DNA from: an uncultured Candidatus Peribacteria bacterium
Lineage (GTDB): Bacteria > Patescibacteriota > Gracilibacteria > Peribacterales > Peribacteraceae
Reading direction: 5' to 3'
NCBI GenBank assembly: GCA_964428205.1
Contig: CAYRXE010000001.1
Coordinates: forward strand, 1 to 51,201
DNA: 51,201 bases
Positions 1 to 51,201 of the stretch are shown here, one piece after another. Position numbers and translations under genes: made by a program. Position 1 is the stretch's first letter; every line of letters starts with the position of its first letter. The notes beneath the pieces are model-generated. The model had not been told where the DNA came from. It was given only the letters and a program-made list of their open reading frames with translations, and ran no database searches.

Positions 1-28
1 TGGTATTCACAGAATCAGGTCGGATAAG

Positions 29-56
29 TTGACCAAAATATATTACGTTTTACAGT
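29..56 (+). promoter_or_regulatory. sigma70-like promoter of the small membrane-protein gene
   Basis: TTGACC at 29-34, 16-nt spacer, TACAGT at 51-56. It is followed by GGAG (73-76), 6 nt before ATG 83. Confidence 0.4.
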
Positions 57-82
57 ATCAGTAGTTCATTTTGGAGTTTCGT

Positions 83-307
83 ATGCAAAGGCTCACGTTC
101 GGACAGCGATTCGTTATCTTCTTTGCGATCGTTGTTAGCGCGGCGTGCTTCGGGGTGCTGCTGAAAATCTACCAAGAAGTTCCTGTAGGAGCACCCTTGG
201 AACAACGCATTTTCTTAAATGCGATAGCCATGATCCCGTTGTTGATCCTGGGAGTCTGCCTGACGGTAGTCTTCCTGATTGTCGCAAGAAGGGATTCCAA
301 AAAATGA
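83..307 (+). CDS. small two-TM membrane protein (74 aa), function unknown
   Basis: ORF 71..307 trimmed to ATG 83 behind GGAG. Two hydrophobic stretches (FVIFFAIVVSAACFGVLL and AMIPLLILGVCLTVVFLIV). It has its own promoter and terminator. Confidence 0.55.
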   Translation: MQRLTFGQRFVIFFAIVVSAACFGVLLKIYQEVPVGAPLEQRIFLNAIAMIPLLILGVCLTVVFLIVARRDSKK

Positions 308-312
308 CTGAT

Positions 313-339
313 GCAGAGCCTACGGGCTCTGCGTTTTTT
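313..339. terminator. rho-independent terminator between convergent genes
   Basis: Perfect 8-bp stem GCAGAGCC (313-320) / GGCTCTGC (325-332), loop TACG, then T6 (334-339). It starts 5 nt after the TGA of 83..307 and abuts the stop of 338..1987. Confidence 0.7.
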
Positions 340-1987
340 AGTCCTTCTTCTTCTCCTCGTGATACACCATTTCTAGATTCACCTCCCATAGATTGGTTTT
401 ATCTGTGCGGCCTTCGATGATGTTATCGACCGCCATCATGGCTGTGAGCATGGAGTGGTCCTGGTTGTTGTAGCGGTGCATGCCGTTACGACCGATGAGG
501 AAGAGGTTTGGAATGTTGTTCACGTAATCCTGCACCACGCCGAGCTGCGTGTAGCTACCGATGTATGCGGGATACGCCTTTGGCATGCGCAGCACGCAGG
601 CGTCCACGAGGTCATTCTTTTTGGCAAAGCCGATCTTTTCCATTTCGCGAATACCCATGTCGATCAACTCTTGATCGGGCTTGATCCACAAATCCCCTCC
701 TTCGTTTACGAAGTACTCAAGGCCAATCCAAATGTGATTCTTGCGATCGGCCACCATGTACGGACTCCAGTTGTTGAAGATCTGGATGCGACCGACGCGC
801 ACACCGGCATCTTGAATGTAGATCCAGTTATCGGGCACATCGGCTGCGGGTTGCTTGCCCTTTTCTTCGACGTGGAGCTTTTTGAGGAGCAGACCTACGG
901 TGAGGAAATCGCGATACGAGAGGCCTTCGGCAACTTCTAACACAGAGGATGGAACGCGCGGTGTCATCATGCCCATAAGGTGCTTGATGGGCATCGTGGA
1001 GAAGAAGTAATCGCACTCCACGTCTTCTGTGTGACCGGTGTTCGTGTTCTCGAGAGTCACAGACGTGACTTTGCCATCGCGAGAGTGCACGGCGGAGACC
1101 CTCGTGTGCATTTTGATCTGACCACCACAGGCCTGCACGTGCTCCGCAACCGTCTCCCACATTTGGCCTGGGCCAAACTTCGGATAAAAGAAGCGCGTGA
1201 TGAGGCTTGTCTCACGTTCGGCCTGCTTCTTGGCGAAATCACTGCTGAGAAGATCTTTGACGGCATGCACGAGTGCGCGCTTGAGGGAGAGGCCTTTGAC
1301 GCGCTGAGCACCCCAGTCACTGCGGATTTGGTTTACCGGGACTCCCCAGACTTTCTCAGTATAGGCCTCGAAGAACGTCTTATACAGGCGATCGCCAAAG
1401 CGGTTCTTATAGAAGGCATCGAGGTAGGTTTCGTCTCTAATAGGAAACACTTGGCGCCAGATGTATGACATGCCAATCATGAATGTGTTCCAAAGGCCAA
1501 GCCTGCGCGCCACGAGGAGCGTGATGGCGATGGGGTATGGGAAGAAGTTCTTACTGAAGAAAATGCGTGATGTGCGCGGTCGCTGAAGCATCACGTTGTG
1601 TTCCTTCTCGGGATCGGGAGCCGGAACAGTGAGCGTGCAGGATTCATCCACCTGACCATCGGGCATGCACTGCTTGCACAAGTAGTGGATGGTCGCTTCT
1701 TTGGCGAACTCCACCGCATGACCCTTCTCAAGGTCATCCGCAGAAGGAGCACCTTGCAATGGCAGGATGTTGAACCACCAGTTCATCACGCGATCGATTT
1801 TGCTAAAGAAGCGGTGTCCGCCAATGTCGATGCGGTTGCCTTTGTAGTTGTACGTTTGGGCAATACCGCCAATGGCCGTCGTTGCCTCGCAGACGATCGG
1901 ATGAATATCGGTGCGCTTGAGGAGCTCATACGCAGCCGTGAGTCCAGCTGGGCCTGCCCCGGCGATGATGGCAATGCGCTTGGTCAT
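338..1987 (-). CDS. NAD(P)/FAD-dependent oxidoreductase (amine-oxidase / UDP-galactopyranose-mutase-like superfamily), 549 aa
   Basis: N-terminal dinucleotide fold [18 protein letters not shown]. Further motifs [18 protein letters not shown] and [15 protein letters not shown]. Its ATG directly follows the TAA of the GtrA-like gene. Confidence 0.85.
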
Positions 1988-2431
1988 TTAGACAACCGGT
2001 GGAAGTTCCTCGATAGGCTGCTGTTCATTTTTGCGGAAGACGAAGGTATGCGACATGGAGTAATTCCACACCATGCCAACACCAATCGCGATACATCGAG
2101 CGATGAGGTAATGCACCCCAACGTGAATCAGCACCCACGTGATACAGAGATTGCTGACGATGGCGACTCCATACACAAACCCAAATTTGAGCATTTGAGA
2201 TCCGTACGCTTTGGAGCGATTACGGAAGGTGAAGAACTTGTTCCCAAGAAACACCACGACGATGGCAAGTGCCGTGGAATACACCGGAGCCAAGTAGTGC
2301 GACACACTAAAGTGCTCCACAAAAAGTGTGAGCGAGCCCAAGTCGACTGTGGCGCCAATGCCACCCGTCACACCAAACTTCCAAGCCTGGGAAATGTGCC
2401 GTCGGAAGCGCTCATGCGACAGAAAAGACAT
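1988..2431 (-). CDS. GtrA-family membrane protein (putative polyprenyl-phosphate-sugar translocase), 147 aa
   Basis: KFGVTGGIGATVDLGSLTLFV followed by 4 predicted TM segments, with the size typical of the GtrA family. Confidence 0.8.
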   Translation of the reverse strand: MSFLSHERFRRHISQAWKFGVTGGIGATVDLGSLTLFVEHFSVSHYLAPVYSTALAIVVVFLGNKFFTFRNRSKAYGSQMLKFGFVYGVAIVSNLCITWVLIHVGVHYLIARCIAIGVGMVWNYSMSHTFVFRKNEQQPIEELPPVV

Positions 2432-2437
2432 GCAGGC

Positions 2438-2443
2438 ACTCTA
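2438..2443 (-). promoter_or_regulatory. -10-like box TAGAGT, 6 nt upstream of the GtrA-like ATG (2431)
   Basis: Minus strand reads TAGAGT gcctgc ATG. No SD sequence. Confidence 0.45.
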
Positions 2444-2463
2444 CAGACATCAGGCGGCTATTT

Positions 2464-3375
2464 CTATCCCTTTACGATGTTCTTATCTTTGAGAAAAGCT
2501 GCGTAGGTGGCATGCAGTCCATCGTTCAGGCTGGTCCACGGGAAGCTTTGGAGCAAGGAATGAACGCCAGGCAGTGCGAGCTCATGCGGGCCTTCGGGCT
2601 TGCTGGTATCGAAGGTGATCTCGAGAGCGGGATGAACCAAGTCGCGGATCTTTGTTGCGAGATCCTTGATGAGGATGGTCTGTGGCGGACTTACGTACTC
2701 GGTTCCGGTGATGCCGTTTTCGTGAAGCAGCAAAGCAGCGCGCACAAGATCGGGAGCAAACAAGAACGGCCGCTTTTGATTTCCACTCCCCCACACCTCA
2801 AGCTGATGTGTGCTCGCTTTGGCTTTGACCATGAGAGCCGGGATCACATTGCCCTCGAGTGTGAAGTGATCACCGGGGCCGTACACATTCATGGGACGGA
2901 GTGTCAGGAGTGGGAAGCCGAGTTCGAGTGCCGCAGTACGGAAGATGGATTCGGAGAAGAGCTTCCCCAGCGCATACCCGTCCATGGGAACATCGACGGA
3001 TGGGAAACTCGTAGGAACCGTGGCACTGCTAAAGAACACGAGGGATGGCTTCGCTTTCACTTGTTTGAGGAGCTTCAGGAGCCCAAGCGTGAGCGCCAAG
3101 TTCCCTGTGAGAATCTCCTCTGCACGCTCACGGTGTACTGCCACGTTCTGTCGTACGGATGCTAAGTGAAACACCGAGTCGATGTCGGTGAGGATGGATG
3201 CGTCGCCGAAGGTCGCAAGATCGCCCTCGATCCAGGTGACGCCTGGCTGTTTGATCTCATGACGTCCCAGTACGCGAACATCTGCTCCTGCTTGTACGAG
3301 AGCATCCACCATGTGGTGCCCGATAAATCCCGTCCCCCCGGTTACGAGAACCCGGCGGCCAGTCCACGAGAACAT
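2464..3375 (-). CDS. NAD-dependent SDR epimerase/reductase, Fcl/ColC/Rmd-like (GDP-4-keto-6-deoxyhexose-acting by context), 303 aa
   Basis: VLVTGGTGFIGHH Rossmann motif, SSAT...YALGK catalytic set, and VWGSGNQKRPFLFAPDL resembling GDP-fucose-synthase-type enzymes. It starts 2 nt after the gmd stop. Confidence 0.75.
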   Translation of the reverse strand: MFSWTGRRVLVTGGTGFIGHHMVDALVQAGADVRVLGRHEIKQPGVTWIEGDLATFGDASILTDIDSVFHLASVRQNVAVHRERAEEILTGNLALTLGLLKLLKQVKAKPSLVFFSSATVPTSFPSVDVPMDGYALGKLFSESIFRTAALELGFPLLTLRPMNVYGPGDHFTLEGNVIPALMVKAKASTHQLEVWGSGNQKRPFLFAPDLVRAALLLHENGITGTEYVSPPQTILIKDLATKIRDLVHPALEITFDTSKPEGPHELALPGVHSLLQSFPWTSLNDGLHATYAAFLKDKNIVKG

Positions 3376-3377
3376 GG

Positions 3378-4415
3378 TTACGCAGGAAGGGTTACGCCCA
3401 CCTGAGCGGCATCTGCCTCCATCATGATGCGCGCGAGACTCTGCAGATTGGTCTTTGGCTCCCAGCCAAGCACCTTCTTTGCTTTCGATGCGTCGCCAAT
3501 GAGCAGCTCTACATCGGCAGGGCGATAGTACTGCGGATGCACCCCCACGATGACTTTGCCTGTGCGGGTGTCGATGTACTCCTCCTCCATGTCTGATCCC
3601 CTCTTTTCAAACTTGATGCCAGCGATGCCAAGACAAAGCTCAAGGAAGTCGCGCACGCGAATGGCTTCGCCCGTTGCGAGCACAAAGTCATCGGGTTCGG
3701 TGTGCTGGAGCATGCGCCACATTCCTTCGACGTACTCCGGAGCAAAACCCCAGTCGCGCTTGGCATCGAGATTACCGAGCATGAGCTTTTCCTGGAGACC
3801 GGCGAGCATGCGAGCGAGTGAGAGCGTGATTTTGCGCGTGACGAAGTTCTCGCCGCGACGTGGAGACTCATGGTTAAACAGAATGCCGTTCACGGCGAAC
3901 ATGTCGTAACTCTCGCGGTAGTTGCGTGTGAGGTAGAACGAATACGCCTTGGCACATGCGTAGGGACTGCGTGGGTAGAACGGCGTGTTCTCTGTCTGTG
4001 GCGTTTCTAATACCTTGCCGTAGAGCTCGCTGGAGCTGGCCTGGTAGAAGCGGCTTTTTACTTTGCTGGTGCGGAGTGCTTCGAGCAAACGTGCACAACC
4101 AATACCCGTCACGTCACCTGTGTACTCGGGGAGATCAAAACTGATGCCCACGTGACTCTGGGCAGCGAGGTTGTAGATCTCGTCGGGTTGTACTTCCAAA
4201 ATGATGTGCAGGAGAGAGCTTGAATCGGCGAGGTCGCCGTAGTGGAGCTTGAACGGCACTTTGTCTCCAGATTCGAAAATGTGATCAATGCGTCCACGAT
4301 TAAACGTGGAGGCGCGACGCACGATACCGTGCACCTCGTACCCTTTTTGGAGGAGGAGCTCTGCTAGGTAGGAACCGTCCTGACCCGTAACGCCGGTAAT
4401 AAGCGCGCGCTTCAT
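3378..4415 (-). CDS. gmd: GDP-mannose 4,6-dehydratase, 345 aa
   Basis: [65 protein letters not shown] and [11 protein letters not shown] are all hallmark Gmd blocks. Confidence 0.95.
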
Positions 4416-4424
4416 AACGGGCGC

Positions 4425-4430
4425 AGTCTA
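4425..4430 (-). promoter_or_regulatory. -10-like box TAGACT, 9 nt upstream of the gmd ATG
   Basis: Minus strand reads TAGACT gcgcccgtt ATG, within the 41-nt gap after the upstream stop. Confidence 0.4.
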
Positions 4431-4456
4431 CTGGGTCGCTTGAACCCTAGCCAGCC

Positions 4457-6097
4457 CTAGCGAGTAACGGGAGCCCAGAGGCTCCATCCGCTGCCACTAC
4501 GCACCCTTTTGAGGTCACGAGTACTTGGCTTCCAATCTGGGCGCGTCTTCTCGTTCCAGAGAACGTAATCGACCTGATATGTATCCAATGCTGTACGGGT
4601 ATCACGGCGGACCTCTGCACAACGGTCTTCGATCTTCTGCACATAGGCTTCGTAGTTCGCTTGGGTCTCCTGACCACGAAGCACACGCAGATGTAATTCG
4701 GTTACGGGAATGAGCGTGGGTACGGGTGCGGGCAATGTGCTGTACATCTCCGAAGTGCAAAAGCGATCTGCATACTCTGCGTCACTGATGAGCAAGTGCC
4801 CGGTGTACTCGGTAAAGATGACGTCATGCTTGGTATGAATGGCGACGTTGTCTGCCGTATAGCGATCGGTGAGGACTGTTCCCACAGGTTCTCTGGAGAG
4901 GTATGTGAATGCACCGGCCACGTGCAAGTAACCAAGCTCTTGAGCACCTGACGGTGCACGTAAGGCGCGAACGCGTCCCCCGCTATCCCACATCGCTGGG
5001 ATGGCAAAGATCAGTGCGGCGATAACGGCGATGCTTCCTGCGATGGTCTTCCATTCTCCTTTAAGGATCACGCGTGCACAGAGCAGAGCTGCGGTGAGCA
5101 GGAAGTACGTGACGTAGTGCGACGAGAACGACATCACCTTCCCATGCACAATGGACTGCGAATACACGACGGCACTGGCGATACACAGGCACACGAGCGG
5201 GATCACTTCTTTACGCTCCCCTTTCTTCGTCCAGAGGATCACCGCAGCGACAGCGACGATGGCCGTGATGATGCTGCGAGGAATGGACTCGGGCCAATGT
5301 GTGTAGGCAAGACCTGCACGTGCGGAGGCTTCGGCGAAGAGCGGATTGACCGAGTGACCGAGCATCGTCGAGATGAAGGGCCACGCTGCAATGAGTACGG
5401 CAATCCAGAGCACAATCATGCTCTTGAGTCCCATGCGAGGAGACGCCTTGTAACCAAGGAGTCCTGCAAGACACAGGAGACCGGCAAATGCCCAAGCAAA
5501 TGTCCAACTCCACAGATACACGTACGTCAGGAGACCAAGAGAGATGCCGGCGAGAATTGCCTTGGGATACCTCGCGTCTTCGTACCAGCGCCAGAGGAGC
5601 AGTAAGGCAGTGAGAGTCGCCGGCAAACTCCATGCAGGGTGTGGGTACCGACGTGCGTACCCAATCGCAATGAAGAAGATCACGCTCGCAATACATGCCC
5701 ACCCAAACGGCACCCCCGCTCTACGAAAGAGCTGAGTGGAGAGTACGAGGACGAGTGGCGTGATGAAGAGCGTGACGAGAAGAGCTAGCCACGATGCATT
5801 GATGCCACTCCACGAAAACGCAACGCCGAGGATCCTCTCCATCCCCGCCTGCTGCAGACCGGGAGGTGGATTCCCCTGTGACCAAATGCCGTTACTTACT
5901 TGTCCCAGAGGATTCGTGAGACCTTCTTGTAAACGCACGAGATACATCGACTCATCTTCTCCTTTGTATGGGAGGAGTCCGTTGTACTTGTCGCTCAGCA
6001 AAAACTGAGCAGGCTGCAATGCCAGGATGATGAATCCAAAGGCATACAATGCGGTGAGGACGCCAATACGCGCTCGCTTCGTCATACCAGGCATCAT
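4457..6097 (-). CDS. polytopic membrane protein with C-terminal soluble domain, GT-C-like putative glycosyltransferase, 546 aa
   Basis: ORF 4457..6361 trimmed to ATG 6097, which forms an ATGA overlap with the upstream stop. About 10 or more hydrophobic helices. Loop-1 motif EDESMYLVRLQE resembles the ArnT/PMT DExxY motif. C-terminal region of about 170 aa is hydrophilic. Confidence 0.55.
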   Translation of the reverse strand: MMPGMTKRARIGVLTALYAFGFIILALQPAQFLLSDKYNGLLPYKGEDESMYLVRLQEGLTNPLGQVSNGIWSQGNPPPGLQQAGMERILGVAFSWSGINASWLALLVTLFITPLVLVLSTQLFRRAGVPFGWACIASVIFFIAIGYARRYPHPAWSLPATLTALLLLWRWYEDARYPKAILAGISLGLLTYVYLWSWTFAWAFAGLLCLAGLLGYKASPRMGLKSMIVLWIAVLIAAWPFISTMLGHSVNPLFAEASARAGLAYTHWPESIPRSIITAIVAVAAVILWTKKGERKEVIPLVCLCIASAVVYSQSIVHGKVMSFSSHYVTYFLLTAALLCARVILKGEWKTIAGSIAVIAALIFAIPAMWDSGGRVRALRAPSGAQELGYLHVAGAFTYLSREPVGTVLTDRYTADNVAIHTKHDVIFTEYTGHLLISDAEYADRFCTSEMYSTLPAPVPTLIPVTELHLRVLRGQETQANYEAYVQKIEDRCAEVRRDTRTALDTYQVDYVLWNEKTRPDWKPSTRDLKRVRSGSGWSLWAPVTR

Positions 6098-7503
6098 ATC
6101 CACTTCACTCGCTTGGCTCCACGCAAAAGGAGTTTGCCGAGCAATAAGCCGTGGCGGAACCTGCGGATCTTGGTGACTCCGTAGGTGCGCGGAAGATAAT
6201 GCACAGGGACTTCGCGCATCTTGAGCTGCTGCAGTGAACCTCCTAAGAAGAAGTCGAAGTCGCCAAAAGGATCGAGCCTGGAATCCATGCGATCGTAGTG
6301 CGCGCGGAAGAACATTTTGACCGGCGACAGTGTGTCGACAAGCTTCTGACGGAAGAGCCACGAGAAGAGCACGCTGAAAGTTTTATTACCAAGTAAGTTG
6401 AGGATGCGCATAGCACCTTCGTCCATCGGATAGACTAAGCGTGATGCATTCACGAACTCTGCTTTGCCACTCGCGAGGAGATCGTAGAGGCGTGGGAGTT
6501 CAGAGGGATGCACCGTGAAGTCACCGTCGTACACAAGGATGATGTCGCCTGTGGACGCTGCAGCTCCTGTGTGGAGGGCGTTCGCTTTGCCCGTGGCCGT
6601 CTGCTTGATGCCGCGGACTTTGACTGGGCCCGTGTGCTCGCGCGAGATGCGTTCGATTTCTTCCCACGTGCCGTCGTTGGAATGCCCTTCGGCGAAAATG
6701 ATCTCGGTGCTGGTTCCCATGACCGGCATGCTGTTGACGATCTGGGAGATGTTTCCTTTCTCGTTACGCACAGCGGAGAGCACGGTGACGGAATACTCCT
6801 GACGCGGAATCGTCATAGGACGGGCCACCATGTATTTCACGACGCAGAGCCTGCGTAAGAGTGGAAACGTCGCGAGGTATTTGTTGCAGAAGCGTGCGAT
6901 GAGAGGGATGGCAACGGGGAAGAGCATGCGCTCCCCTTCTTCGACGACTTCGAAGTCCGTGAGTGTGAGGAGGTTTCGAATGTCGTTACGTGAGAGCCAG
7001 TTCTGTTCTGGAAAGTGCGTCTTGATGCCGATCCACTCTGCAACGAGGAAGAGCGGAGCCCACAAGAAGTTCCAGTGCGTGATGATCACACGCGTGCGGT
7101 TGTGACACAGATGATCGCGGATGTTCTGGAGTGCGCCTTGTACGTCACGCAGGTAGTTGATGGTGTCGAGGAGCAGCACCACATCGTAGTGCTGGTGATG
7201 CGTGAGCTTGGTCACATCGTCTTGGATGTACTCGCCCTTGGGATCAGCTTCTTTGGCGAACTTGAGCATCTCGGACGAGAAATCGATACCTACCTTCTTT
7301 TCTTGAGAGAGATGACGAAGAACAGGAGCGATACCGCAGCCAAGTTCGACGATGGATGCGTCCTTTTGCAGAAAGACATTTAACCAGCGGAGCCTGTCTT
7401 GGTAATAGACGCGGTGTCTGCGAAGGTCCTTCGCGCGGTACGGAGCGAGTGCATCAAAAAATGCACGTGAGGATTCGCCGGGTACAGATGCTTGCGTGGT
7501 CAT
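6094..7503 (-). CDS. bifunctional class I SAM-methyltransferase / GT2 glycosyltransferase fusion, 469 aa
   Basis: N-terminal half has the SAM motif IVELGCGIAPVL...DVVLLLDTINYL. C-terminal half has VTVLSAVRNE..., GKANAL and a YDGDF DxD-type motif (Dpm1/GtrB-like GT2). ATGA overlaps at both ends. Confidence 0.85.
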   Translation of the reverse strand: MTTQASVPGESSRAFFDALAPYRAKDLRRHRVYYQDRLRWLNVFLQKDASIVELGCGIAPVLRHLSQEKKVGIDFSSEMLKFAKEADPKGEYIQDDVTKLTHHQHYDVVLLLDTINYLRDVQGALQNIRDHLCHNRTRVIITHWNFLWAPLFLVAEWIGIKTHFPEQNWLSRNDIRNLLTLTDFEVVEEGERMLFPVAIPLIARFCNKYLATFPLLRRLCVVKYMVARPMTIPRQEYSVTVLSAVRNEKGNISQIVNSMPVMGTSTEIIFAEGHSNDGTWEEIERISREHTGPVKVRGIKQTATGKANALHTGAAASTGDIILVYDGDFTVHPSELPRLYDLLASGKAEFVNASRLVYPMDEGAMRILNLLGNKTFSVLFSWLFRQKLVDTLSPVKMFFRAHYDRMDSRLDPFGDFDFFLGGSLQQLKMREVPVHYLPRTYGVTKIRRFRHGLLLGKLLLRGAKRVKWI

Positions 7504-8681
7504 GCGTCAGACTCTGTGATGGAACACAGGAGATCCACTTCTTCCTCCGTGAGATCAGGGTTATTCGGGAAGTAGAGACCTTGATGATGCACAATGCGCG
7601 ACTGCGGACAGTCTCCCACCGGGTAATGCTTCGTCCAAAACGGATGCGTGGTGATGTCGCCGGCAATCACTGGGCGTACTTCCACTCCTGCAGCCTCAAA
7701 ACGGGCGACACACTTGGCGAGTGCTTCGGGCGACACGGTAATGAGCGGCATGGCGAAGTTCGAGAGACGCTCAATGTGATCCACTTCGAGAGGAAGATAG
7801 AGATCTGGGCGCTTACGTTGTGAAGCATGGAAGCGCTCGAAGTTCTTTTGGCGTGTCACGATGGTAGCTTCGAGCAGCGGCATCTGGAGCGTGCCCAGGA
7901 ATCCCCCAATCTCGGTATTACGAGTATTGAACGCCTGTTCGTAAAAGGTGTAGCGCGCATGGAAGTCGCTCAAATGGTGCTGCGTACGCAGTTCCCGCTG
8001 ACGCTCCGGTGAGAGGTTTCTATCCCAACCGTGTGCTCTCACCATCACGAGCATCTCGTGGAGCTCGGAGTCATCGGTGCAGATCATGCCGCCTTCAATG
8101 GTGGAAAGGTGATGACCGACGAAGAAGGAGAACGTGGAAGCAAGTCCGAAGTTACCAAGCAATGTCCCCTTGTAGATCGTACCCAGAGATTCGCAGTTAT
8201 CCTCCAAGAGGAGGACGTTGTGCTTATCGCAGAGGGCGCGAATCGCATCAATATCTCCGCAGAATCCAAGCGCATTGGTAATGAAGAACGCCTTCATGCC
8301 TTTAATGTGCTTCTCCAGTTCCACTGCCGTCACGTTGAGGTGCCTGGTATCGCAATCGACAGGAACAGGCACGAGACCCAGCTGCATGAGCGGCATCACG
8401 TTCGTCGCCCAGGTGAGTACCGAGAAGCCCACCTTATCTCCTGGTTCTAGGTGCCCAAGGTTGAGGAGAGCTTGAATGAGCACGAGATTCGCGAGACTGC
8501 CGTTACCCACATACACCGCGTGTTTCCTCTTTTGGTATGTCGCAAACGCAGTTTCAAACGCTGCGCATTTTTCTCCCATGCTCAGGCGCGGTGCCGTGCG
8601 GATGAATTCTGCGAGTTGCTCGCGCGTACGCTCTTCGTCGAAGAACGTAGATCGCATGAGTGGAATGCGGGGCGATTTCAT
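7500..8681 (-). CDS. colD: PLP/PMP-dependent sugar 3-dehydratase of ColD/RfbH type (DegT fold with His replacing the Schiff-base Lys), 393 aa
   Basis: FSFFVGHHLSTIEGGMICTDDSELHEMLVMVRAHGWDRNL closely parallels the ColD block FSSFYSHHIATMEGGCIVTDD...IRAHGWTRNL as I recall it. The length is ColD-like and no C-terminal Fe-S Cys cluster was seen. Start moved to ATG 8681, which is preceded by TATACA plus 8 nt. Confidence 0.75.
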   Translation of the reverse strand: MKSPRIPLMRSTFFDEERTREQLAEFIRTAPRLSMGEKCAAFETAFATYQKRKHAVYVGNGSLANLVLIQALLNLGHLEPGDKVGFSVLTWATNVMPLMQLGLVPVPVDCDTRHLNVTAVELEKHIKGMKAFFITNALGFCGDIDAIRALCDKHNVLLLEDNCESLGTIYKGTLLGNFGLASTFSFFVGHHLSTIEGGMICTDDSELHEMLVMVRAHGWDRNLSPERQRELRTQHHLSDFHARYTFYEQAFNTRNTEIGGFLGTLQMPLLEATIVTRQKNFERFHASQRKRPDLYLPLEVDHIERLSNFAMPLITVSPEALAKCVARFEAAGVEVRPVIAGDITTHPFWTKHYPVGDCPQSRIVHHQGLYFPNNPDLTEEEVDLLCSITESDA

Positions 8682-8689
8682 GCAGGAAG

Positions 8690-8695
8690 TGTATA
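8690..8695 (-). promoter_or_regulatory. -10-like box TATACA, 8 nt upstream of the colD-like ATG 8681
   Basis: Minus strand reads TATACA cttcctgc ATG, in the 74-nt divergent intergenic region. Confidence 0.45.
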
Positions 8696-8743
8696 CGAAA
8701 AAACCCTGCACGCCCGCCTTTTGGCACAGTCAGCATTCTCGGG

Positions 8744-8749
8744 TAGCCT
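8744..8749 (+). promoter_or_regulatory. -10-like box TAGCCT, 6 nt upstream of ATG 8756
   Basis: TAGCCT tcgcgc ATG. Confidence 0.35.
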
Positions 8750-8755
8750 TCGCGC

Positions 8756-9538
8756 ATGGCACGACCTTCGTCGCTCTCCCTTCTCTGGCGCCTCCTCACA
8801 ACGGTGAGGAACCCTTGGACCTACGTGTGGAATCGTCTTGGCCTCATTCCACATCCCTTTAGTTACAAACTGTGGGATGGCACGAAGGTGATGAGCAGGC
8901 CTTTTGCGATCGATCGTATGTCCATTAACGACGTGTGGCTTGAACAGAGTTACGAGCCCAATCACTACGGCATTCCTTTTGATTGGAAGTCTGTGAAAAA
9001 TGTTATCGACATTGGTGCGAACACTGGAACCTTCACGCTCTTTGCGGCATGGCGCGCACGCAATGCACAGATTCATTCTGTAGAACCTGAACCAGGCAAC
9101 TTGAAGATCCTTGAAGCAAACGTGAATCAAAATAATTTGCAGAATCGTGTGCACATCCATCCTGTAGCTATGGGGGCAAAAGAAGAGACTCTCACGCTGC
9201 ATATCAATCACCAGAGCAGTGGCGGCCACTCCCTCCATAAGTACACCGACGACAGCCACGGCATTGCCGTTCCGGTAAAACCACTGATGACGATTCTGGA
9301 TCAGCTCAACGGAGCAACGTGTGATTTTTTGAAGATGGACTGCGAGGGTGCCGAGTACGACATTTTGTATACCCTCCCCGAGGAGACCTTCGCCCGACTC
9401 CCCTTCATGGCCGTGGAATTCCATCATTTTTCGGATGATCCCACCCACCGCCCGGGTCCTCTTAAAGAGTTCTTAACAAAGAAAGGCTATAACCTGTTAG
9501 AGCACAAGAAATCGCTCTGCTTTGCCTATAAGAAATAA
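8756..9538 (+). CDS. FkbM-family SAM-dependent methyltransferase, 260 aa
   Basis: VIDIGANTGTFTLF, EPEPGN and FLKMDCEGAEYDIL are typical FkbM blocks. Confidence 0.85.
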   Translation: MARPSSLSLLWRLLTTVRNPWTYVWNRLGLIPHPFSYKLWDGTKVMSRPFAIDRMSINDVWLEQSYEPNHYGIPFDWKSVKNVIDIGANTGTFTLFAAWRARNAQIHSVEPEPGNLKILEANVNQNNLQNRVHIHPVAMGAKEETLTLHINHQSSGGHSLHKYTDDSHGIAVPVKPLMTILDQLNGATCDFLKMDCEGAEYDILYTLPEETFARLPFMAVEFHHFSDDPTHRPGPLKEFLTKKGYNLLEHKKSLCFAYKK

Positions 9539-9540
9539 CG

Positions 9541-9546
9541 TACAAT
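9541..9546 (+). promoter_or_regulatory. -10-like box TACAAT, 8 nt upstream of ATG 9555
   Basis: TACAAT ctctgtac ATG. Confidence 0.45.
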
Positions 9547-9554
9547 CTCTGTAC

Positions 9555-10829
9555 ATGTCTGATCGTCCTGTCCTCTGCGTCGTGGGTCTTGGCTACGTTG
9601 GCCTGCCCCTTGCTCATGCCTTTGCTGCCAAAGGATATGAGGTCCTTGGCTATGACATCAGCGAGAAGCGCATCACGGAGTTGCAACAGCACACAGACAG
9701 CACCCGCGAACTCACAACGGAACAATTACAGGCAGCACCCATCACTTTTAGCAGTGATGCCGAAATCATGCGCAAGGCAGACGTGATTATTCTCGCCATC
9801 CCAACCCCGGTAGATGACGCAAACAAGCCTGACCTCACACTCGTGGAGTTGGCTTCGGAGAATGTGGGTAAGCACATGAAGAAAGGAGCCATCGTCGTGT
9901 ACGAGTCGACGGTGTACCCGGGAGTTACGGAAGATATCTGCGGACCAATTTTGGAGAGGGCCTCAGGTATGAAGTGCGGAGTCGATTTCACTCTTGGGTA
10001 TTCGCCAGAACGCATCAACCCCGGAGACAAAGAGCACACCGTCGATAAGATTATGAAGATCGTCGCAGGTCAGGATGCTGCGACCTTGGAGAAACTCGCA
10101 ACGCTCTACGGATCGATTGTGACTGCAGGCATCCACAAAGCTTCGTCCATCAAGATCGCCGAAATGGCCAAGGCAATTGAGAATGCACAGCGCGATATCA
10201 ACATCTCCTACATCAACGAGATAGCCATCCTCTGCAGCAAGATTGGTATTCCTACAAAAGAGGTTTTGAACGCTGCAGGTACGAAGTGGAACTTCCTCAA
10301 GTTCCAACCGGGACTCGTAGGAGGCCACTGCATTGGCGTGGATCCGTATTACCTCGTCGAGAAAGCAGACATGCTCGGCATGAAAACTCCGCTCATCAGT
10401 GCGAGTCGCGCCATCAACGACAGTATGGGTTGCTTTGTTGCAGAGCAAGTCGTGGGCGCGCTCAAGAGTGATGCCAAACAGGCAAAGGTTCTCGTGATGG
10501 GTGTGACCTTTAAAGAGAACATCCCAGACACTCGCAACAGCAAAGTCGGTGACGTGATCAAGCATCTGCGTGCCGCAGGCTGCACCGTCAAAGTGCATGA
10601 CGCGCAGGTGACTCGCGAAACGTTGGAGAAGATGACCTACGAACCAGGCTCGCTCGAAGATGGTCCGTTCGATGCCGTGCTCTTGCTCGTCCCACACAAG
10701 GAATACCTGGCACTGAGTAGTGAAGAGTTCGCTGCAGCTCTCAAGCCACAGGGCGTGTTCTTTGACCTTAAATCACTCTTAGACCGCAAGGCATTTGAGG
10801 GAGCAGGCCACACATATATCGCCTTGTAA
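9555..10829 (+). CDS. nucleotide-sugar 6-dehydrogenase, TviB/WbpO-like (UDP-HexNAc to UDP-HexNAcA), 424 aa
   Basis: VVGLGYVGLPLAHAFA, GYSPERINPGD and GLVGGHCIGVDPYYL (catalytic Cys). Start moved from 9522 to ATG 9555 to clear the upstream gene. Confidence 0.88.
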   Translation: MSDRPVLCVVGLGYVGLPLAHAFAAKGYEVLGYDISEKRITELQQHTDSTRELTTEQLQAAPITFSSDAEIMRKADVIILAIPTPVDDANKPDLTLVELASENVGKHMKKGAIVVYESTVYPGVTEDICGPILERASGMKCGVDFTLGYSPERINPGDKEHTVDKIMKIVAGQDAATLEKLATLYGSIVTAGIHKASSIKIAEMAKAIENAQRDINISYINEIAILCSKIGIPTKEVLNAAGTKWNFLKFQPGLVGGHCIGVDPYYLVEKADMLGMKTPLISASRAINDSMGCFVAEQVVGALKSDAKQAKVLVMGVTFKENIPDTRNSKVGDVIKHLRAAGCTVKVHDAQVTRETLEKMTYEPGSLEDGPFDAVLLLVPHKEYLALSSEEFAAALKPQGVFFDLKSLLDRKAFEGAGHTYIAL

Positions 10830-10831
10830 GG

Positions 10832-10837
10832 TACAGT
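10832..10837 (+). promoter_or_regulatory. -10-like box TACAGT, 7 nt upstream of ATG 10845
   Basis: TACAGT aggcgcc ATG. Confidence 0.45.
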
Positions 10838-10844
10838 AGGCGCC

Positions 10845-11984
10845 ATGACGTCTCTTTTGCGTAACACTGTCCTCCTGAGTGCGATCTTGATCATGCTCGT
10901 GGGTGCAACGCTCTACCCGTACGGCGGTGACCCCAGTGCACTCTTCCACATGGATGTTGAGCGCGCAGTCTCGTACTCGGTACCCGAAGGATTCATTATC
11001 CTTGGCGTCCCCGGTTACGACGGCATGCAGTACTACGACATCGCCAAAAACTTTGCGCTCGTGTTTCAGCCCTCACAGTGGCCCGAACTGAATATTTCGG
11101 ATGCCATGTCGTACTCGTACCAACGCGCATTGCTCCCTGCCCTCGCATTTGCATTCTCTTTTAATCAAGTCACAGCCCTCCCGTGGGTATTTTTGATCAT
11201 CAACCTCACATGCTTAGTGCTCACGGGGTTACTGGTCTTCCGCAGAAGCAAGAATCCCCTGTTTGGCTTTGCTCTGGCGCTCTGTCCTGCTGCCATGGTG
11301 GGTTTGCACTTTTCGTTGGCTGAACCTGTGACGCTCTTGCTGTGCACCCTCCTGTTCCTCTTACTCGAAAAGACGCAGCGCATGGGAGCAGTCGAAGTAC
11401 TCCTCCTCTCGGCGCTCGTACTGGCTCGCGAAGTGAACGTGCTCCTCGCAGCGTTCCTTGTCGCATTCTTTTTGTGGAAGTATCAGTGGCGTAACGCACT
11501 CCTCGCATGCATCGGCATTGCGGTCTTCATCGCCTGGCACACGGTCATCTACAAGATCTTTGCGGCCATCCCCTTCTTGTGGAGTACCGATAAGCACGGC
11601 TTCCCTGGATGGGCAGTGCTCGAGATCTTCCTTGGTTGGAAAGGATGGAACGCACGCACACTTTCTTCCATCGCTCTGTGCTTGGGATTCGTTTTGCCTG
11701 CGACGATTATGAGTGTGCAGGAGACGATCAAGACAAGACTCAAGGAGTTACTGCCTTTGGGCGCGCTCGCATTTCTGCTGCTTATGTGGGCCATGCCGGA
11801 CCACATTTGGGGATCGGTCACGAGTATTGGTCGCGTGATCACTCCGGTGTATCCCTTTGTGATACTTCTTTGTGTAAAGCGCAACGATGTATTCGCGCGC
11901 GTACTGACTGGCGCTATTCTGGTGCTCGGCGTCGTGACGGCCGCAGGCCTCATCTCCGTCGTTCATCCCTTTACGTTAAGCTGA
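10845..11984 (+). CDS. polytopic membrane protein, GT-C/PIG-V-like putative glycosyltransferase or glycopolymer assembly protein, 379 aa
   Basis: About 10 hydrophobic helices. Loop-1 motif GYDGMQYYDIAKNF resembles the DGxxYxxIA motif of PIG-V/GT-C-like mannosyltransferases. Confidence 0.5.
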   Translation: MTSLLRNTVLLSAILIMLVGATLYPYGGDPSALFHMDVERAVSYSVPEGFIILGVPGYDGMQYYDIAKNFALVFQPSQWPELNISDAMSYSYQRALLPALAFAFSFNQVTALPWVFLIINLTCLVLTGLLVFRRSKNPLFGFALALCPAAMVGLHFSLAEPVTLLLCTLLFLLLEKTQRMGAVEVLLLSALVLAREVNVLLAAFLVAFFLWKYQWRNALLACIGIAVFIAWHTVIYKIFAAIPFLWSTDKHGFPGWAVLEIFLGWKGWNARTLSSIALCLGFVLPATIMSVQETIKTRLKELLPLGALAFLLLMWAMPDHIWGSVTSIGRVITPVYPFVILLCVKRNDVFARVLTGAILVLGVVTAAGLISVVHPFTLS

Positions 11985-12664
11985 TGCGTTTGAGTGTCAT
12001 CGTCCCCGTCTATAACGAAGCCCGCACCGTCGCGGACATCATGCAGCGCATTGCGTCTGCACTTCCTGATGCTCAGGTGATTTATGTGGATGATGGCTCG
12101 AAGGATGACTCTCTGAAGATCCTCAAAACGCACGCTCGTCCGCATGACCTCGTCCTCACAAAACCAAATGGAGGCAAGGGTTCTGCAATAAAGATGGGAC
12201 TGGAGAAGAGTGAAGGTGCATACACGGTCATCCAGGATGCTGATCTCGAGTACACACCACTCGATATTCCAAAGCTCCTTGCAGAAGCAGAAGCTCACCC
12301 GGGATGTGCGGTCTTTGGTTCCAGATTCCTCACGACGAATCCCGTGATGTACAAACGTTTCTTGATGGGAAACAAAGTGCTGAGCTTGATCGTGAGTATC
12401 CTGTTTGGAAAGCGCATCACCGACAGCTACACCTGCTACAAGCTCTTACCGACCGATGTCTTCCGCGGTCTTGGCATCAAGAGCAGTGGCTTTGAGATGG
12501 AAGCCGAGATCTGTGCCAAGTGCCTGCGCCGAGGAATCCCCGTGCGCGAGCTGCCGATTCACTACACACCAAGGAGTGTCTTAGAGGGCAAAAAGATTAA
12601 ATTTAGTGATGCCTGGAAAGGGCTCTGGATGATGACGAAGATACGATTTGGTAGAGCTAAGTGA
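11984..12664 (+). CDS. GT2 glycosyltransferase, Dpm1-like, 226 aa
   Basis: ORF 11609..12664 trimmed to ATG 11984 (TGATG 1-nt overlap with the upstream stop). Motifs LSVIVPVYNE, YVDDGSKDDS and IQDADLEY. Confidence 0.85.
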   Translation: MRLSVIVPVYNEARTVADIMQRIASALPDAQVIYVDDGSKDDSLKILKTHARPHDLVLTKPNGGKGSAIKMGLEKSEGAYTVIQDADLEYTPLDIPKLLAEAEAHPGCAVFGSRFLTTNPVMYKRFLMGNKVLSLIVSILFGKRITDSYTCYKLLPTDVFRGLGIKSSGFEMEAEICAKCLRRGIPVRELPIHYTPRSVLEGKKIKFSDAWKGLWMMTKIRFGRAK

Positions 12665-12707
12665 AGAGAGCTGAGAGCTGAAGCTCAGCACTCAGCGTTC
12701 AGCTCTC
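12650..12707 (+). repeat. copy A of the palindrome-rich inverted-repeat element upstream of asnB-like gene 1
   Basis: Core 12661-12706 GTGAAGAGAGCTGAGAGCTGAAGCTCAGCACTCAGCGTTCAGCTCT matches the reverse complement of 20786-20831 at 43/46 positions. Internal 10-bp stem GAGAGCTGAA (12673-82) / TTCAGCTCTC (12698-12707). Confidence 0.85.
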
Positions 12708-12730
12708 CGCTCTTACAAGATTGGGCAATA

Positions 12731-12759
12731 TTCTCAGTAATCATGCGTTCCTCTATAGT
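12731..12759 (+). promoter_or_regulatory. putative promoter of asnB-like gene 1 (leaderless)
   Basis: TTCTCA (12731-36), 17-nt spacer, TATAGT (12754-59), then 6 nt to ATG 12766. The blocks CAATATTCTC and TCTATAGT are conserved with identical spacing upstream of the second asnB-like gene. Confidence 0.5.
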
Positions 12760-12765
12760 GAGAGC

Positions 12766-14592
12766 ATGTGCGGTATCGCAGGAATCAGCGGCGAGGACCA
12801 AAAGACTATTGAGGCAATGATCACGTGTTTGCGGCACCGCGGACCGGATGGTGACGCATTTGTGGTTGAGAAAGGCGCATCGTTTGGGCATGCACGTCTG
12901 GCTATTTTGGATCCGCGTCCCATTGGAGACCAACCCATGTGGAACGATGACCGCACAGTGGTGATGGTCTACAACGGAGAAGTTTTTAACTTTAAGGAGC
13001 TACGCGAACAGGAAGGCTTCACCTGCAAGACGAACACCGATACCGAAGTGCTTCTCAAATTGTACGACGTGTACGGCGACAAGTTTGTGGACAAGCTTCG
13101 CGGCATGTTCGTGTTTGCTCTGTACGACACCCGCACGCGCACGTTTGTGATCGCGCGAGACAGTAGCGGCATTAAGCCACTGTTCTATTCCACCGTTGGC
13201 GGTCGCCTCGCATTTGCGTCCGAGATGCGCACACTCTTGGCAGCCATGCCTTCACGACCTGCGATTGATGAGCGCTCGCTCTCGCACTATCTGCGCCTGC
13301 AGTACGTGCCTGGACCACAAACGCTCTGCGAAGGAATTTCCTCCCTTGTACCGGGAACAGTCCTCACCTGGCGCGATGGCCACATGAAACTACGGCACTT
13401 CCGTCCCGATGTCCCCTCGCATGCTCCTTTTAGATCCAAGTCTGAGTTCATGCAGGAGTTCCCTGCGTTGATGGAGGATTCCGTACGCGCGCACATGGTG
13501 TCGGATAGACCCATTGGATTATTTTTGAGCGGCGGCATGGATTCGTCCATCGTGTTGCACCACATGGCAAAGCTGAGCGACCACCCTGTCGAAACATTCA
13601 CGGTGCGCTTCGAAGCAACCGAAGAAGAAGGCGCCAAGAGGTTTAATACCGATGCCGATTTCGCAGCACTCAGCGCAAAGCACTACGGTGCCAACCATCA
13701 TGAAATTCTGCTCACGGCCAAGGATTTTCGTGATCTGTATGCCGAAACGGCGAGGTCGCTCGACCAGCCAAATTCGGACCACGTGTCGGTGGCGCAGTAC
13801 TTGCTGTCTCGCGAAGCAAAGAAGCACGTGGACGTCGCACTCACCGGTGCCGGGGGTGATGAATTGTTCGGAGGATACCCACGCTACCGCATCGCACGTG
13901 TGCTTAAGGCGTTGTCGTGGATGCCGGGAGGGTTACGCAGTGCACTCGCTGGCATGACGTCGTACCCCAAGGATGTACTCGGGATGGACCCAGGATCAGT
14001 GCTGGCAGAACGTCTGCTCGCTCGTCCTATTTCGGAAATCACAAGTGTCGCCAAGGGTGACTGGTTCGACGCACAGGCAACGACCAAGCTCTTCACACAA
14101 CGCTTTGCCGAAGTGCAGAGCTACGATGCCATTCGACAGTTCCAGGAGTTCGATAGGCACCTCTGGCTCGTGGATGAATCACTCAGGCTCACCGATGCCA
14201 CCACCATGGGAAGTGGACTCGAAGGGCGCGTGCCATTCATTGACCCATACATCATCTCTGCCGCGCACGCGGTGCCAAGCAATTGGAATGTGTCACTCAC
14301 GAACACCAAGGTGCTCCTCAAGCAGACCTACCGGAATATTCTGCCGAGTCATTTATTCACACTCGATAAAGCGAGCTTCTATCCCCCACTCGCCAAGTGG
14401 TTACGCCGCGAAGCTTGGCCGCTCGTGGAAGAAATGTTGGAGCATCCACGCATCAAAGAGAGGTTTGATACGGATCGTTTGCGCGTCATCGCCGAGGATC
14501 ACAAGTACCATCGCAAGTACGGGCTCCATCTGCTGTCGTCGCTAATCCAGCTTTCGCACTGGTTTACAGAGGTCTACGACGCCAAAAAGTAG
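12766..14592 (+). CDS. asparagine synthase-like glutamine amidotransferase (WbpS-type sugar/uronate amidotransferase candidate), 608 aa
   Basis: Start set to MCGIAG (Ntn Cys2). Motifs HRGPDG and the SGGMDSS PP-loop. Confidence 0.88.
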   Translation: MCGIAGISGEDQKTIEAMITCLRHRGPDGDAFVVEKGASFGHARLAILDPRPIGDQPMWNDDRTVVMVYNGEVFNFKELREQEGFTCKTNTDTEVLLKLYDVYGDKFVDKLRGMFVFALYDTRTRTFVIARDSSGIKPLFYSTVGGRLAFASEMRTLLAAMPSRPAIDERSLSHYLRLQYVPGPQTLCEGISSLVPGTVLTWRDGHMKLRHFRPDVPSHAPFRSKSEFMQEFPALMEDSVRAHMVSDRPIGLFLSGGMDSSIVLHHMAKLSDHPVETFTVRFEATEEEGAKRFNTDADFAALSAKHYGANHHEILLTAKDFRDLYAETARSLDQPNSDHVSVAQYLLSREAKKHVDVALTGAGGDELFGGYPRYRIARVLKALSWMPGGLRSALAGMTSYPKDVLGMDPGSVLAERLLARPISEITSVAKGDWFDAQATTKLFTQRFAEVQSYDAIRQFQEFDRHLWLVDESLRLTDATTMGSGLEGRVPFIDPYIISAAHAVPSNWNVSLTNTKVLLKQTYRNILPSHLFTLDKASFYPPLAKWLRREAWPLVEEMLEHPRIKERFDTDRLRVIAEDHKYHRKYGLHLLSSLIQLSHWFTEVYDAKK

Positions 14593-14625
14593 GTTTCGGA
14601 CGTAGCAAGGGACCACCCCGGAGGG

Positions 14626-14631
14626 TAGAAT
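14626..14631 (+). promoter_or_regulatory. -10-like box TAGAAT, 7 nt upstream of ATG 14639
   Basis: TAGAAT tttcgca ATG. Confidence 0.5.
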
Positions 14632-14638
14632 TTTCGCA

Positions 14639-15973
14639 ATGGCGACCATCTTTCGCCGGCTTTATAAACTGAGGGGCGTGCCCTTCGTGCAGAATTTCGC
14701 GAAGCTGCAGATTGGCACGGTGATCAGCCTAGGCACCGGCTTTGTATCGCTCGTGGTGTTCCCGCGCGTGCTTGGACTCGAAATGTATGGTCTCTACGCC
14801 GTCGTCGCAGCCTTCGCAGGCTTACTTGGATTCTTCTGTGCGTTTGGACAAGAAACCACCTGCGCCATCTTCTTTGCCGAAGCTACGGGCAAAAAGGATA
14901 GTGCCGCACAGCAATCAGTCCTTCGCTACTTCGTGCAATCGTGGTTACTCACGGTCGTCGTGTCTGTCGTTTTGATCGCGATTGCTCCGTGGCTTGGTGC
15001 GTCTATTGAAGGCAACGTTCTCGTGGGTGACTACGCACGTTTGATTCTCTTGAACATGGTGCTCCAAGCAGCGCCGACACTTTCGTTCATCATGCTGCAG
15101 AACTACCACGAGATAAACACGCTCGTGGTATGGGAGAACACACGCACCGTATTGCAGTTTGCACTCTCGACCATCTTCCTCCTCATGGGCTGGGGCATCG
15201 TGGGAATTTTGCTCGGCCCACTGGTAGTTTCTACGGTGTATTTCCCGCTCTGTTTGCTGCAATACAGGCGCATTGCACGTGAGAGGAATTTGCCTAGCCT
15301 TAGCCAAATAGTGAGGGACGTCACGAGAATGGATACGGGGAAATTCTTCGTCCAAGGTGTATGGATCACGCTCGATAAAAATATTTCGGGAAACCTGTAT
15401 CCCAACCTCTTCATCATGATTCTCAACGCCACAACGACCCTCGAGAACGTGGCTCTCTTCCGTCTCGCACTGCGTCTCGCTTCCCTACCAGGAACGCTGA
15501 TCATGCCGAACGTCTCGCGCTTGGCGACGGTGTACATTCCCAAACTGATCGGCAGTCCAGTCGCACTCATCAAAACGAACTGTGCCAAGCTCATCAAGGG
15601 CGCAACGGGTCTCACCTTCCTCGTGTGCTTGGGTGCAGCCGTGTGTGTTCCGCTCTTCTGGCCGCTTGTGTATGGCGATGAATTTACCGCTGCGATTCCA
15701 CTGTTCCTCGTGCTCCTCCCACTCAACTTGATGGCCGTGACGCACGTGGCCTCTGTCCCTCTGCTGCGTGTACTTGGAAAAACCTGGTCGATGATTGTGG
15801 TGAATGTGATTGGCGTCGCGCTCGCCTGTGGCGGGTACTACGTCTTGCTGCCAGTGATCCCCGCAAACTACGCCATGGCGATTGCCGTGCTGATCTTTAA
15901 CCTCCACACGCTCCTCCTTTTTGCCTACATCGCGCGTCTCCTTAAAACCTACAAACCTGCCGTTCTCGCTTAA
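14639..15973 (+). CDS. MOP-superfamily oligosaccharide flippase (Wzx-like), 444 aa
   Basis: About 12 or more TM helices. N-terminus FVQNFAKLQIGTVISLGTGFV is typical of polysaccharide biosynthesis (Wzx/RfbX) proteins. Confidence 0.75.
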   Translation: MATIFRRLYKLRGVPFVQNFAKLQIGTVISLGTGFVSLVVFPRVLGLEMYGLYAVVAAFAGLLGFFCAFGQETTCAIFFAEATGKKDSAAQQSVLRYFVQSWLLTVVVSVVLIAIAPWLGASIEGNVLVGDYARLILLNMVLQAAPTLSFIMLQNYHEINTLVVWENTRTVLQFALSTIFLLMGWGIVGILLGPLVVSTVYFPLCLLQYRRIARERNLPSLSQIVRDVTRMDTGKFFVQGVWITLDKNISGNLYPNLFIMILNATTTLENVALFRLALRLASLPGTLIMPNVSRLATVYIPKLIGSPVALIKTNCAKLIKGATGLTFLVCLGAAVCVPLFWPLVYGDEFTAAIPLFLVLLPLNLMAVTHVASVPLLRVLGKTWSMIVVNVIGVALACGGYYVLLPVIPANYAMAIAVLIFNLHTLLLFAYIARLLKTYKPAVLA

Positions 15974-16737
15974 GCGCGATACCCCAAGAAAATGCCTTCG
16001 GAGAGCTTACGGACCGTAAATCCTTTGCCCTCCAGGAACTCTTTGAGGATGGCTGGATGGTGCTTTGGATCGAGGGAGAACAGGTGGTAGTTCATCACGA
16101 TGCGATCGATGCGTTTGAAGTACTCATCAGAGAGTCCGTAGAACATGTCGTACTCGGCACCTTCGCAGTTCACCTTCAACAGATCGCAGTGTGCGATGCC
16201 GTGCTTCTCAAACGAAGCAGCGAGCGTCGTGACCGGAACCGAGATGGAGCGACTGCTCTCTGTCTGACGATAGAGCGAGTTCTGCTCTCCTCTCCCTGGC
16301 ATCACGTGCATCTTGAGTTCTCCTGCTTCCCCAGCAATACCTACAGGTTCGATGATGATGCGATCGTGCAATTTGCTCTCATCGACCGTCTTACGGAAGG
16401 TGTGGATGTTCGTGGGCTCTGGCTCGTACGCAATGACCTTTGCCGTGGGCGACTGCGAAGCGACGTACAGCGCAAAAACTCCCACGTGTGCGCCAACATC
16501 GATAACGGTATTGAGCGTATTCCAAGGAATCTCCGGTGCGTCGTACACGCCATCGAGGAAGATGTCATTAAACACAAAAAAGTCCGACGTCTTGGCCCTC
16601 AAGACCATGGTGTGTCCGGTACGGAGTTTGTAGCGAACGTACTCACCCTTGCTCAAACCAAGCCTGTACATGGGATACACCCACCAGTTCGAGACGGTGC
16701 GCATGAGCGCTGCCAAAAGAGAGATCGTCTGTGTCAT
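15970..16737 (-). CDS. FkbM-family SAM-dependent methyltransferase (paralog of 8756..9538), 255 aa
   Basis: VIDVGAHVGVFALY, EPEPTN and LLKVNCEGAEYDMF. Colinear with the first FkbM protein. Confidence 0.85.
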   Translation of the reverse strand: MTQTISLLAALMRTVSNWWVYPMYRLGLSKGEYVRYKLRTGHTMVLRAKTSDFFVFNDIFLDGVYDAPEIPWNTLNTVIDVGAHVGVFALYVASQSPTAKVIAYEPEPTNIHTFRKTVDESKLHDRIIIEPVGIAGEAGELKMHVMPGRGEQNSLYRQTESSRSISVPVTTLAASFEKHGIAHCDLLKVNCEGAEYDMFYGLSDEYFKRIDRIVMNYHLFSLDPKHHPAILKEFLEGKGFTVRKLSEGIFLGYRA

Positions 16738-16779
16738 GATCGAGCATGACCATAACAGAGAGGCAATTTCTCAACAAGA

Positions 16780-17607
16780 TTAAGGCTTTGGACGCAGTGC
16801 CTCAGCGGTAAGGCCGAGTGCAAAGATGGTGGCAGATGTGAAGAACCCGAACACCGTGATGGATGGCACATTGAAGAGCCACGCAAAGAACCCTGCGATA
16901 AAGAGTGTGACAATCGCAAGGAGGAGGAACAGCTTGATGGGGTTGTAGCGCACAATCACCTCGGTCATGTACTGGAGCGTGCGCAGCGAATCGCGAAGCA
17001 TCTTCACATGCGACTTCCCTACTCTCTTGTTGTACGGGATCGGCATGTAATCAACCATTTTGCCCGTGAGGTGGTACGTGAGCGTGAGCGTTGTTGTGAA
17101 ACTAAACCCGCTGCAGAGTCCTGCGAGGAAGGGCGTGATCTGCGACTTACGGAACACCCTCATGCCGGAGTTTACGTCTGGGATGTTGCAGCCTGTGGAC
17201 CACTCGGCGAGGAACAAGAGCATGGCACGGAGCGGACGCTTGAAGACGGATCCTAAGTACTCCTTGCCCTGACGTGCACCTGTGACCATGTCGAGTCCTT
17301 CTTCTAAGCGAGCAACGAGAGCCGGGATCTGATCGATGGGATAGGAACCGTCTGCGTCTGTGAGGATGATGATGTCGTTCTCGGCTGCGCGAATACCATC
17401 TTTGAGACTGTGTCCGTACCCAACGTTGATGGGATGACGAATGACTTTTGCTCCGTGGGCCTTTGCGACGGCACCCGTGTCGTCCGTGGATCCATCATCG
17501 ACTACGACCAATTCGAGCGTCAGCGGGAGCGTTTTAAGACGCGCGAGGACCTCACCGATAGCGGGTCCTTCATTGAATGCCGGGATGATGACGCTTGCGG
17601 ATGACAT
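16780..17607 (-). CDS. GT2 polyprenyl-phosphate sugar synthase (GtrB/ArnC/Dpm1-like) with 2 C-terminal TM helices, 275 aa
   Basis: Trimmed to MSSASVIIPAFNE. Motifs VVVDDGSTDDT and LTDADGSY. C-terminal IKLFLLLAIVTLFIAGFFAWLF and VFGFFTSATIFALGL. Confidence 0.82.
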   Translation of the reverse strand: MSSASVIIPAFNEGPAIGEVLARLKTLPLTLELVVVDDGSTDDTGAVAKAHGAKVIRHPINVGYGHSLKDGIRAAENDIIILTDADGSYPIDQIPALVARLEEGLDMVTGARQGKEYLGSVFKRPLRAMLLFLAEWSTGCNIPDVNSGMRVFRKSQITPFLAGLCSGFSFTTTLTLTYHLTGKMVDYMPIPYNKRVGKSHVKMLRDSLRTLQYMTEVIVRYNPIKLFLLLAIVTLFIAGFFAWLFNVPSITVFGFFTSATIFALGLTAEALRPKP

Positions 17608-18847
17608 GGAAGAGCTGGTCGAAACCGATACCAGAGAGGACAGCATAGCAGAAAAAGAGCGGCACCAGATAGCGCGGAGTGGCGTCTGTGAGCGCAAAAA
17701 GCGCTATGGAATAGGCCATGATAAGGATCAGCAGGGTCTCAAGAACGGAGGGCCTACGCCTATGAAGTACCAGGAACAGAAGCCAGCAAGCACACCCGAT
17801 GTACGTGATGAGCATGCCAAGGCTGATGGCGAGGTTGAGGGTCGTCCCACCGAAAGCACCTACGAATGGAATATGGAATTCGATGATCTCGAAGAGCGAG
17901 ATCCAAAGGTAGTTCGGGAAGTTCGCGAGAATCTTCTGCTGACTCACCTTCGTCACTTCGGCATCGGCCGGAACACCCACGAATCCTTCGGGCCACTTCA
18001 TGTGCCACACGGCATTGAAGCTGCAGTACGGGGAACGTTCACTCCAATCGCGCGAGATGTACTCGGCGTGCAAACAGCGTAGTGGCTCCAATCCAAAGAG
18101 CTGCTCTGATTGTTCTGCACGCACGTACCACTGGAGCACGTTTCGGTAGCACCCGGTAAAACACGGACTCCCCTGCAGTTGTATATTGCGCACGACCCAC
18201 GGTGCACACGCGATGGCGACCGCACATAAGAAGAGTGCGATGTGCTGCCACTTGAGTTTGAGAAAAAAGAAAAACGGGAGCAGGAAGATTGGCAGGAGCA
18301 GGAGTGGTGCGTAGACGAGGATGGCGCAGCCAAGCAAAGCGCCTGATAAAGCAGCGAACTGGATCTTGCGTGTGCGGATCCAGGTGATGAGTGCCGATGT
18401 CACAAAGAGGAAGAGTGAGAGTGCGAGGCTTTCTCGATAGAGGGAGAATGTGACTTTGAAGATCAAAGGCGAAAGCAGCAGAACCGCCGCTGTGATGTAC
18501 GTGGCAGAATCTCCAATAGAAGGACGGGTCACGCGGCAGAAGACGACGACGGCTGCGAGGTACAGGAGTGCTTGGATGAGGAACGCTGCCATTCCGTTTT
18601 GCAGTCCAAAGATGGAATAGACCCCGGCTAAGAACACGGGCATGCCAGGTTCACGTTCAAAGAATGGCTGTCCTTCCCAGGTGTATCCGCCTGTTTTGAT
18701 GATGTTCTCGGCAAGCGTGCTGTACACCGCTCCATCACCGGAAATTGTTTCGCTCGTTGGCAGACTCGACACCCAGTACGAGAACGCGGCAGTCACAACA
18801 ACGAAGAGGGCGATGAGAATGCCGAAGATGACGCTACGTTTGGTCAT
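17570..18847 (-). CDS. GT-C glycosyltransferase, ArnT/PMT_2-like polytopic membrane protein, 425 aa
   Basis: Trimmed to ATG 18847 (ATGA overlap with the asnB-like stop). Loop-1 DGAVYSTLAENIIKTGGY...EREPGMPVF. About 11 hydrophobic helices. Confidence 0.65.
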   Translation of the reverse strand: MTKRSVIFGILIALFVVVTAAFSYWVSSLPTSETISGDGAVYSTLAENIIKTGGYTWEGQPFFEREPGMPVFLAGVYSIFGLQNGMAAFLIQALLYLAAVVVFCRVTRPSIGDSATYITAAVLLLSPLIFKVTFSLYRESLALSLFLFVTSALITWIRTRKIQFAALSGALLGCAILVYAPLLLLPIFLLPFFFFLKLKWQHIALFLCAVAIACAPWVVRNIQLQGSPCFTGCYRNVLQWYVRAEQSEQLFGLEPLRCLHAEYISRDWSERSPYCSFNAVWHMKWPEGFVGVPADAEVTKVSQQKILANFPNYLWISLFEIIEFHIPFVGAFGGTTLNLAISLGMLITYIGCACWLLFLVLHRRRPSVLETLLILIMAYSIALFALTDATPRYLVPLFFCYAVLSGIGFDQLFHVIRKRHHPGIQ

Positions 18848-20733
18848 GCGTCTTGTTGCTTGATCCACTCGGAGAGCGTGAGGAGTGCCCAAATATGGTC
18901 GGAGTAGTCGATGTTCGTCGCGTGGTAGTGCGCGAGGAAGCGCTCCAGTGCGCCCCGATCGAAGATCTCGCGGAAGAGCGGTGGCCCCTGTAACAAGTGA
19001 TCTGCCACGAAGTCTTTTAAGTCCGTACGGAACCAGCGGTTGAGCGGCAGGCGGAAGCCTGTCTTCTTTTTATGCAGGACGTTATCGGGCACAAGACCTT
19101 TGAGCATGCGCTCGCGCAGGATCCACTTCTTCTTATTCCCACGCAGCTTGTACTCGATTGGCATCTGGGCCGTGAACTCCAGGAGCTTGTGATCAAGGAA
19201 CGGTGAACGCGCTTCGAGTCCGTGTGCCATGGCTCCAAGATCCACCTTGGGCATCAAACAATCTGCGAGATACGTCTGCACATCCATGCTCATGGCACGA
19301 TGCACGAGATCGTACGCACGGCCACGTGCAGCCTCGGTGTGTTTGGCGTACCAGAGATCGGTACGTCCGAACTTCTCTTGGTACTTCATGCTATAGAGCT
19401 GCTTCTTTTCTTCTTCGGTGAAGAAGCTGATGTACTGCAAGTAACGCTGCTCCCAAGGGAGCCCCATCGTGCGCTGGAAGCGATTACTGCGATAACTGAG
19501 TGTGGATGGGAACATCCCCTGCCATGATTCGGTCATGAGACGCGCGAAGATGTGCAGCACCCATGGCGTGATGTTCCAGTACTCCGAGAAGTTGAGGATG
19601 GGATAGCGTGCATAGCCGGCAAAGTTCTCGTCTCCCCCATCTCCATTGAGTGCGACGGTCACCACTTTGCGCGTTTCGCGTGCAATCAGGTACGTCGGGA
19701 TGGCGGAAGGATCTGCGTAGGGTTCTTCGTAGGTACGCACAAGTTCCGGGAGCAAGTGAACAATGTCTGGTTCGAGAACGATCGGATGGTGATCAGTGCC
19801 AAAATGCTTCGCGGTGATTGCGGCATAGGGAAGTTCGTTGAAGGCAGGATCTTCGCTTCCAATCGAAAATGTTTTCACAGGATGCGAACTTATCTTACTC
19901 ATCAGTCCAACGATCGCAGCGGAGTCGATACCGCCGGAGAGGAATGCGCCAACAGGGACATCCGCAATCATGCGGAGTTTTACGCTCTCGGTGAGGAGCT
20001 CCATAGAACGCTCTGCCCACTCGTCTTCTGAGAGAGTGAGATCGGTGTTGTACGTGAGCTTCCAGTACTGCTCCATCTTGTGCGTTCCATTCGCAAGGTC
20101 GACCGTCATCAAGTGACCAGCAGGGAGCTTATGAATACCCGTGTACCCCGTGCGTGGAGCCGGCAGGTACATCATCGTCAGATAATCGTGAATCGCCGAC
20201 ACATCGATATCCTTTGGGCAATCAGGCAAACGCTTGAGGGCTTTGAGTTCGGAAGCAAAGGCTAATGTGCCATTGTTGATGAAGTACTTGAGCGGCTTTT
20301 TACCGACCCGATCGCGAGCAATGTAGAGCTTTTTACTTGGACGATCCCACAGAGCAAACGCGAACATGCCGCGTGCACGCTCCAAACATGTGGTGATGCC
20401 GTACTCGATGTACATGTGTAGGAGCACTTCTCCATCTCCGGAGGATTTAAAGTGATGTCCCCTCTCCTGCAGAATTTTTCGCTCTTCTTGAAAGTTATAC
20501 ATCTCACCGTTAAAGACGAGCACGTAATCTTTATCCGCAGAAAAGAGAGGCTGCGCAGAGCGCTCACTTAGGTCGATGATCGAAAGACGCGTCTGGCTAA
20601 TGCCTGCGTTACTATCGTTGAACATGCCACGACCATCGGGGCCGCGGTGCGCGAGGCAACTTGTGAGCAACTCCAATTGCTGCGGATCAACCGCAGAGCC
20701 ATCGAGCCGTACCAGTCCTGCTATACCGCACAT
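18844..20733 (-). CDS. asparagine synthase-like glutamine amidotransferase, second paralog, 629 aa
   Basis: MCGIAG N-terminus, HRGPDG, SGGIDSA PP-loop. Confidence 0.9.
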   Translation of the reverse strand: MCGIAGLVRLDGSAVDPQQLELLTSCLAHRGPDGRGMFNDSNAGISQTRLSIIDLSERSAQPLFSADKDYVLVFNGEMYNFQEERKILQERGHHFKSSGDGEVLLHMYIEYGITTCLERARGMFAFALWDRPSKKLYIARDRVGKKPLKYFINNGTLAFASELKALKRLPDCPKDIDVSAIHDYLTMMYLPAPRTGYTGIHKLPAGHLMTVDLANGTHKMEQYWKLTYNTDLTLSEDEWAERSMELLTESVKLRMIADVPVGAFLSGGIDSAAIVGLMSKISSHPVKTFSIGSEDPAFNELPYAAITAKHFGTDHHPIVLEPDIVHLLPELVRTYEEPYADPSAIPTYLIARETRKVVTVALNGDGGDENFAGYARYPILNFSEYWNITPWVLHIFARLMTESWQGMFPSTLSYRSNRFQRTMGLPWEQRYLQYISFFTEEEKKQLYSMKYQEKFGRTDLWYAKHTEAARGRAYDLVHRAMSMDVQTYLADCLMPKVDLGAMAHGLEARSPFLDHKLLEFTAQMPIEYKLRGNKKKWILRERMLKGLVPDNVLHKKKTGFRLPLNRWFRTDLKDFVADHLLQGPPLFREIFDRGALERFLAHYHATNIDYSDHIWALLTLSEWIKQQDA

Positions 20734-20739
20734 ATGTGA

Positions 20740-20768
20740 ACTATAGATGAAACAGGTACTTGGGAGAA
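20740..20768 (-). promoter_or_regulatory. putative promoter of asnB-like gene 2 (leaderless)
   Basis: Minus strand reads TTCTCC, 17 nt, TATAGT (reverse complement of 20740-45), 6 nt, ATG 20733. Same block order and spacing as at 12731-12759. Confidence 0.5.
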
Positions 20769-20785
20769 TATTGTATATTTAGATA

Positions 20786-20843
20786 AGAGCTGAACGCTGA
20801 GTGCTGAGTTTCAGCTCTCAGAGCTCTTCACTCAGCTCTCACT
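20786..20843 (-). repeat. copy B (inverted) of the palindrome-rich element upstream of asnB-like gene 2
   Basis: The reverse complement of 20786-20831 matches 12661-12706 at 43/46 positions. Similarity continues with one indel to about 20843. Internal 9-bp stem AGAGCTGAA (20786-94) / TTCAGCTCT (20810-18). Confidence 0.85.
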
Positions 20844-20875
20844 AGAAAGAATCAATATGGCAGAGCATCGACAAA

Positions 20876-21679
20876 ATGTTTACACTCCTGCCCATGCAGC
20901 AGAAGCAATACGAATGGAATTGGCAGTGGAACAAGGTCTACGACGATAACCAGTGGCTCTTTACGGAGTGGATCTACCCAAACAAGCTCGAGGATTTCCG
21001 CGGGAAAGACGTTTTAGACTGTGGTTGTGGTGGTGGCCAGCACTTGTCCTTTGTGGCTCCGTACGCGGCTCACGTGACGGGCGTGGATTTGAACTCGACC
21101 GATAGCGCGAAGCGGAATACCGAAAAATTTAACAACGTGACCGTGCTCGAAGGTGATTTGGCTGCGATGAATTTGGGTAAGCAGTTCGACATGGCCTACT
21201 GCATTGGCGTGTTGCATCACACCGATGCTCCAAAAAAGACGTTCGAGAACCTCGCGCGTCACGTAAAGCCGGGTGGTCGCATGATCTTGTGGGTGTATTC
21301 GTACGAAGGAAACTTTTGGAACAGGACGCTCCTCGAAGCATTGAAGAGATGGATTGTGATGAAGCTCCCACGCAGCGCCGTGATGGGAATCGGTCATGTA
21401 CTCACTGCTCTTCTCTATATTCCGATCTACACCATCTACTTACTCCCACTGAAGTTCCTCCCTTTCTACGAGTACTTCCAGAACTGGAGGAAGCTCAGCT
21501 ACAGCCGCAATTTGCTCAACGTGTTCGATAAGCTCAATGCCCCACAGACATGGTTCCTGAGCGAAAAAGACGTACGTGGATACTTCAACGATCAAGAATT
21601 TACCGATGTGCACATTTCGCCGTATAAGGGCGTGAGTTGGCGCGCATCTGGTACTAAGAAGAGGCCCGCAACGGCGTAG
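20876..21679 (+). CDS. class I SAM-dependent methyltransferase, 267 aa
   Basis: VLDCGCGGGQH motif I, DMAYCIGVLHH, VKPGGRMILWV. Confidence 0.8.
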   Translation: MFTLLPMQQKQYEWNWQWNKVYDDNQWLFTEWIYPNKLEDFRGKDVLDCGCGGGQHLSFVAPYAAHVTGVDLNSTDSAKRNTEKFNNVTVLEGDLAAMNLGKQFDMAYCIGVLHHTDAPKKTFENLARHVKPGGRMILWVYSYEGNFWNRTLLEALKRWIVMKLPRSAVMGIGHVLTALLYIPIYTIYLLPLKFLPFYEYFQNWRKLSYSRNLLNVFDKLNAPQTWFLSEKDVRGYFNDQEFTDVHISPYKGVSWRASGTKKRPATA

Positions 21680-21698
21680 CCTGTTGCGGCAAAAAGAT

Positions 21699-21704
21699 TA
21701 GAAT
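21699..21704 (+). promoter_or_regulatory. -10-like box TAGAAT, 6 nt upstream of GTG 21711
   Basis: TAGAAT cggggg GTG. Confidence 0.45.
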
Positions 21705-21710
21705 CGGGGG

Positions 21711-23003
21711 GTGAACCATGAAGTGTTCGTCACCGGCTCCACAGGACTCGTGGGCAAAGCGCTCGTGCCGCATTTGTTGGAACGCGGATACAACGTGCGC
21801 ATTCTCGTACGAGGCAAGGCGCCTTTTGCTGCGCATCCCTTACTCAAGATCATCAAAGGAGACATGCTCCATGGCAACGCACTCAAAGCTGGATGCAGCG
21901 GTGTGCAGACGGTGATTCATTTGGCAGCACGCAAGAATGACGAGCGTGATAGTGAGCAAGTGAACGTTCAAGGTGCACAGCTCTTGGCACAGACGGCAGT
22001 GGATGCAGGTGTCACACACATCGTGCATCTCTCAACACAATCCGTGCTTCTCCCTAAGAAAGGAATCTACGCACAGACCAAGACCGATGCTGAACGCGCG
22101 CTGGAAGATAGTGGTCTACCTGTCACGGAGCTACGCAGTAGTGTGGTATATGGCAGTGAACCCGAAGGAGTCGTGGGCAGCATCGCAAACTTTGCGAAGT
22201 TGCCGATGGTTCCTGTGATTGGGAAAGGCGGCGGACACTTTGCGCCCATCCACAGAGATGATTTGGCTGAGGCCATTGTGCGCGTACTGGAAAAGCCCGA
22301 GCTCCACGGCAATACGTTTGATGTGGGCGGACCGGAGGTGATGAGCTTTACCGAGATTGCCGACAAGATTCTTAAAGAGCGTGGCACACCCAGGAAGTAC
22401 TTCTACATTCCTGCGAGTATCGCGATGGCGATGGCACGCGTGTTCTCGATCCTCCCCCGCTCTCCGCTGACAGTGAGTAACGTGCTCGGTGCGATCCAAG
22501 ATGTACCCATGGATCCGCGTCCGTTCCTGCAGGTGATTGATTTGAAGCCCAGGACCTTTGATGAAGGACTGAAGGAATGCGATTTCTTAAAGCCACCTTC
22601 GGAACCAGACGTCATGCTCCAATACGTCATGTCCGGATTCCACAATGCGCCGGGTGTATTGCCCGAGGTGCGTGAGCGGTACCTGCACGCACTGGAAGTT
22701 CATGGACTAGCGGATGCCGCAGCGCTGACGCCGGATTTGTTGCATGCACCAGGAACACTCCGTGCACTTGATTGGCTTACCAAGCTGCGCGCTCCACAGT
22801 GTGCATTGCAAAGAAAGTTTTTGATCGCCGCTGCCGTGCGCGAAACAACACCCGAAACAGCAGCGACTCTACTACCTCCTGCTCGTGGCGCATTTCACGT
22901 GGTGATGAATCTGATTGGTATTGGCATTGCCCAAGTGGTTGTCGTGATTCGCACGCTCCTGCTTTTACTTCGTCCCGGTCTCTGGAAACGCTATGTCGCC
23001 TGA
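21711..23003 (+). CDS. NAD(P)-binding SDR (NmrA/NDUFA9-like) with a C-terminal extension of about 130 aa ending in a hydrophobic anchor, 430 aa
   Basis: VFVTGSTGLVGKALVPHLLERGY Rossmann motif and YAQTK catalytic pair. C-terminal segment AFHVVMNLIGIGIAQVVVVIRTLLLLL. Confidence 0.78.
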   Translation: MNHEVFVTGSTGLVGKALVPHLLERGYNVRILVRGKAPFAAHPLLKIIKGDMLHGNALKAGCSGVQTVIHLAARKNDERDSEQVNVQGAQLLAQTAVDAGVTHIVHLSTQSVLLPKKGIYAQTKTDAERALEDSGLPVTELRSSVVYGSEPEGVVGSIANFAKLPMVPVIGKGGGHFAPIHRDDLAEAIVRVLEKPELHGNTFDVGGPEVMSFTEIADKILKERGTPRKYFYIPASIAMAMARVFSILPRSPLTVSNVLGAIQDVPMDPRPFLQVIDLKPRTFDEGLKECDFLKPPSEPDVMLQYVMSGFHNAPGVLPEVRERYLHALEVHGLADAAALTPDLLHAPGTLRALDWLTKLRAPQCALQRKFLIAAAVRETTPETAATLLPPARGAFHVVMNLIGIGIAQVVVVIRTLLLLLRPGLWKRYVA

Positions 23004-24555
23004 AGTCATCGTCATCGGCAGTGGACCTGCAGGCGTACATGCTGCGCAGGCTCTTGTTGATCAAGGTATCAAAGTGACGATGGTCGATGGCGGTGAATCT
23101 GCACCCAGGGTTCTCACCGAACCGGTGACGTCCTGGACGCACATGCGCAAAACCAAGACGGACCAGTGGAGGTGGTTTCTTGGAGAGGATTTATCTGGAA
23201 TCCCTGTGGAGGGACTTAAAGGAGGACTGGGCGGTGGCATGACGAGTGGAAACAGGAAGTTTGTACTTTCACGAACAGAAGAAGCATTGCCTGTGAAAAC
23301 AACGGACGTACCACTGGTGCAAACACTCGCCGAAGGCGGCCTTGGCGCAGTGTGGGGTGCCACGAGTGCGTACCTGAGCGATGCAATGTTGGAACAGATG
23401 GGACTCCCTGTAGCGGATATGCAGGAACACTACCGCGCTGTGACAAAGAGGATTGGCGTGAGCGGACCACCCAGCGTGTATGGCACACAACCTGCGTTGC
23501 CGTTGGATCACCATGCAGAAGCCATGCACAACGCATACGAAGCGCAGAAGCCTTGGTGGGACGAGAGCGGAATGAAACTGGGTCAGCCACACTCTGCCGT
23601 ACTTACAGAAAATCTTGGTGATCGCCATGCGAGTAGCACGTTCGATATGGATTATTATTCGGACGCTGGAAAGAGTGTGTACCGCCCGCAGTGGACGCTT
23701 GAGCAATTAAAAAAGAATCCACTCTTTACCTACCAGCCACACGTACTCGTGGAAGCTATTCGCGAACGTGACGACGGAGTCGTGATCGAAGGTCGTTCAC
23801 TCGCCGCCTGGTCGCAAGGACATGCGCAAATCGTCCACGGAACGCATGCCGTTTTGTGCGCAGGAGCGGTGAATAGCGCGCGCATTTTGCTCGCGAGTTT
23901 GGACAAGCACGACCCTGTGCCATTCGTCGCCAAGTCTCACGCCTTCATTGCGGGATTGCGACTACAAGCTCTTGGGAAGGGCGGTCCGGAGCACAGGATG
24001 AGTTCGTGCCAGCTCGTCATGGAAGAGGCTCCCTACACGCCAAGTTCTTTTTGCGCTCAGCTCTACAGCTATCGCTCGCTCTTGCTCTTTCGATTACTGG
24101 GTTCACTCCCGCTGCCAACACCTCTCGCGATGAAGGCAGCAGCACTGCTCTCCCCTGCCCTCGTGATTGCCGATGTGCGCTTCGCGACACCTACACCCAA
24201 TGCGACACTGCAGTGGACCGGCGACATGCTTGATGTGAAGTCGATCGCAACCGAGGAGTCTCGCAAAGAGGCGCATGCGACCCTTGCTCGCGTGCGCGCT
24301 GGCTTGCGTAAATCCGGTGTGACTCCAGTGAAGACGATGCTGTTGCCTGTTGGTAGTAGCTCGCACTACGGATGCACGATTCCTGTGAACGGATCTGTCC
24401 TGGGATGTGATGCAGATGGCCAAGTGCACGGCATGAGCAGAACACTCGTAGCCGATGCCTCCATGTTCGTGACGCTCCCCGCGCACCCACACACACTCAC
24501 GATCATGGCCAACGCCAATCGCATTGGCACGATCTTAGGCAATAGGCTGCGGTAA
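22993..24555 (+). CDS. GMC-family FAD-dependent oxidoreductase, 520 aa
   Basis: VIVIGSGPAGVHAAQAL FAD fold. C-terminal LVADASMFVTLPAHPHTLTIMANANRIG is typical of the GMC_oxred_C domain. It overlaps the upstream SDR gene by 11 nt. Confidence 0.78.
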   Translation: MSPEVIVIGSGPAGVHAAQALVDQGIKVTMVDGGESAPRVLTEPVTSWTHMRKTKTDQWRWFLGEDLSGIPVEGLKGGLGGGMTSGNRKFVLSRTEEALPVKTTDVPLVQTLAEGGLGAVWGATSAYLSDAMLEQMGLPVADMQEHYRAVTKRIGVSGPPSVYGTQPALPLDHHAEAMHNAYEAQKPWWDESGMKLGQPHSAVLTENLGDRHASSTFDMDYYSDAGKSVYRPQWTLEQLKKNPLFTYQPHVLVEAIRERDDGVVIEGRSLAAWSQGHAQIVHGTHAVLCAGAVNSARILLASLDKHDPVPFVAKSHAFIAGLRLQALGKGGPEHRMSSCQLVMEEAPYTPSSFCAQLYSYRSLLLFRLLGSLPLPTPLAMKAAALLSPALVIADVRFATPTPNATLQWTGDMLDVKSIATEESRKEAHATLARVRAGLRKSGVTPVKTMLLPVGSSSHYGCTIPVNGSVLGCDADGQVHGMSRTLVADASMFVTLPAHPHTLTIMANANRIGTILGNRLR

Positions 24556-24561
24556 ACGTGG

Positions 24562-24567
24562 TATCAT
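24562..24567 (+). promoter_or_regulatory. -10-like box TATCAT, 7 nt upstream of ATG 24575
   Basis: TATCAT gcaccgt ATG. This favours 24575 over the ORF-track start 24566. Confidence 0.4.
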
Positions 24568-24574
24568 GCACCGT

Positions 24575-25690
24575 ATGCATGTCGTGCTTCTCGCACCGGA
24601 TCTCCACGGAAAAAGTGGCTGGAGCAGAGCTGCGTTGGACCTTGCCCATGGCTTGATGGCTCGTGGTCACAAGGTGACAGCGCTCGTGTGCGAAGAGGCA
24701 GAGACGGATGTAGCGCAAGAAGTGATGCTGCGACCGCCCATGAGGTTACTCAGTAATCCTCTCCTCTGTTTTTGGGATGCCATCAAACTGAGGAGAATGC
24801 TTCTGCAGGTACAACCGAATGTCGTGCACGTCATCGCCGAACCGTACGCGATGGTTCTTGGCATGGCATCTGTGCCGCACAGTACAACGTGCGTGACGGT
24901 GCATGGTTCGTACGCCGCGATTCCCTTCCAAGGCAACGCACTCACAAAGATGCTCATGAGTTACGCGCTCAAAAAGGTGACGCGAATTATTACCGTGAGT
25001 AACTTTACGAAAGGATATCTCTTAGAACACGCAGGACCGTCTGTTGGGACAGAGGTACTGAAGCCAAAGATCCGCGTGATCCCCAATGCCATCGACTTCG
25101 CACGTTTCCCCTTGGAGAAACCCGAAAAGGAACAGCAGACACCTGCCCATATTTTGAGTGTGGGGGCCATCAAAGCTCGCAAAGGATGTTTGCAGGCAAT
25201 CGAGGCGTGTTCGGTACTTAAAGACAATGACGTGCCGTTTCAGTACGACATGATTGGCTCTTTGGAAGAAGTGCCGAAGTACGTAGAGGAGTTGAAGCAG
25301 ATGATTGTGCGCTTGGATCTCTCGGATCATGTGCATCTGCTTGGTACTGTTTCTGAAGAGCGCCTCCAAGAAGCATTCGCAAAAGCAGATGTATTTTTGA
25401 TGCCATCGCGCCACGAAGGTCCTCATGTGGAAGGCTTTGGCATCGTGTTCCTCGAAGCTAATGCCTGGGGTGTTCCTGTTGTGGGTCCAAACACGGGTGG
25501 CTGCCCAGAGGCAATTAAAGATGGTGAGACGGGCTATGTAGTAGATCCTAATCATCCACAAATGATTGCGGAGGCGCTCAGGAAGATCCTTGTCGAAAAA
25601 AAGATATCTTCAGATGCCTGCAGACGCTGGGCGGAAGAACATGGCATTGGAAAAATCGCTGCCATGGTCGAAGACGCATACAAGGCTTAA
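24575..25690 (+). CDS. GT4 (GT-B) glycosyltransferase, 371 aa
   Basis: EGFGIVFLEANAWGVPVVGPNTGGCPEAIKDGETGYVV (E-x7-E region). Confidence 0.85.
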   Translation: MHVVLLAPDLHGKSGWSRAALDLAHGLMARGHKVTALVCEEAETDVAQEVMLRPPMRLLSNPLLCFWDAIKLRRMLLQVQPNVVHVIAEPYAMVLGMASVPHSTTCVTVHGSYAAIPFQGNALTKMLMSYALKKVTRIITVSNFTKGYLLEHAGPSVGTEVLKPKIRVIPNAIDFARFPLEKPEKEQQTPAHILSVGAIKARKGCLQAIEACSVLKDNDVPFQYDMIGSLEEVPKYVEELKQMIVRLDLSDHVHLLGTVSEERLQEAFAKADVFLMPSRHEGPHVEGFGIVFLEANAWGVPVVGPNTGGCPEAIKDGETGYVVDPNHPQMIAEALRKILVEKKISSDACRRWAEEHGIGKIAAMVEDAYKA

Positions 25691-26943
25691 GCCACGTCTG
25701 CGTTCTTGATGATGTGTGGAACCGGGAGCGGGACAATGAAGTCGCCTTTGTAACCGCGCTTCTTCAGGTTCACCACAAGCTCGCTCGCAATATGCCACGA
25801 GAGCAGCAGTGCGAATGGCGGCTGATCTTCGTAGAGCTTGGATTCTTCGAGAACCGGAATATTGCGACCCGGCATGAACTTGCCGATCTTCTTCGATCCT
25901 TTGATCTCCATCACATACGGGATGAGACCATCATCAAGGCCAACGTAGTTCACGAGTGTGCTGGCACGCGACGGAGCACTGATGGCGTAGACCATCTTGC
26001 CCTGAGCATGGATATCGACGAGCAAGCGATAGAGTTCGAGCTTGGACTTAAGAACACCTTCCTGGAACGGCTTGATCCAAGCTGTGGATGTGAGACCAGC
26101 TTCGTCTTCTTCTTTCAGGAGAGCATCAACGGAACCATCAGCTGCAAAGCGACTTCCCCGCTGTGCGTACACGCGAATACCACCACCGTGGGTGGGGATG
26201 CGCTCGACTTTAAAGACATTGAATCCGTGCTTTTCGAGCAAGAACTTCACGCTCTGGAGCGAGTAGTAACGCAGGTGTTCGTGGTAAATGGTGTCGTACT
26301 GGAGCGTTTTGATCAGGTCCAAGAGATAGTGTGACTCAGAGACAAAGATGCCGTCGTCTTTGAGAAGACGCACAATGTTCTCGACAACGGAGTTAGGCTC
26401 GAGGATGTGTGCGAACACGTTTGCCGCCGTGATCACGTCTGCCTTGCCGTGTGACTGGAGCACGGTATCTGTCGCTTCTGTCCCAAAGAACGTCATGAGT
26501 GTTGGTACGCCTGCTTCTTCGGCGAGCTTAGCTGTGAGGGATGGCTCAACGCCCAGAACCTTGTGACCACCTTCCTTAAAGTTCTTGAGGAGTGTTCCAT
26601 CGTTGCTGCCGATATCGATCACGAAGCTTTCTGGTGTCAGATTCATGAGGGACTGCACGTTCTTGTAGAGAACCGCAAAGTTCTCACGGAGAATCCTCGT
26701 CGTACCGCTTGTGTATGGGTACTCCGGTGGGAACACGAGAGCTGGATCAGCGGTGTAACCGAGCTGCACCAAGGTGCAGGTCGGACACCTGAGCATCTCT
26801 GCTGGGAACCACTGCTCCTTATCTTGTGGTTCTGTCAGCGGACGCATCACGTTTACCGAAGGGAGGAAGGCCAAGAACATGACCGACTGAAGATTCTTAT
26901 CGCCACAGGTCTGGCAGGCAGTAACGGGTCCGTACAGAGACAT
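25687..26943 (-). CDS. NDP-hexose C-methyltransferase (TylC3/NovU-like) with N-terminal Zn-ribbon, 418 aa
   Basis: ORF 25687..27213 trimmed to ATG 26943, 4 nt after the upstream stop. Motifs CQTCGD...CPTCTLVQL, VIDIGSNDGTLL, YDTIYHEHLRYYSL and THGGGIRVY. Confidence 0.82.
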   Translation of the reverse strand: MSLYGPVTACQTCGDKNLQSVMFLAFLPSVNVMRPLTEPQDKEQWFPAEMLRCPTCTLVQLGYTADPALVFPPEYPYTSGTTRILRENFAVLYKNVQSLMNLTPESFVIDIGSNDGTLLKNFKEGGHKVLGVEPSLTAKLAEEAGVPTLMTFFGTEATDTVLQSHGKADVITAANVFAHILEPNSVVENIVRLLKDDGIFVSESHYLLDLIKTLQYDTIYHEHLRYYSLQSVKFLLEKHGFNVFKVERIPTHGGGIRVYAQRGSRFAADGSVDALLKEEDEAGLTSTAWIKPFQEGVLKSKLELYRLLVDIHAQGKMVYAISAPSRASTLVNYVGLDDGLIPYVMEIKGSKKIGKFMPGRNIPVLEESKLYEDQPPFALLLSWHIASELVVNLKKRGYKGDFIVPLPVPHIIKNADVA

Positions 26944-26947
26944 GATG

Positions 26948-27958
26948 TTAAGAGAGGAAGAACAAAGGGGGTTCGGAGCTGGCAGGTTTGGCGGGCATCT
27001 CGTGGTCTTTGTACCAGGCAACCGTAGGCGAGAGACCTGCAGCCAAGGAATGCTGCGGGTTAAATCCGAGTGCCGTGAGCTTATGGATGTCAGGGCAGCG
27101 TCGCAAGGTTCCACCAGGTGCCTCCTCTCCAGGTTGGATAGCAAGGTCGACACCAAGCTCTTTACCAACCATCGTCGCGACATCGGCAATGGAGAGTTCT
27201 TCGAGTGTGCCAATGTGATACAGGTTCATGTGCTCGCCCTTGTCGATGACGAGCTGAAGACCGGCAGTGAAGTCGTCGATGTAAATAAATGAGCGTGTCT
27301 GCGTACCAGAACCTTGGATGGGAAACGGCAGAGGTCGCGTTTGATCTTTAGAGGAGAGTTCCTGTACGCGCTTAATGAACTGCGGAATCACGTGCTCCCA
27401 GCCCATCATGGGGCCGTAGACGTTATGCGGACGGAAAACGACCACACGCTCAAAGTACGAACGACCGTAGTTGAACGCCATGAGCTCGCTCAGGATTTTT
27501 CCACCACCGTAGGAGTAACGAGGATTCAGAGGATCAGGAACAGAAAGACCCACTGTCTCGGGAGTTGGGACCATGGGGGGCGTTTGGTAGACCTCGGAAC
27601 TCGAAGCCACGACGAGATCTTTCATACCTTCTTGAATACAGCTATCAATCACATTCACCATGCCCTTCACACCCACATCCAATACGTAGGCCGGATACTT
27701 ATAGAAGTACTCCGTGCCATTCACGAAAGCCAAGTGATGTACCTGGTCCATACCTTTGACGGCATTGCGCACGACCTTTGGATCGCGAATATCGCCGATC
27801 ACGATCTCGACGTCCTTTTCGCAGTCACCAAGTTTTTCGGTGGAACCGCGGGAAGAGTTATCGAGCACTCGAACCGTATCGCCACGCTTCACAAGAGAGC
27901 GCACGAGAGATGCGCCAAGAAAGCCAAGGCCGCCGGTGACGAGGATCTTCTTGCTCAT
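26948..27958 (-). CDS. NAD-dependent epimerase/dehydratase-family SDR, 336 aa
   Basis: Trimmed to MSKKILVTGGLGFLGASL. Motifs SSSEVY and YSYGGGK (YxxxK). TATAGT lies 10 nt upstream (reverse complement of 27969-74). Confidence 0.82.
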   Translation of the reverse strand: MSKKILVTGGLGFLGASLVRSLVKRGDTVRVLDNSSRGSTEKLGDCEKDVEIVIGDIRDPKVVRNAVKGMDQVHHLAFVNGTEYFYKYPAYVLDVGVKGMVNVIDSCIQEGMKDLVVASSSEVYQTPPMVPTPETVGLSVPDPLNPRYSYGGGKILSELMAFNYGRSYFERVVVFRPHNVYGPMMGWEHVIPQFIKRVQELSSKDQTRPLPFPIQGSGTQTRSFIYIDDFTAGLQLVIDKGEHMNLYHIGTLEELSIADVATMVGKELGVDLAIQPGEEAPGGTLRRCPDIHKLTALGFNPQHSLAAGLSPTVAWYKDHEMPAKPASSEPPLFFLS

Positions 27959-27978
27959 CGGTGCAAGCACTATAGCGA

Positions 27979-29016
27979 TTACCCGATGTTCACCCAATCC
28001 CCTGTTTGGCTCGATTTCACGGCTGCCTCGTAGATCAAATCTGACCGTAGCCCCTGCGTAAAGGAGGGCTCAAAGGGTGTCTTGTTTTCGATAGCCCTGA
28101 TGAGGCGAGTGGCGAAGACCCGGAACGGACGAACGCGTGCGTCGCCGGTGTCTTTGGGTTCGTCATTGAGGAGAACTTTGTCGTTGAGTGATACCTGGAT
28201 CCCACGTGCGTAATCCTGCGAGAGACTTTTGAGTGTCAGCACTCCCCTATCTCCTGTGATCGTGATGGAGAGACCCGTGCCTTCTGCTTCGACGTTACAC
28301 ACGTTGATGGTCACAGGTGTGCCTGCATCACTTTGAAGATCGATAGATACCGTGTCCTCTGCCGTGACAGCCTTGGTACCCGAATCACTGGGGCGCTCGG
28401 TGATCTTGGTATGCAGATGGCCTTTGAGTTTTTGCATTGGTCCACAGAGCCACTCCGCAGCATCAAAGAGATGTACGCCGAGCGCCCCCATCACACCTCC
28501 TCCTAGATTTTTGTCGCACTGCCACCTCCATGGGCGCGCGTGATCTGCCCAGGTTCCCACCATCCATTCAAACGTCGCACTTTGCAGGTTACCAATAGAA
28601 AGAAGTTCACTATGCAAAAGTTGCAGAGTGGGGAGTTCGCGGAATTCAAAGTCTACCGCATGACGTACATCTGCGACTTGCGCTGCATCAAGAAGTTCCT
28701 TCGCTTGAGCACCATGAAATGTGAAAGGCTTTTCGCAGAGCACGTGCTTCCCTGCCTTGATGGCAGCGAGTGTGAGTCGGTGGTGATCTAACGGAGGCGT
28801 CGCAATACTCACGAGTTGCACGCTTGGATGAGCGATGAGCTCCTCTGCACTCTGGAATGCTTGTGGCAGATGATGCTGCTCTGCGAGAGCCGCAGAACGA
28901 CCTGGATCTTTGGATGCAATGCCAATGACCTGAGCGCCTGGAACCTGCAAAAACCCCGGGAGCTGCACCAATGCTCCAAAGCCTGTGCCAATGATGCCGA
29001 CTCCAATAGAACTCAT
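27979..29016 (-). CDS. Gfo/Idh/MocA-family sugar oxidoreductase, 345 aa
   Basis: Trimmed to MSSIGVGIIGTGFGA. Motifs SIATPPLDHHRLTLAAIKAGKHVLCEKP. Confidence 0.82.
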   Translation of the reverse strand: MSSIGVGIIGTGFGALVQLPGFLQVPGAQVIGIASKDPGRSAALAEQHHLPQAFQSAEELIAHPSVQLVSIATPPLDHHRLTLAAIKAGKHVLCEKPFTFHGAQAKELLDAAQVADVRHAVDFEFRELPTLQLLHSELLSIGNLQSATFEWMVGTWADHARPWRWQCDKNLGGGVMGALGVHLFDAAEWLCGPMQKLKGHLHTKITERPSDSGTKAVTAEDTVSIDLQSDAGTPVTINVCNVEAEGTGLSITITGDRGVLTLKSLSQDYARGIQVSLNDKVLLNDEPKDTGDARVRPFRVFATRLIRAIENKTPFEPSFTQGLRSDLIYEAAVKSSQTGDWVNIG

Positions 29017-29019
29017 AAA

Positions 29020-29028
29020 AGTATAGTA
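29020..29028. promoter_or_regulatory. overlapping face-to-face -10-like boxes in a 29-bp divergent intergenic region
   Basis: Plus strand TATAGT (29022-27), 18 nt before ATG 29046. Minus strand TACTAT (reverse complement of 29023-28), 6 nt before ATG 29016. Confidence 0.35.
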
Positions 29029-29045
29029 CACTGTCGTCCATCCGC

Positions 29046-29762
29046 ATGAACCAGCTCGTCTCCATTGTCGCACCCGTATACAACGAAGCCGCAAACATCG
29101 CGCAGTTTGTGCGTGGCATAGAGGCAAATATCAAAGAACCACACGAGACGCTGATTATTTACGATTTTCCGGAGGACAATACGATCCCGGTGATCCACAG
29201 CATGGGTGACGAGGCAAAGAACGTGCGCTTGGTGCACAACACTCTTGGAAAAGGAGTGCTCAACGCCATCAAGGCTGGCTTCGCTGCAAGCAAAGGAGAT
29301 GTGATTGTGTTCATGGCTGCAGACTGCGCCGATGAACCTGCGGATGTGCCGCCGATGGTGAAGTTGATTCGTGAAGGAGCTGATGTTGTTGCCGGTTCTC
29401 GCTACATGCCGGGTGGAAAGCAGCATGGTAAAAAGTTTTTTAAGCAGTTCCTCTCTCGCTACGCCGGACTCACGCTCCACCACTTCGCAGGTCTGCCAAC
29501 CCATGATGCAACGAATAACTTCCGCGCCTACAGTCGCCGCGTCACAGAGTTACCTATCGAGACCACAGCCAGCTTTGCCCTGGGCATTGAGCTTGTGGTG
29601 AAAGCACATGCAAAAGGTTGGGTGATCAAGGAGATCCCCAGCACCTGGAAAGATCGCGTTGGGGGCGAATCGCGCTTTAGGCTGTTTGCGTGGCTTCCGG
29701 AGTACTTAAAGTGGTATTTCATGGCCTACAGGTACGCGTGGTTTCATAAGAAGGTGGATTGA
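29046..29762 (+). CDS. GT2 glycosyltransferase, Dpm1-like, 238 aa
   Basis: VSIVAPVYNE, GKGVLNAIKAGF, FMAADCADE, VVAGSRYMPGG. Confidence 0.82.
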   Translation: MNQLVSIVAPVYNEAANIAQFVRGIEANIKEPHETLIIYDFPEDNTIPVIHSMGDEAKNVRLVHNTLGKGVLNAIKAGFAASKGDVIVFMAADCADEPADVPPMVKLIREGADVVAGSRYMPGGKQHGKKFFKQFLSRYAGLTLHHFAGLPTHDATNNFRAYSRRVTELPIETTASFALGIELVVKAHAKGWVIKEIPSTWKDRVGGESRFRLFAWLPEYLKWYFMAYRYAWFHKKVD

Positions 29763-29828
29763 CGCTCACCCCGTTTCACTCGAAAATGCAGCCGTGATCC
29801 CCCGGTGGGATTTTTCTTCAAAACCCTC

Positions 29829-31022
29829 ATGTCTTCCCTTACGCCAAAAACAGTAACGATCGTCGGTGGCTGCGGCCACGTCGGCCTGCCCCTTGGTATG
29901 GCCTTCGCACAGAAGGGATACACCGTGTACCTGCTCGACATCAGTGCCGATGCGGTGAAGCGTGTGAACGAAGGAACCATGCCATTCATGGAAGATGATG
30001 CCGATGCCCTGCTCCCCGAGATGATCAAGAGTGGCAAGCTCAAGGCCACGACGGACTCTGCGGTACTCAAGGAGACCGAGAACGTGATTGTGACAATTGG
30101 TACGCCGGTGGATGAGTACTTGGATCCCTCCGTGCGCACGTTCGACCAGGCACTCCACACGATTGTGGAACAGATGGTCTCGGGTCAGCTCTTGGTGCTC
30201 CGCAGTACGGTGTTCCCCGGAGTGACCGAACGCTTGGGTGAACAGATGAAGGCGATGGGTCGCAGCGATATTGATTTGGCTTACTGCCCAGAGCGCATTG
30301 TGCAGGGTAAGTCCTTGCAGGAATTGGCCCAGCTTCCGCAGCTCATTGGTGGATTTACCGAGAGTGGCGCTAAGCGTGCAGCTGCGCTCTTCCAAGCGCT
30401 CGCTCCTATTTCGATCTTCCTTAAGCCCATCGAAGCAGAACTCGCCAAGCTCTACGCCAACGCCTGGCGCTACATCAACTTCGCAATCAGTAACCAATTC
30501 TGGGTCATCGCACAGCAGTTCGGAGCTGATTTCCAAAAGGTCCACAGCGCACTCTTGCAGGATTACCCCCGCATGAAGTCTTTCGCACGCGCAGGCTTTG
30601 CTGCCGGTCCTTGTCTTTTGAAAGACACGATGCAGCTCGGTGCTTTTAACCACGGCTCCTTCGTGCTTGGTCAGGCAGCCATGATGATCAACGAAGGTCT
30701 GCCATACATCTTTGTACAGCAAGTAAAAGAGACGCACGATCTTAAAAAAATGACGGTGGGCTTGCTCGGTATGGCCTTTAAGCCAGAGAGCGATGACATC
30801 CGCAGTTCCCTCTCCTACAAGCTCCAGAAGATCCTCGTACTCGAATCAAAGAAAGTTCTGTGTGCAGATCCCTATGTGAAAGATCCGCAGTTGGTGCCTG
30901 AAGAAGAAGTGCTCGCCAATGCAGACATCATCGTGATTGGCACGCCACACGAGCGCTATAAGACGATGCAGTTTAAGCAGCCTGTCGTGGACATCACCGG
31001 AGTGATTAAGCCCACGAAATAA
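29829..31022 (+). CDS. UDP-glucose/GDP-mannose dehydrogenase-family nucleotide-sugar dehydrogenase, 397 aa
   Basis: VTIVGGCGHVGLPLGMAFA, AYCPERIVQG and GFAAGPCLLKD (catalytic Cys). The start at ATG 29829 is uncertain; the ORF-track GTG 29805 is possible. Confidence 0.82.
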   Translation: MSSLTPKTVTIVGGCGHVGLPLGMAFAQKGYTVYLLDISADAVKRVNEGTMPFMEDDADALLPEMIKSGKLKATTDSAVLKETENVIVTIGTPVDEYLDPSVRTFDQALHTIVEQMVSGQLLVLRSTVFPGVTERLGEQMKAMGRSDIDLAYCPERIVQGKSLQELAQLPQLIGGFTESGAKRAAALFQALAPISIFLKPIEAELAKLYANAWRYINFAISNQFWVIAQQFGADFQKVHSALLQDYPRMKSFARAGFAAGPCLLKDTMQLGAFNHGSFVLGQAAMMINEGLPYIFVQQVKETHDLKKMTVGLLGMAFKPESDDIRSSLSYKLQKILVLESKKVLCADPYVKDPQLVPEEEVLANADIIVIGTPHERYKTMQFKQPVVDITGVIKPTK

Positions 31023-32618
31023 CTACCACACGAGCTTGTAAAGGCGCGTCATCTCCATGTACTTCGAAGCTTCTTTCTGGAGCACCAGGTTCTTCGCCAT
31101 CTTCGTGTAGATGTACTGGTAGAGCTTGTCTGGGCGCTGTTCTATACCGGGGATAAACAGATACTCTACTTTCTTATCCTTCAGGTACTGCGCGAGCGTG
31201 CCGTTATTGAGCGCTTCGTTTGCGAGAGGATCTATGTTGCCCGCAATGTCCTGCAAACGAACATCCGTAAAGAGTGAAATGCGGCCATAGTCTCTTGCGC
31301 CCACAATGGTCCCCGGCGGGAGATTCGTTTTAACCCAGTCGATGGCGTGCCAAAACTTCTCACTCTCCACAGGATCAGGATTACTGAAGAAGCCCATGTA
31401 CCTTGCCCACGGGAAACGCGTGGTCATTTGGTAGTACTTGTATCCCGAAAGCACGATGAGACAAATGGCGAGGAACACCACAGCCGTGCGCTTGAGCTTA
31501 TCGACCGGAATCTGCCACAAGAGATACGCGACGAAGATAAAGAGGATGTGAGTGGCTGGGTTGATATAGCGAAGGCCATGCAGGTTTGCGAAGTACCACT
31601 GGTACCCCACGAGCAGGGCAAAGAACGTACCGAAGTACAGGAAGGAGATGACCCCGAGCGTGCGAAGCTCTTTCTTGAGTGTTCCATACACGAGCGCTGC
31701 GAGCATAAAGAACGAACTTCCTGTCGCGATGGTGAAGAGTTCTTCGAGCTGGAAGACATTCCATCCGGAGATCTTGAGGTAGCGATAGAGATCGAATTGA
31801 GCGAAGTCGAACTGATGCCACGCGAGTGAGAGTTCGCGGCGGCCAACCTGGTTACCCGGGAAGGGTGAACCTGTTTGCACGAGCTGCCACGTCATAAAGG
31901 CTGCGAAGCACACACCCCAGAGGAGCAGCATGCCAAGAAGCAGCTTTCCTTGTTCTTTACGCTCCGTGCCCTGTGCCTTCCACCAACTGTAGGCCTGCAC
32001 ACAGAAGAGTGCGAAGAGCACAAAGATTCCATCGCCACGTGTGAGACACGTCAGGCCAAGCATCAATCCAATCACGGTTCCCCACGCAAAGTTTGACCAG
32101 TTCGCAGGACGACCAACGCCAAGGTAGGTGCCAATACTCAGCAACACAAAGAGTGTGAAGAGCACCGTATCCATACCGTTCATGCCGTTGAGGAAGGCAT
32201 TCCCCGTAAAGGTAGCGAGGATGAACGCCGTCCATGCCACGCGCTTATCTTGTGTGAGCTTTTGTGCGATGTAGAAGACGGCCACTGCACACAATGCGCC
32301 AATGACAGACGTCATGATCAACGTGGCACGAATAGCCATGTCGGCTCCAAAGAGCATGTGATTGAGCGAGCTTAGGTAGATCCACAAAAACGGCGCACCG
32401 GTCGTGGAGTGCACACCATCGAGCGTAAAGCCGAGTCCCATCGCAATGTTCTTTGCGACGCGCATTTCGATGAAGCTGTCATCAATCAACCAACTCGTGC
32501 TCGCAAGTCCGCGCATAGGGACGAGCAAGACGTAGCAGGCTTTTAAGAAGACGACTGTCGCCGAGGTAAACCAGACATACCACAAAGACAGAGAGGGCTT
32601 AGATTCAAGAGTAGGCAT
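31023..32618 (-). CDS. GT-C glycosyltransferase, ArnT/PMT_2-like polytopic membrane protein, 531 aa
   Basis: Loop-1 LIDDSFIEMRVAKNIAMGLGF. About 12 hydrophobic helices plus a C-terminal soluble domain. ATG 32618 is preferred because TATACT lies 6 nt upstream. Confidence 0.62.
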   Translation of the reverse strand: MPTLESKPSLSLWYVWFTSATVVFLKACYVLLVPMRGLASTSWLIDDSFIEMRVAKNIAMGLGFTLDGVHSTTGAPFLWIYLSSLNHMLFGADMAIRATLIMTSVIGALCAVAVFYIAQKLTQDKRVAWTAFILATFTGNAFLNGMNGMDTVLFTLFVLLSIGTYLGVGRPANWSNFAWGTVIGLMLGLTCLTRGDGIFVLFALFCVQAYSWWKAQGTERKEQGKLLLGMLLLWGVCFAAFMTWQLVQTGSPFPGNQVGRRELSLAWHQFDFAQFDLYRYLKISGWNVFQLEELFTIATGSSFFMLAALVYGTLKKELRTLGVISFLYFGTFFALLVGYQWYFANLHGLRYINPATHILFIFVAYLLWQIPVDKLKRTAVVFLAICLIVLSGYKYYQMTTRFPWARYMGFFSNPDPVESEKFWHAIDWVKTNLPPGTIVGARDYGRISLFTDVRLQDIAGNIDPLANEALNNGTLAQYLKDKKVEYLFIPGIEQRPDKLYQYIYTKMAKNLVLQKEASKYMEMTRLYKLVW

Positions 32619-32624
32619 GCAAAA

Positions 32625-32630
32625 AGTATA
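32625..32630 (-). promoter_or_regulatory. -10-like box TATACT, 6 nt upstream of ATG 32618
   Basis: Minus strand reads TATACT ttttgc ATG. Confidence 0.45.
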
Positions 32631-32657
32631 AAGAGGCTTCTTAGGAGTGCAAAGCAC

Positions 32658-33893
32658 TTACTTTTGCTGTTCGTAGTACCGAATGTAGGCCTCTGCCTGA
32701 TGTGCGACCAAGAACGCATCCATCGCGCGTGCATGTCCTGCGTCTCCCATGCGTGTGCGCAGATCCCCTTCTCTCAGGAGTCTGGCGAGGTACTGCGGAT
32801 ACTCAAGGCTACGTGGATCGCACACAAATCCTGTGACCTCGTGCTGCACAGCCTCTGGTGTGCCACCAAAAATTGTTCCAACGACCGGCTTACGGCACAC
32901 CATGGCCTCAAGGTTGGTTGATGGGAAGCAATCCAAACATACCGACGGTGTCGTGACGATCTCGGATGCATAGTACGCAAGACGCATGTCGTCCGGACCC
33001 AACCACCCTGCTGCTCTGCAGAACGTATCGAGTTCGGAATCGGCAATGCCTGCGAACGTCTGTATCACCGACCACATCGTTTTTTCTCCAGCGACGAGTA
33101 GGAGTGCATCGGGGAATTCCTGATGCAGAGACTTCATGGCCTGCAGCACTTGTGTGGATCCTTTGTCGACACTCAGGCGTCCGCCAAAGAGGATCACACG
33201 GCGACCTTCGAGGTTGTGCTTTTTCTTAAATGCTTCGAGTGCTGAGGCTTCGGGTTTCTGCCATTGAGCGAGATCCACACCGTTATGCACAACAAAGACG
33301 TTGGGGATGCCGTTTTGTGCGAGCGCCGTCTGGAGCGCTTTGCTTACCGCAAACACCTGATCGACGTAGGTTTGGAAGATATGGTGGATCCACCAGTTTC
33401 GTACCGGGTTGTATTGGAGCTTCGCTGCCCTCCAGTGTTCGCTCAGAGTCATGCGTGCATCGCGCTTTGGTCCTAGGTATGCAGCGGATACGACGCGCTT
33501 GTACGAGAAGCTTAAGACATCGTGCAACGTGATGAAGACTTTCGCTCCGAGTTTCTTACCAATGCGCAGTACGTCGTAGGTGAGGTACGCATGAATGTTG
33601 TGCGCATGCACAATGTCGGGTGCGAGCGCACGAAGTTCCTGTGTGAGCATCCACGAGACACTCGGTGAATACAGACAGTGATAGTGACGCAGTGATATGC
33701 GATACGACACCGGCAGGCTGATGACTCCCGGTAAGCGAATGATCTCTGGGGAACTCTCTCGGCGATGAGACGTGATGACCGTCACGCTGTGGCCCATGGC
33801 CGTGTATTGGCGCGCCAAATTCTCCACAATAGCAGCAACGCTATTGGTACCTCCGGTTGCCACGTAATCATCATTAACCAGAACGATCTTCAT
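32658..33893 (-). CDS. GT4 (GT-B) glycosyltransferase, 411 aa
   Basis: Trimmed to MKIVLVNDD. Motifs FGGRLSVDKG and NLEAMVCRKPVVGTIFGGTPEAVQHEVTGF. Confidence 0.85.
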   Translation of the reverse strand: MKIVLVNDDYVATGGTNSVAAIVENLARQYTAMGHSVTVITSHRRESSPEIIRLPGVISLPVSYRISLRHYHCLYSPSVSWMLTQELRALAPDIVHAHNIHAYLTYDVLRIGKKLGAKVFITLHDVLSFSYKRVVSAAYLGPKRDARMTLSEHWRAAKLQYNPVRNWWIHHIFQTYVDQVFAVSKALQTALAQNGIPNVFVVHNGVDLAQWQKPEASALEAFKKKHNLEGRRVILFGGRLSVDKGSTQVLQAMKSLHQEFPDALLLVAGEKTMWSVIQTFAGIADSELDTFCRAAGWLGPDDMRLAYYASEIVTTPSVCLDCFPSTNLEAMVCRKPVVGTIFGGTPEAVQHEVTGFVCDPRSLEYPQYLARLLREGDLRTRMGDAGHARAMDAFLVAHQAEAYIRYYEQQK

Positions 33894-33899
33894 AACCCC

Positions 33900-33905
33900 A
33901 TTGTA
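33900..33905 (-). promoter_or_regulatory. -10-like box TACAAT, 6 nt upstream of ATG 33893
   Basis: Minus strand reads TACAAT ggggtt ATG, inside the 17-nt gap after the upstream stop. Confidence 0.45.
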
Positions 33906-33910
33906 GCGGG

Positions 33911-35641
33911 TTATGGGTCCATTCGTACGATGCTCCAACGGTCATCGGACCAGACGGTCGTACCCTGTCCCCGTACGGAGCGCAGCTCAGGAGTAAGGTC
34001 TTGCTGAGCGTCAACTACCAAGTACGTGAGAGGATACAGATGAATTTTTTCGGTCAGACTTTTACGAACATACGCTCGGTATTCGGCGAGGTGTTTGGCA
34101 ACGACGTTATCGGGGATTGCTGTGTAATCACCCAAGTACTCGCGGTAGTAAATAGCGTAGATGCGACTACTCAATTCTTTACGGCGTGTCGTCGAAAAAT
34201 CTTTCGCAGCTTGTTGAGGGGTCACGCCCTTGAGCCAAAGCTCGAAGAAGTACGCATCGCGAGCCTGGGCATCGGAGACCAAATAGTTATTGGCGTTTGT
34301 GGATGTATAGACATCGACACTTGTGTAGATAGGAAGGAGATCGAGGAGATCCCACTGCGGTGAATACACCACTTCTCCTGCTTTGCCCTGTTCACGGAAG
34401 TAATCGACGACTGGCTCGTAACGCTGGAAGCTTGCCCAGAGTGGTGCCATTTCTCGATAGCGCCCTGTCTGCTGCCAAAAGCCCCAAGCAATACACAACA
34501 CGGCAATGATCCAGAACGATGATTTTAAGTTTTTTTGCAGCGAAGGCAGACCAGCGAGGAGCAGGAAGACTACGAGCACCGTAAAGGCACTCGCAAGTGG
34601 CTGAATGAAGTACCAGTGATAGTGATGCGGAACAATGAACTTACCTGTGATCACATGTTGATTGAGTGCGATGATGCCTGCGAGTCCGCAACCAAGAACT
34701 ACCGGCCAGTTCTTACCCCACAGAGGGCGATACACGAGCGCGATGATGGGGAAGAAGATTGCCCAAGCACCCATGATGGGCATGTGCGAAGCAATCATGC
34801 CAATCCGGCGCGAGCTATCGACGAAGAGTGGATGATGCGACACGTCGTACATGTGCATCAAATATGGAAGTACCAAGATGGCAAAGACTCCCAAGAGACC
34901 TGCAGCACGCTTGAGGCGTAGTTGGTCTTTGGAAAGGAAGTAGAGTGGTACGAGAAGACCGAGTACCACGACGGCAAACGTCCACGCGTACACATACGAC
35001 CACACGAGCACGAGCAGGGTCGCCATCGCTGCTGCTCCACGCGCATATCCTCCGCGCTGGATGTACAGAGAAAGTAGCCACAGGAAGCCAAAAAACCATG
35101 GTCCGGTCCAAAGCGGATTTACGGGCCTGGAGAAGCGAAGGTAATCAAACACAGGGGCGTCTGGATTGGGCACGCGGAAGACTGAGAGGATCTCCCACGG
35201 TGAGCCGAGGAACTTTCCTGCAAAGAGCAGGACGATGACTGCGAGAAGCGCTGCCCACTTATTGCTGGTGACGGACGAAAAGAATCCGACCATTGTGAAT
35301 ACGAGCGCAATAGCACCAAGAACACTAAAGAGCATGAACGCGTAGACAGGATCAATGTGCAGTAACCACGCAGTGCCCGCGATCGCCATCTCGGGAGTAG
35401 GAGGCTGCAAGAATGGCTGATCTTTTGGTGAGCTGTAGAAGGTGTTTCCGGTTTCCCAGAAGCCATCGGCAATCTCGCGCACACGAGCGGCGTAGTGAAT
35501 CTCCGCATCGGTCGGCATTATCACAATGCCTGCAAAGTTCGAGCTGGGATCAATGCGCTGCGCTACGTACGGCAACACGGCCGCAGCTGCGAAGAGCAAA
35601 GCCACGAGACCAGTACTAAGGAGAAAGCGAGTATCACGCAT
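33911..35641 (-). CDS. polytopic membrane protein with C-terminal soluble domain, GT-C-like (paralog of 4457..6097), 576 aa
   Basis: Trimmed to MRDTRFLL (8-nt ATGCGTGA overlap with the upstream stop). Loop-1 TDAEIHYAARVREIADG parallels EDESMYLVRLQE of 4457..6097. About 12 or more hydrophobic helices. Confidence 0.55.
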   Translation of the reverse strand: MRDTRFLLSTGLVALLFAAAAVLPYVAQRIDPSSNFAGIVIMPTDAEIHYAARVREIADGFWETGNTFYSSPKDQPFLQPPTPEMAIAGTAWLLHIDPVYAFMLFSVLGAIALVFTMVGFFSSVTSNKWAALLAVIVLLFAGKFLGSPWEILSVFRVPNPDAPVFDYLRFSRPVNPLWTGPWFFGFLWLLSLYIQRGGYARGAAAMATLLVLVWSYVYAWTFAVVVLGLLVPLYFLSKDQLRLKRAAGLLGVFAILVLPYLMHMYDVSHHPLFVDSSRRIGMIASHMPIMGAWAIFFPIIALVYRPLWGKNWPVVLGCGLAGIIALNQHVITGKFIVPHHYHWYFIQPLASAFTVLVVFLLLAGLPSLQKNLKSSFWIIAVLCIAWGFWQQTGRYREMAPLWASFQRYEPVVDYFREQGKAGEVVYSPQWDLLDLLPIYTSVDVYTSTNANNYLVSDAQARDAYFFELWLKGVTPQQAAKDFSTTRRKELSSRIYAIYYREYLGDYTAIPDNVVAKHLAEYRAYVRKSLTEKIHLYPLTYLVVDAQQDLTPELRSVRGQGTTVWSDDRWSIVRMDP

Positions 35642-36455
35642 GTTTGCGTAGAACAACGTACACGTTAGCGGCGCAGAGTTCTGCACCTGGAATACGCGCA
35701 AAGAGGATATCGAAGAACTTGAGCCAGAAGAATGCAATGAGGATCATATATTGGATGATCGTCTGGAGCTTACGAGAGCCAAAACACAGAATGGTCGCAA
35801 TGAACGCACTCTTGAATGCAAGGAGCGCCGAGAACGGCCCTGCGGTAATCCCCTTCTCTACGATGGTGGTGTTAGGCGCGAGTGACGCGAGACCCTCCCA
35901 CGTCCAACGTGAGAAGTCGGATGGCGATGGATGCCATGGGAACACAAATGGAGTCGCAATGTGCAACTGACCACCGGGTTTGAGGATCCTCAAAAATTCC
36001 TGCACAGCTTTGCGTGGGTCATGCACATGCTCGAGCACTTGATCGGTTGTGACGGCGTCGAACGTGCCATCGGCAAATGGAAGTGCCGTCACGTCTGCGA
36101 GCACGTCGACGGTCGCGAACGGGAAGATGTCGAGATTGATCACGTGCGGAACACGAGGCTCAGCTCCACTCCCTGCATTGAGGACGAGTGATGGGGATGA
36201 GAAACGACGAATAAACCTGCGTGCCGTGACTCCAGTAAAGAATGAAGGACCAATGAGGAAGACAAGGATTTCGTAGAGCTTTGGCCACTTCTTAAAGAGA
36301 TTCTTAATGGCGTTATCCACGTCAGACGCAGCGGCATCGTCGTGCATGGTGGTGGTTTCGTGTGAGCGTGTGTCGAGCACTCCAGATTGCACGCGAGATT
36401 GGAACTCGGGCTTGAGGACAGACTTGAGCCGCTCGACATGTGAGGCATCACCCAT
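35634..36455 (-). CDS. class I SAM-dependent methyltransferase with flanking hydrophobic segments, 273 aa
   Basis: FADGTFDAVTTDQVLEHVHDP and LKPGGQLHIATPF (Methyltransf_11-like). Hydrophobic LYEILVFLIGPSFF near the N-terminus and two C-terminal hydrophobic stretches. Confidence 0.75.
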   Translation of the reverse strand: MGDASHVERLKSVLKPEFQSRVQSGVLDTRSHETTTMHDDAAASDVDNAIKNLFKKWPKLYEILVFLIGPSFFTGVTARRFIRRFSSPSLVLNAGSGAEPRVPHVINLDIFPFATVDVLADVTALPFADGTFDAVTTDQVLEHVHDPRKAVQEFLRILKPGGQLHIATPFVFPWHPSPSDFSRWTWEGLASLAPNTTIVEKGITAGPFSALLAFKSAFIATILCFGSRKLQTIIQYMILIAFFWLKFFDILFARIPGAELCAANVYVVLRKHA

Positions 36456-37377
36456 GGGAACGCACGCGATAGGGTTTGGTGTCCTGTGACTGGAAGTACG
36501 TACGCATGGTCATTTCGCCAAGAATGCCCATGAGTGCACACTGCACTCCAACAATCACAAACAAAGCTGCGAGAACCGGGAGTGGTGTTTCGATGAGCGT
36601 TGGCCCGCCAACTTCGCGCACGACAATCGCGGCAATGAGCGTGAGGAAGCCGAGAAGGATGGAGAGCAAACCAATACCACCGAAGAACTGCATGGGGCGT
36701 GTGAACGACTTAAGGGTGAATGCGAGCATGAACATGTCGAGGAATACTCTCCAAATACGACCAAAGCCGTACTTCGATTTGCCGCGCATACGTGGACGGT
36801 GCGTGACGGGAATCTCACAGACACGAGCTCCATATTGAGCGGCATACGCAGGCAGGAACCTGTGCATATCTCCATAGAGATGCAGGTGCTCCACAGCAGA
36901 GCGCCTGTAGGCCTTGAGTGTGCAGCCGTAGTCGTGAATGTCCTGACCGGAGACACGACGGAGCATCCCGTTTGCGAACTTGGAAAAGAATGAACGTACA
37001 AAAGGATCTTTGCGCTGCTTCCTCCACCCCGAGACGATGTCGTAACCCTCGTCGAGTTTGGTAAGAAGTTTGGGAATGTCATGGGGATCGTTCTGGCCAT
37101 CGGCATCCATCGGGATGATCACGTCACCGGTGGCATGATCCATGCCTGCAGCAATCGCTGCGGTCTGACCAAAGTTACGAGCAAGGACCACCACCTTAAG
37201 GAAGGAGTACTTGGAAGCGAGTGACTGGAGTTCCTGCGTGGTGCCATCGGTACTGCCATCATCCACAGCAATCACCTCGGCTCCACTGAATTGCGTGAGT
37301 ACTTCTGCGAGCTCAGCCAAAAGCGGCGCAATGTTCTCGCGCTCGTCTTTCACCGGCAAAATAACCGAAAGCTTCAT
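36448..37377 (-). CDS. GT2 polyprenyl-phosphate sugar synthase, GtrB/ArnC-like with 2 C-terminal TM helices, 309 aa
   Basis: LSVILPVKDE, VIAVDDGSTDGT, ARNFGQTAAIAAG, PMDADGQNDP, SGWRKQRKD. Confidence 0.9.
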   Translation of the reverse strand: MKLSVILPVKDERENIAPLLAELAEVLTQFSGAEVIAVDDGSTDGTTQELQSLASKYSFLKVVVLARNFGQTAAIAAGMDHATGDVIIPMDADGQNDPHDIPKLLTKLDEGYDIVSGWRKQRKDPFVRSFFSKFANGMLRRVSGQDIHDYGCTLKAYRRSAVEHLHLYGDMHRFLPAYAAQYGARVCEIPVTHRPRMRGKSKYGFGRIWRVFLDMFMLAFTLKSFTRPMQFFGGIGLLSILLGFLTLIAAIVVREVGGPTLIETPLPVLAALFVIVGVQCALMGILGEMTMRTYFQSQDTKPYRVRSHG

Positions 37378-37384
37378 TGCCGAT

Positions 37385-37390
37385 ACTCTA
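37385..37390 (-). promoter_or_regulatory. -10-like box TAGAGT, 7 nt upstream of ATG 37377
   Basis: Minus strand reads TAGAGT atcggca ATG, within the 15-nt gap after the wecB stop. Confidence 0.45.
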
Positions 37391-37392
37391 CG

Positions 37393-38472
37393 CTAGAGCC
37401 GCTCGTTGAGGAACTCCACAATGCGCATTCCGGCCTTTCCATCCCAAAATTCAGGAGTCGTGATTTCGGCTTTATGCTGCGGATTCTTTGCAAACTCCAA
37501 GACCATAGCTCTGTCCGTTGGTTCCTCGGGATCAACCAAAGTATTGCTCCCTGCTTCAATAGTCGAAGGGCGCTCCGTGTTACGACGCAGAGTGAAACAT
37601 CTCTTCTTAAAGAGGACTGCTTCTTCCTGAATTCCACCAGAATCGGTGAGGATGCATGCAGAGTTCTGCACCATGCGCAGGAAGGAGAGATAGGGCTGAG
37701 CATCGAGGAGTGTGATGTGACTGGAGACCAAACGACGAAGATCGAAGGCATCGAGGTTGTGTGCGAGACGGTGATGTACCGGGAGAACGAGCGGCAGGTG
37801 TAGCGCGACTTCGTTGAGGAACTCGATGACGCCTCTCAGTGTGCCCGCGTCATCCACGTTACTGGGACGGTGCAGCGTGACGACGCCAAATGTACTTGGG
37901 AGATTCTTTGGAAGTTCTGCTTTGTGGATAGACGGCGTCATGCGGATCAGCGTGTCGATCATCGTGTTGCCCACGAGATAAGGCTCGCCACTGATCCCCT
38001 CCTCTTTTAGATGGTCGATGCCGGATTTCTCTGTGCAGAAGAGAAAGTGTGCCATCTCATCAATCGCGATGCGGTTATGCTCCTCGGGCATGTCCATGTC
38101 GCCGGAACGAAGACCTGCCTCGACGTGTGCCAGCGTGATGCCAATTTGATTGGCCGCCTGGGCGGCTCCTAATGCTCCGTTTACGTCTCCGTAGACCAAG
38201 ACGCAATCCGGCTTTTCTTTCTCAAGCACTGGAATGAGAGCCTCTTTGGTGCGGTCAATCACTTCCATACGATCTCCTCCATGGATGCCCAAGTTATGTG
38301 CTGGCTGCGTGATATCCAATTCTTTGAAGAAGACATCAGAAAGTAAGGGATCGTAGTGCTGCCCCGTGTGCACGATCACGTGTTCAATACCTCCGTGTTC
38401 CTTCACCGCGTGATCGACAGCAGCAAGCTTCACAAAGTTCGGTCGTGCCGATGCAACGGAGAGGAGCTTCAT
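37393..38472 (-). CDS. wecB: UDP-N-acetylglucosamine 2-epimerase (non-hydrolysing), 359 aa
   Basis: ARPNFVKLAAV, VHTGQHYD, VLVYGDVN, VEAGLRS, TLHRPSNVD, LTDSGGIQEEA. Confidence 0.9.
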   Translation of the reverse strand: MKLLSVASARPNFVKLAAVDHAVKEHGGIEHVIVHTGQHYDPLLSDVFFKELDITQPAHNLGIHGGDRMEVIDRTKEALIPVLEKEKPDCVLVYGDVNGALGAAQAANQIGITLAHVEAGLRSGDMDMPEEHNRIAIDEMAHFLFCTEKSGIDHLKEEGISGEPYLVGNTMIDTLIRMTPSIHKAELPKNLPSTFGVVTLHRPSNVDDAGTLRGVIEFLNEVALHLPLVLPVHHRLAHNLDAFDLRRLVSSHITLLDAQPYLSFLRMVQNSACILTDSGGIQEEAVLFKKRCFTLRRNTERPSTIEAGSNTLVDPEEPTDRAMVLEFAKNPQHKAEITTPEFWDGKAGMRIVEFLNERL

Positions 38473-39596
38473 GAGTGGATGGTATCGTCCGCGGCTACTG
38501 CAGCGGCAGCAGTTAAAATACGTGCCATACGCTTATCCCAGGTGTAGTGCTGCACGTGTTTGTGGGCGGCGGCTGCACGTTCCTTGGCTTCTTCTGGATG
38601 ATCCAATACATCGCTGATGGCACGAGCGAGATCCGCAGCATCTCCTGGCGTGCAGAAGAAGGCGGTTGATTCATCTAAGACATCGCGGATAGGAGGAAGA
38701 TCGGCAGTGACGATAGGACGGTTGGCCGCCATGTATTCGAAGAGCTTCAGCGGAGATGTGTCGCGAACGTAAAAAGGATGATCCGACTTGGGTGCTGGGT
38801 AGACGAGGATCTCACACTCTGCGAGGAAGTGCGGAACCTTCTCATGAGGAAGGAATCCTGCGTAGTGCACACCTGGACCTTGGACTTGCTGCATCAATTC
38901 TTTGTTAGGCGTTTCTGGGCCTGCAATCGCCACGTGCACTTTGCGCCCTGCGGCATGGAGTAAGTGGAATGCGCCAATGAGCTCTGGGATGCCTTTCGAA
39001 AGACCCATGGACTGCAACTGTCCTGCGTAGCCAATTCTCCCCTCTTGGGCATGAGCTGTTGAATGGTGTGCAAGACTCACGCCATCGGATTCCACGATGA
39101 TCGGAGCAGTAACTCCCCATCCCTCAAGTTCGTTCTTCATGGGAGTCGTGAGACACACGATGAGTGTGCAGCGATTACAAAACGAGATGAACGTGCCGCG
39201 CCTGTGATTGGGCAATGTGTGGAGTTCGAGAACCACCTTCTTCTTTGTATGGAGGAGAGCAGGAAGAAGTGCATGCGTGCGCGTGTAAAAGAGATCGAAG
39301 TTCTGGAGTCTCGACGAAAGCGCTCCTTGGAAGAGTAAGTTCAAGATCGGCAATTGGAGAATCTTTGGAATCCACCACTGATCAATAGGATCAAACGAAC
39401 CGAGATGTTCGAGCTTCACCTTGCGATCTGCGTTGTGGAATTCCCAGTAGTCTTTGGTGATCGGGTTCTTTCGAAACGGCGCGAAGATCGTGACGTCATG
39501 ACCAAGGCCTGCGAGAGCATCGCAAACACGAGCGACCTGGTGGCCGTGTGCGCGTTCACTGGGGAGCCGAACATTGGTGCAGTACGCAATCCGCAT
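38469..39596 (-). CDS. GT4 (GT-B) glycosyltransferase, 375 aa
   Basis: MRIAYCTNVRLPSERAHGHQV and SPLKLFEYMAANRPIVTADLPPIRDVL. ATGA overlap with the wecB start. Confidence 0.8.
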   Translation of the reverse strand: MRIAYCTNVRLPSERAHGHQVARVCDALAGLGHDVTIFAPFRKNPITKDYWEFHNADRKVKLEHLGSFDPIDQWWIPKILQLPILNLLFQGALSSRLQNFDLFYTRTHALLPALLHTKKKVVLELHTLPNHRRGTFISFCNRCTLIVCLTTPMKNELEGWGVTAPIIVESDGVSLAHHSTAHAQEGRIGYAGQLQSMGLSKGIPELIGAFHLLHAAGRKVHVAIAGPETPNKELMQQVQGPGVHYAGFLPHEKVPHFLAECEILVYPAPKSDHPFYVRDTSPLKLFEYMAANRPIVTADLPPIRDVLDESTAFFCTPGDAADLARAISDVLDHPEEAKERAAAAHKHVQHYTWDKRMARILTAAAAVAADDTIHS

Positions 39597-39616
39597 CTGT
39601 ATGCCCAAAGGATACC

Positions 39617-40813
39617 TTAGGCGTGCGCTTTCGCAGTGCTCTCTATAGCTGTTTTTACGATGGTTTTTACAGCATCCTCGCTAAAGAGGGTCTTGGCCTT
39701 TGCCCTGGCTGCATCGGCCATGGCTTGGCGTTTGGTGGCATCCAGAAGCAAACGGAGACCATCGATGTAGTCCTGCGGAGTGTCACATAGGAGAAGTTCG
39801 GTGCCACTCACAAACGGATACCCGCCGGTCTTGGTCGTGAGAAGAGGCAATCCCCTACACAGAGGCTCAAAGACTTTTTGCTGCATGCCTGTGCCCGAAA
39901 TCCACGGACACACCGCAACATCCATCGTCTGCAAAAACGCACCGAGGTCTTCGATGAATCCGGTTGAACGCACATCGTCAGCTACGTACTTAGCATACGC
40001 ATCAGGAAACTTTTTACCGGTGAGATGGAAACGGAATTTCCCGGGGAGCTGCTGACGTACGAGCGGAATAATCTTCGTGAGCAAGAGCTCTGCGGCATCG
40101 CGGTTATGCCCCATGTTGTAATTGGAGCTGAGAAACACAACATCCAACACTTCTTTTTGCTCGTGGTGCTTCTCGGCAAAACAACGCGAGAGTCCGCGCA
40201 GCGGCAACACGCCTGTGCGCCTGGCGCCCAGCCCTACATAGAACTTCTCTTCGTCAGGAGTGATAGCAAGAATGAGATCACTTTCGCGTGCGGCAATACG
40301 CTCGCCGGGGAATTTGGGGATCGCCTTGATGCGAGAAATCAGTGAGCCTCCGTGTTCGTCCATACAGTTCTGCGGCTCATTGAGCGAAGACTTCACAATC
40401 ATGGGGATGTTGTATTTCTTGAGGAGCCGCAACACCGGCCAGTGCGTGGAGTACTCCATCCAAATCACATCGGGCTTAAAACTCTCGACGTGTTTCACCA
40501 CAACATCTTCATATACGGGATCGGTGTATTCCAACGCAGCACCATCGATGAGTGCGGGGTTTGCGAGAATCGCTGGGAGTTTTTTAATCAGGAGGGACAC
40601 CGGACTACACGGATGCTCTACGAGCGTGAGCGGAATCTTTGCATCGGCAAACGCTGCTTTGATCTCATCCTGTTTTTGAAAGTGATGGATCTTGGCAATC
40701 ACATCGATCTCGTAGCCCAGCTCCTGCATATGCCTAAACCCGTTAAAGCGGTCTTGCTGACACGCTCCTGTCATTGGATACGGAACCCACGGTGTGAGAA
40801 TAAGCACGCGCAT
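39617..40813 (-). CDS. GT-B-fold glycosyltransferase (GT4/GT1-like), 398 aa
   Basis: MRVLILTPWVPYP and GTGMQQKVFEPLCRGLPLLTTKTGG. The alternative GTG start at 40825 cannot be excluded. Confidence 0.72.
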   Translation of the reverse strand: MRVLILTPWVPYPMTGACQQDRFNGFRHMQELGYEIDVIAKIHHFQKQDEIKAAFADAKIPLTLVEHPCSPVSLLIKKLPAILANPALIDGAALEYTDPVYEDVVVKHVESFKPDVIWMEYSTHWPVLRLLKKYNIPMIVKSSLNEPQNCMDEHGGSLISRIKAIPKFPGERIAARESDLILAITPDEEKFYVGLGARRTGVLPLRGLSRCFAEKHHEQKEVLDVVFLSSNYNMGHNRDAAELLLTKIIPLVRQQLPGKFRFHLTGKKFPDAYAKYVADDVRSTGFIEDLGAFLQTMDVAVCPWISGTGMQQKVFEPLCRGLPLLTTKTGGYPFVSGTELLLCDTPQDYIDGLRLLLDATKRQAMADAARAKAKTLFSEDAVKTIVKTAIESTAKAHA

Positions 40814-40839
40814 TGATGCACTCACTTTACACGAGATTT

Positions 40840-41493
40840 CTAGGCATGTGCCGTTCCCGTGAGGGAAGTTGGCACCTTTTGCATAGGCAATCCTGCAGGC
40901 TTACTAAGGATGTACTGCTGTGGCTCCCCTACTTTCTTCGCGATGTAGGTGATCTGATACGTGAGGAAAGGCAGACGCACGAGGTGGAACGTCCACTTGA
41001 GGATGATGAGCGAGAAGAAGTTGCCAAGCTCGGTCACGAGTTCAAAGCCCGTGCGCTCGAGGATGTTGCGCATGTTGATGCGCGTGAACGTGGTGAAGTG
41101 GCCCTCTTGGCGCGCCTTCATCCATTTGTGCTTCACAAGCAGGTTCTGCATGAACTCCCAGTAGTAGTACGGGTTTGGAGTGCTCACAATCAGCATGCCG
41201 CCCGGCTTGAGCACGCGGTTACTTTCGCAGAGCATCATCATGGGGTTGGCCACGTGTTCAATCACATCTCCGGCAATCACACTATCGAAGAATCCATCAG
41301 GATACGGAATGCCCGAGGTATTGAGGTCCACCACCTTTGTTTCGACGTAGTTCGGTGGCAACACAGGAGGTGCCGGGACGATATCGATACCGTAGAGGTT
41401 CTTGGTGGTCTTATTGGGAAACTCGGCATAACCAATGTCGAGCGTCTTTCCGCTCGTGTACTTGTCCTGTGCAATGTGTTTACGGTGGGGCAT
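40840..41493 (-). CDS. class I SAM-dependent methyltransferase, 217 aa
   Basis: Trimmed to ATG 41493, because the longer ORF would overlap the divergent gene. Motifs TLDIGYAEF, FDSVIAGDVIEHV and LKPGGMLIVSTPN. Confidence 0.78.
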   Translation of the reverse strand: MPHRKHIAQDKYTSGKTLDIGYAEFPNKTTKNLYGIDIVPAPPVLPPNYVETKVVDLNTSGIPYPDGFFDSVIAGDVIEHVANPMMMLCESNRVLKPGGMLIVSTPNPYYYWEFMQNLLVKHKWMKARQEGHFTTFTRINMRNILERTGFELVTELGNFFSLIILKWTFHLVRLPFLTYQITYIAKKVGEPQQYILSKPAGLPMQKVPTSLTGTAHA

Positions 41494-41499
41494 GTGCGG

Positions 41500-41505
41500 A
41501 TGGTA
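41500..41505 (-). promoter_or_regulatory. -10-like box TACCAT, 6 nt upstream of ATG 41493
   Basis: Minus strand reads TACCAT ccgcac ATG. Confidence 0.45.
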
Positions 41506-41543
41506 GCGAAAAAAAGACCGCGCACCAGTAGCGTTGGGCGTGC

Positions 41544-41549
41544 TAGCAT
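41544..41549 (+). promoter_or_regulatory. -10-like box TAGCAT, 6 nt upstream of ATG 41556
   Basis: TAGCAT tgcgcc ATG. Confidence 0.45.
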
Positions 41550-41555
41550 TGCGCC

Positions 41556-42569
41556 ATGCGTAACGTTCGTATTGCCGTCGTCGGTTTAGGGTACTGGGGC
41601 CCACATTGGCTCCGTAACTTTTCTATCACAGAAGGGTGTGAGCTTGCGTATGGCTGTGACCTTTCAGAAAAGAACGTCCATAAGTACGCAAAGATGTACC
41701 CAAGCACCAAGTTCACGACGGACTTTAAAGAAGTACTCAAGGATAAAACTGTGGATGCTGTGGCGATTGCCACACCTACGACCGCTCACTTCCCTCTCGC
41801 GAAGGCAGCACTGATGGCTGGCAAGCACGTGCTTGTCGAAAAGCCGATGACATCAACAAGTAAGGAGGCTCAAACACTCGTTGCACTCGCAAAGAAGCAT
41901 AAGAAGTGTCTGCTCGTGGACCACACGTTCGCCTACACGCAGGCAGTGGAGAAAGTCCGTGAGTACGTAAAGCGCGGCAAGCTGGGCAAGCTCCTGTACT
42001 TCGATTCCTCACGCTTGAACTTGGGACTGATCCAGAAGGATGCGAATGTGTTTTACGATCTCGCCATTCACGACCTCACGATCCTCAATACGATTGCCGA
42101 TCTCAGCACCCTTACGGAGATCTATGCTTGCGGCAGCGCCTTCTACGGCAAGCAGACCGAGATTGGTCACCTGCATCTTAAATTCAAATCCGGACTGCAC
42201 GCACACATTCACGTGAGCTGGCTTTCGCCGGTAAAGATGCGCTCGACACTTGTGGGAGGATCCAAAGCGATGATTGAGTACGATGATATTCAGCCATCGG
42301 AGAAGATTCGTTTTTACGACAAGGGAGTGGAGCACGACACCACCAAGCCCGATCCGTTTTACCCAAAGTACCGCAGTGGCGATGTCACCATCCCCGCTCT
42401 CGCTCTCAAAGAAGCTCTGCACACGCAGGCTGCGCACTTCGTGAGTTGCATCCGTGGTAAGGCAAAGCCGCTCGTCTCTGGTGAAGATGGTGAGCGCATG
42501 ATTAAAGTGCTGGAGCTCGCAAATAAGTCACTCAAGCTCAATAAGCCGATTACGCTGAAGGGGCTTTAA
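41556..42569 (+). CDS. Gfo/Idh/MocA-family NDP-sugar dehydrogenase (keto-sugar forming, WbpB-type role by context), 337 aa
   Basis: IAVVGLGYWGPHWLRNF and AIATPTTAHFPLAKAALMAGKHVLVEKPM. Confidence 0.8.
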   Translation: MRNVRIAVVGLGYWGPHWLRNFSITEGCELAYGCDLSEKNVHKYAKMYPSTKFTTDFKEVLKDKTVDAVAIATPTTAHFPLAKAALMAGKHVLVEKPMTSTSKEAQTLVALAKKHKKCLLVDHTFAYTQAVEKVREYVKRGKLGKLLYFDSSRLNLGLIQKDANVFYDLAIHDLTILNTIADLSTLTEIYACGSAFYGKQTEIGHLHLKFKSGLHAHIHVSWLSPVKMRSTLVGGSKAMIEYDDIQPSEKIRFYDKGVEHDTTKPDPFYPKYRSGDVTIPALALKEALHTQAAHFVSCIRGKAKPLVSGEDGERMIKVLELANKSLKLNKPITLKGL

Positions 42570-43410
42570 TCTTTCCTGCCGTCAGAGGATGTGCCAGGAG
42601 CGCTCCGGTGAATGCTCTGTAGAGACGCCAGTGGTAACGCACGAAGCGCCATTCGTGTTCGAAGGGTACCGAATCTGGGTTGCCGTAGAACGGGAGTCTC
42701 TTGAGGATTTTGAACATGATCGACAGCATGATCAGAGGCTCACGTACGAAGATCCAACGGAAGTAGAGGGGCCAGGCATAGCCGCGCTCCCAAATCTTTT
42801 GCACTTCGAGATTGATGTAGCGGTCATCTTTACTGCGCAGTTCTTTTGCTGATGGCAGTGGCACGCGTAGCGGACTCTTGGCGATGACTTCTTTGAATGA
42901 GCTGTCGTACTGATATTTTTCGTGCACGGCTTTACCTGCTACAAGTGTGGCGCCGCTTTTGCGGTGGTGCACACGTGGAGAAATCTCTGGGCAGAGCATG
43001 CCGTGCGTGCGCATGCGACCGTCGATGACGGGGTAACGAGAAAACTTGATGATCGTTTTTGGTTCTGCGGTTTTGAGGATCTCTCCTACTTCTTCTACAA
43101 GCTCAGGTGTCATCTCTTCATCGGCATCGACGTACATCACCCAGTCGTACGCAGCATCGGCACGCTGCTTCAGACGGATGTCGGTGAAGTTCGACACGCG
43201 AATACTCTTCTGCGGATTCCCCGGATACTGCATGAGCACTTTGGCACCCATGCTCGTCGCAATCTCGGCCGTGTTATCTTCGCTATTCGCATCGTGCACG
43301 AGGATCTCGGCAAAGGGTACTAGTGGCTCCAGACACTTTTTGATGGTGTCGGCGGAGTTACGCGTGAGCACGAGAGCAGAGCACGGGATCGATCCCTTGG
43401 GGAGAGACAT
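42550..43410 (-). CDS. GT2 glycosyltransferase (KdtX/WaaE-like), 286 aa
   Basis: SALVLTRNSADTI, LVHDANSEDNT and MYVDADEE. Start placed at ATG 43410, 6 nt after TATACT. ATG 43428 and GTG 43431 remain possible. Confidence 0.75.
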   Translation of the reverse strand: MSLPKGSIPCSALVLTRNSADTIKKCLEPLVPFAEILVHDANSEDNTAEIATSMGAKVLMQYPGNPQKSIRVSNFTDIRLKQRADAAYDWVMYVDADEEMTPELVEEVGEILKTAEPKTIIKFSRYPVIDGRMRTHGMLCPEISPRVHHRKSGATLVAGKAVHEKYQYDSSFKEVIAKSPLRVPLPSAKELRSKDDRYINLEVQKIWERGYAWPLYFRWIFVREPLIMLSIMFKILKRLPFYGNPDSVPFEHEWRFVRYHWRLYRAFTGALLAHPLTAGKIKAPSA

Positions 43411-43416
43411 GCGCCG

Positions 43417-43422
43417 AGTATA
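43417..43422 (-). promoter_or_regulatory. -10-like box TATACT, 6 nt upstream of ATG 43410
   Basis: Minus strand reads TATACT cggcgc ATG. Confidence 0.4.
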
Positions 43423-43427
43423 GGGCA

Positions 43428-44405
43428 TCACCCAAGCTGGATGCTCCAGCTTTGGCGTGTAATAGGACGGGCTCCGAATCCTTCTTTAAAGAAGAGCAGG
43501 CCTGGATTTAATACCTTGCCGCCATCTTCGGTCGAAACGCCGAGATGGAGTGTGTTGCGCTTTTCTGCCGTGCAGACTTTCAGAAGGTCTGCCACGAGCA
43601 CATGCATGGGGTGCAAATTCTGAGCGTTGTAATCCTGACCCATGTAGAGCGTGTAGAGCGCATGAGGAGCGGCGGAGATGACGACAATACCTGCGACCAT
43701 TCTGCCGTCGAGGAATGCTGCGCGTAGACGCACCTGCTTAGGGCACAACTGATGGAGGCGTGTGATCTCTTCGATGGTGTGCGTGGGCTTGGCTGAGTGA
43801 CGAGCAGCAAGTGTTTGCTCGAGCAGGACCCAAAACTGATCAAAGTGATCACTCCAATCGGTCGTGACATTCCCCCGCTCCCCTTGTCGCACCATGTTGC
43901 GGCACTTGCCGTTGAGGATCTCCAAGTGATCTGTGGTATCAGGTGGAATCGTGACTGCACTATCAAACTCCAAGCGATCGAGCGTGGCACCTTTTTGGTA
44001 GAGCCAATACTCCTGATCATCCGCTGCTTCGAAACAAAGACTCGCAGGAGTGATGCGCAAGAAGTCGATGCCTGCATATCCCTGTTCTTTTGCGTAGTTG
44101 ATAACAGCGTCGAGCAGTTCGCCAGTGGTCTCGCCTCCTTCTTTAAGACTGAGCACGATGCCGCCGTACGAAGCTCCAGGATGAGCTACGAGCCAAGGCT
44201 TGCCGTCTTTCTCGCGTTTCGCAGCTGGGAACACAGCGACAATCTTTTCTCCGTCTTGCAGAAAGAATGATGCGTCTACGAAACGATCCGCAGGGTGATA
44301 CGCCAGGAAGGCCCTGGTATGGAAGAACGTTCCATTGCGCGATCCCTCTACAAAACTATCCCACTCTTGTGCACGTGCCTGTGTAAAAGGGACAACAGTG
44401 ATCAT
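43428..44405 (-). CDS. FemAB-like / GNAT-fold acyl(aminoacyl)transferase, 325 aa
   Basis: The N-terminus WDSFVEGSRNGTFFHTRAFLAY and the overall size resemble FemAB-related EPS-locus proteins. The call rests on family resemblance only. Confidence 0.55.
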   Translation of the reverse strand: MITVVPFTQARAQEWDSFVEGSRNGTFFHTRAFLAYHPADRFVDASFFLQDGEKIVAVFPAAKREKDGKPWLVAHPGASYGGIVLSLKEGGETTGELLDAVINYAKEQGYAGIDFLRITPASLCFEAADDQEYWLYQKGATLDRLEFDSAVTIPPDTTDHLEILNGKCRNMVRQGERGNVTTDWSDHFDQFWVLLEQTLAARHSAKPTHTIEEITRLHQLCPKQVRLRAAFLDGRMVAGIVVISAAPHALYTLYMGQDYNAQNLHPMHVLVADLLKVCTAEKRNTLHLGVSTEDGGKVLNPGLLFFKEGFGARPITRQSWSIQLG

Positions 44406-44905
44406 GGTTTCTTGAGCTGCATGAGTATACGGCCTTTTTCTCCGGGAGTTGGTGATGTTGTGAATCCGTGTTTTTCATACACACGAACAGCAGCGGTGTT
44501 ATGTGGGAGTACCTCAAGATGCACATGTTCGAGTTGCATGTCGTTAAAGGCGTACTTAAGGAGCAGGCCCACGGCTTCCGTACCAAGGCCTTTGCCGCGT
44601 GCATCGGGGTTCCCGATGGTGATGCGCAGTTGGGCGGAATGATCTGCGTGATTGATGGACACAAATCCTGCATTTCCAATGAGCGTGCCATTGGGAACGG
44701 TCACAAGCGAGAACATCAGACGATCAGGTTCTTGCACGCGTGCGAACCACCTCAGCTGGTCTTCCATGGTGGGGATACTTTGGTCATCAATAAGAGAGCG
44801 AAGTTCCTCACTTTCCGAGATCCACTTTTGGAAAAACGGCTGGTCCTCAGCGGTCATACGAACCAGGGCTACGGAGCTGCCGGCGAGGACTGTTTCGCGA
44901 TTCAT
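44402..44905 (-). CDS. GNAT-family N-acetyltransferase (RimJ/RimL-like), 167 aa
   Basis: IGNAGFVSIN...ITIGNPDARGKGLGTEAVGLLLKYAF...LEVLPHNTAAVRVYEKHGF. Start ATG 44905 is preferred over TTG 44941, which would leave only 9 nt to the divergent degT start. Confidence 0.78.
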   Translation of the reverse strand: MNRETVLAGSSVALVRMTAEDQPFFQKWISESEELRSLIDDQSIPTMEDQLRWFARVQEPDRLMFSLVTVPNGTLIGNAGFVSINHADHSAQLRITIGNPDARGKGLGTEAVGLLLKYAFNDMQLEHVHLEVLPHNTAAVRVYEKHGFTTSPTPGEKGRILMQLKKP

Positions 44906-44950
44906 CCGGTCTATTGTCCATTCGCCTTTGTGAATTATCAATGCGGACGT

Positions 44951-46066
44951 ATGCTCCGATTCGTGCGCGTCCCCTTCCTCGATTTACAGGCCCAATACCG
45001 CTCTATTAAGCCAGAAGTTGATGCGGCTATTCATAACGTGCTCGATACCTCGACCTACATTTTGGGTCCTTCGGTAGAGGCTTTTGAGAAGGACTTTGCG
45101 GCGTACTGCGGCGTGGAACATTGCGTCGCCATGAACTCTGGTACAGCTGCCATCGCTCTTCTCTTACAGGCACATGGCATTGGACCGGGAGACGAAGTGA
45201 TCACGGTCGCAAATTCGTTCTTCGCATCAGCAGAAGCGGTTGCCGAAATTGGCGCAACTCCTGTCCTTGTGGATTGTGATGAACGTTCTGCACTGATTGA
45301 TCCTGCAAAAATTGGCGCAGCCATTACTCCAAAGACCCGCGCCATTCTCCCTGTGCACTTGTACGGTCAGGTCGCTCCTATGGACGAGATTCTCGCGATC
45401 GCAAAGACGAGGAATTTGCTTGTGTTCGAAGATGCCGCTCAGTCACAAGGTGCTATGTACAAAGGGAAGCGCGCAGGTGGCTTGGCACACGGTGCAGCCA
45501 CGAGCTTTTACCCAGGCAAGAACCTTGGTGCCTACGGCGAAGGTGGAGCAGTGATGACGAACGATGCCGAGATCGCAAAGAAGCTCAAGATGCTCCGCGA
45601 ACACGGCATGCCAAAGAAGTATCACCATGAAATGTACGGCTGGAACGAGCGCATGGACGGTATCCAGGGTGCTGTGCTGGGTGTGAAGCTCAAGTACTTG
45701 GATGGTTGGAATGCTCTGCGTCAGAAGCACGCAGCCTTTTATAAGAAGTTACTTGAGGGTAGCGGCATCACGTATATCGAGGATCGTCCAGAGAGCCCCA
45801 GCATCAATCACCTCTTTGTGGTGCGCGTGAAGAATCGTGAGCAGGTACAGGCAAAGCTCACCGAAGCCGAGATTGCTACGGGTATCCACTACCCTATCCC
45901 GATGCACCTTCTCCCAGCCTGCAGGCCTTTGGGATACGCAAAAGGAACGTTCCCGGTTACCGAGAAACTTGCAGAAGAAATCTTGTCGCTCCCCATGTTC
46001 CCAGAGCTCACGGAGGAACAGATGACCTTTGTGATTGATCGGCTGAAGGACGCAGTCAAAAACTAA
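44951..46066 (+). CDS. DegT/DnrJ/EryC1-family PLP-dependent sugar aminotransferase, 371 aa
   Basis: ORF 44468..46066 trimmed to MLRFVRVPFLDLQAQY. Motifs ILGPSVEAFEKDFAAY and TSFYPGKNLGAYGEGGAV, in which the Schiff-base Lys is present. Confidence 0.9.
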   Translation: MLRFVRVPFLDLQAQYRSIKPEVDAAIHNVLDTSTYILGPSVEAFEKDFAAYCGVEHCVAMNSGTAAIALLLQAHGIGPGDEVITVANSFFASAEAVAEIGATPVLVDCDERSALIDPAKIGAAITPKTRAILPVHLYGQVAPMDEILAIAKTRNLLVFEDAAQSQGAMYKGKRAGGLAHGAATSFYPGKNLGAYGEGGAVMTNDAEIAKKLKMLREHGMPKKYHHEMYGWNERMDGIQGAVLGVKLKYLDGWNALRQKHAAFYKKLLEGSGITYIEDRPESPSINHLFVVRVKNREQVQAKLTEAEIATGIHYPIPMHLLPACRPLGYAKGTFPVTEKLAEEILSLPMFPELTEEQMTFVIDRLKDAVKN

Positions 46067-46081
46067 TAGACTGGGTGGCTC

Positions 46082-46203
46082 CCGCGCGCCACGGGGGGTG
46101 AAGGGGTAGGCCCTGCGCTTTTGCGCGTTGTCGACGAGACGAGCCGAAGCCTTGGAGGCTCGGCGAGGAGACACAGGGCCGTGCGGGAGGGTTTGGCGCG
46201 CGG
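46082..46203. ncRNA. candidate structured GC-rich RNA/DNA element (unknown class) in the largest intergenic gap
   Basis: Nested perfect helices: CCGCGCGCCA (46082-91) / TGGCGCGCGG (46194-203) and GGCCCTG (46109-15) / CAGGGCC (46174-80). Internal hairpins: CGC-TTTT-GCG (46116-25) and GCCGA-a-GCC / GGC-TCGGC (46143-64). Confidence 0.3.
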
Positions 46204-46220
46204 TGATGTTTCTTTGGTTA

Positions 46221-46247
46221 CTTTCTTTGTATGGCAGACAAAGAAAG
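46221..46247. terminator. perfect 9-bp hairpin next to the stop of 46255..47277 (possible terminator without a U-tract)
   Basis: CTTTCTTTG (46221-29), 9-nt loop, CAAAGAAAG (46239-47). Confidence 0.3.
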
Positions 46248-46254
46248 TGACAAC

Positions 46255-47277
46255 CTAGTTCCCTGCCCTGATATATCCATCCATGACTTCCACAATATGT
46301 GTGAGGCTGTGGCGCTTTTCCACAATCTGATCCATGTCGTCAGCACTCAGTGGTGCCTGCTTGATGGCCTCTTGAACGAACGTGGCGATGGCTTCTGGCG
46401 TATCGGCAGGTGGTGCAGCCGGGATTCCAATCGCTGCGGCATTGCGTGCCGTCGTCACAGGATAACAACCACAGGTCATGGCCTCGAGCATAGTTTTGTC
46501 GATCGTCTCACTCGCCATATTGAGGATGAGCGTGTGATGCGTGTAAATCTCGGGAAGATCTTTAATGGGTGCGGATCCTAGGAAGCGCACGCGCTCGGTA
46601 AGACCTAGCTTGATCACCAGAGCTTTGAGTTCAGCTGCGTAGTCCGGCTCTACTTCTTGCCCATAGATATCAAGCGTGAAGAAGGTTGGGAGATGTGTAA
46701 GTGCAGAGATACAAAGTTCTGCGCGCTTGCTGCGTGCCAAGCGATGCACGATCAAAAGCTTATGAGGTTCAGTGGTGTGATTCTCGCGCTTAGGCCAGAA
46801 CGTGCGATCAATGCCATGGCCCGTGACGATCTTCTTATAGCTTTGATCGTACTGCGGCAGGCTTTGTGGAGTCGCACAGAAGAGGCGTTTGCCGTAGATA
46901 CCAAGGAGCAACAGCCCGAGCTGCATTTGATAGTGCGTGTACCACAAGTACGTTGGCGTGTTTCGGATGAACCACAGTGGCGCGCCAAAGAGGCCCCATA
47001 CGGGAGCCATGTGCACAAACACACGATCGCTCTTGTGGTTCCAAATATGACGCCAGAAATTAAGGAGATGCTTAACCTTACCCTTAGTGCTTTCTTTACC
47101 CATCGAGAGCACTTTGAAGTTTGGCGTTACGTTCGGCAGTACTTCTTTCATCTTCTCTGGCTGCCATTCTAAGCACAGAACAGTTACGTCGTACCCGCGT
47201 GCCGCAAACGCATTGGCCCAGAGGACACCAAAGGCATCCTGACCGTGCAGCTTTTGAGTGATGAAGAGAAGCTTCAT
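46255..47277 (-). CDS. GT-B-fold glycosyltransferase, 340 aa
   Basis: LLIVHRLARSKR...RVRFLGSAP...DKTMLEAMTCGCYPVTT. Confidence 0.72.
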   Translation of the reverse strand: MKLLFITQKLHGQDAFGVLWANAFAARGYDVTVLCLEWQPEKMKEVLPNVTPNFKVLSMGKESTKGKVKHLLNFWRHIWNHKSDRVFVHMAPVWGLFGAPLWFIRNTPTYLWYTHYQMQLGLLLLGIYGKRLFCATPQSLPQYDQSYKKIVTGHGIDRTFWPKRENHTTEPHKLLIVHRLARSKRAELCISALTHLPTFFTLDIYGQEVEPDYAAELKALVIKLGLTERVRFLGSAPIKDLPEIYTHHTLILNMASETIDKTMLEAMTCGCYPVTTARNAAAIGIPAAPPADTPEAIATFVQEAIKQAPLSADDMDQIVEKRHSLTHIVEVMDGYIRAGN

Positions 47278-48374
47278 TGTGCGAGTGATTGCAAGAAGTG
47301 AGCGTAGTCCTTCAAAAGTTTTTTGCCATCAAACTGCTCGAGAATCTTTGGTGCATTCTGCGCAATGTGCATACGCAATGATTCATCACGAAGGATTGTG
47401 CGCACTTTGGCAGCAATGTCTGCCGGTGCTCCGGAGGTGAAGAGTCCATTCTCATGATCTTCAATCACATCTGGCATCACACCCACGCGCGTAGCTACGA
47501 GTGGAAGACCAAGTGCCATCGCTTCGAGCGCAATGCGCGGACCACCCTCGCTCTTCGAGGGCATGACGCACACGTGTGCCTCGGTCATCGCAGACCAGAG
47601 ATCCTGTGGCGTAGCCTGCCATCCGCGGAATTCCACTCGCGAGATGACACCCAAGTTTTTGGCTTCTGTAAGGTACTTTTCGCGATCCGGACCATCGCCA
47701 AGGATCAACAATGTTTGATCCGCCAAGAGGGCCATAGCCTTGAGCAGCTCACTCAGCCCTTTGTTAGGCGCGAGTCGTCCGGCAAACACGACGTCGTACT
47801 TTTTGGGGCGTGCCGAGATAGACGTGAGTGCTGTGTGATCCAAGTAGAAGGATGGCACGACCGTGATTTTCTTTTTCGAGATCCACCAACGTGCGAGCTT
47901 ACTACCAACGGTTTTGTTAACGACACGAATCTTCTTCGCGCTCAGTGCTTCCAGTGGAAGCATGATGCGAGACCACACACGTGAAACCGCTTCGAGTGCG
48001 TTACCCGCCTTTGGCCAACCCACTATGTGGTGAATTTCGAGTGCATACGGAATACCTGTCCAACGCTTGAGCATCCATGCAGCACTGCCGTTATAGAACG
48101 GTGGAAACTCATGCACAGCCATCGCACCGTGATGATGCTCGCGAATGAGCGCGAGACCTGTACGAAAGGCCCACGAACGCTGGTACAGGAGCCCTTTGGG
48201 ATTCGGATGGAAGTACACGTTGCTTGGGAGACTGACAGGCGTCCCCTTCTCCGAACGAGGGCAGATAACATCAATGCGTTCGAACTCTTTCGAAAGGCCT
48301 TCGAGAGTAGCCACAAAAGGTCCGCGTTTCCCTGCCAGGATCGACCGATCTCCGCTGAGCATGAGCAGATTCAT
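47274..48374 (-). CDS. GT4 (GT-B) glycosyltransferase, 366 aa
   Basis: FAGRLAPNKG and PSKSEGGPRIALEAMALGLPLVATRVGVMPDVIEDHENGL. ATGA overlaps at both ends. Confidence 0.82.
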   Translation of the reverse strand: MNLLMLSGDRSILAGKRGPFVATLEGLSKEFERIDVICPRSEKGTPVSLPSNVYFHPNPKGLLYQRSWAFRTGLALIREHHHGAMAVHEFPPFYNGSAAWMLKRWTGIPYALEIHHIVGWPKAGNALEAVSRVWSRIMLPLEALSAKKIRVVNKTVGSKLARWWISKKKITVVPSFYLDHTALTSISARPKKYDVVFAGRLAPNKGLSELLKAMALLADQTLLILGDGPDREKYLTEAKNLGVISRVEFRGWQATPQDLWSAMTEAHVCVMPSKSEGGPRIALEAMALGLPLVATRVGVMPDVIEDHENGLFTSGAPADIAAKVRTILRDESLRMHIAQNAPKILEQFDGKKLLKDYAHFLQSLAQ

Positions 48375-49492
48375 TTGCGCTTAGGCGAACGACGACTCCT
48401 TGTTGAACTAAGTGTCGAAAAGAATGCGAGTGTTTCTTCGGCGACTTCGCTCCATGCACGGTGTGTCGTGACGAGCGATGCCGCGTGCTCGGCAATGGCC
48501 TGGTAGTTCTTTTCTGCTTCGATGATTGCACGCGTGATGTCTTCGACCGTCTTCAAAGGCTTGAGGATCATGCCCTGAGCCAGTTCTGCGCTAAGACCGG
48601 TTTCCTCGGTAAGGAGAACAGGCAAACCTGCAGCACGAGCTTCGAGCGCGGCATTAGGACTGATTTCTGTGAGGGATGGGATCACCAGGAGATCATGACT
48701 TGCGAAGATCTTCGTGCGCTCATCTGAGGTGACGGAGCCCATCATCTTCACGCGATTGGCGATACCGAGTTGAGAGATAAGTGCGAGGAGCCTCTGTTGT
48801 TCCGGACCTTCTCCCACAAGGGAGAGATGAACGTACGGGAGCTTGGCGACAGCATGCAGGAGGTTTGGCAGATTTTTGAATCGCACGAAGCGTCCCAGGA
48901 ACAAGAGCTTAAACATCTCCTGCTTCTCGTGGAACACAGGTGAAGGACTAAGGGGCAAAGCATTTTCGATGACCACATGCTTCGGCATCCTCTTAAAGAG
49001 GAATTCCGAAAGGCGCTCCTGGAAGGTTGTAGAGAACACGATGCCATCGAATGCGCGGAGCACTTTGCCCATCACGGCACGCGTTCCTTTAAAGGTGATA
49101 TAAAAGGACCTGAGTCCCTTGCGACCACCGCGATCGGTGTAGCGCTCCCACAGGAAGTCTCCGCCAAGGCGAAGTGCCGTAAGTGGCTTTTCGAGTCGCG
49201 CCATAAAGAGTGGCACACCTACACTCACGGATGAAAAACAGTAGATGAAGTCTGCTTCACTGCCGTGTTCCTTGAGAGCGGCAGCAAACCTGCGCCAACG
49301 TGTCACACCCGCCTGACCCTTCTTCACCTTCACGACTGTCCACGAATCTTTCTCAATAAGATCTTCTGGGCCATACGTGATGACGGTCACTTGTTCCCCA
49401 CGGCTCGTCAGCTCCTCGGCGAGGGCTTTGACGTACGTCGCAGGACCACCAATGTCTGGTGGATAAATGCCAGTGGCAAGAACGATGTTCAT
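48371..49492 (-). CDS. GT4 (GT-B) glycosyltransferase, 373 aa
   Basis: Trimmed to MNIVLATGIYPPDIGGPATY. Motifs FLGRFVRFKN and PSLTEISPNAALEARAAGLPVLLTEETG. Confidence 0.82.
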   Translation of the reverse strand: MNIVLATGIYPPDIGGPATYVKALAEELTSRGEQVTVITYGPEDLIEKDSWTVVKVKKGQAGVTRWRRFAAALKEHGSEADFIYCFSSVSVGVPLFMARLEKPLTALRLGGDFLWERYTDRGGRKGLRSFYITFKGTRAVMGKVLRAFDGIVFSTTFQERLSEFLFKRMPKHVVIENALPLSPSPVFHEKQEMFKLLFLGRFVRFKNLPNLLHAVAKLPYVHLSLVGEGPEQQRLLALISQLGIANRVKMMGSVTSDERTKIFASHDLLVIPSLTEISPNAALEARAAGLPVLLTEETGLSAELAQGMILKPLKTVEDITRAIIEAEKNYQAIAEHAASLVTTHRAWSEVAEETLAFFSTLSSTRSRRSPKRK

Positions 49493-49514
49493 GGCTTGTA
49501 GATGCGATTGTAGC

Positions 49515-50480
49515 TCAGGAGAGATTTCGCGAATACCACTCCACCGTCTTCGCAAGACCTTCTTCGAAGCTCACTTTCGGCTTCCATCCCCTCGCCCGCA
49601 ATTCGGAGGAGTCGAGCGCATAGCGCCAGTCATGACCAGGACGATCCGTTACGTATGTGATGAGACTCTCGGGCTTACCAAGTACACCAAGGACGGTCTT
49701 TGCTACTTCGATGTTCTCCTTCTCTGCATTCGCAGAGACATGGAAGAACCGGTGACCAATCGCATCGTCATGCGTAAAAGCATCTGGCGTTTGCAGAATG
49801 ATTTCGAGTGCGTCGCAGTGATCGGTCACAAAAAGCCAATCACGCTTGTTCTTCCCTCCTCCATAAATAGGAATGTTTTTGTCCGCGAGTGCAGAGCGAA
49901 TGATCACGGGCAAGAATTTCTCTGATGCTTGGTGCGGGCCGTAGTTATTCGTGCAACGAGACACCGCAATCTTGAGTCCGTAGGTGCGAATGCCTGCAAG
50001 GATGATCATTTCGGCAGAAGCCTTGCTCGCTGCATACGGGGAACTTGGCATGTGGTGTGCATCAATCTTCTTTGGCTCTTCGTCGTCCGTGAGATCTCCG
50101 AGGACTTCGTCTGTAGAGATGTGCAACATGCGAAGGCTTGGGTGCTTGCGCATGACGTTCATCAAGCTGTGCACGCCAATGATGTTCGAGTGCAAGAAAG
50201 GCATCGGGTCATTGATGCTCCTATCTACGTGACTCTCGGCCGCGAAGTTCACGATGGTATCAATCTCATGTTTTTCGACGAGTTCATCCACGAGCTTCTG
50301 ATCGGCAATGTCTCCTTCGACAAAGGTGATGGCCGACCATACGGATTCGAGGAATCTGCGGTCTGCGGCATACGTGAGTTTGTCGATAACCACGACCTTA
50401 TCGTTTGGATGGGCTGCAACGTGCCTGAGGACGAAATGGGAGCCGATAAAGCCGGCTGCGCCGGTCACAAGGAGGTTCAT
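49515..50480 (-). CDS. rfbB: dTDP-glucose 4,6-dehydratase, 321 aa
   Basis: LLVTGAAGFIGSHFV, NFAAESHVDRSI, ISTDEV, SPYAASKASAE, TNNYGPHQ, GGGKNKRDWLFVTDH. Confidence 0.92.
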   Translation of the reverse strand: MNLLVTGAAGFIGSHFVLRHVAAHPNDKVVVIDKLTYAADRRFLESVWSAITFVEGDIADQKLVDELVEKHEIDTIVNFAAESHVDRSINDPMPFLHSNIIGVHSLMNVMRKHPSLRMLHISTDEVLGDLTDDEEPKKIDAHHMPSSPYAASKASAEMIILAGIRTYGLKIAVSRCTNNYGPHQASEKFLPVIIRSALADKNIPIYGGGKNKRDWLFVTDHCDALEIILQTPDAFTHDDAIGHRFFHVSANAEKENIEVAKTVLGVLGKPESLITYVTDRPGHDWRYALDSSELRARGWKPKVSFEEGLAKTVEWYSRNLS

Positions 50481-50544
50481 CTGGGACAGCTTATATCGTT
50501 TGGCTTTTGCGTAATAGGGCCTAGAAACGCATTCTGAAAAGCTC

Positions 50545-50550
50545 TAGAAT
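50545..50550 (+). promoter_or_regulatory. -10-like box TAGAAT, 7 nt upstream of ATG 50558
   Basis: TAGAAT ctcgcgt ATG. Confidence 0.5.
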
Positions 50551-50557
50551 CTCGCGT

Positions 50558-51201
50558 ATGAAAGGCGTCCTTATTTGCGGCGGCAGTGGCACCAGGCTTA
50601 GGCCCCTCACGGAGATCACGAACAAGAGTCTCCTCCCGGTCTACGACAAACCACTCATTCTCTACCCTCTCCAAGTTCTCTTGGATGCGGGCATCACGCA
50701 GATTGTGATTATTTCGGGTAACGATCACGTCGACCAGATGGCGAGCTTCCTTGGAAGTGGAGCAAAGTTTGGTTGTGAGTTCAGCTACCGCGTGCAGGAC
50801 GAAGCCAAAGGCATTGCTCAGGCTCTCGGCCTCGCAGAAAGTTTTGTAGACGGTGATGATGTGTGTGCGATCCTTGGTGACAACGTCTACTTCGATGATC
50901 TCTCGACGTCCATCAAGAACTTTAAAGGTGGTGCGCACCTCTTTGTAAAAGACGTGCATGATCCGGAGCGCTTTGGTGTCGCAACAATGGAAGGCAGGCA
51001 CGTCACATCCATCGAAGAAAAACCAAAGATGCCAAAGACCTCCATGGCTGTCACAGGTTGCTACGTCTACGACCGTCACTGCTTCGAGATCATCCATAAC
51101 CTCAAGCCATCCGCACGTGGTGAATTGGAAATCACCGATGTCAGTAACGCCTATGTAGCCCAAGGAATGGCCACAGCGACGATTTTGACGGATGAATGGG
51201 T
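50558..51201 (+). CDS. rfbA: glucose-1-phosphate thymidylyltransferase-type sugar nucleotidyltransferase, partial (3' end beyond the window)
   Basis: Not in the ORF track because no stop falls inside the window. Direct translation from ATG 50558 gives MKGVLICGGSGTRLRPLTEITNKSLLPVYDKPLILYPL...GDNVY...EKP...VTGCYVYD...ELEITDV with no stop through 51201. Confidence 0.88.
   Translation, partial: MKGVLICGGSGTRLRPLTEITNKSLLPVYDKPLILYPLQVLLDAGITQIVIISGNDHVDQMASFLGSGAKFGCEFSYRVQDEAKGIAQALGLAESFVDGDDVCAILGDNVYFDDLSTSIKNFKGGAHLFVKDVHDPERFGVATMEGRHVTSIEEKPKMPKTSMAVTGCYVYDRHCFEIIHNLKPSARGELEITDVSNAYVAQGMATATILTDEW

Follow-up and report, generated by a model that had tools for sequence, protein, structure and literature searches.

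Paired GT2 and GT-C-like glycosyltransferase genes in a cell-surface glycan locus of Candidatus Peribacteria

Genes of the locus

The stretch of DNA analysed in the present study (the window) makes up 51 kb of a contig of 82.7 kb from Candidatus Peribacteria, a member of the candidate-phyla-radiation (CPR), and falls within a cell-surface glycan locus that exceeds 50 kb. Besides nucleotide-sugar pathways, this locus encodes a Wzx flippase and eight GT4 glycosyltransferases, and seven methyltransferase genes or domains were observed among its approximately 45 genes. Pfam searches and the prediction of transmembrane (TM) segments revealed five DPMS/ArnC/GtrB-like GT2 genes (G1-G5), five polytopic membrane proteins (M1-M5), one GtrA and one Wzx, in agreement with the gene content, coordinates and counts of a preliminary description made from the DNA letters. 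A further GT2 gene (42550-43431) had been rightly left out of that count, as this gene is of a different type, Glyco_tranf_2_4. The genes discussed below are as follows.

338..1987, - strand: FAD/NAD-binding oxidoreductase, PRK07208 family (NCBIfam 769 bits); adjoins GtrA, an arrangement that is kept
1988..2431, - strand: GtrA-family small membrane protein, candidate flippase (Pfam GtrA_DPMS_TM 84 bits); sole GtrA in the window
2464..3375, - strand: Fcl/ColC-like NAD-dependent epimerase/reductase (Pfam Epimerase; NCBIfam GDP-L-fucose synthase, partial match)
3378..4415, - strand: GDP-mannose 4,6-dehydratase, Gmd (Pfam GDP_Man_Dehyd 467 bits)
4457..6097, - strand: M1, polytopic with a C-terminal soluble domain, M1/M5 GT-C-like family (profile comparison with the M3 family)
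6094..7503, - strand: G1, class I SAM methyltransferase (residues ~40-190) fused to a DPMS-like GT2 (residues ~235-446) (Pfam; PDB DPMS 5mlz E 5e-9; NCBIfam AglJ 8e-27)
7500..8711, - strand: DegT-family enzyme with His for the PLP lysine (ColD/RfbH-type sugar 3-dehydratase; 'VGHHLS' aligned to 'PGKNLG' of DegT2), heading the module 1 operon (Pfam DegT 200 bits; top NCBIfam RfbH)
8756..9538, + strand: FkbM_a methyltransferase, head of the module 2 operon (Pfam Methyltransf_21 76 bits)
9522..10829, + strand: TviB-like nucleotide-sugar 6-dehydrogenase, UDP-GlcNAc or UDP-ManNAc dehydrogenase type (NCBIfam TviB 387 bits, NDP-sugar dehydrogenase 396 bits)
10845..11984, + strand: M2, 11-TM GT-C-fold protein (AlphaFold, Foldseek)
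11984..12664, + strand: G2, soluble DPMS-like GT2 (PDB DPMS E 4e-13, residues 1-197, and ArnC E 2e-12; NCBIfam AglJ, Dol-P-hexose transferase, ArnC, PpgS)
12721..14592, + strand: AsnB-type amidotransferase, candidate for uronic acid amidation (Pfam Asn_synthase 246 bits)
14639..15973, + strand: Wzx-type flippase (Pfam Polysacc_synt 54 bits; 11 hydrophobic segments)
15970..16737, - strand: FkbM_b methyltransferase, downstream of G3 (Pfam Methyltransf_21 57 bits)
16780..17607, - strand: G3, DPMS/ArnC-like GT2 with C-terminal hydrophobic helices (PDB ArnC E 8e-17, residues 3-241; NCBIfam Dol-P-hexose transferase, PpgS; TM prediction)
17570..18847, - strand: M3, GT-C of PMT_2 type (Pfam PMT_2 36.2 bits, cut-off 26.1)
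18844..20733, - strand: second AsnB-type amidotransferase, head of the M3-G3-FkbM_b operon (Pfam Asn_synthase 320 bits)
29046..29762, + strand: G4, soluble DPMS-like GT2, uncoupled to a GT-C (PDB DPMS E 6e-21, residues 4-225)
29805..31022, + strand: UGDH_b, UDP-ManNAc-dehydrogenase-like nucleotide-sugar dehydrogenase, downstream of G4 (NCBIfam)
31023..32618, - strand: M4, GT-C of PMT type, final gene of the G5 operon (Pfam PMT 36.2 bits, cut-off 22.7, profile positions 61-233)
32658..33938, - strand: GT4 glycosyltransferase between M5 and M4 (Pfam)
33911..35641, - strand: M5, M1/M5 GT-C-like family (profile comparison with the M3 family)
35634..36455, - strand: MT11_c, SAM methyltransferase between G5 and M5, two predicted C-terminal TM helices (Pfam Methyltransf_11 55 bits; TM prediction)
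36448..37377, - strand: G5, ArnC/GtrB-type GT2 with two C-terminal TM helices (PDB ArnC E 2.6e-54, aligned end to end over residues 2-298 with both helices included; GtrB sll0501 E 3e-36)

The five GT2s share the Pfam domain Glycos_transf_2, and their closest solved structures include DPMS (5mlz), ArnC or GtrB (sll0501), with most of the catalytic domain covered. The top NCBIfam models are AglJ, Dol-P-hexose transferase, ArnC, PpgS and PgfS; G5 scores 197 bits against ArnC and 143 bits against PgfS, each under its equivalog cut-off. These sequence matches support the assignment of the GT2s to the polyprenyl-phosphate glycosyltransferase type, consistent with the Dpm1/GtrB/ArnC-like character previously suggested for them. 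GpgS is also among the matches of G2 and G3, and DPMS-like GT2s include enzymes with other acceptors.

Support for a GT-C fold in the membrane proteins

Several lines of evidence support a GT-C fold in all five membrane proteins, as the preliminary description had supposed, rather than a Wzy, ligase or transporter identity. Each protein has 8-11 predicted TM segments and the same layout of TM1, a loop of approximately 70-80 residues and TM2, and the acidic-aromatic motifs noticed earlier after TM1 (DESMY, DGMQYY, DGAVY, DDSFIE and DAEIHY) indeed lie 10-25 residues past this helix. When conservation of the acidic residue and tyrosine was assessed within the M1/M5, M2 and M3 families, 90% or more of a set of 50 diverse M1/M5 relatives kept E49 and Y52, D59 and Y63 were invariant across 48 M2 relatives, with Y58-D59-G60 of the first external loop also invariant, and D-x-x-x-Y was present in 5/5 M3 relatives. 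Evidence for the fold comes first from M3 and M4, which match PMT_2 and PMT in Pfam; M4 also matches the NCBIfam LA_3751/3752 family (6e-8). Second, the AlphaFold model of M2 (pLDDT 91.7) retrieved GT-C enzymes as 11 of its 12 best Foldseek matches in the PDB (STT3, PglB, ALG12, ALG3, ALG9 and DPY19; probability 0.87-0.99, with weak E-values of 0.03-0.1 and TM-scores of 0.38-0.46), whereas transporters reached a probability of only ~0.1; PimE appeared further down the list (0.57), and EmbC and AftA were also among the structural matches. In NCBIfam, M2 scores 97.5 bits against the AZOBR_p60025 family, under the cut-off of 150.

M1 and M5 (24% identity) belong to a large unannotated family with at least 1198 cluster representatives. 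Searches of Pfam, NCBIfam and PDB sequences with M1 returned no match, no curated family or solved GT-C was matched directly by either protein, and AlphaFold gave a low-confidence model for M1 (pLDDT 44). Profile-profile comparison, however, aligned this family with the PMT_2-type M3 family over 308 columns from TM1 (hhalign 94.4%, E 8.8e-8), and the acidic motifs were offset by at most 1 residue; reversed-sequence and Wzx controls gave about 1% or less.

These results bear on an alternative in which the GT2s would be conventional Leloir enzymes of the cytoplasm that extend an Und-PP-linked oligosaccharide, their membrane partners would serve as Wzy polymerases, ligases or transporters, and the density of the locus would account for the pairing. 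This explanation might draw on the lack of predicted TM helices in G1, G2 and G4 and of Pfam matches for M1, M2 and M5, but none of the five membrane proteins matched a Wzy_C or transporter family, the M2 model matches GT-C and not MFS folds, and M1/M5 are homologous to M3.

Pairing, conservation and methyltransferases

Four coupled GT2/membrane pairs had been reported for this DNA, and overlapping start and stop codons or a single intervening gene were found in each. G1 and M1 overlap by 4 bp, M2 and G2 by 1 bp, and M3 and G3 by 38 bp, while MT11_c shares 8 bp with each of G5 and M5. No such coupling joins G4 to M4, as G4 and UGDH_b are on the + strand and convergent with M4. In randomised gene orders of the 45-gene locus, at least three directly adjacent GT2/membrane pairs were obtained in ~8% of cases, a frequency that leaves some room for the Leloir explanation, and at least four pairs within two genes in ~2%. 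Because of these frequencies, adjacency alone does not carry the case for pairing, which is built on translational coupling, gene fusions and the recurrence of the pairs in other genomes.

The proposed comparison of GT2/GT-C adjacency across related genomes was performed, and the pairs were kept in 10 or more independent MAG loci. The modules recur in related MAGs, some of which have four back to back inside ~13 kb. In L002, L008 and L011, the back-to-back modules are G1-M1, FkbM-UGDH-M2-G2, M5-MT-G5 and G3-M3, and more pairs were observed in L007, L010, L012, L015, L016, L018-L021, L026 and L027. Moreover, two members of the M1/M5 family (P0197 and P0227) are GT2-M5 fusions, and a third (P0193) is an M3-M5 tandem fusion. 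The conserved pairs and the GT2-GT-C fusions disfavour the Leloir explanation, which we regard as highly improbable. Peribacteria MAGs account for all 12 of the 12 genome loci with M1/M5 relatives, the named M2 homologues are from Peribacteria, and the trio of oxidoreductase, GtrA and Fcl-like genes recurs in most Peribacteria loci examined.

The preliminary description also assigned each coupled pair its own methyltransferase, a link that is partly supported. G1 (ELGCG), MT11_c (NAGSG) and the FkbM proteins (DIGAN/DVGAH; 35% identity between FkbM_a and FkbM_b) all retain an intact SAM-binding motif. The link stands for two tight and conserved arrangements. The MT-GT2 fusion of G1 followed by M1 is kept in Peribacteria loci L002-L012, and every G1-M1 pair seen retains the fusion, at 38-41% M1 identity. 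The order M5-MT-G5 is kept in L002, L008 and L011, and MT-M5 in L022 and L026, the latter also with the order MT-M5-GT4. Neither FkbM gene is tied to its pair in this way. FkbM_a lies upstream of UGDH-M2-G2 in several loci, but L020 has a Methyltransf_23/11 gene in its position, and L019 and L021 lack FkbM_a altogether; FkbM_b was not found next to G3/M3 in L002, L008, L011 or L018.

It is quite possible, at somewhat less than even odds, that the methyltransferases are unrelated to the modules, lie nearby by accident, and act on nucleotide sugars or on the repeat unit of the main chain while it is in the cytoplasm. With seven such genes or domains in the locus, a stand-alone methyltransferase falls within three genes of a given GT2 in ~57% of random gene orders (p about 0.57), so closeness alone is not significant, and the behaviour of FkbM_b and the absences of FkbM_a fit this explanation. 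The persistence of the G1 fusion, the overlapping and predicted membrane-anchored MT11_c, and the different methyltransferase type in the FkbM_a position of L020 argue against it.

Proposed mechanism and known systems

We hypothesize, with a probability of about 0.72 and from sequence-based evidence, that this surface-glycan locus contains four translationally coupled and one uncoupled multi-component transmembrane glycosylation modules, which would deliver different sugars. First, a cytoplasmic or membrane-attached DPMS/ArnC-like GT2 would use a nucleotide sugar to load polyprenyl phosphate with one sugar. Second, the lipid-linked sugar would be flipped, most likely via the single GtrA and possibly also via Wzx. 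Third, a dedicated GT-C, by means of the conserved acidic residue of its first external loop, would pass the sugar on to an extracytoplasmic acceptor. The sugars probably differ from module to module, as each GT-C is accompanied by a diverged GT2 of its own (22-33% pairwise identity among the GT2s) and by its own set of nearby sugar-modifying genes. The sugar of module 1 (ColD-like dehydratase, MT-GT2, M1, Gmd and Fcl-like) might be a GDP-derived 6-deoxy- or 3,6-dideoxyhexose, and that of module 2 (FkbM, TviB-like dehydrogenase, M2, G2 and AsnB) a possibly amidated N-acetylhexosaminuronic acid. The supply of SAM is confined to the cytoplasm; therefore, if the G1 methyltransferase and MT11_c act on the module sugars, methylation would precede flipping, with the nucleotide sugar or the polyprenyl-phosphate-linked sugar as substrate.

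In mycobacteria, many GT-Cs are fed by lipid-linked donors, and the GT-Cs of the present locus might likewise act jointly, with lipid-linked monosaccharides as building blocks, to assemble the backbone of a polymer beyond the membrane instead of decorating one, on the model of arabinan/mannan assembly by Emb, Aft, Mpt and PimE. Five GT-Cs from three to four families in a single locus, the P0193 fusion, and PimE, EmbC and AftA among the M2 matches are consistent with such assembly, as is the observation that no Wzy was found in the 51 kb window. Neither a priming phosphoglycosyltransferase nor a ligase was found in the window. However, Wzy may lie elsewhere on the 82.7 kb contig, each GT-C here has its own GT2 whereas one or two donors feed many mycobacterial GT-Cs, and eight GT4s with a Wzx indicate a conventional cytoplasmic repeat unit. 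We consider backbone assembly improbable, and slightly more so than the following explanation.

The modules might add their sugars to proteins, such as those of the S-layer or pili or large extracellular ones, and not to a polysaccharide, resembling actinobacterial Ppm1/Pmt or streptococcal PgfS/PgfM1 O-glycosylation. The PMT and PMT_2 matches of M4 and M3 and the PgfS match of G5 point in this direction, and Peribacteria genomes encode S-layer proteins, sortase and very large extracellular proteins (PMC4736985). Nevertheless, PMT/PMT_2 matches are generic to ArnT-like GT-Cs, no MIR domain was found in M4 by Pfam, and the modules sit amid Wzx, GT4 and many nucleotide-sugar genes typical of polysaccharide loci; we regard protein glycosylation as unlikely.

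The modular reading preferred here is not without precedent, although the preliminary description knew of no system with such an iterated architecture. In Lactococcus lactis, a single GtrA flippase serves three GT-A/GT-C pairs, and Bacillus subtilis also has three pairs (PMC8035078); these pairs were not described as a single locus (PMC8035078), whereas those of Peribacteria lie in one. The mechanism, in which a sugar is loaded on a lipid inside and transferred outside, is thus already known, and the new variations are the stacking of modules, two unannotated families of membrane enzymes and two tightly wired methyltransferases.

Gene content and coupling in the locus

Six-frame open reading frames were collected across the window, and approximately 45 candidate genes were scanned with Pfam. 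Nearly all of the 51 kb is a single surface-glycan locus with an even GC content (0.51-0.56).

Gene content of the locus
Eight GT4 glycosyltransferases and six GT2 genes (Pfam)
GDP-mannose 4,6-dehydratase and several SDR epimerases/reductases (Pfam)
Two nucleotide-sugar 6-dehydrogenases
Two DegT-family enzymes, two GFO/IDH/MocA oxidoreductases and a UDP-GlcNAc 2-epimerase
GNAT and FemAB-like acyltransferases and two AsnB amidotransferases
Methyltransferases: one sugar C-methyltransferase, five further stand-alone genes and one domain fused to a GT2
One Wzx, one GtrA and five polytopic membrane proteins

Five DPMS/ArnC/GtrB-like GT2 genes (G1-G5) and the five polytopic membrane proteins (M1-M5) were found where the preliminary description had placed them, and four GT2/membrane pairs, hereafter modules, are physically coupled as it had stated (overlaps at G1/M1, M2/G2 and M3/G3 and across G5-methyltransferase-M5). 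The interpretation built on this arrangement, namely four to five repeated triads of methyltransferase, GT2 and GT-C in one locus, is supported only in part.

GT2 genes and membrane proteins
G1, 6094-7503; partner M1, 4457-6097; overlap of 4 bp
G2, 11984-12664; partner M2, 10845-11984; overlap of 1 bp
G3, 16780-17607; partner M3, 17570-18847; overlap of 38 bp
G4, 29046-29762 (+); loose association with M4, 31023-32618; no coupling
G5, 36448-37377; partner M5, 33911-35641; G5/methyltransferase and methyltransferase/M5 overlaps of 8 bp each

G4 and a dehydrogenase are + strand genes that converge on M4, the final gene of the G5 operon. Chance was assessed by permuting the order of the 45 genes: at least three adjacent pairs arise with p ~0.08 and at least four pairs within two genes with p ~0.02, and a stand-alone methyltransferase is expected no more than three genes from a given GT2 57% of the time. 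By itself, GT2/membrane adjacency is only mildly unusual in so dense a locus, and the argument accordingly depends on translational coupling, on conservation and on fusions.

Identity of the GT2 enzymes and the membrane proteins

For each of the five GT2s, the top PDB matches included DPMS, ArnC or GtrB. G5 aligned with ArnC from end to end (E 2.6e-54) and also matched the GtrB homologue sll0501 (E 3e-36), the two C-terminal TM helices included; G4 matched Pyrococcus DPMS over residues 4-225 (E 6e-21), G3 matched ArnC over residues 3-241 (E 8e-17), and G2 matched DPMS over residues 1-197 (E 4e-13), with a shorter N-terminal match to chondroitin synthase ranking slightly above. The match of the G1 GT2 domain to DPMS (E 5e-9) was weaker than those of the other four. 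G1-G5 are thereby predicted to be polyprenyl-phosphate glycosyltransferases of the Dpm1/GtrB/ArnC kind, as had been proposed, with PDB and NCBIfam matches that are strong for G5, moderate for G2-G4 and weaker for G1. The top NCBIfam models were AglJ, dolichyl-phosphate hexose transferase, ArnC, PpgS and PgfS, all far below their equivalog cut-offs, and therefore none of the five is the orthologue of a named enzyme. G5 scored 197 bits against the ArnC equivalog cut-off of 529, so that none of the GT2s is ArnC, and the ArnT, ArnA and ArnD models were unmatched. With a mutual identity of only 22-33%, G1-G5 diverged long ago as paralogues and did not arise by recent duplication. The sixth GT2 (42550-43431) belongs to a different type.

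The membrane proteins share a topology of TM1, a loop of ~70-80 residues, TM2 and six to ten more hydrophobic segments. The acidic-aromatic motif that had been noticed shortly after TM1 is present in 5/5 proteins (DESMY, DGMQYY, DGAVY, DDSFIE and DAEIHY). Its acidic residue is E49 in at least 90% of 50 sequences of the M1/M5 family and D59, invariant, in 48 sequences of the M2 family, across which Y58-D59-G60 and Y63 are all invariant; the loop-1 Asp is kept in 5/5 M3 relatives. For M4, relatives were not retrieved, and the loop-1 DD is seen in its own sequence only.

Assignment to the GT-C class followed a different route for each family. First, M3 passed the Pfam cut-off for PMT_2 (36.2 bits; cut-off 26.1) and M4 passed that for PMT (36.2 bits; cut-off 22.7), the latter over profile positions 61-233 only. 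With the PMT domain partial and a MIR domain not found by Pfam, M4 is PMT-like but is not filed as GT39. Second, M2 had no Pfam match, and its 165 word-index homologues, where named by their source, were all "hypothetical protein", the named organisms being Peribacteria or Peregrinibacteria. Its score of 97.5 bits over residues 8-230 against NCBIfam NF046093 (cut-off 150) makes it a relative of the AZOBR_p60025 family outside the curated limits of that family. The AlphaFold model of M2 was confident (pLDDT 91.7, pTM 0.92; 48-sequence alignment), and 11 of its 12 best Foldseek matches in the PDB were GT-C enzymes (probability 0.87-0.99), including STT3/OST, PglB, ALG12, ALG3, ALG9 and DPY19; PimE, EmbC, AftA and Pmt4 stood further down the list, transporters were at ~0.1, and no ligase was among the 50 matches listed. 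Because the E-values (0.03-0.1) and TM-scores (0.38-0.46) were modest, the support that this model lends to a GT-C fold in M2 is rated moderate.

Third, M1 and M5, which share 24% identity over 409 residues (E 8e-13), had no Pfam, NCBIfam or PDB sequence match. Word-index searches with M1 and the M1/M5 profile found 3 proteins only and a metagenome scan with the A1 alignment 2 loci only; an exhaustive representative search gave 1198 cluster representatives at E <=1e-3 and 172 at <=1e-30. Comparison by hhalign of the M1/M5 profile (50 sequences) with the alignment of M3 relatives (5 sequences) gave 94.4% (E 8.8e-8) over 308 columns from TM1, with the acidic-Tyr motifs offset by at most one residue, and the controls gave 0.6-1.0% (reversed sequences) and 0.3% (Wzx). 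Among 50 individually scanned members of the M1/M5 family, two had weak PMT_2 matches (0.003), one matched archaeal STT3 (5e-5) and one matched the LA_3751/3752 putative glycosyltransferase family. Homology to the PMT_2-type M3 thus points indirectly to a GT-C fold for M1 and M5, as do these weak family matches and the topology of TM1, long loop and TM2. The AlphaFold model of M1, built on four sequences, had a pLDDT of 44, and the fold search with it returned noise and was disregarded. The same hhalign comparison gave no support for M1/M5 against the M2 family (27%) or M4 alone (9%), nor for the M2 family against the M3 family (24%), and M2 and M4 are therefore not linkable by sequence to the other membrane proteins. 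PDB sequence searches with M3, M4 and the M1/M5 and M2 profiles returned nothing meaningful, and a literature search on AZOBR_p60025 and on GT-C systems of Peribacteria/CPR bacteria gave nothing specific.

The membrane proteins could instead have been Wzy polymerases, ligases or transporters, and no such signal was obtained for M1-M5 with Pfam or with NCBIfam (Wzy_C/O-antigen ligase). The earlier view that they are GT-C-like is supported by Pfam for M3 and M4, by the predicted fold for M2 and, indirectly, by homology for M1/M5.

Among database proteins of the M1/M5 family, P0197 and P0227 are true GT2-M5 fusions, and P0193 (1001 residues; locus L024, 5-3010) carries M3-like and M5-like GT-C domains fused in tandem. 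A counterpart of the latter is seen in L021 (15964-18996), where the M3-like and M5-like genes are separate but adjoining. P0160 (795 residues; L028, 3285-5678) was considered as a GT2 fusion on account of its length and was rejected, since its own strand has no GT2 domain; its N-terminal 260 residues overlap a GT2-like open reading frame on the opposite strand. It is probably an over-extended gene call, and it cautions against tallying "fusions" from protein length.

Conservation of the modules and their methyltransferases

All loci encoding M1/M5 relatives in a species-representative genome collection came from Candidatus Peribacteria MAGs (12/12), in agreement with the named M2 homologues, which places the window in a CPR (Peregrinibacteria/Peribacteria) genome. 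Conservation was examined by mapping the window proteins onto the open reading frames of the relatives' loci. The GT2/GT-C adjacency, which the preliminary description had put forward for comparison across related genomes, is conserved. The methyltransferase-GT2 fusion followed directly by an M1 orthologue occurs in every locus with a 38-41% M1 orthologue (L002-L012), and the most widespread block is (FkbM)-dehydrogenase-M2-G2, usually beside a trio of FAD oxidoreductase, GtrA and Fcl-like genes. The order M5-methyltransferase-G5 is repeated in L002, L008 and L011, with methyltransferase-M5-GT4 in L026, and G3-M3 is found again in L002, L008, L011 and L018; in L008 and L011, four modules stand back to back within ~13 kb. 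A G2-like GT2 is paired with an M1-like GT-C in L015, L016 and L027, and the partners are therefore reshuffled. Clear counterparts of G4 and M4 were not found in the loci examined.

In the window, the trio occupies 338-3375 (-) and consists of a PRK07208-family FAD oxidoreductase (338-1987; 769 bits, curated as "hypothetical protein"), GtrA and an Fcl-like SDR. It adjoins modules in most of the Peribacteria loci examined (L002-L012, L019, L020 and L028).

Three stand-alone methyltransferase genes lie near coupled pairs, in addition to the domain fused to G1.

8756-9538 (+), FkbM_a, an FkbM methyltransferase
15970-16737 (-), FkbM_b, an FkbM methyltransferase
35634-36455 (-), MT11_c, a methyltransferase between G5 and M5

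Methyltransferase genes or domains number seven among the 45 genes, and loose proximity is therefore given no weight. The claim that each coupled pair has its own methyltransferase is supported for the G1 fusion and for G5-MT11_c-M5 and not supported for FkbM_b; FkbM_a is replaced or absent in some relatives. The G1 fusion is conserved and its SAM motif (ELGCG) is intact. In MT11_c, NAGSG is a plausible SAM motif and two TM helices are predicted at the C-terminus; the gene is kept with M5 in at least 5 loci. FkbM_a is kept in many loci, is absent from L019 and L021, and is matched in L020 by a Methyltransf_23/11 gene at the same position; this replacement by another methyltransferase type is suggestive of a functional need. 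FkbM_b was not found beside G3/M3 in the loci examined. GT-C enzymes transfer outside the membrane and SAM is found in the cytoplasm, so that any methylation of a module sugar has to come before the flip. The lipid-linked stage would, speculatively, be favoured by the G1 fusion and by the anchoring of MT11_c in the membrane.

Proposed mechanism and comparison with known systems

The locus combines polyprenyl-phosphate-type GT2s, adjoining polytopic GT-C-like proteins and GtrA/Wzx flippases (Pfam GtrA_DPMS_TM, 84 bits, at 1988-2431; Polysacc_synt at 14639-15973), which together suggest a member of the multi-component transmembrane glycosylation class; because all equivalog cut-offs are missed, it is the orthologue of no named member. 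From the family assignments, the coupling and the conservation, we infer a mechanism like that of GtrABC, ArnC/ArnT, CsbB/GtcA/YfhO, GacI/GacL and PgfS/PgfM1. Each GT2 would load one sugar onto polyprenyl phosphate at the cytoplasmic face, any methylation of it would occur at the nucleotide-sugar or lipid-linked-sugar stage, GtrA (the sole such gene here), perhaps together with Wzx, would flip the lipid-linked sugar, and the partner GT-C would transfer it outside the membrane through the conserved loop-1 acidic residue. That one GtrA might serve all modules is proposed by analogy with the single CflA for three pairs in Lactococcus lactis (PMC8035078).

The flanking genes suggest a different donor for each module. 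First, the module 1 operon contains three sugar-tailoring genes.

2464-3375, Fcl/ColC-like reductase
3378-4415, Gmd
7500-8711 (-), DegT1, a DegT-family gene at the head of the operon

DegT1 carries His at the position of the PLP lysine ("VGHHLS" against "PGKNLG"), and RfbH is its top NCBIfam model. This Lys-to-His signature, found in ColD and E1, marks sugar 3-dehydratases. These genes point to a putative GDP-6-deoxy- or 3,6-dideoxyhexose donor, colitose-like, and a GDP-deoxyhexose fits the DPMS-like (GDP-sugar) affinity of G1. Perosamine synthesis has been reported for Peribacteria (PMC4736985); a perosamine-type aminotransferase role for DegT1 was considered and rejected on account of the same His. 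Second, module 2 is preceded by a TviB-like UDP-GlcNAc 6-dehydrogenase and followed by AsnB, which suggests that its donor may be an N-acetylhexosaminuronic acid, possibly amidated. AsnB-type glutamine amidotransferases at 12721-14592 (+) and 18844-20733 (-) flank modules 2 and 3, and AsnB also follows M2 in L021 and L024; uronic acid amidation tied to these two modules is suggested. Possible acceptors are a wall polymer, surface proteins or a polysaccharide repeat unit produced by the GT4 and Wzx proteins. Genes for S-layer proteins, a sortase and very large extracellular proteins are present in Peribacteria (PMC4736985).

The preliminary description knew of no precedent for the iterated architecture. 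In L. lactis, the pairs CsdAB, CsdCD and CsdEF each handle a different sugar and a different acceptor with one GtrA-type flippase, CflA, and Bacillus subtilis has three GT-A/GT-C pairs, CsbB/YfhO, YkcBC and YkoST (PMC8035078). Several pairs per organism, with the genes of each pair adjacent, and several pairs sharing one flippase are thus already known; the stacking of four to five pairs in a single locus, not so described for those species (PMC8035078), is new. The GT-C families also differ, M1/M5 and M2 having no Pfam model, and here two modules have a dedicated methyltransferase and the host is a reduced-genome CPR bacterium.

Other systems share single features with the locus. GtrABC resembles it in three parts: a GtrA flippase, a polytopic transferase and a GT2 of the G5 type, an Und-P-sugar synthase that ends in two TM helices. 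In Shigella and Salmonella, GtrA-GtrB-GtrC glucosylates O-antigen as a single phage-borne module without a methyltransferase, and to our knowledge the serotype-specific GtrC proteins have no sequence relation to M1-M5. The lipid A aminoarabinose pathway (ArnB-ArnC-ArnA-ArnD-ArnT-ArnE/F) resembles module 1 in wiring a DegT-family enzyme and sugar tailoring to a polyprenyl-phosphate-loading GT2, followed by a flippase and a GT-C; however, tailoring is by formyl in Arn and methyl in module 1, DegT1 lacks the catalytic lysine and is 3-dehydratase-like, and a GDP-sugar pathway (Gmd) replaces that of UDP-Ara4N. We know of no CPR bacterium that makes lipid A. In the Agl system of Haloferax volcanii, AglJ and AglD are Dol-P GT2s, AglM is a UDP-Glc dehydrogenase, AglR is Wzx-like, AglP is a SAM methyltransferase acting on dolichol-phosphate-bound glycan and AglS is a Dol-P-Man-dependent transferase. 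Common to both are AglJ-like GT2s (the top NCBIfam model for G1-G3), a nucleotide-sugar dehydrogenase and a Wzx-like flippase, and Agl provides a precedent for a lipid-linked sugar methylated before export. Nevertheless, Agl performs archaeal S-layer N-glycosylation and does not consist of iterated GT2/GT-C pairs; of its parts, only AglJ and AglM had NCBIfam models with matches in the window, far below equivalog cut-offs, and no AglB/STT3 oligosaccharyltransferase was found in the window.

In mycobacteria, many GT-Cs (Emb, Aft, PimE and Mpt) use polyprenyl-phosphate sugars outside the membrane, dependent on Ppm1/DPA. Several GT-Cs per PRPP-derived donor are used in the mycobacterial and pentofuranose systems, whereas the window has a GT2 for every GT-C, and the donors are probably nucleotide sugars. 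In the mycobacterial and three-component pentofuranose systems, the donor is edited at the lipid-linked stage, through epimerisation by DprE1/DprE2 or ORF13 (PMC11127046). The gsf cluster of Actinoplanes missouriensis, annotated in silico in 2026 and studied by deletion of the whole cluster, contains GtrA, a two-TM GT2, an 11-TM protein in which no domain was recognised, a UDP-ManNAc/GlcNAc dehydrogenase and a SAM methyltransferase that also has two TM helices (PMC13390465). This parts list, in which the likeness consists, is close to modules 2 and 5, but gsf is a single module, and its authors gave the 11-TM protein no GT-C assignment (PMC13390465).

Thus, three features are new in the present study: first, four to five modules stacked in one locus of a reduced-genome CPR bacterium; second, two GT-C-like families without a curated model; third, a conserved methyltransferase-GT2 fusion and a GT2-methyltransferase-GT-C triad. 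CPR bacteria, uncultured and with genomes of ~1 Mb, are believed to live attached to other cells, which makes their surface chemistry central to their biology. A locus of more than 50 kb would take up a sizeable share of a genome of that size. Lipid-sugar-dependent extracytoplasmic glycosylation appears heavily used and modularly reshuffled in Peribacteria. Putative functional assignments are gained for M1/M5 (at least 1198 cluster representatives, with no Pfam/NCBIfam model) and M2, and the fusion and the triad are concrete, testable candidates for methylating lipid-linked sugar donors. The general mechanism was already established for Firmicutes, for enterobacteria and for mycobacteria, so that conceptually the advance is a moderate one.

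Herein, we also propose, with a probability of roughly one in five, that Peribacteria edit sugars attached to polyprenyl phosphate as a modular route to methylated and rare surface sugars. The G1-fused methyltransferase and the anchored MT11_c would methylate the polyprenyl-phosphate monosaccharide at the cytoplasmic face, a GMC-type flavoenzyme and a membrane-anchored SDR might also epimerise it, and dedicated GT-Cs of two previously unrecognised families would install the tailored sugars outside the cell. If so, tailored sugars would reach the cell surface unseen by any cytoplasmic glycosyltransferase. The two redox enzymes belong to one operon, 20876-25690 (+).

20876-21679 (+), methyltransferase
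21711-23003 (+), SDR with a C-terminal TM helix
22993-24555 (+), GMC-type FAD oxidoreductase
24566-25690 (+), GT4

The SDR/GMC pair lies between G3 and M5 in L018, and a similar SDR precedes M1-like genes in L013 and L014. By analogy with DprE1/DprE2, the pair may be an oxidase/reductase that epimerises a membrane-bound sugar.

A 228-codon open reading frame at the window edge (50477-51163, -), of odd composition and without a family match, may be the shadow of an opposite-strand gene running off the window. The region 37393-46066 encodes WecB, a GFO/IDH/MocA enzyme like UDP-GlcNAc 3-dehydrogenase, a DegT aminotransferase extended by ~170 residues at its N-terminus, and acyltransferases of the GNAT and FemAB-like types; it resembles a 2,3-diacetamido-2,3-dideoxy-uronic acid pathway of the WbpA/B/E/D/I type, and its genes are conserved in L020 and L029. 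That the same glycan contains a branched-chain (C-methyl) sugar is suggested by the genes at 25687-29127 (-), which encode a sugar C-methyltransferase (Methyltransf_14 plus a zinc-binding N-domain), an SDR and an oxidoreductase of the GFO family; a comparable C-methyltransferase block occurs in L019.

Follow-up and report, generated by a model that had tools for sequence, protein, structure and literature searches.

The window (the whole stretch of DNA analysed here, 51,201 nt) holds a glycan (sugar-coat) gene cluster of an uncultivated bacterium, in which two convergent units, asnB1-wzx and asnB2-GT-C-GT2-FkbM, are each preceded by one copy of a short repeated element. The features of this segment are listed below, the coordinates of the FkbM gene, the minus-strand GT2 gene and the PMT_2 gene having been converted from L001 with an offset of +2765.

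11984 to 12664, plus strand: GT2 glycosyltransferase gene (Pfam Glycos_transf_2; 226 aa), the last gene of the upstream unit
12653 to 12713, plus strand: copy A, a heptad quasi-palindrome that shares the stop and the final four codons with the GT2 gene
12673 to 12682 and 12698 to 12707, plus strand: perfect 10-bp stem GAGAGCTGAA / TTCAGCTCTC with a 15-nt loop, inside copy A
12726 to 12759, plus strand: asnB1 promoter-like region, one of two sites returned by the promoter scan in 9.5 kb
12766 to 14592, plus strand: asnB1 (Asn_synthase and class II glutamine amidotransferase), starting MCGIAG
14639 to 15973, plus strand: wzx-like flippase gene (Polysacc_synt), second gene of the asnB1 unit
15970 to 16737, minus strand: FkbM methyltransferase gene, downstream in the asnB2 unit
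16780 to 17607, minus strand: GT2 gene, downstream in the asnB2 unit
17570 to 18847, minus strand: gene of a PMT_2/GT-C-like protein, downstream in the asnB2 unit
18844 to 20733, minus strand: asnB2 (Asn_synthase and GATase), starting MCGIAG at 20733
20740 to 20773, minus strand: asnB2 promoter-like region, recognised in the sequence by the blocks it has in common with the region upstream of asnB1
20786 to 20846, minus strand: copy B, a heptad quasi-palindrome in the spacer from which asnB2 and the methyltransferase gene diverge
20876 to 21679, plus strand: class I SAM methyltransferase gene, divergent from asnB2

The two units converge where the wzx stop overlaps the FkbM gene by 4 nt, and most convergent gene pairs in the window likewise overlap or abut. 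The divergent methyltransferase may instead start at its second ATG (20894), which is the start called in L036, the closest syntenic relative.

An inverted-repeat search of the window shows that 12653-12706 and 20786-20839 are reverse complements of each other at 50 of 54 positions (93%), the two 54-nt arms being 8079 nt apart. The 46-nt core that an earlier note on this DNA had placed at 12661-12706, recurring in inverted orientation with three mismatches, lies where it was said to lie. Its mismatches fall at 12669, 12670 and 12683, with a fourth at 12659 in the longer repeat, which includes a perfect block of 34 nt. When the 34-nt core pattern was searched with up to three mismatches, the window returned these two sites only and 100 shuffles returned none, and the local alignment of copy A with copy B scores 88 compared to a mean of 21.6 and a maximum of 42 in shuffles. 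The 51-kb window thus contains the element twice, as A and B and nowhere else, and the 5.8 kb of extra flank, which extend the searched part of the source to ~57 kb, yielded no third copy. The suggestion that the element might be a generic repeat found at many loci holds only for a part of it: a 20-nt core recurs at 33 loci in at least ten other phyla, but only because this core consists of a common heptad, whereas searches of JGI metagenome contigs, phage records and plasmid records returned no other occurrence of the complete element.

The element is a quasi-palindrome of 61 nt that is made up of 7-nt units, (GCTGANN)x4 followed by (NNTCAGC)x4. The core that had been called palindrome-rich is hence palindromic indeed, but is better described as two back-to-back arrays of 7-nt units. 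In copy A these read AGA, GCTAAGT, GAAGAGA, GCTGAGA and GCTGAAG on the left and CTCAGCA, CTCAGCG, TTCAGCT, CTCCGCT and CT on the right, so that the right arm has three exact TCAGC units and one degenerate unit and the left arm two exact and two degenerate ones. Copy B has one heptad fewer on its promoter side. The lag-7 autocorrelation is 0.61 for copy A and 0.54 for copy B, values that were each reached by 0 of 5000 shuffles, and TRF reports a period of 7 at 12666-12685 in copy A. The final 12 nt of the GT2 gene are the first units of copy A, which agrees with the earlier observation that this copy reaches into the gene; the overlap covers the last four codons, and the protein ends in ...KIRFGRAK* compared to ...KIRLGPKK* in L036. 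A hairpin thus lies directly 3' of a gene at copy A but not at copy B.

According to the RNA folding model (-33.6 kcal/mol, z -3.1 for copy A; -30.0 kcal/mol, z -2.3 for copy B), a stable and near-symmetric hairpin can form from either strand of each copy. Its perfect stem around the 15-nt loop, described before as 9-10 bp long, measures 10 bp in copy A and 9 bp in copy B, and in the 51 kb perfect stems reach 10 bp or more at two places only, one of them being copy A. The element has no match in Rfam. No U-tract follows the hairpin on either strand of either copy, the flanks reading CCGCTCTTACAAG and TATCTAAATATAC, and for either strand the terminator scan was empty at 12.65-12.72 kb and at 20.78-20.85 kb.

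Downstream of each copy lie two conserved blocks, CAATATTCTC (12726-12735 and 20773-20764) and TCTATAGT (12752-12759 at asnB1), which occur in exact form solely upstream of the two asnB genes of the window. The earlier note had already seen both blocks and the 6 nt to the ATG; the gap between them, given there as 18 nt, measures 16 nt at each of the two sites, and they can be reread as a -35/-10 pair that implies a leaderless promoter. At asnB1, the predicted -35 TTCTCA (12731-12736) is followed after 17 nt by the -10 TATAGT (12754-12759), contained in the second block, and at asnB2 a -35 TTCTCC (20768-20763) is followed after 17 nt by TATAGT (20745-20740). The distances from core to ATG were correctly given as 59 nt for copy A and 52 nt for copy B, and they differ by a single 7-nt indel, i.e. 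by one repeat unit, such that the array ends the same 20 nt from the -35 at both sites if the additional degenerate heptad of copy A is included. Class II amidotransferases require a Cys as first residue once Met has been removed. This Ntn-amidotransferase chemistry fixes the MCGIAG start codon, and since the -10 ends 6 nt before it in asnB1 and asnB2 alike, the arrangement suggests that both mRNAs are leaderless, provided that they start from the predicted promoters.

Both asnB types are conserved across relatives and the paralogs are therefore ancient. The element is far more alike between its two sites (93%) than AsnB1 and AsnB2, which are 32% identical over their full length, close to the one third that had been estimated by eye. 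In L036 (AsnB1 91% and AsnB2 80% identical), the GT2-asnB1 spacer is 38 nt long and without the element, and asnB2 keeps the promoter arrangement CAATCTTCTCC-17-TATAGT-6-ATG next to a palindrome that is unrelated to copy B, its similarity score being reached by 215 of 500 shuffles. As such, the near-identity of the two copies suggests recent copying or conversion, the contrast between 93% and 32% reflects the youth of the element, and from these comparisons the element looks younger than the paralogs, i.e. recently copied and not an ancient conserved switch. Of the two explanations offered earlier, recent spread or gene conversion hence fits best; the contrast does not by itself show purifying selection on the element. 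A TATA(G/C)T box 6-11 nt before an MCGIAG/MCGIAA start also occurs in L036, L038, L040, L041 and L210. In other Peribacteria-like loci, unrelated hairpins stand ahead of the asnB -10 and behind the stop codon that precedes it: a perfect stem of 25 bp (-53.5 kcal/mol) in L041, hairpins in L040 and L038, and in L210 a canonical terminator made of a hairpin and a T7 tract, which is followed by TATACT-8-ATG. Families of similar boundary hairpins within one genome are found in L040 and L041 as well, and the spacers at the asnB2 site measure 16 nt in L037 and 46 nt in L040.

From our point of view, the best reading, although a tentative one that falls somewhat short of an even chance, is that the element is a hairpin-plus-promoter cassette that insulates the two convergent units. 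Such a cassette would consist of the 61-nt quasi-palindrome and, ~20 nt downstream, a sigma-70-type promoter (TTCTCA/TTCTCC-17-TATAGT). One copy would be derived from its counterpart, or the two from a third one, once this lineage had split from the nearest sampled relative, by ectopic conversion, template switching or transposition-like spread, and a later single slippage event of 7 nt would separate copy A from copy B. Placed at the outer end of each unit, the hairpin would serve as a terminator or insulator, with copy A blocking transcription that enters from the upstream GT2 operon and both copies blocking antisense read-through, so that each unit would be driven by its own promoter alone. 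Both the termination or insulation function and the copying mechanism are what we infer from the arrangement. Read-through out of the pair is plausible because the stop codons of the two units overlap and no terminator lies in between, and this 4-nt overlap, which leaves no room for terminators elsewhere, speaks for a boundary role, as do the start of copy A within the last GT2 codons and the unrelated strong hairpins that relatives carry in the same slot, together with the hairpin families of L040 and L041.

Other observations point the other way. The absent U-tract and the empty terminator scan count against a terminator, and copy B, lying between divergent genes, has no obvious upstream gene to serve as a classical terminator. 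The asnB1 gene of L036 without a hairpin and the short asnB2 spacers of L037 and L040 further indicate that the hairpin is not essential. The element is similar to intrinsic (bidirectional) terminators in that a stable, G+C-containing hairpin, symmetric for both strands, stands right after a stop codon and in that the corresponding slot of L210 is taken by a canonical terminator, but it differs from them by the missing U-tract on both sides and by copy B not being downstream of a co-directional gene. Between the copies, the -35/-10 spacer and other stretches are randomised, in contrast to the 93% identity of the 54-nt core. Should palindrome and promoter have been copied jointly, such a mosaic would speak for selection on the sequence or for its repeated conversion, which is not expected from a purely structural role.

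The closest precedent for the cassette reading, and one that counts in its favour, are the PeSL (promoter-early stem-loop) cassettes of T4-type phages, repeats that combine a promoter with a stem-loop, for which promoter and terminator activity and recombination between copies have been demonstrated experimentally (Arbiol et al., 2010; PMC2839356). Like PeSLs, whose stem-loops act as terminators, the element is a short, repeated, intergenic combination of a sigma-70-like promoter and a stem-loop that flanks gene modules and is far more alike than the surrounding genes; a hairpin with TTCTCA-17-TATAGT, both of predicted activity, is found twice, bracketing six genes. Unlike the phage elements, which exist in many copies, there are two copies here in a bacterial (candidate phyla radiation) glycan cluster, their stem is built from heptads and has no U-tract, no evidence of recombination was found, and the activities are predictions.

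The main rival to the boundary reading, in our view somewhat unlikely but to be taken seriously, is that the heptad arrays are an operator through which a DNA-binding regulator co-regulates both convergent units of a glycan-modification module, for example a ribbon-helix-helix protein that binds cooperatively to successive 7-bp units just upstream of both -35 boxes. Contiguous 7-bp operator units in direct or inverted orientation beside promoters are an established architecture, as in the heptads of the ribbon-helix-helix repressor omega of pSM19035 (PMC9499535, PMC2441792) and the TTTTGAT heptads of the ctxAB promoter. The present element is comparable in that its 4+4 contiguous units have the same orientation in both copies and end 20 nt upstream of both -35 boxes, next to promoter blocks that these two sites alone have in common in the window, and in that the sequence itself, not the structure alone, is 93% conserved beside a randomised spacer. 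It differs in that it has no sequence relation to the omega or ctxAB heptads and no cognate regulator was found, any binding being putative: Pfam shows no regulator-like protein or DNA-binding domain in the 51-kb window and 5.8 kb of flank. It further counts against an operator that exact GCTGA is present in only two of the four left-arm units, and in different ones in each copy, and that the sister lineage keeps the genes and the asnB2 promoter blocks, yet lacks the element at asnB1 and has an unrelated palindrome at asnB2. This lineage-specific occurrence would be expected of a neutral or selfish palindrome with no role for asnB, either a by-product of heptad slippage and hairpin template switching or a REP/MITE-like mobile repeat that landed in two of the few available spacers, which we regard as unlikely. 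The one-heptad indel between the copies is a sign of slippage, relatives carry intergenic palindrome families of their own, also at non-asnB sites (the TATTAAGGG type of L040 precedes an asnB1-like gene and a DegT gene), and heptanucleotides are the commonest class of long simple-sequence repeats in many bacteria, with a sporadic distribution (PMC4679880). Against neutrality, we estimate that the same orientation and distance at both promoters would arise by chance about 1 in 50 times given ~10 usable spacers, and 60 nt of useless DNA retained twice would be unexpected in an extremely compact genome. REP and REPIN sequences are present in tens to hundreds of dispersed copies per genome, have a conserved GTAG head and are associated with a RAYT (IS200/IS605-like) transposase. 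The element resembles REP/BIME/REPIN sequences as a short, imperfect, extragenic palindrome at a gene 3' end that is near-identical within the genome and unconserved between species, but it has two visible copies in ~57 kb, no GTAG head at its ends, no recognisable target-site duplication, an internal 7-nt periodicity and a fixed position beside a promoter, and neither a transposase nor a RAYT domain was found in the genes of the window.

Alternatively, the number of heptads, which differs by exactly one between A and B, could switch expression, or the hairpin could act at the RNA level and control stability or translation from the 5' leader of the divergent methyltransferase or from a GT2-asnB1 co-transcript. 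We consider both variants very unlikely, even though tandem repeats in 5' UTRs and promoters are known phase-variation devices (PMC12721329, PMC4679880) and the promoter scan detected no sigma-70-like promoter between copy B and the methyltransferase start, so that its transcript may start inside the element or ahead of it. The locus has the same length in four assemblies, identical across 10-22.5 kb, degenerate units disfavour slippage, the element lies upstream of the -35 and neither between -35 and -10 nor in the asnB transcript, and Rfam offers no match. The cyanobacterial STRR and the TAACTGA (PMC4679880) and GGGNATC (PMC4692102) repeats of bacteria equally consist of 7-nt units in intergenic regions near stop and start codons, with sporadic phylogenetic distribution and changes of unit number by slippage, but theirs are near-identical units arranged head-to-tail, whereas here four degenerate units face four inverted ones in a hairpin at two loci. 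That recombination between the two copies inverts the 8.1-kb segment of six genes, a possibility raised in the earlier note, appears extremely improbable: as in invertible DNA segments, a 54-nt inverted repeat (93% identical, 34-nt perfect block) brackets it, but all four independent assemblies with either junction (the window, DRR685533, SRR16481182 and SRR14461613) have one orientation, the sister lineage, which lacks copy A, is collinear with them, no recombinase gene, site-specific or other, was found in the window or the 5.8 kb of flank, and a flip would leave the expression of the enclosed genes unrewired with the promoters being inside the repeats.

Hairpins of TCAGC heptads with the form (NNTCAGC)x4 - loop - (GCTGANN)x4 are abundant in many phyla and in phage contigs, and we found no published description of them. 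They occur at gene boundaries in Acidobacteriota, Planctomycetota, Chloroflexota, Cyanobacteria, Gammaproteobacteria and many phage-like contigs. The element of the window shares with this class the pentamer, its 7-nt phase, roughly four units in each arm and an intergenic position at gene boundaries, and its right arm matches such arrays at 20 of 20 positions. It differs in that the GCTGA arm comes first, in that its arms are complementary, with a perfect 10-bp stem spanning the NN positions, and in its loop of 3 nt or none compared to typically 8-12 nt. That it is a relative of the class with reversed polarity, and that a widespread protein factor recognises the asnB copies as operator or boundary sites, appears quite unlikely to us; if true, such a factor would be at work in a bacterium of the candidate phyla radiation. 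For an operator, the class cuts both ways: the polarity at the asnB sites is opposite to that of the class, but conservation of the pentamer alone together with a polarity of 74:2 fits protein recognition better than folding. In IMG/VR, the convergent form is present in 74 stretches and the divergent form in 2 (~37:1), and among the fetched loci 67 convergent pairs were counted, with no divergent pair at a spacing below 95 nt. The NN positions of the class show 26% Watson-Crick pairing compared to 29% in shuffles, and the pentamer, the non-complementary NN positions and the polarity bias together suggest, at the level of sequence, recognition by a widespread protein factor and not simple folding.

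The paired element is embedded in a 51-kb window that as a whole constitutes a single large glycan-biosynthesis cluster. The best named homologues, with about 57-61% identity, come from Candidatus Peribacteria (Peregrinibacteriota), a candidate-phyla-radiation group to which the source probably belongs. The gene assignments of the earlier note hold for the segment concerned, which comprises:

11984-12664, plus strand, GT2 gene
12766-14592, plus strand, asnB1
14639-15973, plus strand, wzx-like gene
15970-16737, minus strand, FkbM gene
16780-17607, minus strand, GT2 gene
17570-18847, minus strand, PMT_2-like gene
18844-20733, minus strand, asnB2
20876-21679, plus strand, methyltransferase gene

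That an inverted repeat pair lies upstream of the two asparagine-synthetase-like genes (copy A at asnB1, copy B at asnB2) is confirmed by repeat search, pattern search and shuffled alignments alike. The arm at 12653-12706 matches the reverse complement of the one at 20786-20839 over 54 nt with 93% identity, at a distance of 8079 nt; a 34-nt core pattern with up to 3 mismatches matches the window twice, at both copies, and is found in none of 100 shuffles, and the local alignment of copy A with copy B scores 88, whereas shuffles averaged 21.6 and never exceeded 42. The perfect 10-bp stem with its 15-nt loop is likewise present, and besides that of copy A the window has only one other perfect stem of 10 bp or more. 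The distances from core to ATG (59 and 52 nt) are correct as well, their 7-nt difference being a single indel. The two blocks said to be conserved between palindrome and ATG, CAATATTCTC and TCTATAGT, match exactly at these two sites only, but the gap between them is 16 nt and not 18 nt. The paralogs, estimated to be about one third identical in their N-terminal regions, are 32% identical over the full length (AsnB1 versus AsnB2).

The palindrome core is periodic, with four units of the GCTGANN type and then four of the NNTCAGC type (copy A: AGA GCTAAGT GAAGAGA GCTGAGA GCTGAAG / CTCAGCA CTCAGCG TTCAGCT CTCCGCT CT). Lag-7 autocorrelation amounts to 0.61 in copy A and 0.54 in copy B, which none of 5000 shuffles reached, TRF reports a period-7 array at 12666-12685, and the copies are set apart by an indel of exactly one 7-nt unit. 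RNA folding of either strand yields -26 to -34 kcal/mol, with -33.6 kcal/mol (z -3.1) for copy A and -30.0 kcal/mol (z -2.3) for copy B in the asnB direction. No Rfam family matched the element, the whole window or those loci in which heptad hairpins abound, and no tRNA or tmRNA genes were found. Identity between the two upstream regions is a mosaic, in which the core (50/54), GCTCTTA (7/7), CAATATTCTC (10/10) and TCTATAGT (8/8) are separated by randomised stretches.

The conserved blocks fit a predicted -35/-10 promoter, namely TTCTCA-17 nt-TATAGT at 12731-12759 for asnB1, one of only two sigma-70-like sites that a promoter scan found in 9.5 kb, and TTCTCC-17 nt-TATAGT for asnB2. At both genes, the -10 box ends 6 nt before the ATG (12754-12765 and 20734-20745), and these 6 nt are not conserved and contain no Shine-Dalgarno motif. 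In class II (Ntn) glutamine amidotransferases, the N-terminal nucleophile is the Cys that follows the initiator Met; since AsnB1 and AsnB2 both begin with MCGIAG, the position of the ATG is fixed. Wherever asnB-type genes of Peribacteria-like loci have a spacer, a TATA(G/C)T box further lies 6-11 nt ahead of the MCGIA start, namely in the closest syntenic relative L036 (9926-9937) and in L038, L040, L041 and L210. With the -10 box next to a fixed ATG, no Shine-Dalgarno motif and the same box in relatives, the asnB mRNAs are most likely leaderless, and the sequences suggest that leaderless or near-leaderless transcripts of asnB are a trait of the group. The palindrome, which ends about 20 nt upstream of the -35 box, would consequently lie outside these mRNAs; that it serves as an RNA leader or in phase variation appears very improbable to us.

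The better conservation of the element relative to its genes had been taken to argue for selection, or for recent spread or conversion. Three Logan assemblies stem from the same population (99.1-100% identical to the window) and are uninformative on variation, since their elements are identical. The nearest different relative is L036, a sister lineage with full synteny in the same orientation and with AsnB1 91% and AsnB2 80% identical. Its GT2-asnB1 spacer of 38 nt lacks the element, whereas the window has about 63 nt more, and the GT2 proteins end at equal length (...GRAK* in the window, ...GPKK* in L036). Upstream of asnB2, L036 has kept the promoter blocks (CAATCTTCTCC ... TCATCTATAGTT), and another palindrome, rich in purines, occupies the site of copy B. 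A comparison for target-site duplication found the flanks of copy A strongly diverged from L036. As both asnB types are conserved in many relatives and L036 is devoid of the element, the asnB duplication is ancient and the element young. Recent copying hence fits, and the contrast of 93% versus 32% would reflect recent copying or conversion in this lineage and does not by itself show long-term selection. If the whole region had been copied in one old event, the mosaic identity would imply constraint or repeated conversion acting on the core.

Three other histories were considered and rejected. A single recent copy of the 115-nt upstream region is at odds with the randomised -35/-10 spacer and other stretches next to a core with 93% identity. 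A remnant of the original asnB duplication does not agree with paralogs that are 32% identical and both kept as types in relatives at 60-65%. Lastly, the palindrome of L036 could have been a diverged homologue with compensatory changes from GCTGA/TCAGC to GATGA/TCATC, but its alignment score of 15 was matched by 215 of 500 shuffles.

Two gene starts in this comparison deserve mention. In the database, AsnB2 of L036 (P0002, 608 aa) is cut short at an internal Met; its true MCGIAG start lies at 9938, with the called start 63 nt further downstream (9938-10000). The start of the methyltransferase gene is uncertain (20876-20896; L036 9735-9760), as the L036 gene call matches the ATG at 20894, the second of two; the 18 nt that separate these ATGs are kept as DNA and not as protein.

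Inversion of the enclosed 8.1-kb segment by the inverted pair, as had been suggested, is extremely improbable, since the window, the DRR685533, SRR16481182 and SRR14461613 assemblies and L036 all show one orientation, no inverted alternative junction occurs among the assemblies covering either junction, and Pfam found no recombinase. As both promoters lie inside the repeats, an inversion would moreover leave the wiring of the enclosed genes as it is. Compared with DRR685533, the window shows 177 differences, which fall into three blocks (2500-4500, 7000-9000 and 22500-24500), while 12.5 kb including both elements (10000-22500) are identical; such clustering suggests mosaic recombination within the glycan cluster.

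The units asnB1-wzx and asnB2-GT-C-GT2-FkbM converge with stop codons overlapping by 4 nt, and the only spacers of any size nearby are the two with the element (101 and 142 nt). Nearly all convergent pairs in the window overlap or abut (15970-15973, 25687-25690, 27979-28033, 31022/31023, 42550-42569), so that space for terminators between them is absent, which suggests either extensive antisense read-through or termination signals within coding DNA.

Several relatives carry unrelated strong hairpins between the upstream stop codon and the asnB -10 box:

L038: 13-bp stem
L040: TATTAAGGG-type palindrome
L041: 25-bp perfect stem, -53.5 kcal/mol
L210, approximately 9940-9975, upstream of an asnB2-like gene: canonical terminator GCGCTGACAgggaTGTCAGCGC (GCGCTGACA-ggga-TGTCAGCGC) with a T7 run, then TATACT-8 nt-ATG

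L040 and L041 each have their own families of similar hairpins at other gene boundaries. Given these hairpins and within-genome families, a hairpin followed by a promoter is the common layout upstream of asnB in the group, with the hairpins themselves belonging to genome-specific repeat families. The hairpin is not obligatory, being absent at asnB1 in L036 and at asnB2 in L037 and L040. The families (TATTAAGGG, GTCACCC and CCCTTTCCC types) lie at 9868-9945/20195-20280 in L040 and at 25-91/9912-9977 and 6132-6158/21246-21278 in L041, with a likeness within each genome similar to that of copies A and B. The L210 terminator contains GCTGA/TCAGC pentamers, GCTGA first as in the window element, and this shared polarity may be coincidence.

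From our point of view, it is possible, and we tentatively favour, that the hairpin is a boundary element at the outer edge of each convergent unit. A symmetric hairpin would at copy A stop incoming transcription from the GT2 operon and at both copies stop antisense read-through leaving the convergent pair, so that each unit would be left to the leaderless promoter of its own. This reading agrees with where copy A lies, with the layout in relatives and with the element being symmetric; the missing U-tract, the location of copy B between divergent genes and the relatives that do without a hairpin weaken it. The main rival, a heptad operator for a putative regulator, is in our eyes doubtful. It would account for the same spacing to the -35 box at both promoters and for identity at the sequence level, and heptad operators are known (omega of pSM19035, ctxAB), but the element has turned over in the sister lineage and no regulator gene is nearby: Pfam detected no regulator, recombinase or transposase gene in the 51-kb window, beyond which the source contig was extended by 5.8 kb on one side. 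Rather unlikely, too, is a functionless slippage or template-switch product, or a selfish repeat; unlike REP/REPIN elements, the pair comes with neither RAYT nor GTAG, and just two copies were seen here.

Regarding the boundary element we favour, we rate it as belonging with a known kind, the intergenic palindromic boundary repeat, here fused to a promoter. Among the described elements nearest to it, intrinsic terminators differ by their U-tract, and heptanucleotide simple-sequence repeats by forming head-to-tail arrays (PMC4679880, PMC4692102). The PeSL promoter and stem-loop cassettes of T4-type phages, also close, are phage-borne, occur in many copies and have demonstrated activities (PMC2839356). 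If our reading is true, the window would offer a clear, testable case of a hairpin plus leaderless promoter, doubled at the outer edges of a convergent pair without internal terminator. To our knowledge, transcription start, stop and insulation in the compact genomes of candidate-phyla-radiation bacteria are almost unknown. The regulatory spacers of these surface-glycan clusters turn over fast, with an element present in one lineage and absent or replaced in the next, which bears on the reshuffling of glycan loci.

Further copies of the whole element were found neither in the genome contigs and metagenomes nor in the phage and plasmid records searched. In the latter, a low-complexity filter of BLAST may have contributed, and the back-to-back junction pattern gave 41 chance-like matches in JGI metagenomes, in coding DNA. 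The heptad 20-mer CTCAGCACTCAGCGTTCAGC, in contrast, recurs in species-representative genomes, at 33 loci from at least 10 phyla; none of these is Peribacteria-like, and all are tandem NNTCAGC arrays.

Such TCAGC-heptad hairpins (genome contigs L003-L035, IMG/VR contigs L084-L269), for which viral contigs were scanned with four phased TCAGC units, are spread over at least 10 bacterial phyla. Many phage-like contigs among the matches listed have them too, and their density reaches 14 per 9 kb. Their order is stop codon, AGC, about four NNTCAGC units, a loop of mostly 8-12 nt, about four GCTGANN units, GCT and the next gene start (for example L119 2868-2930, L167 2083-2154 and L093 1812-1878). 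Among the matches listed, 41 of 42 distinct hairpins lie outside long ORFs and 29 of 42 have an ORF stop within 60 nt. The TCAGC pentamer alone is conserved, Watson-Crick pairing at the NN positions being 26% versus 29% in shuffles. The retrieved loci contain 67 convergent pairs and no divergent pair closer than 95 nt, and in IMG/VR the convergent form matched 74 stretches and the divergent form 2. The class has no Rfam family, and literature searches by exact sequence or keyword returned no description, only general papers on heptamer repeats. The window element shares pentamer and phase, but its polarity is the opposite, rare one and its arms are truly complementary, and it was hence not filed in this class; that it functionally belongs there, read by a shared protein factor, is quite unlikely. 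Abundant across phyla and phages and strongly polar, these hairpins may outweigh the asnB finding. They point to a boundary signal that is widely shared and so far unrecognised.

Between convergent genes at 46067-46254 lies the window's largest spacer, which is 188 nt long and G+C-rich. It contains a hairpin at 46220-46248 (ACTTTCTTTGT-atggcag-ACAAAGAAAGT) that has no Rfam or tRNA match and of which a near-identical form (CTACTTTCTTGT-atcacgg-ACAAGAAAGTAG) occurs in L041, a distant relative, likewise in a spacer (12611-12641); it may represent a conserved terminator or small RNA.
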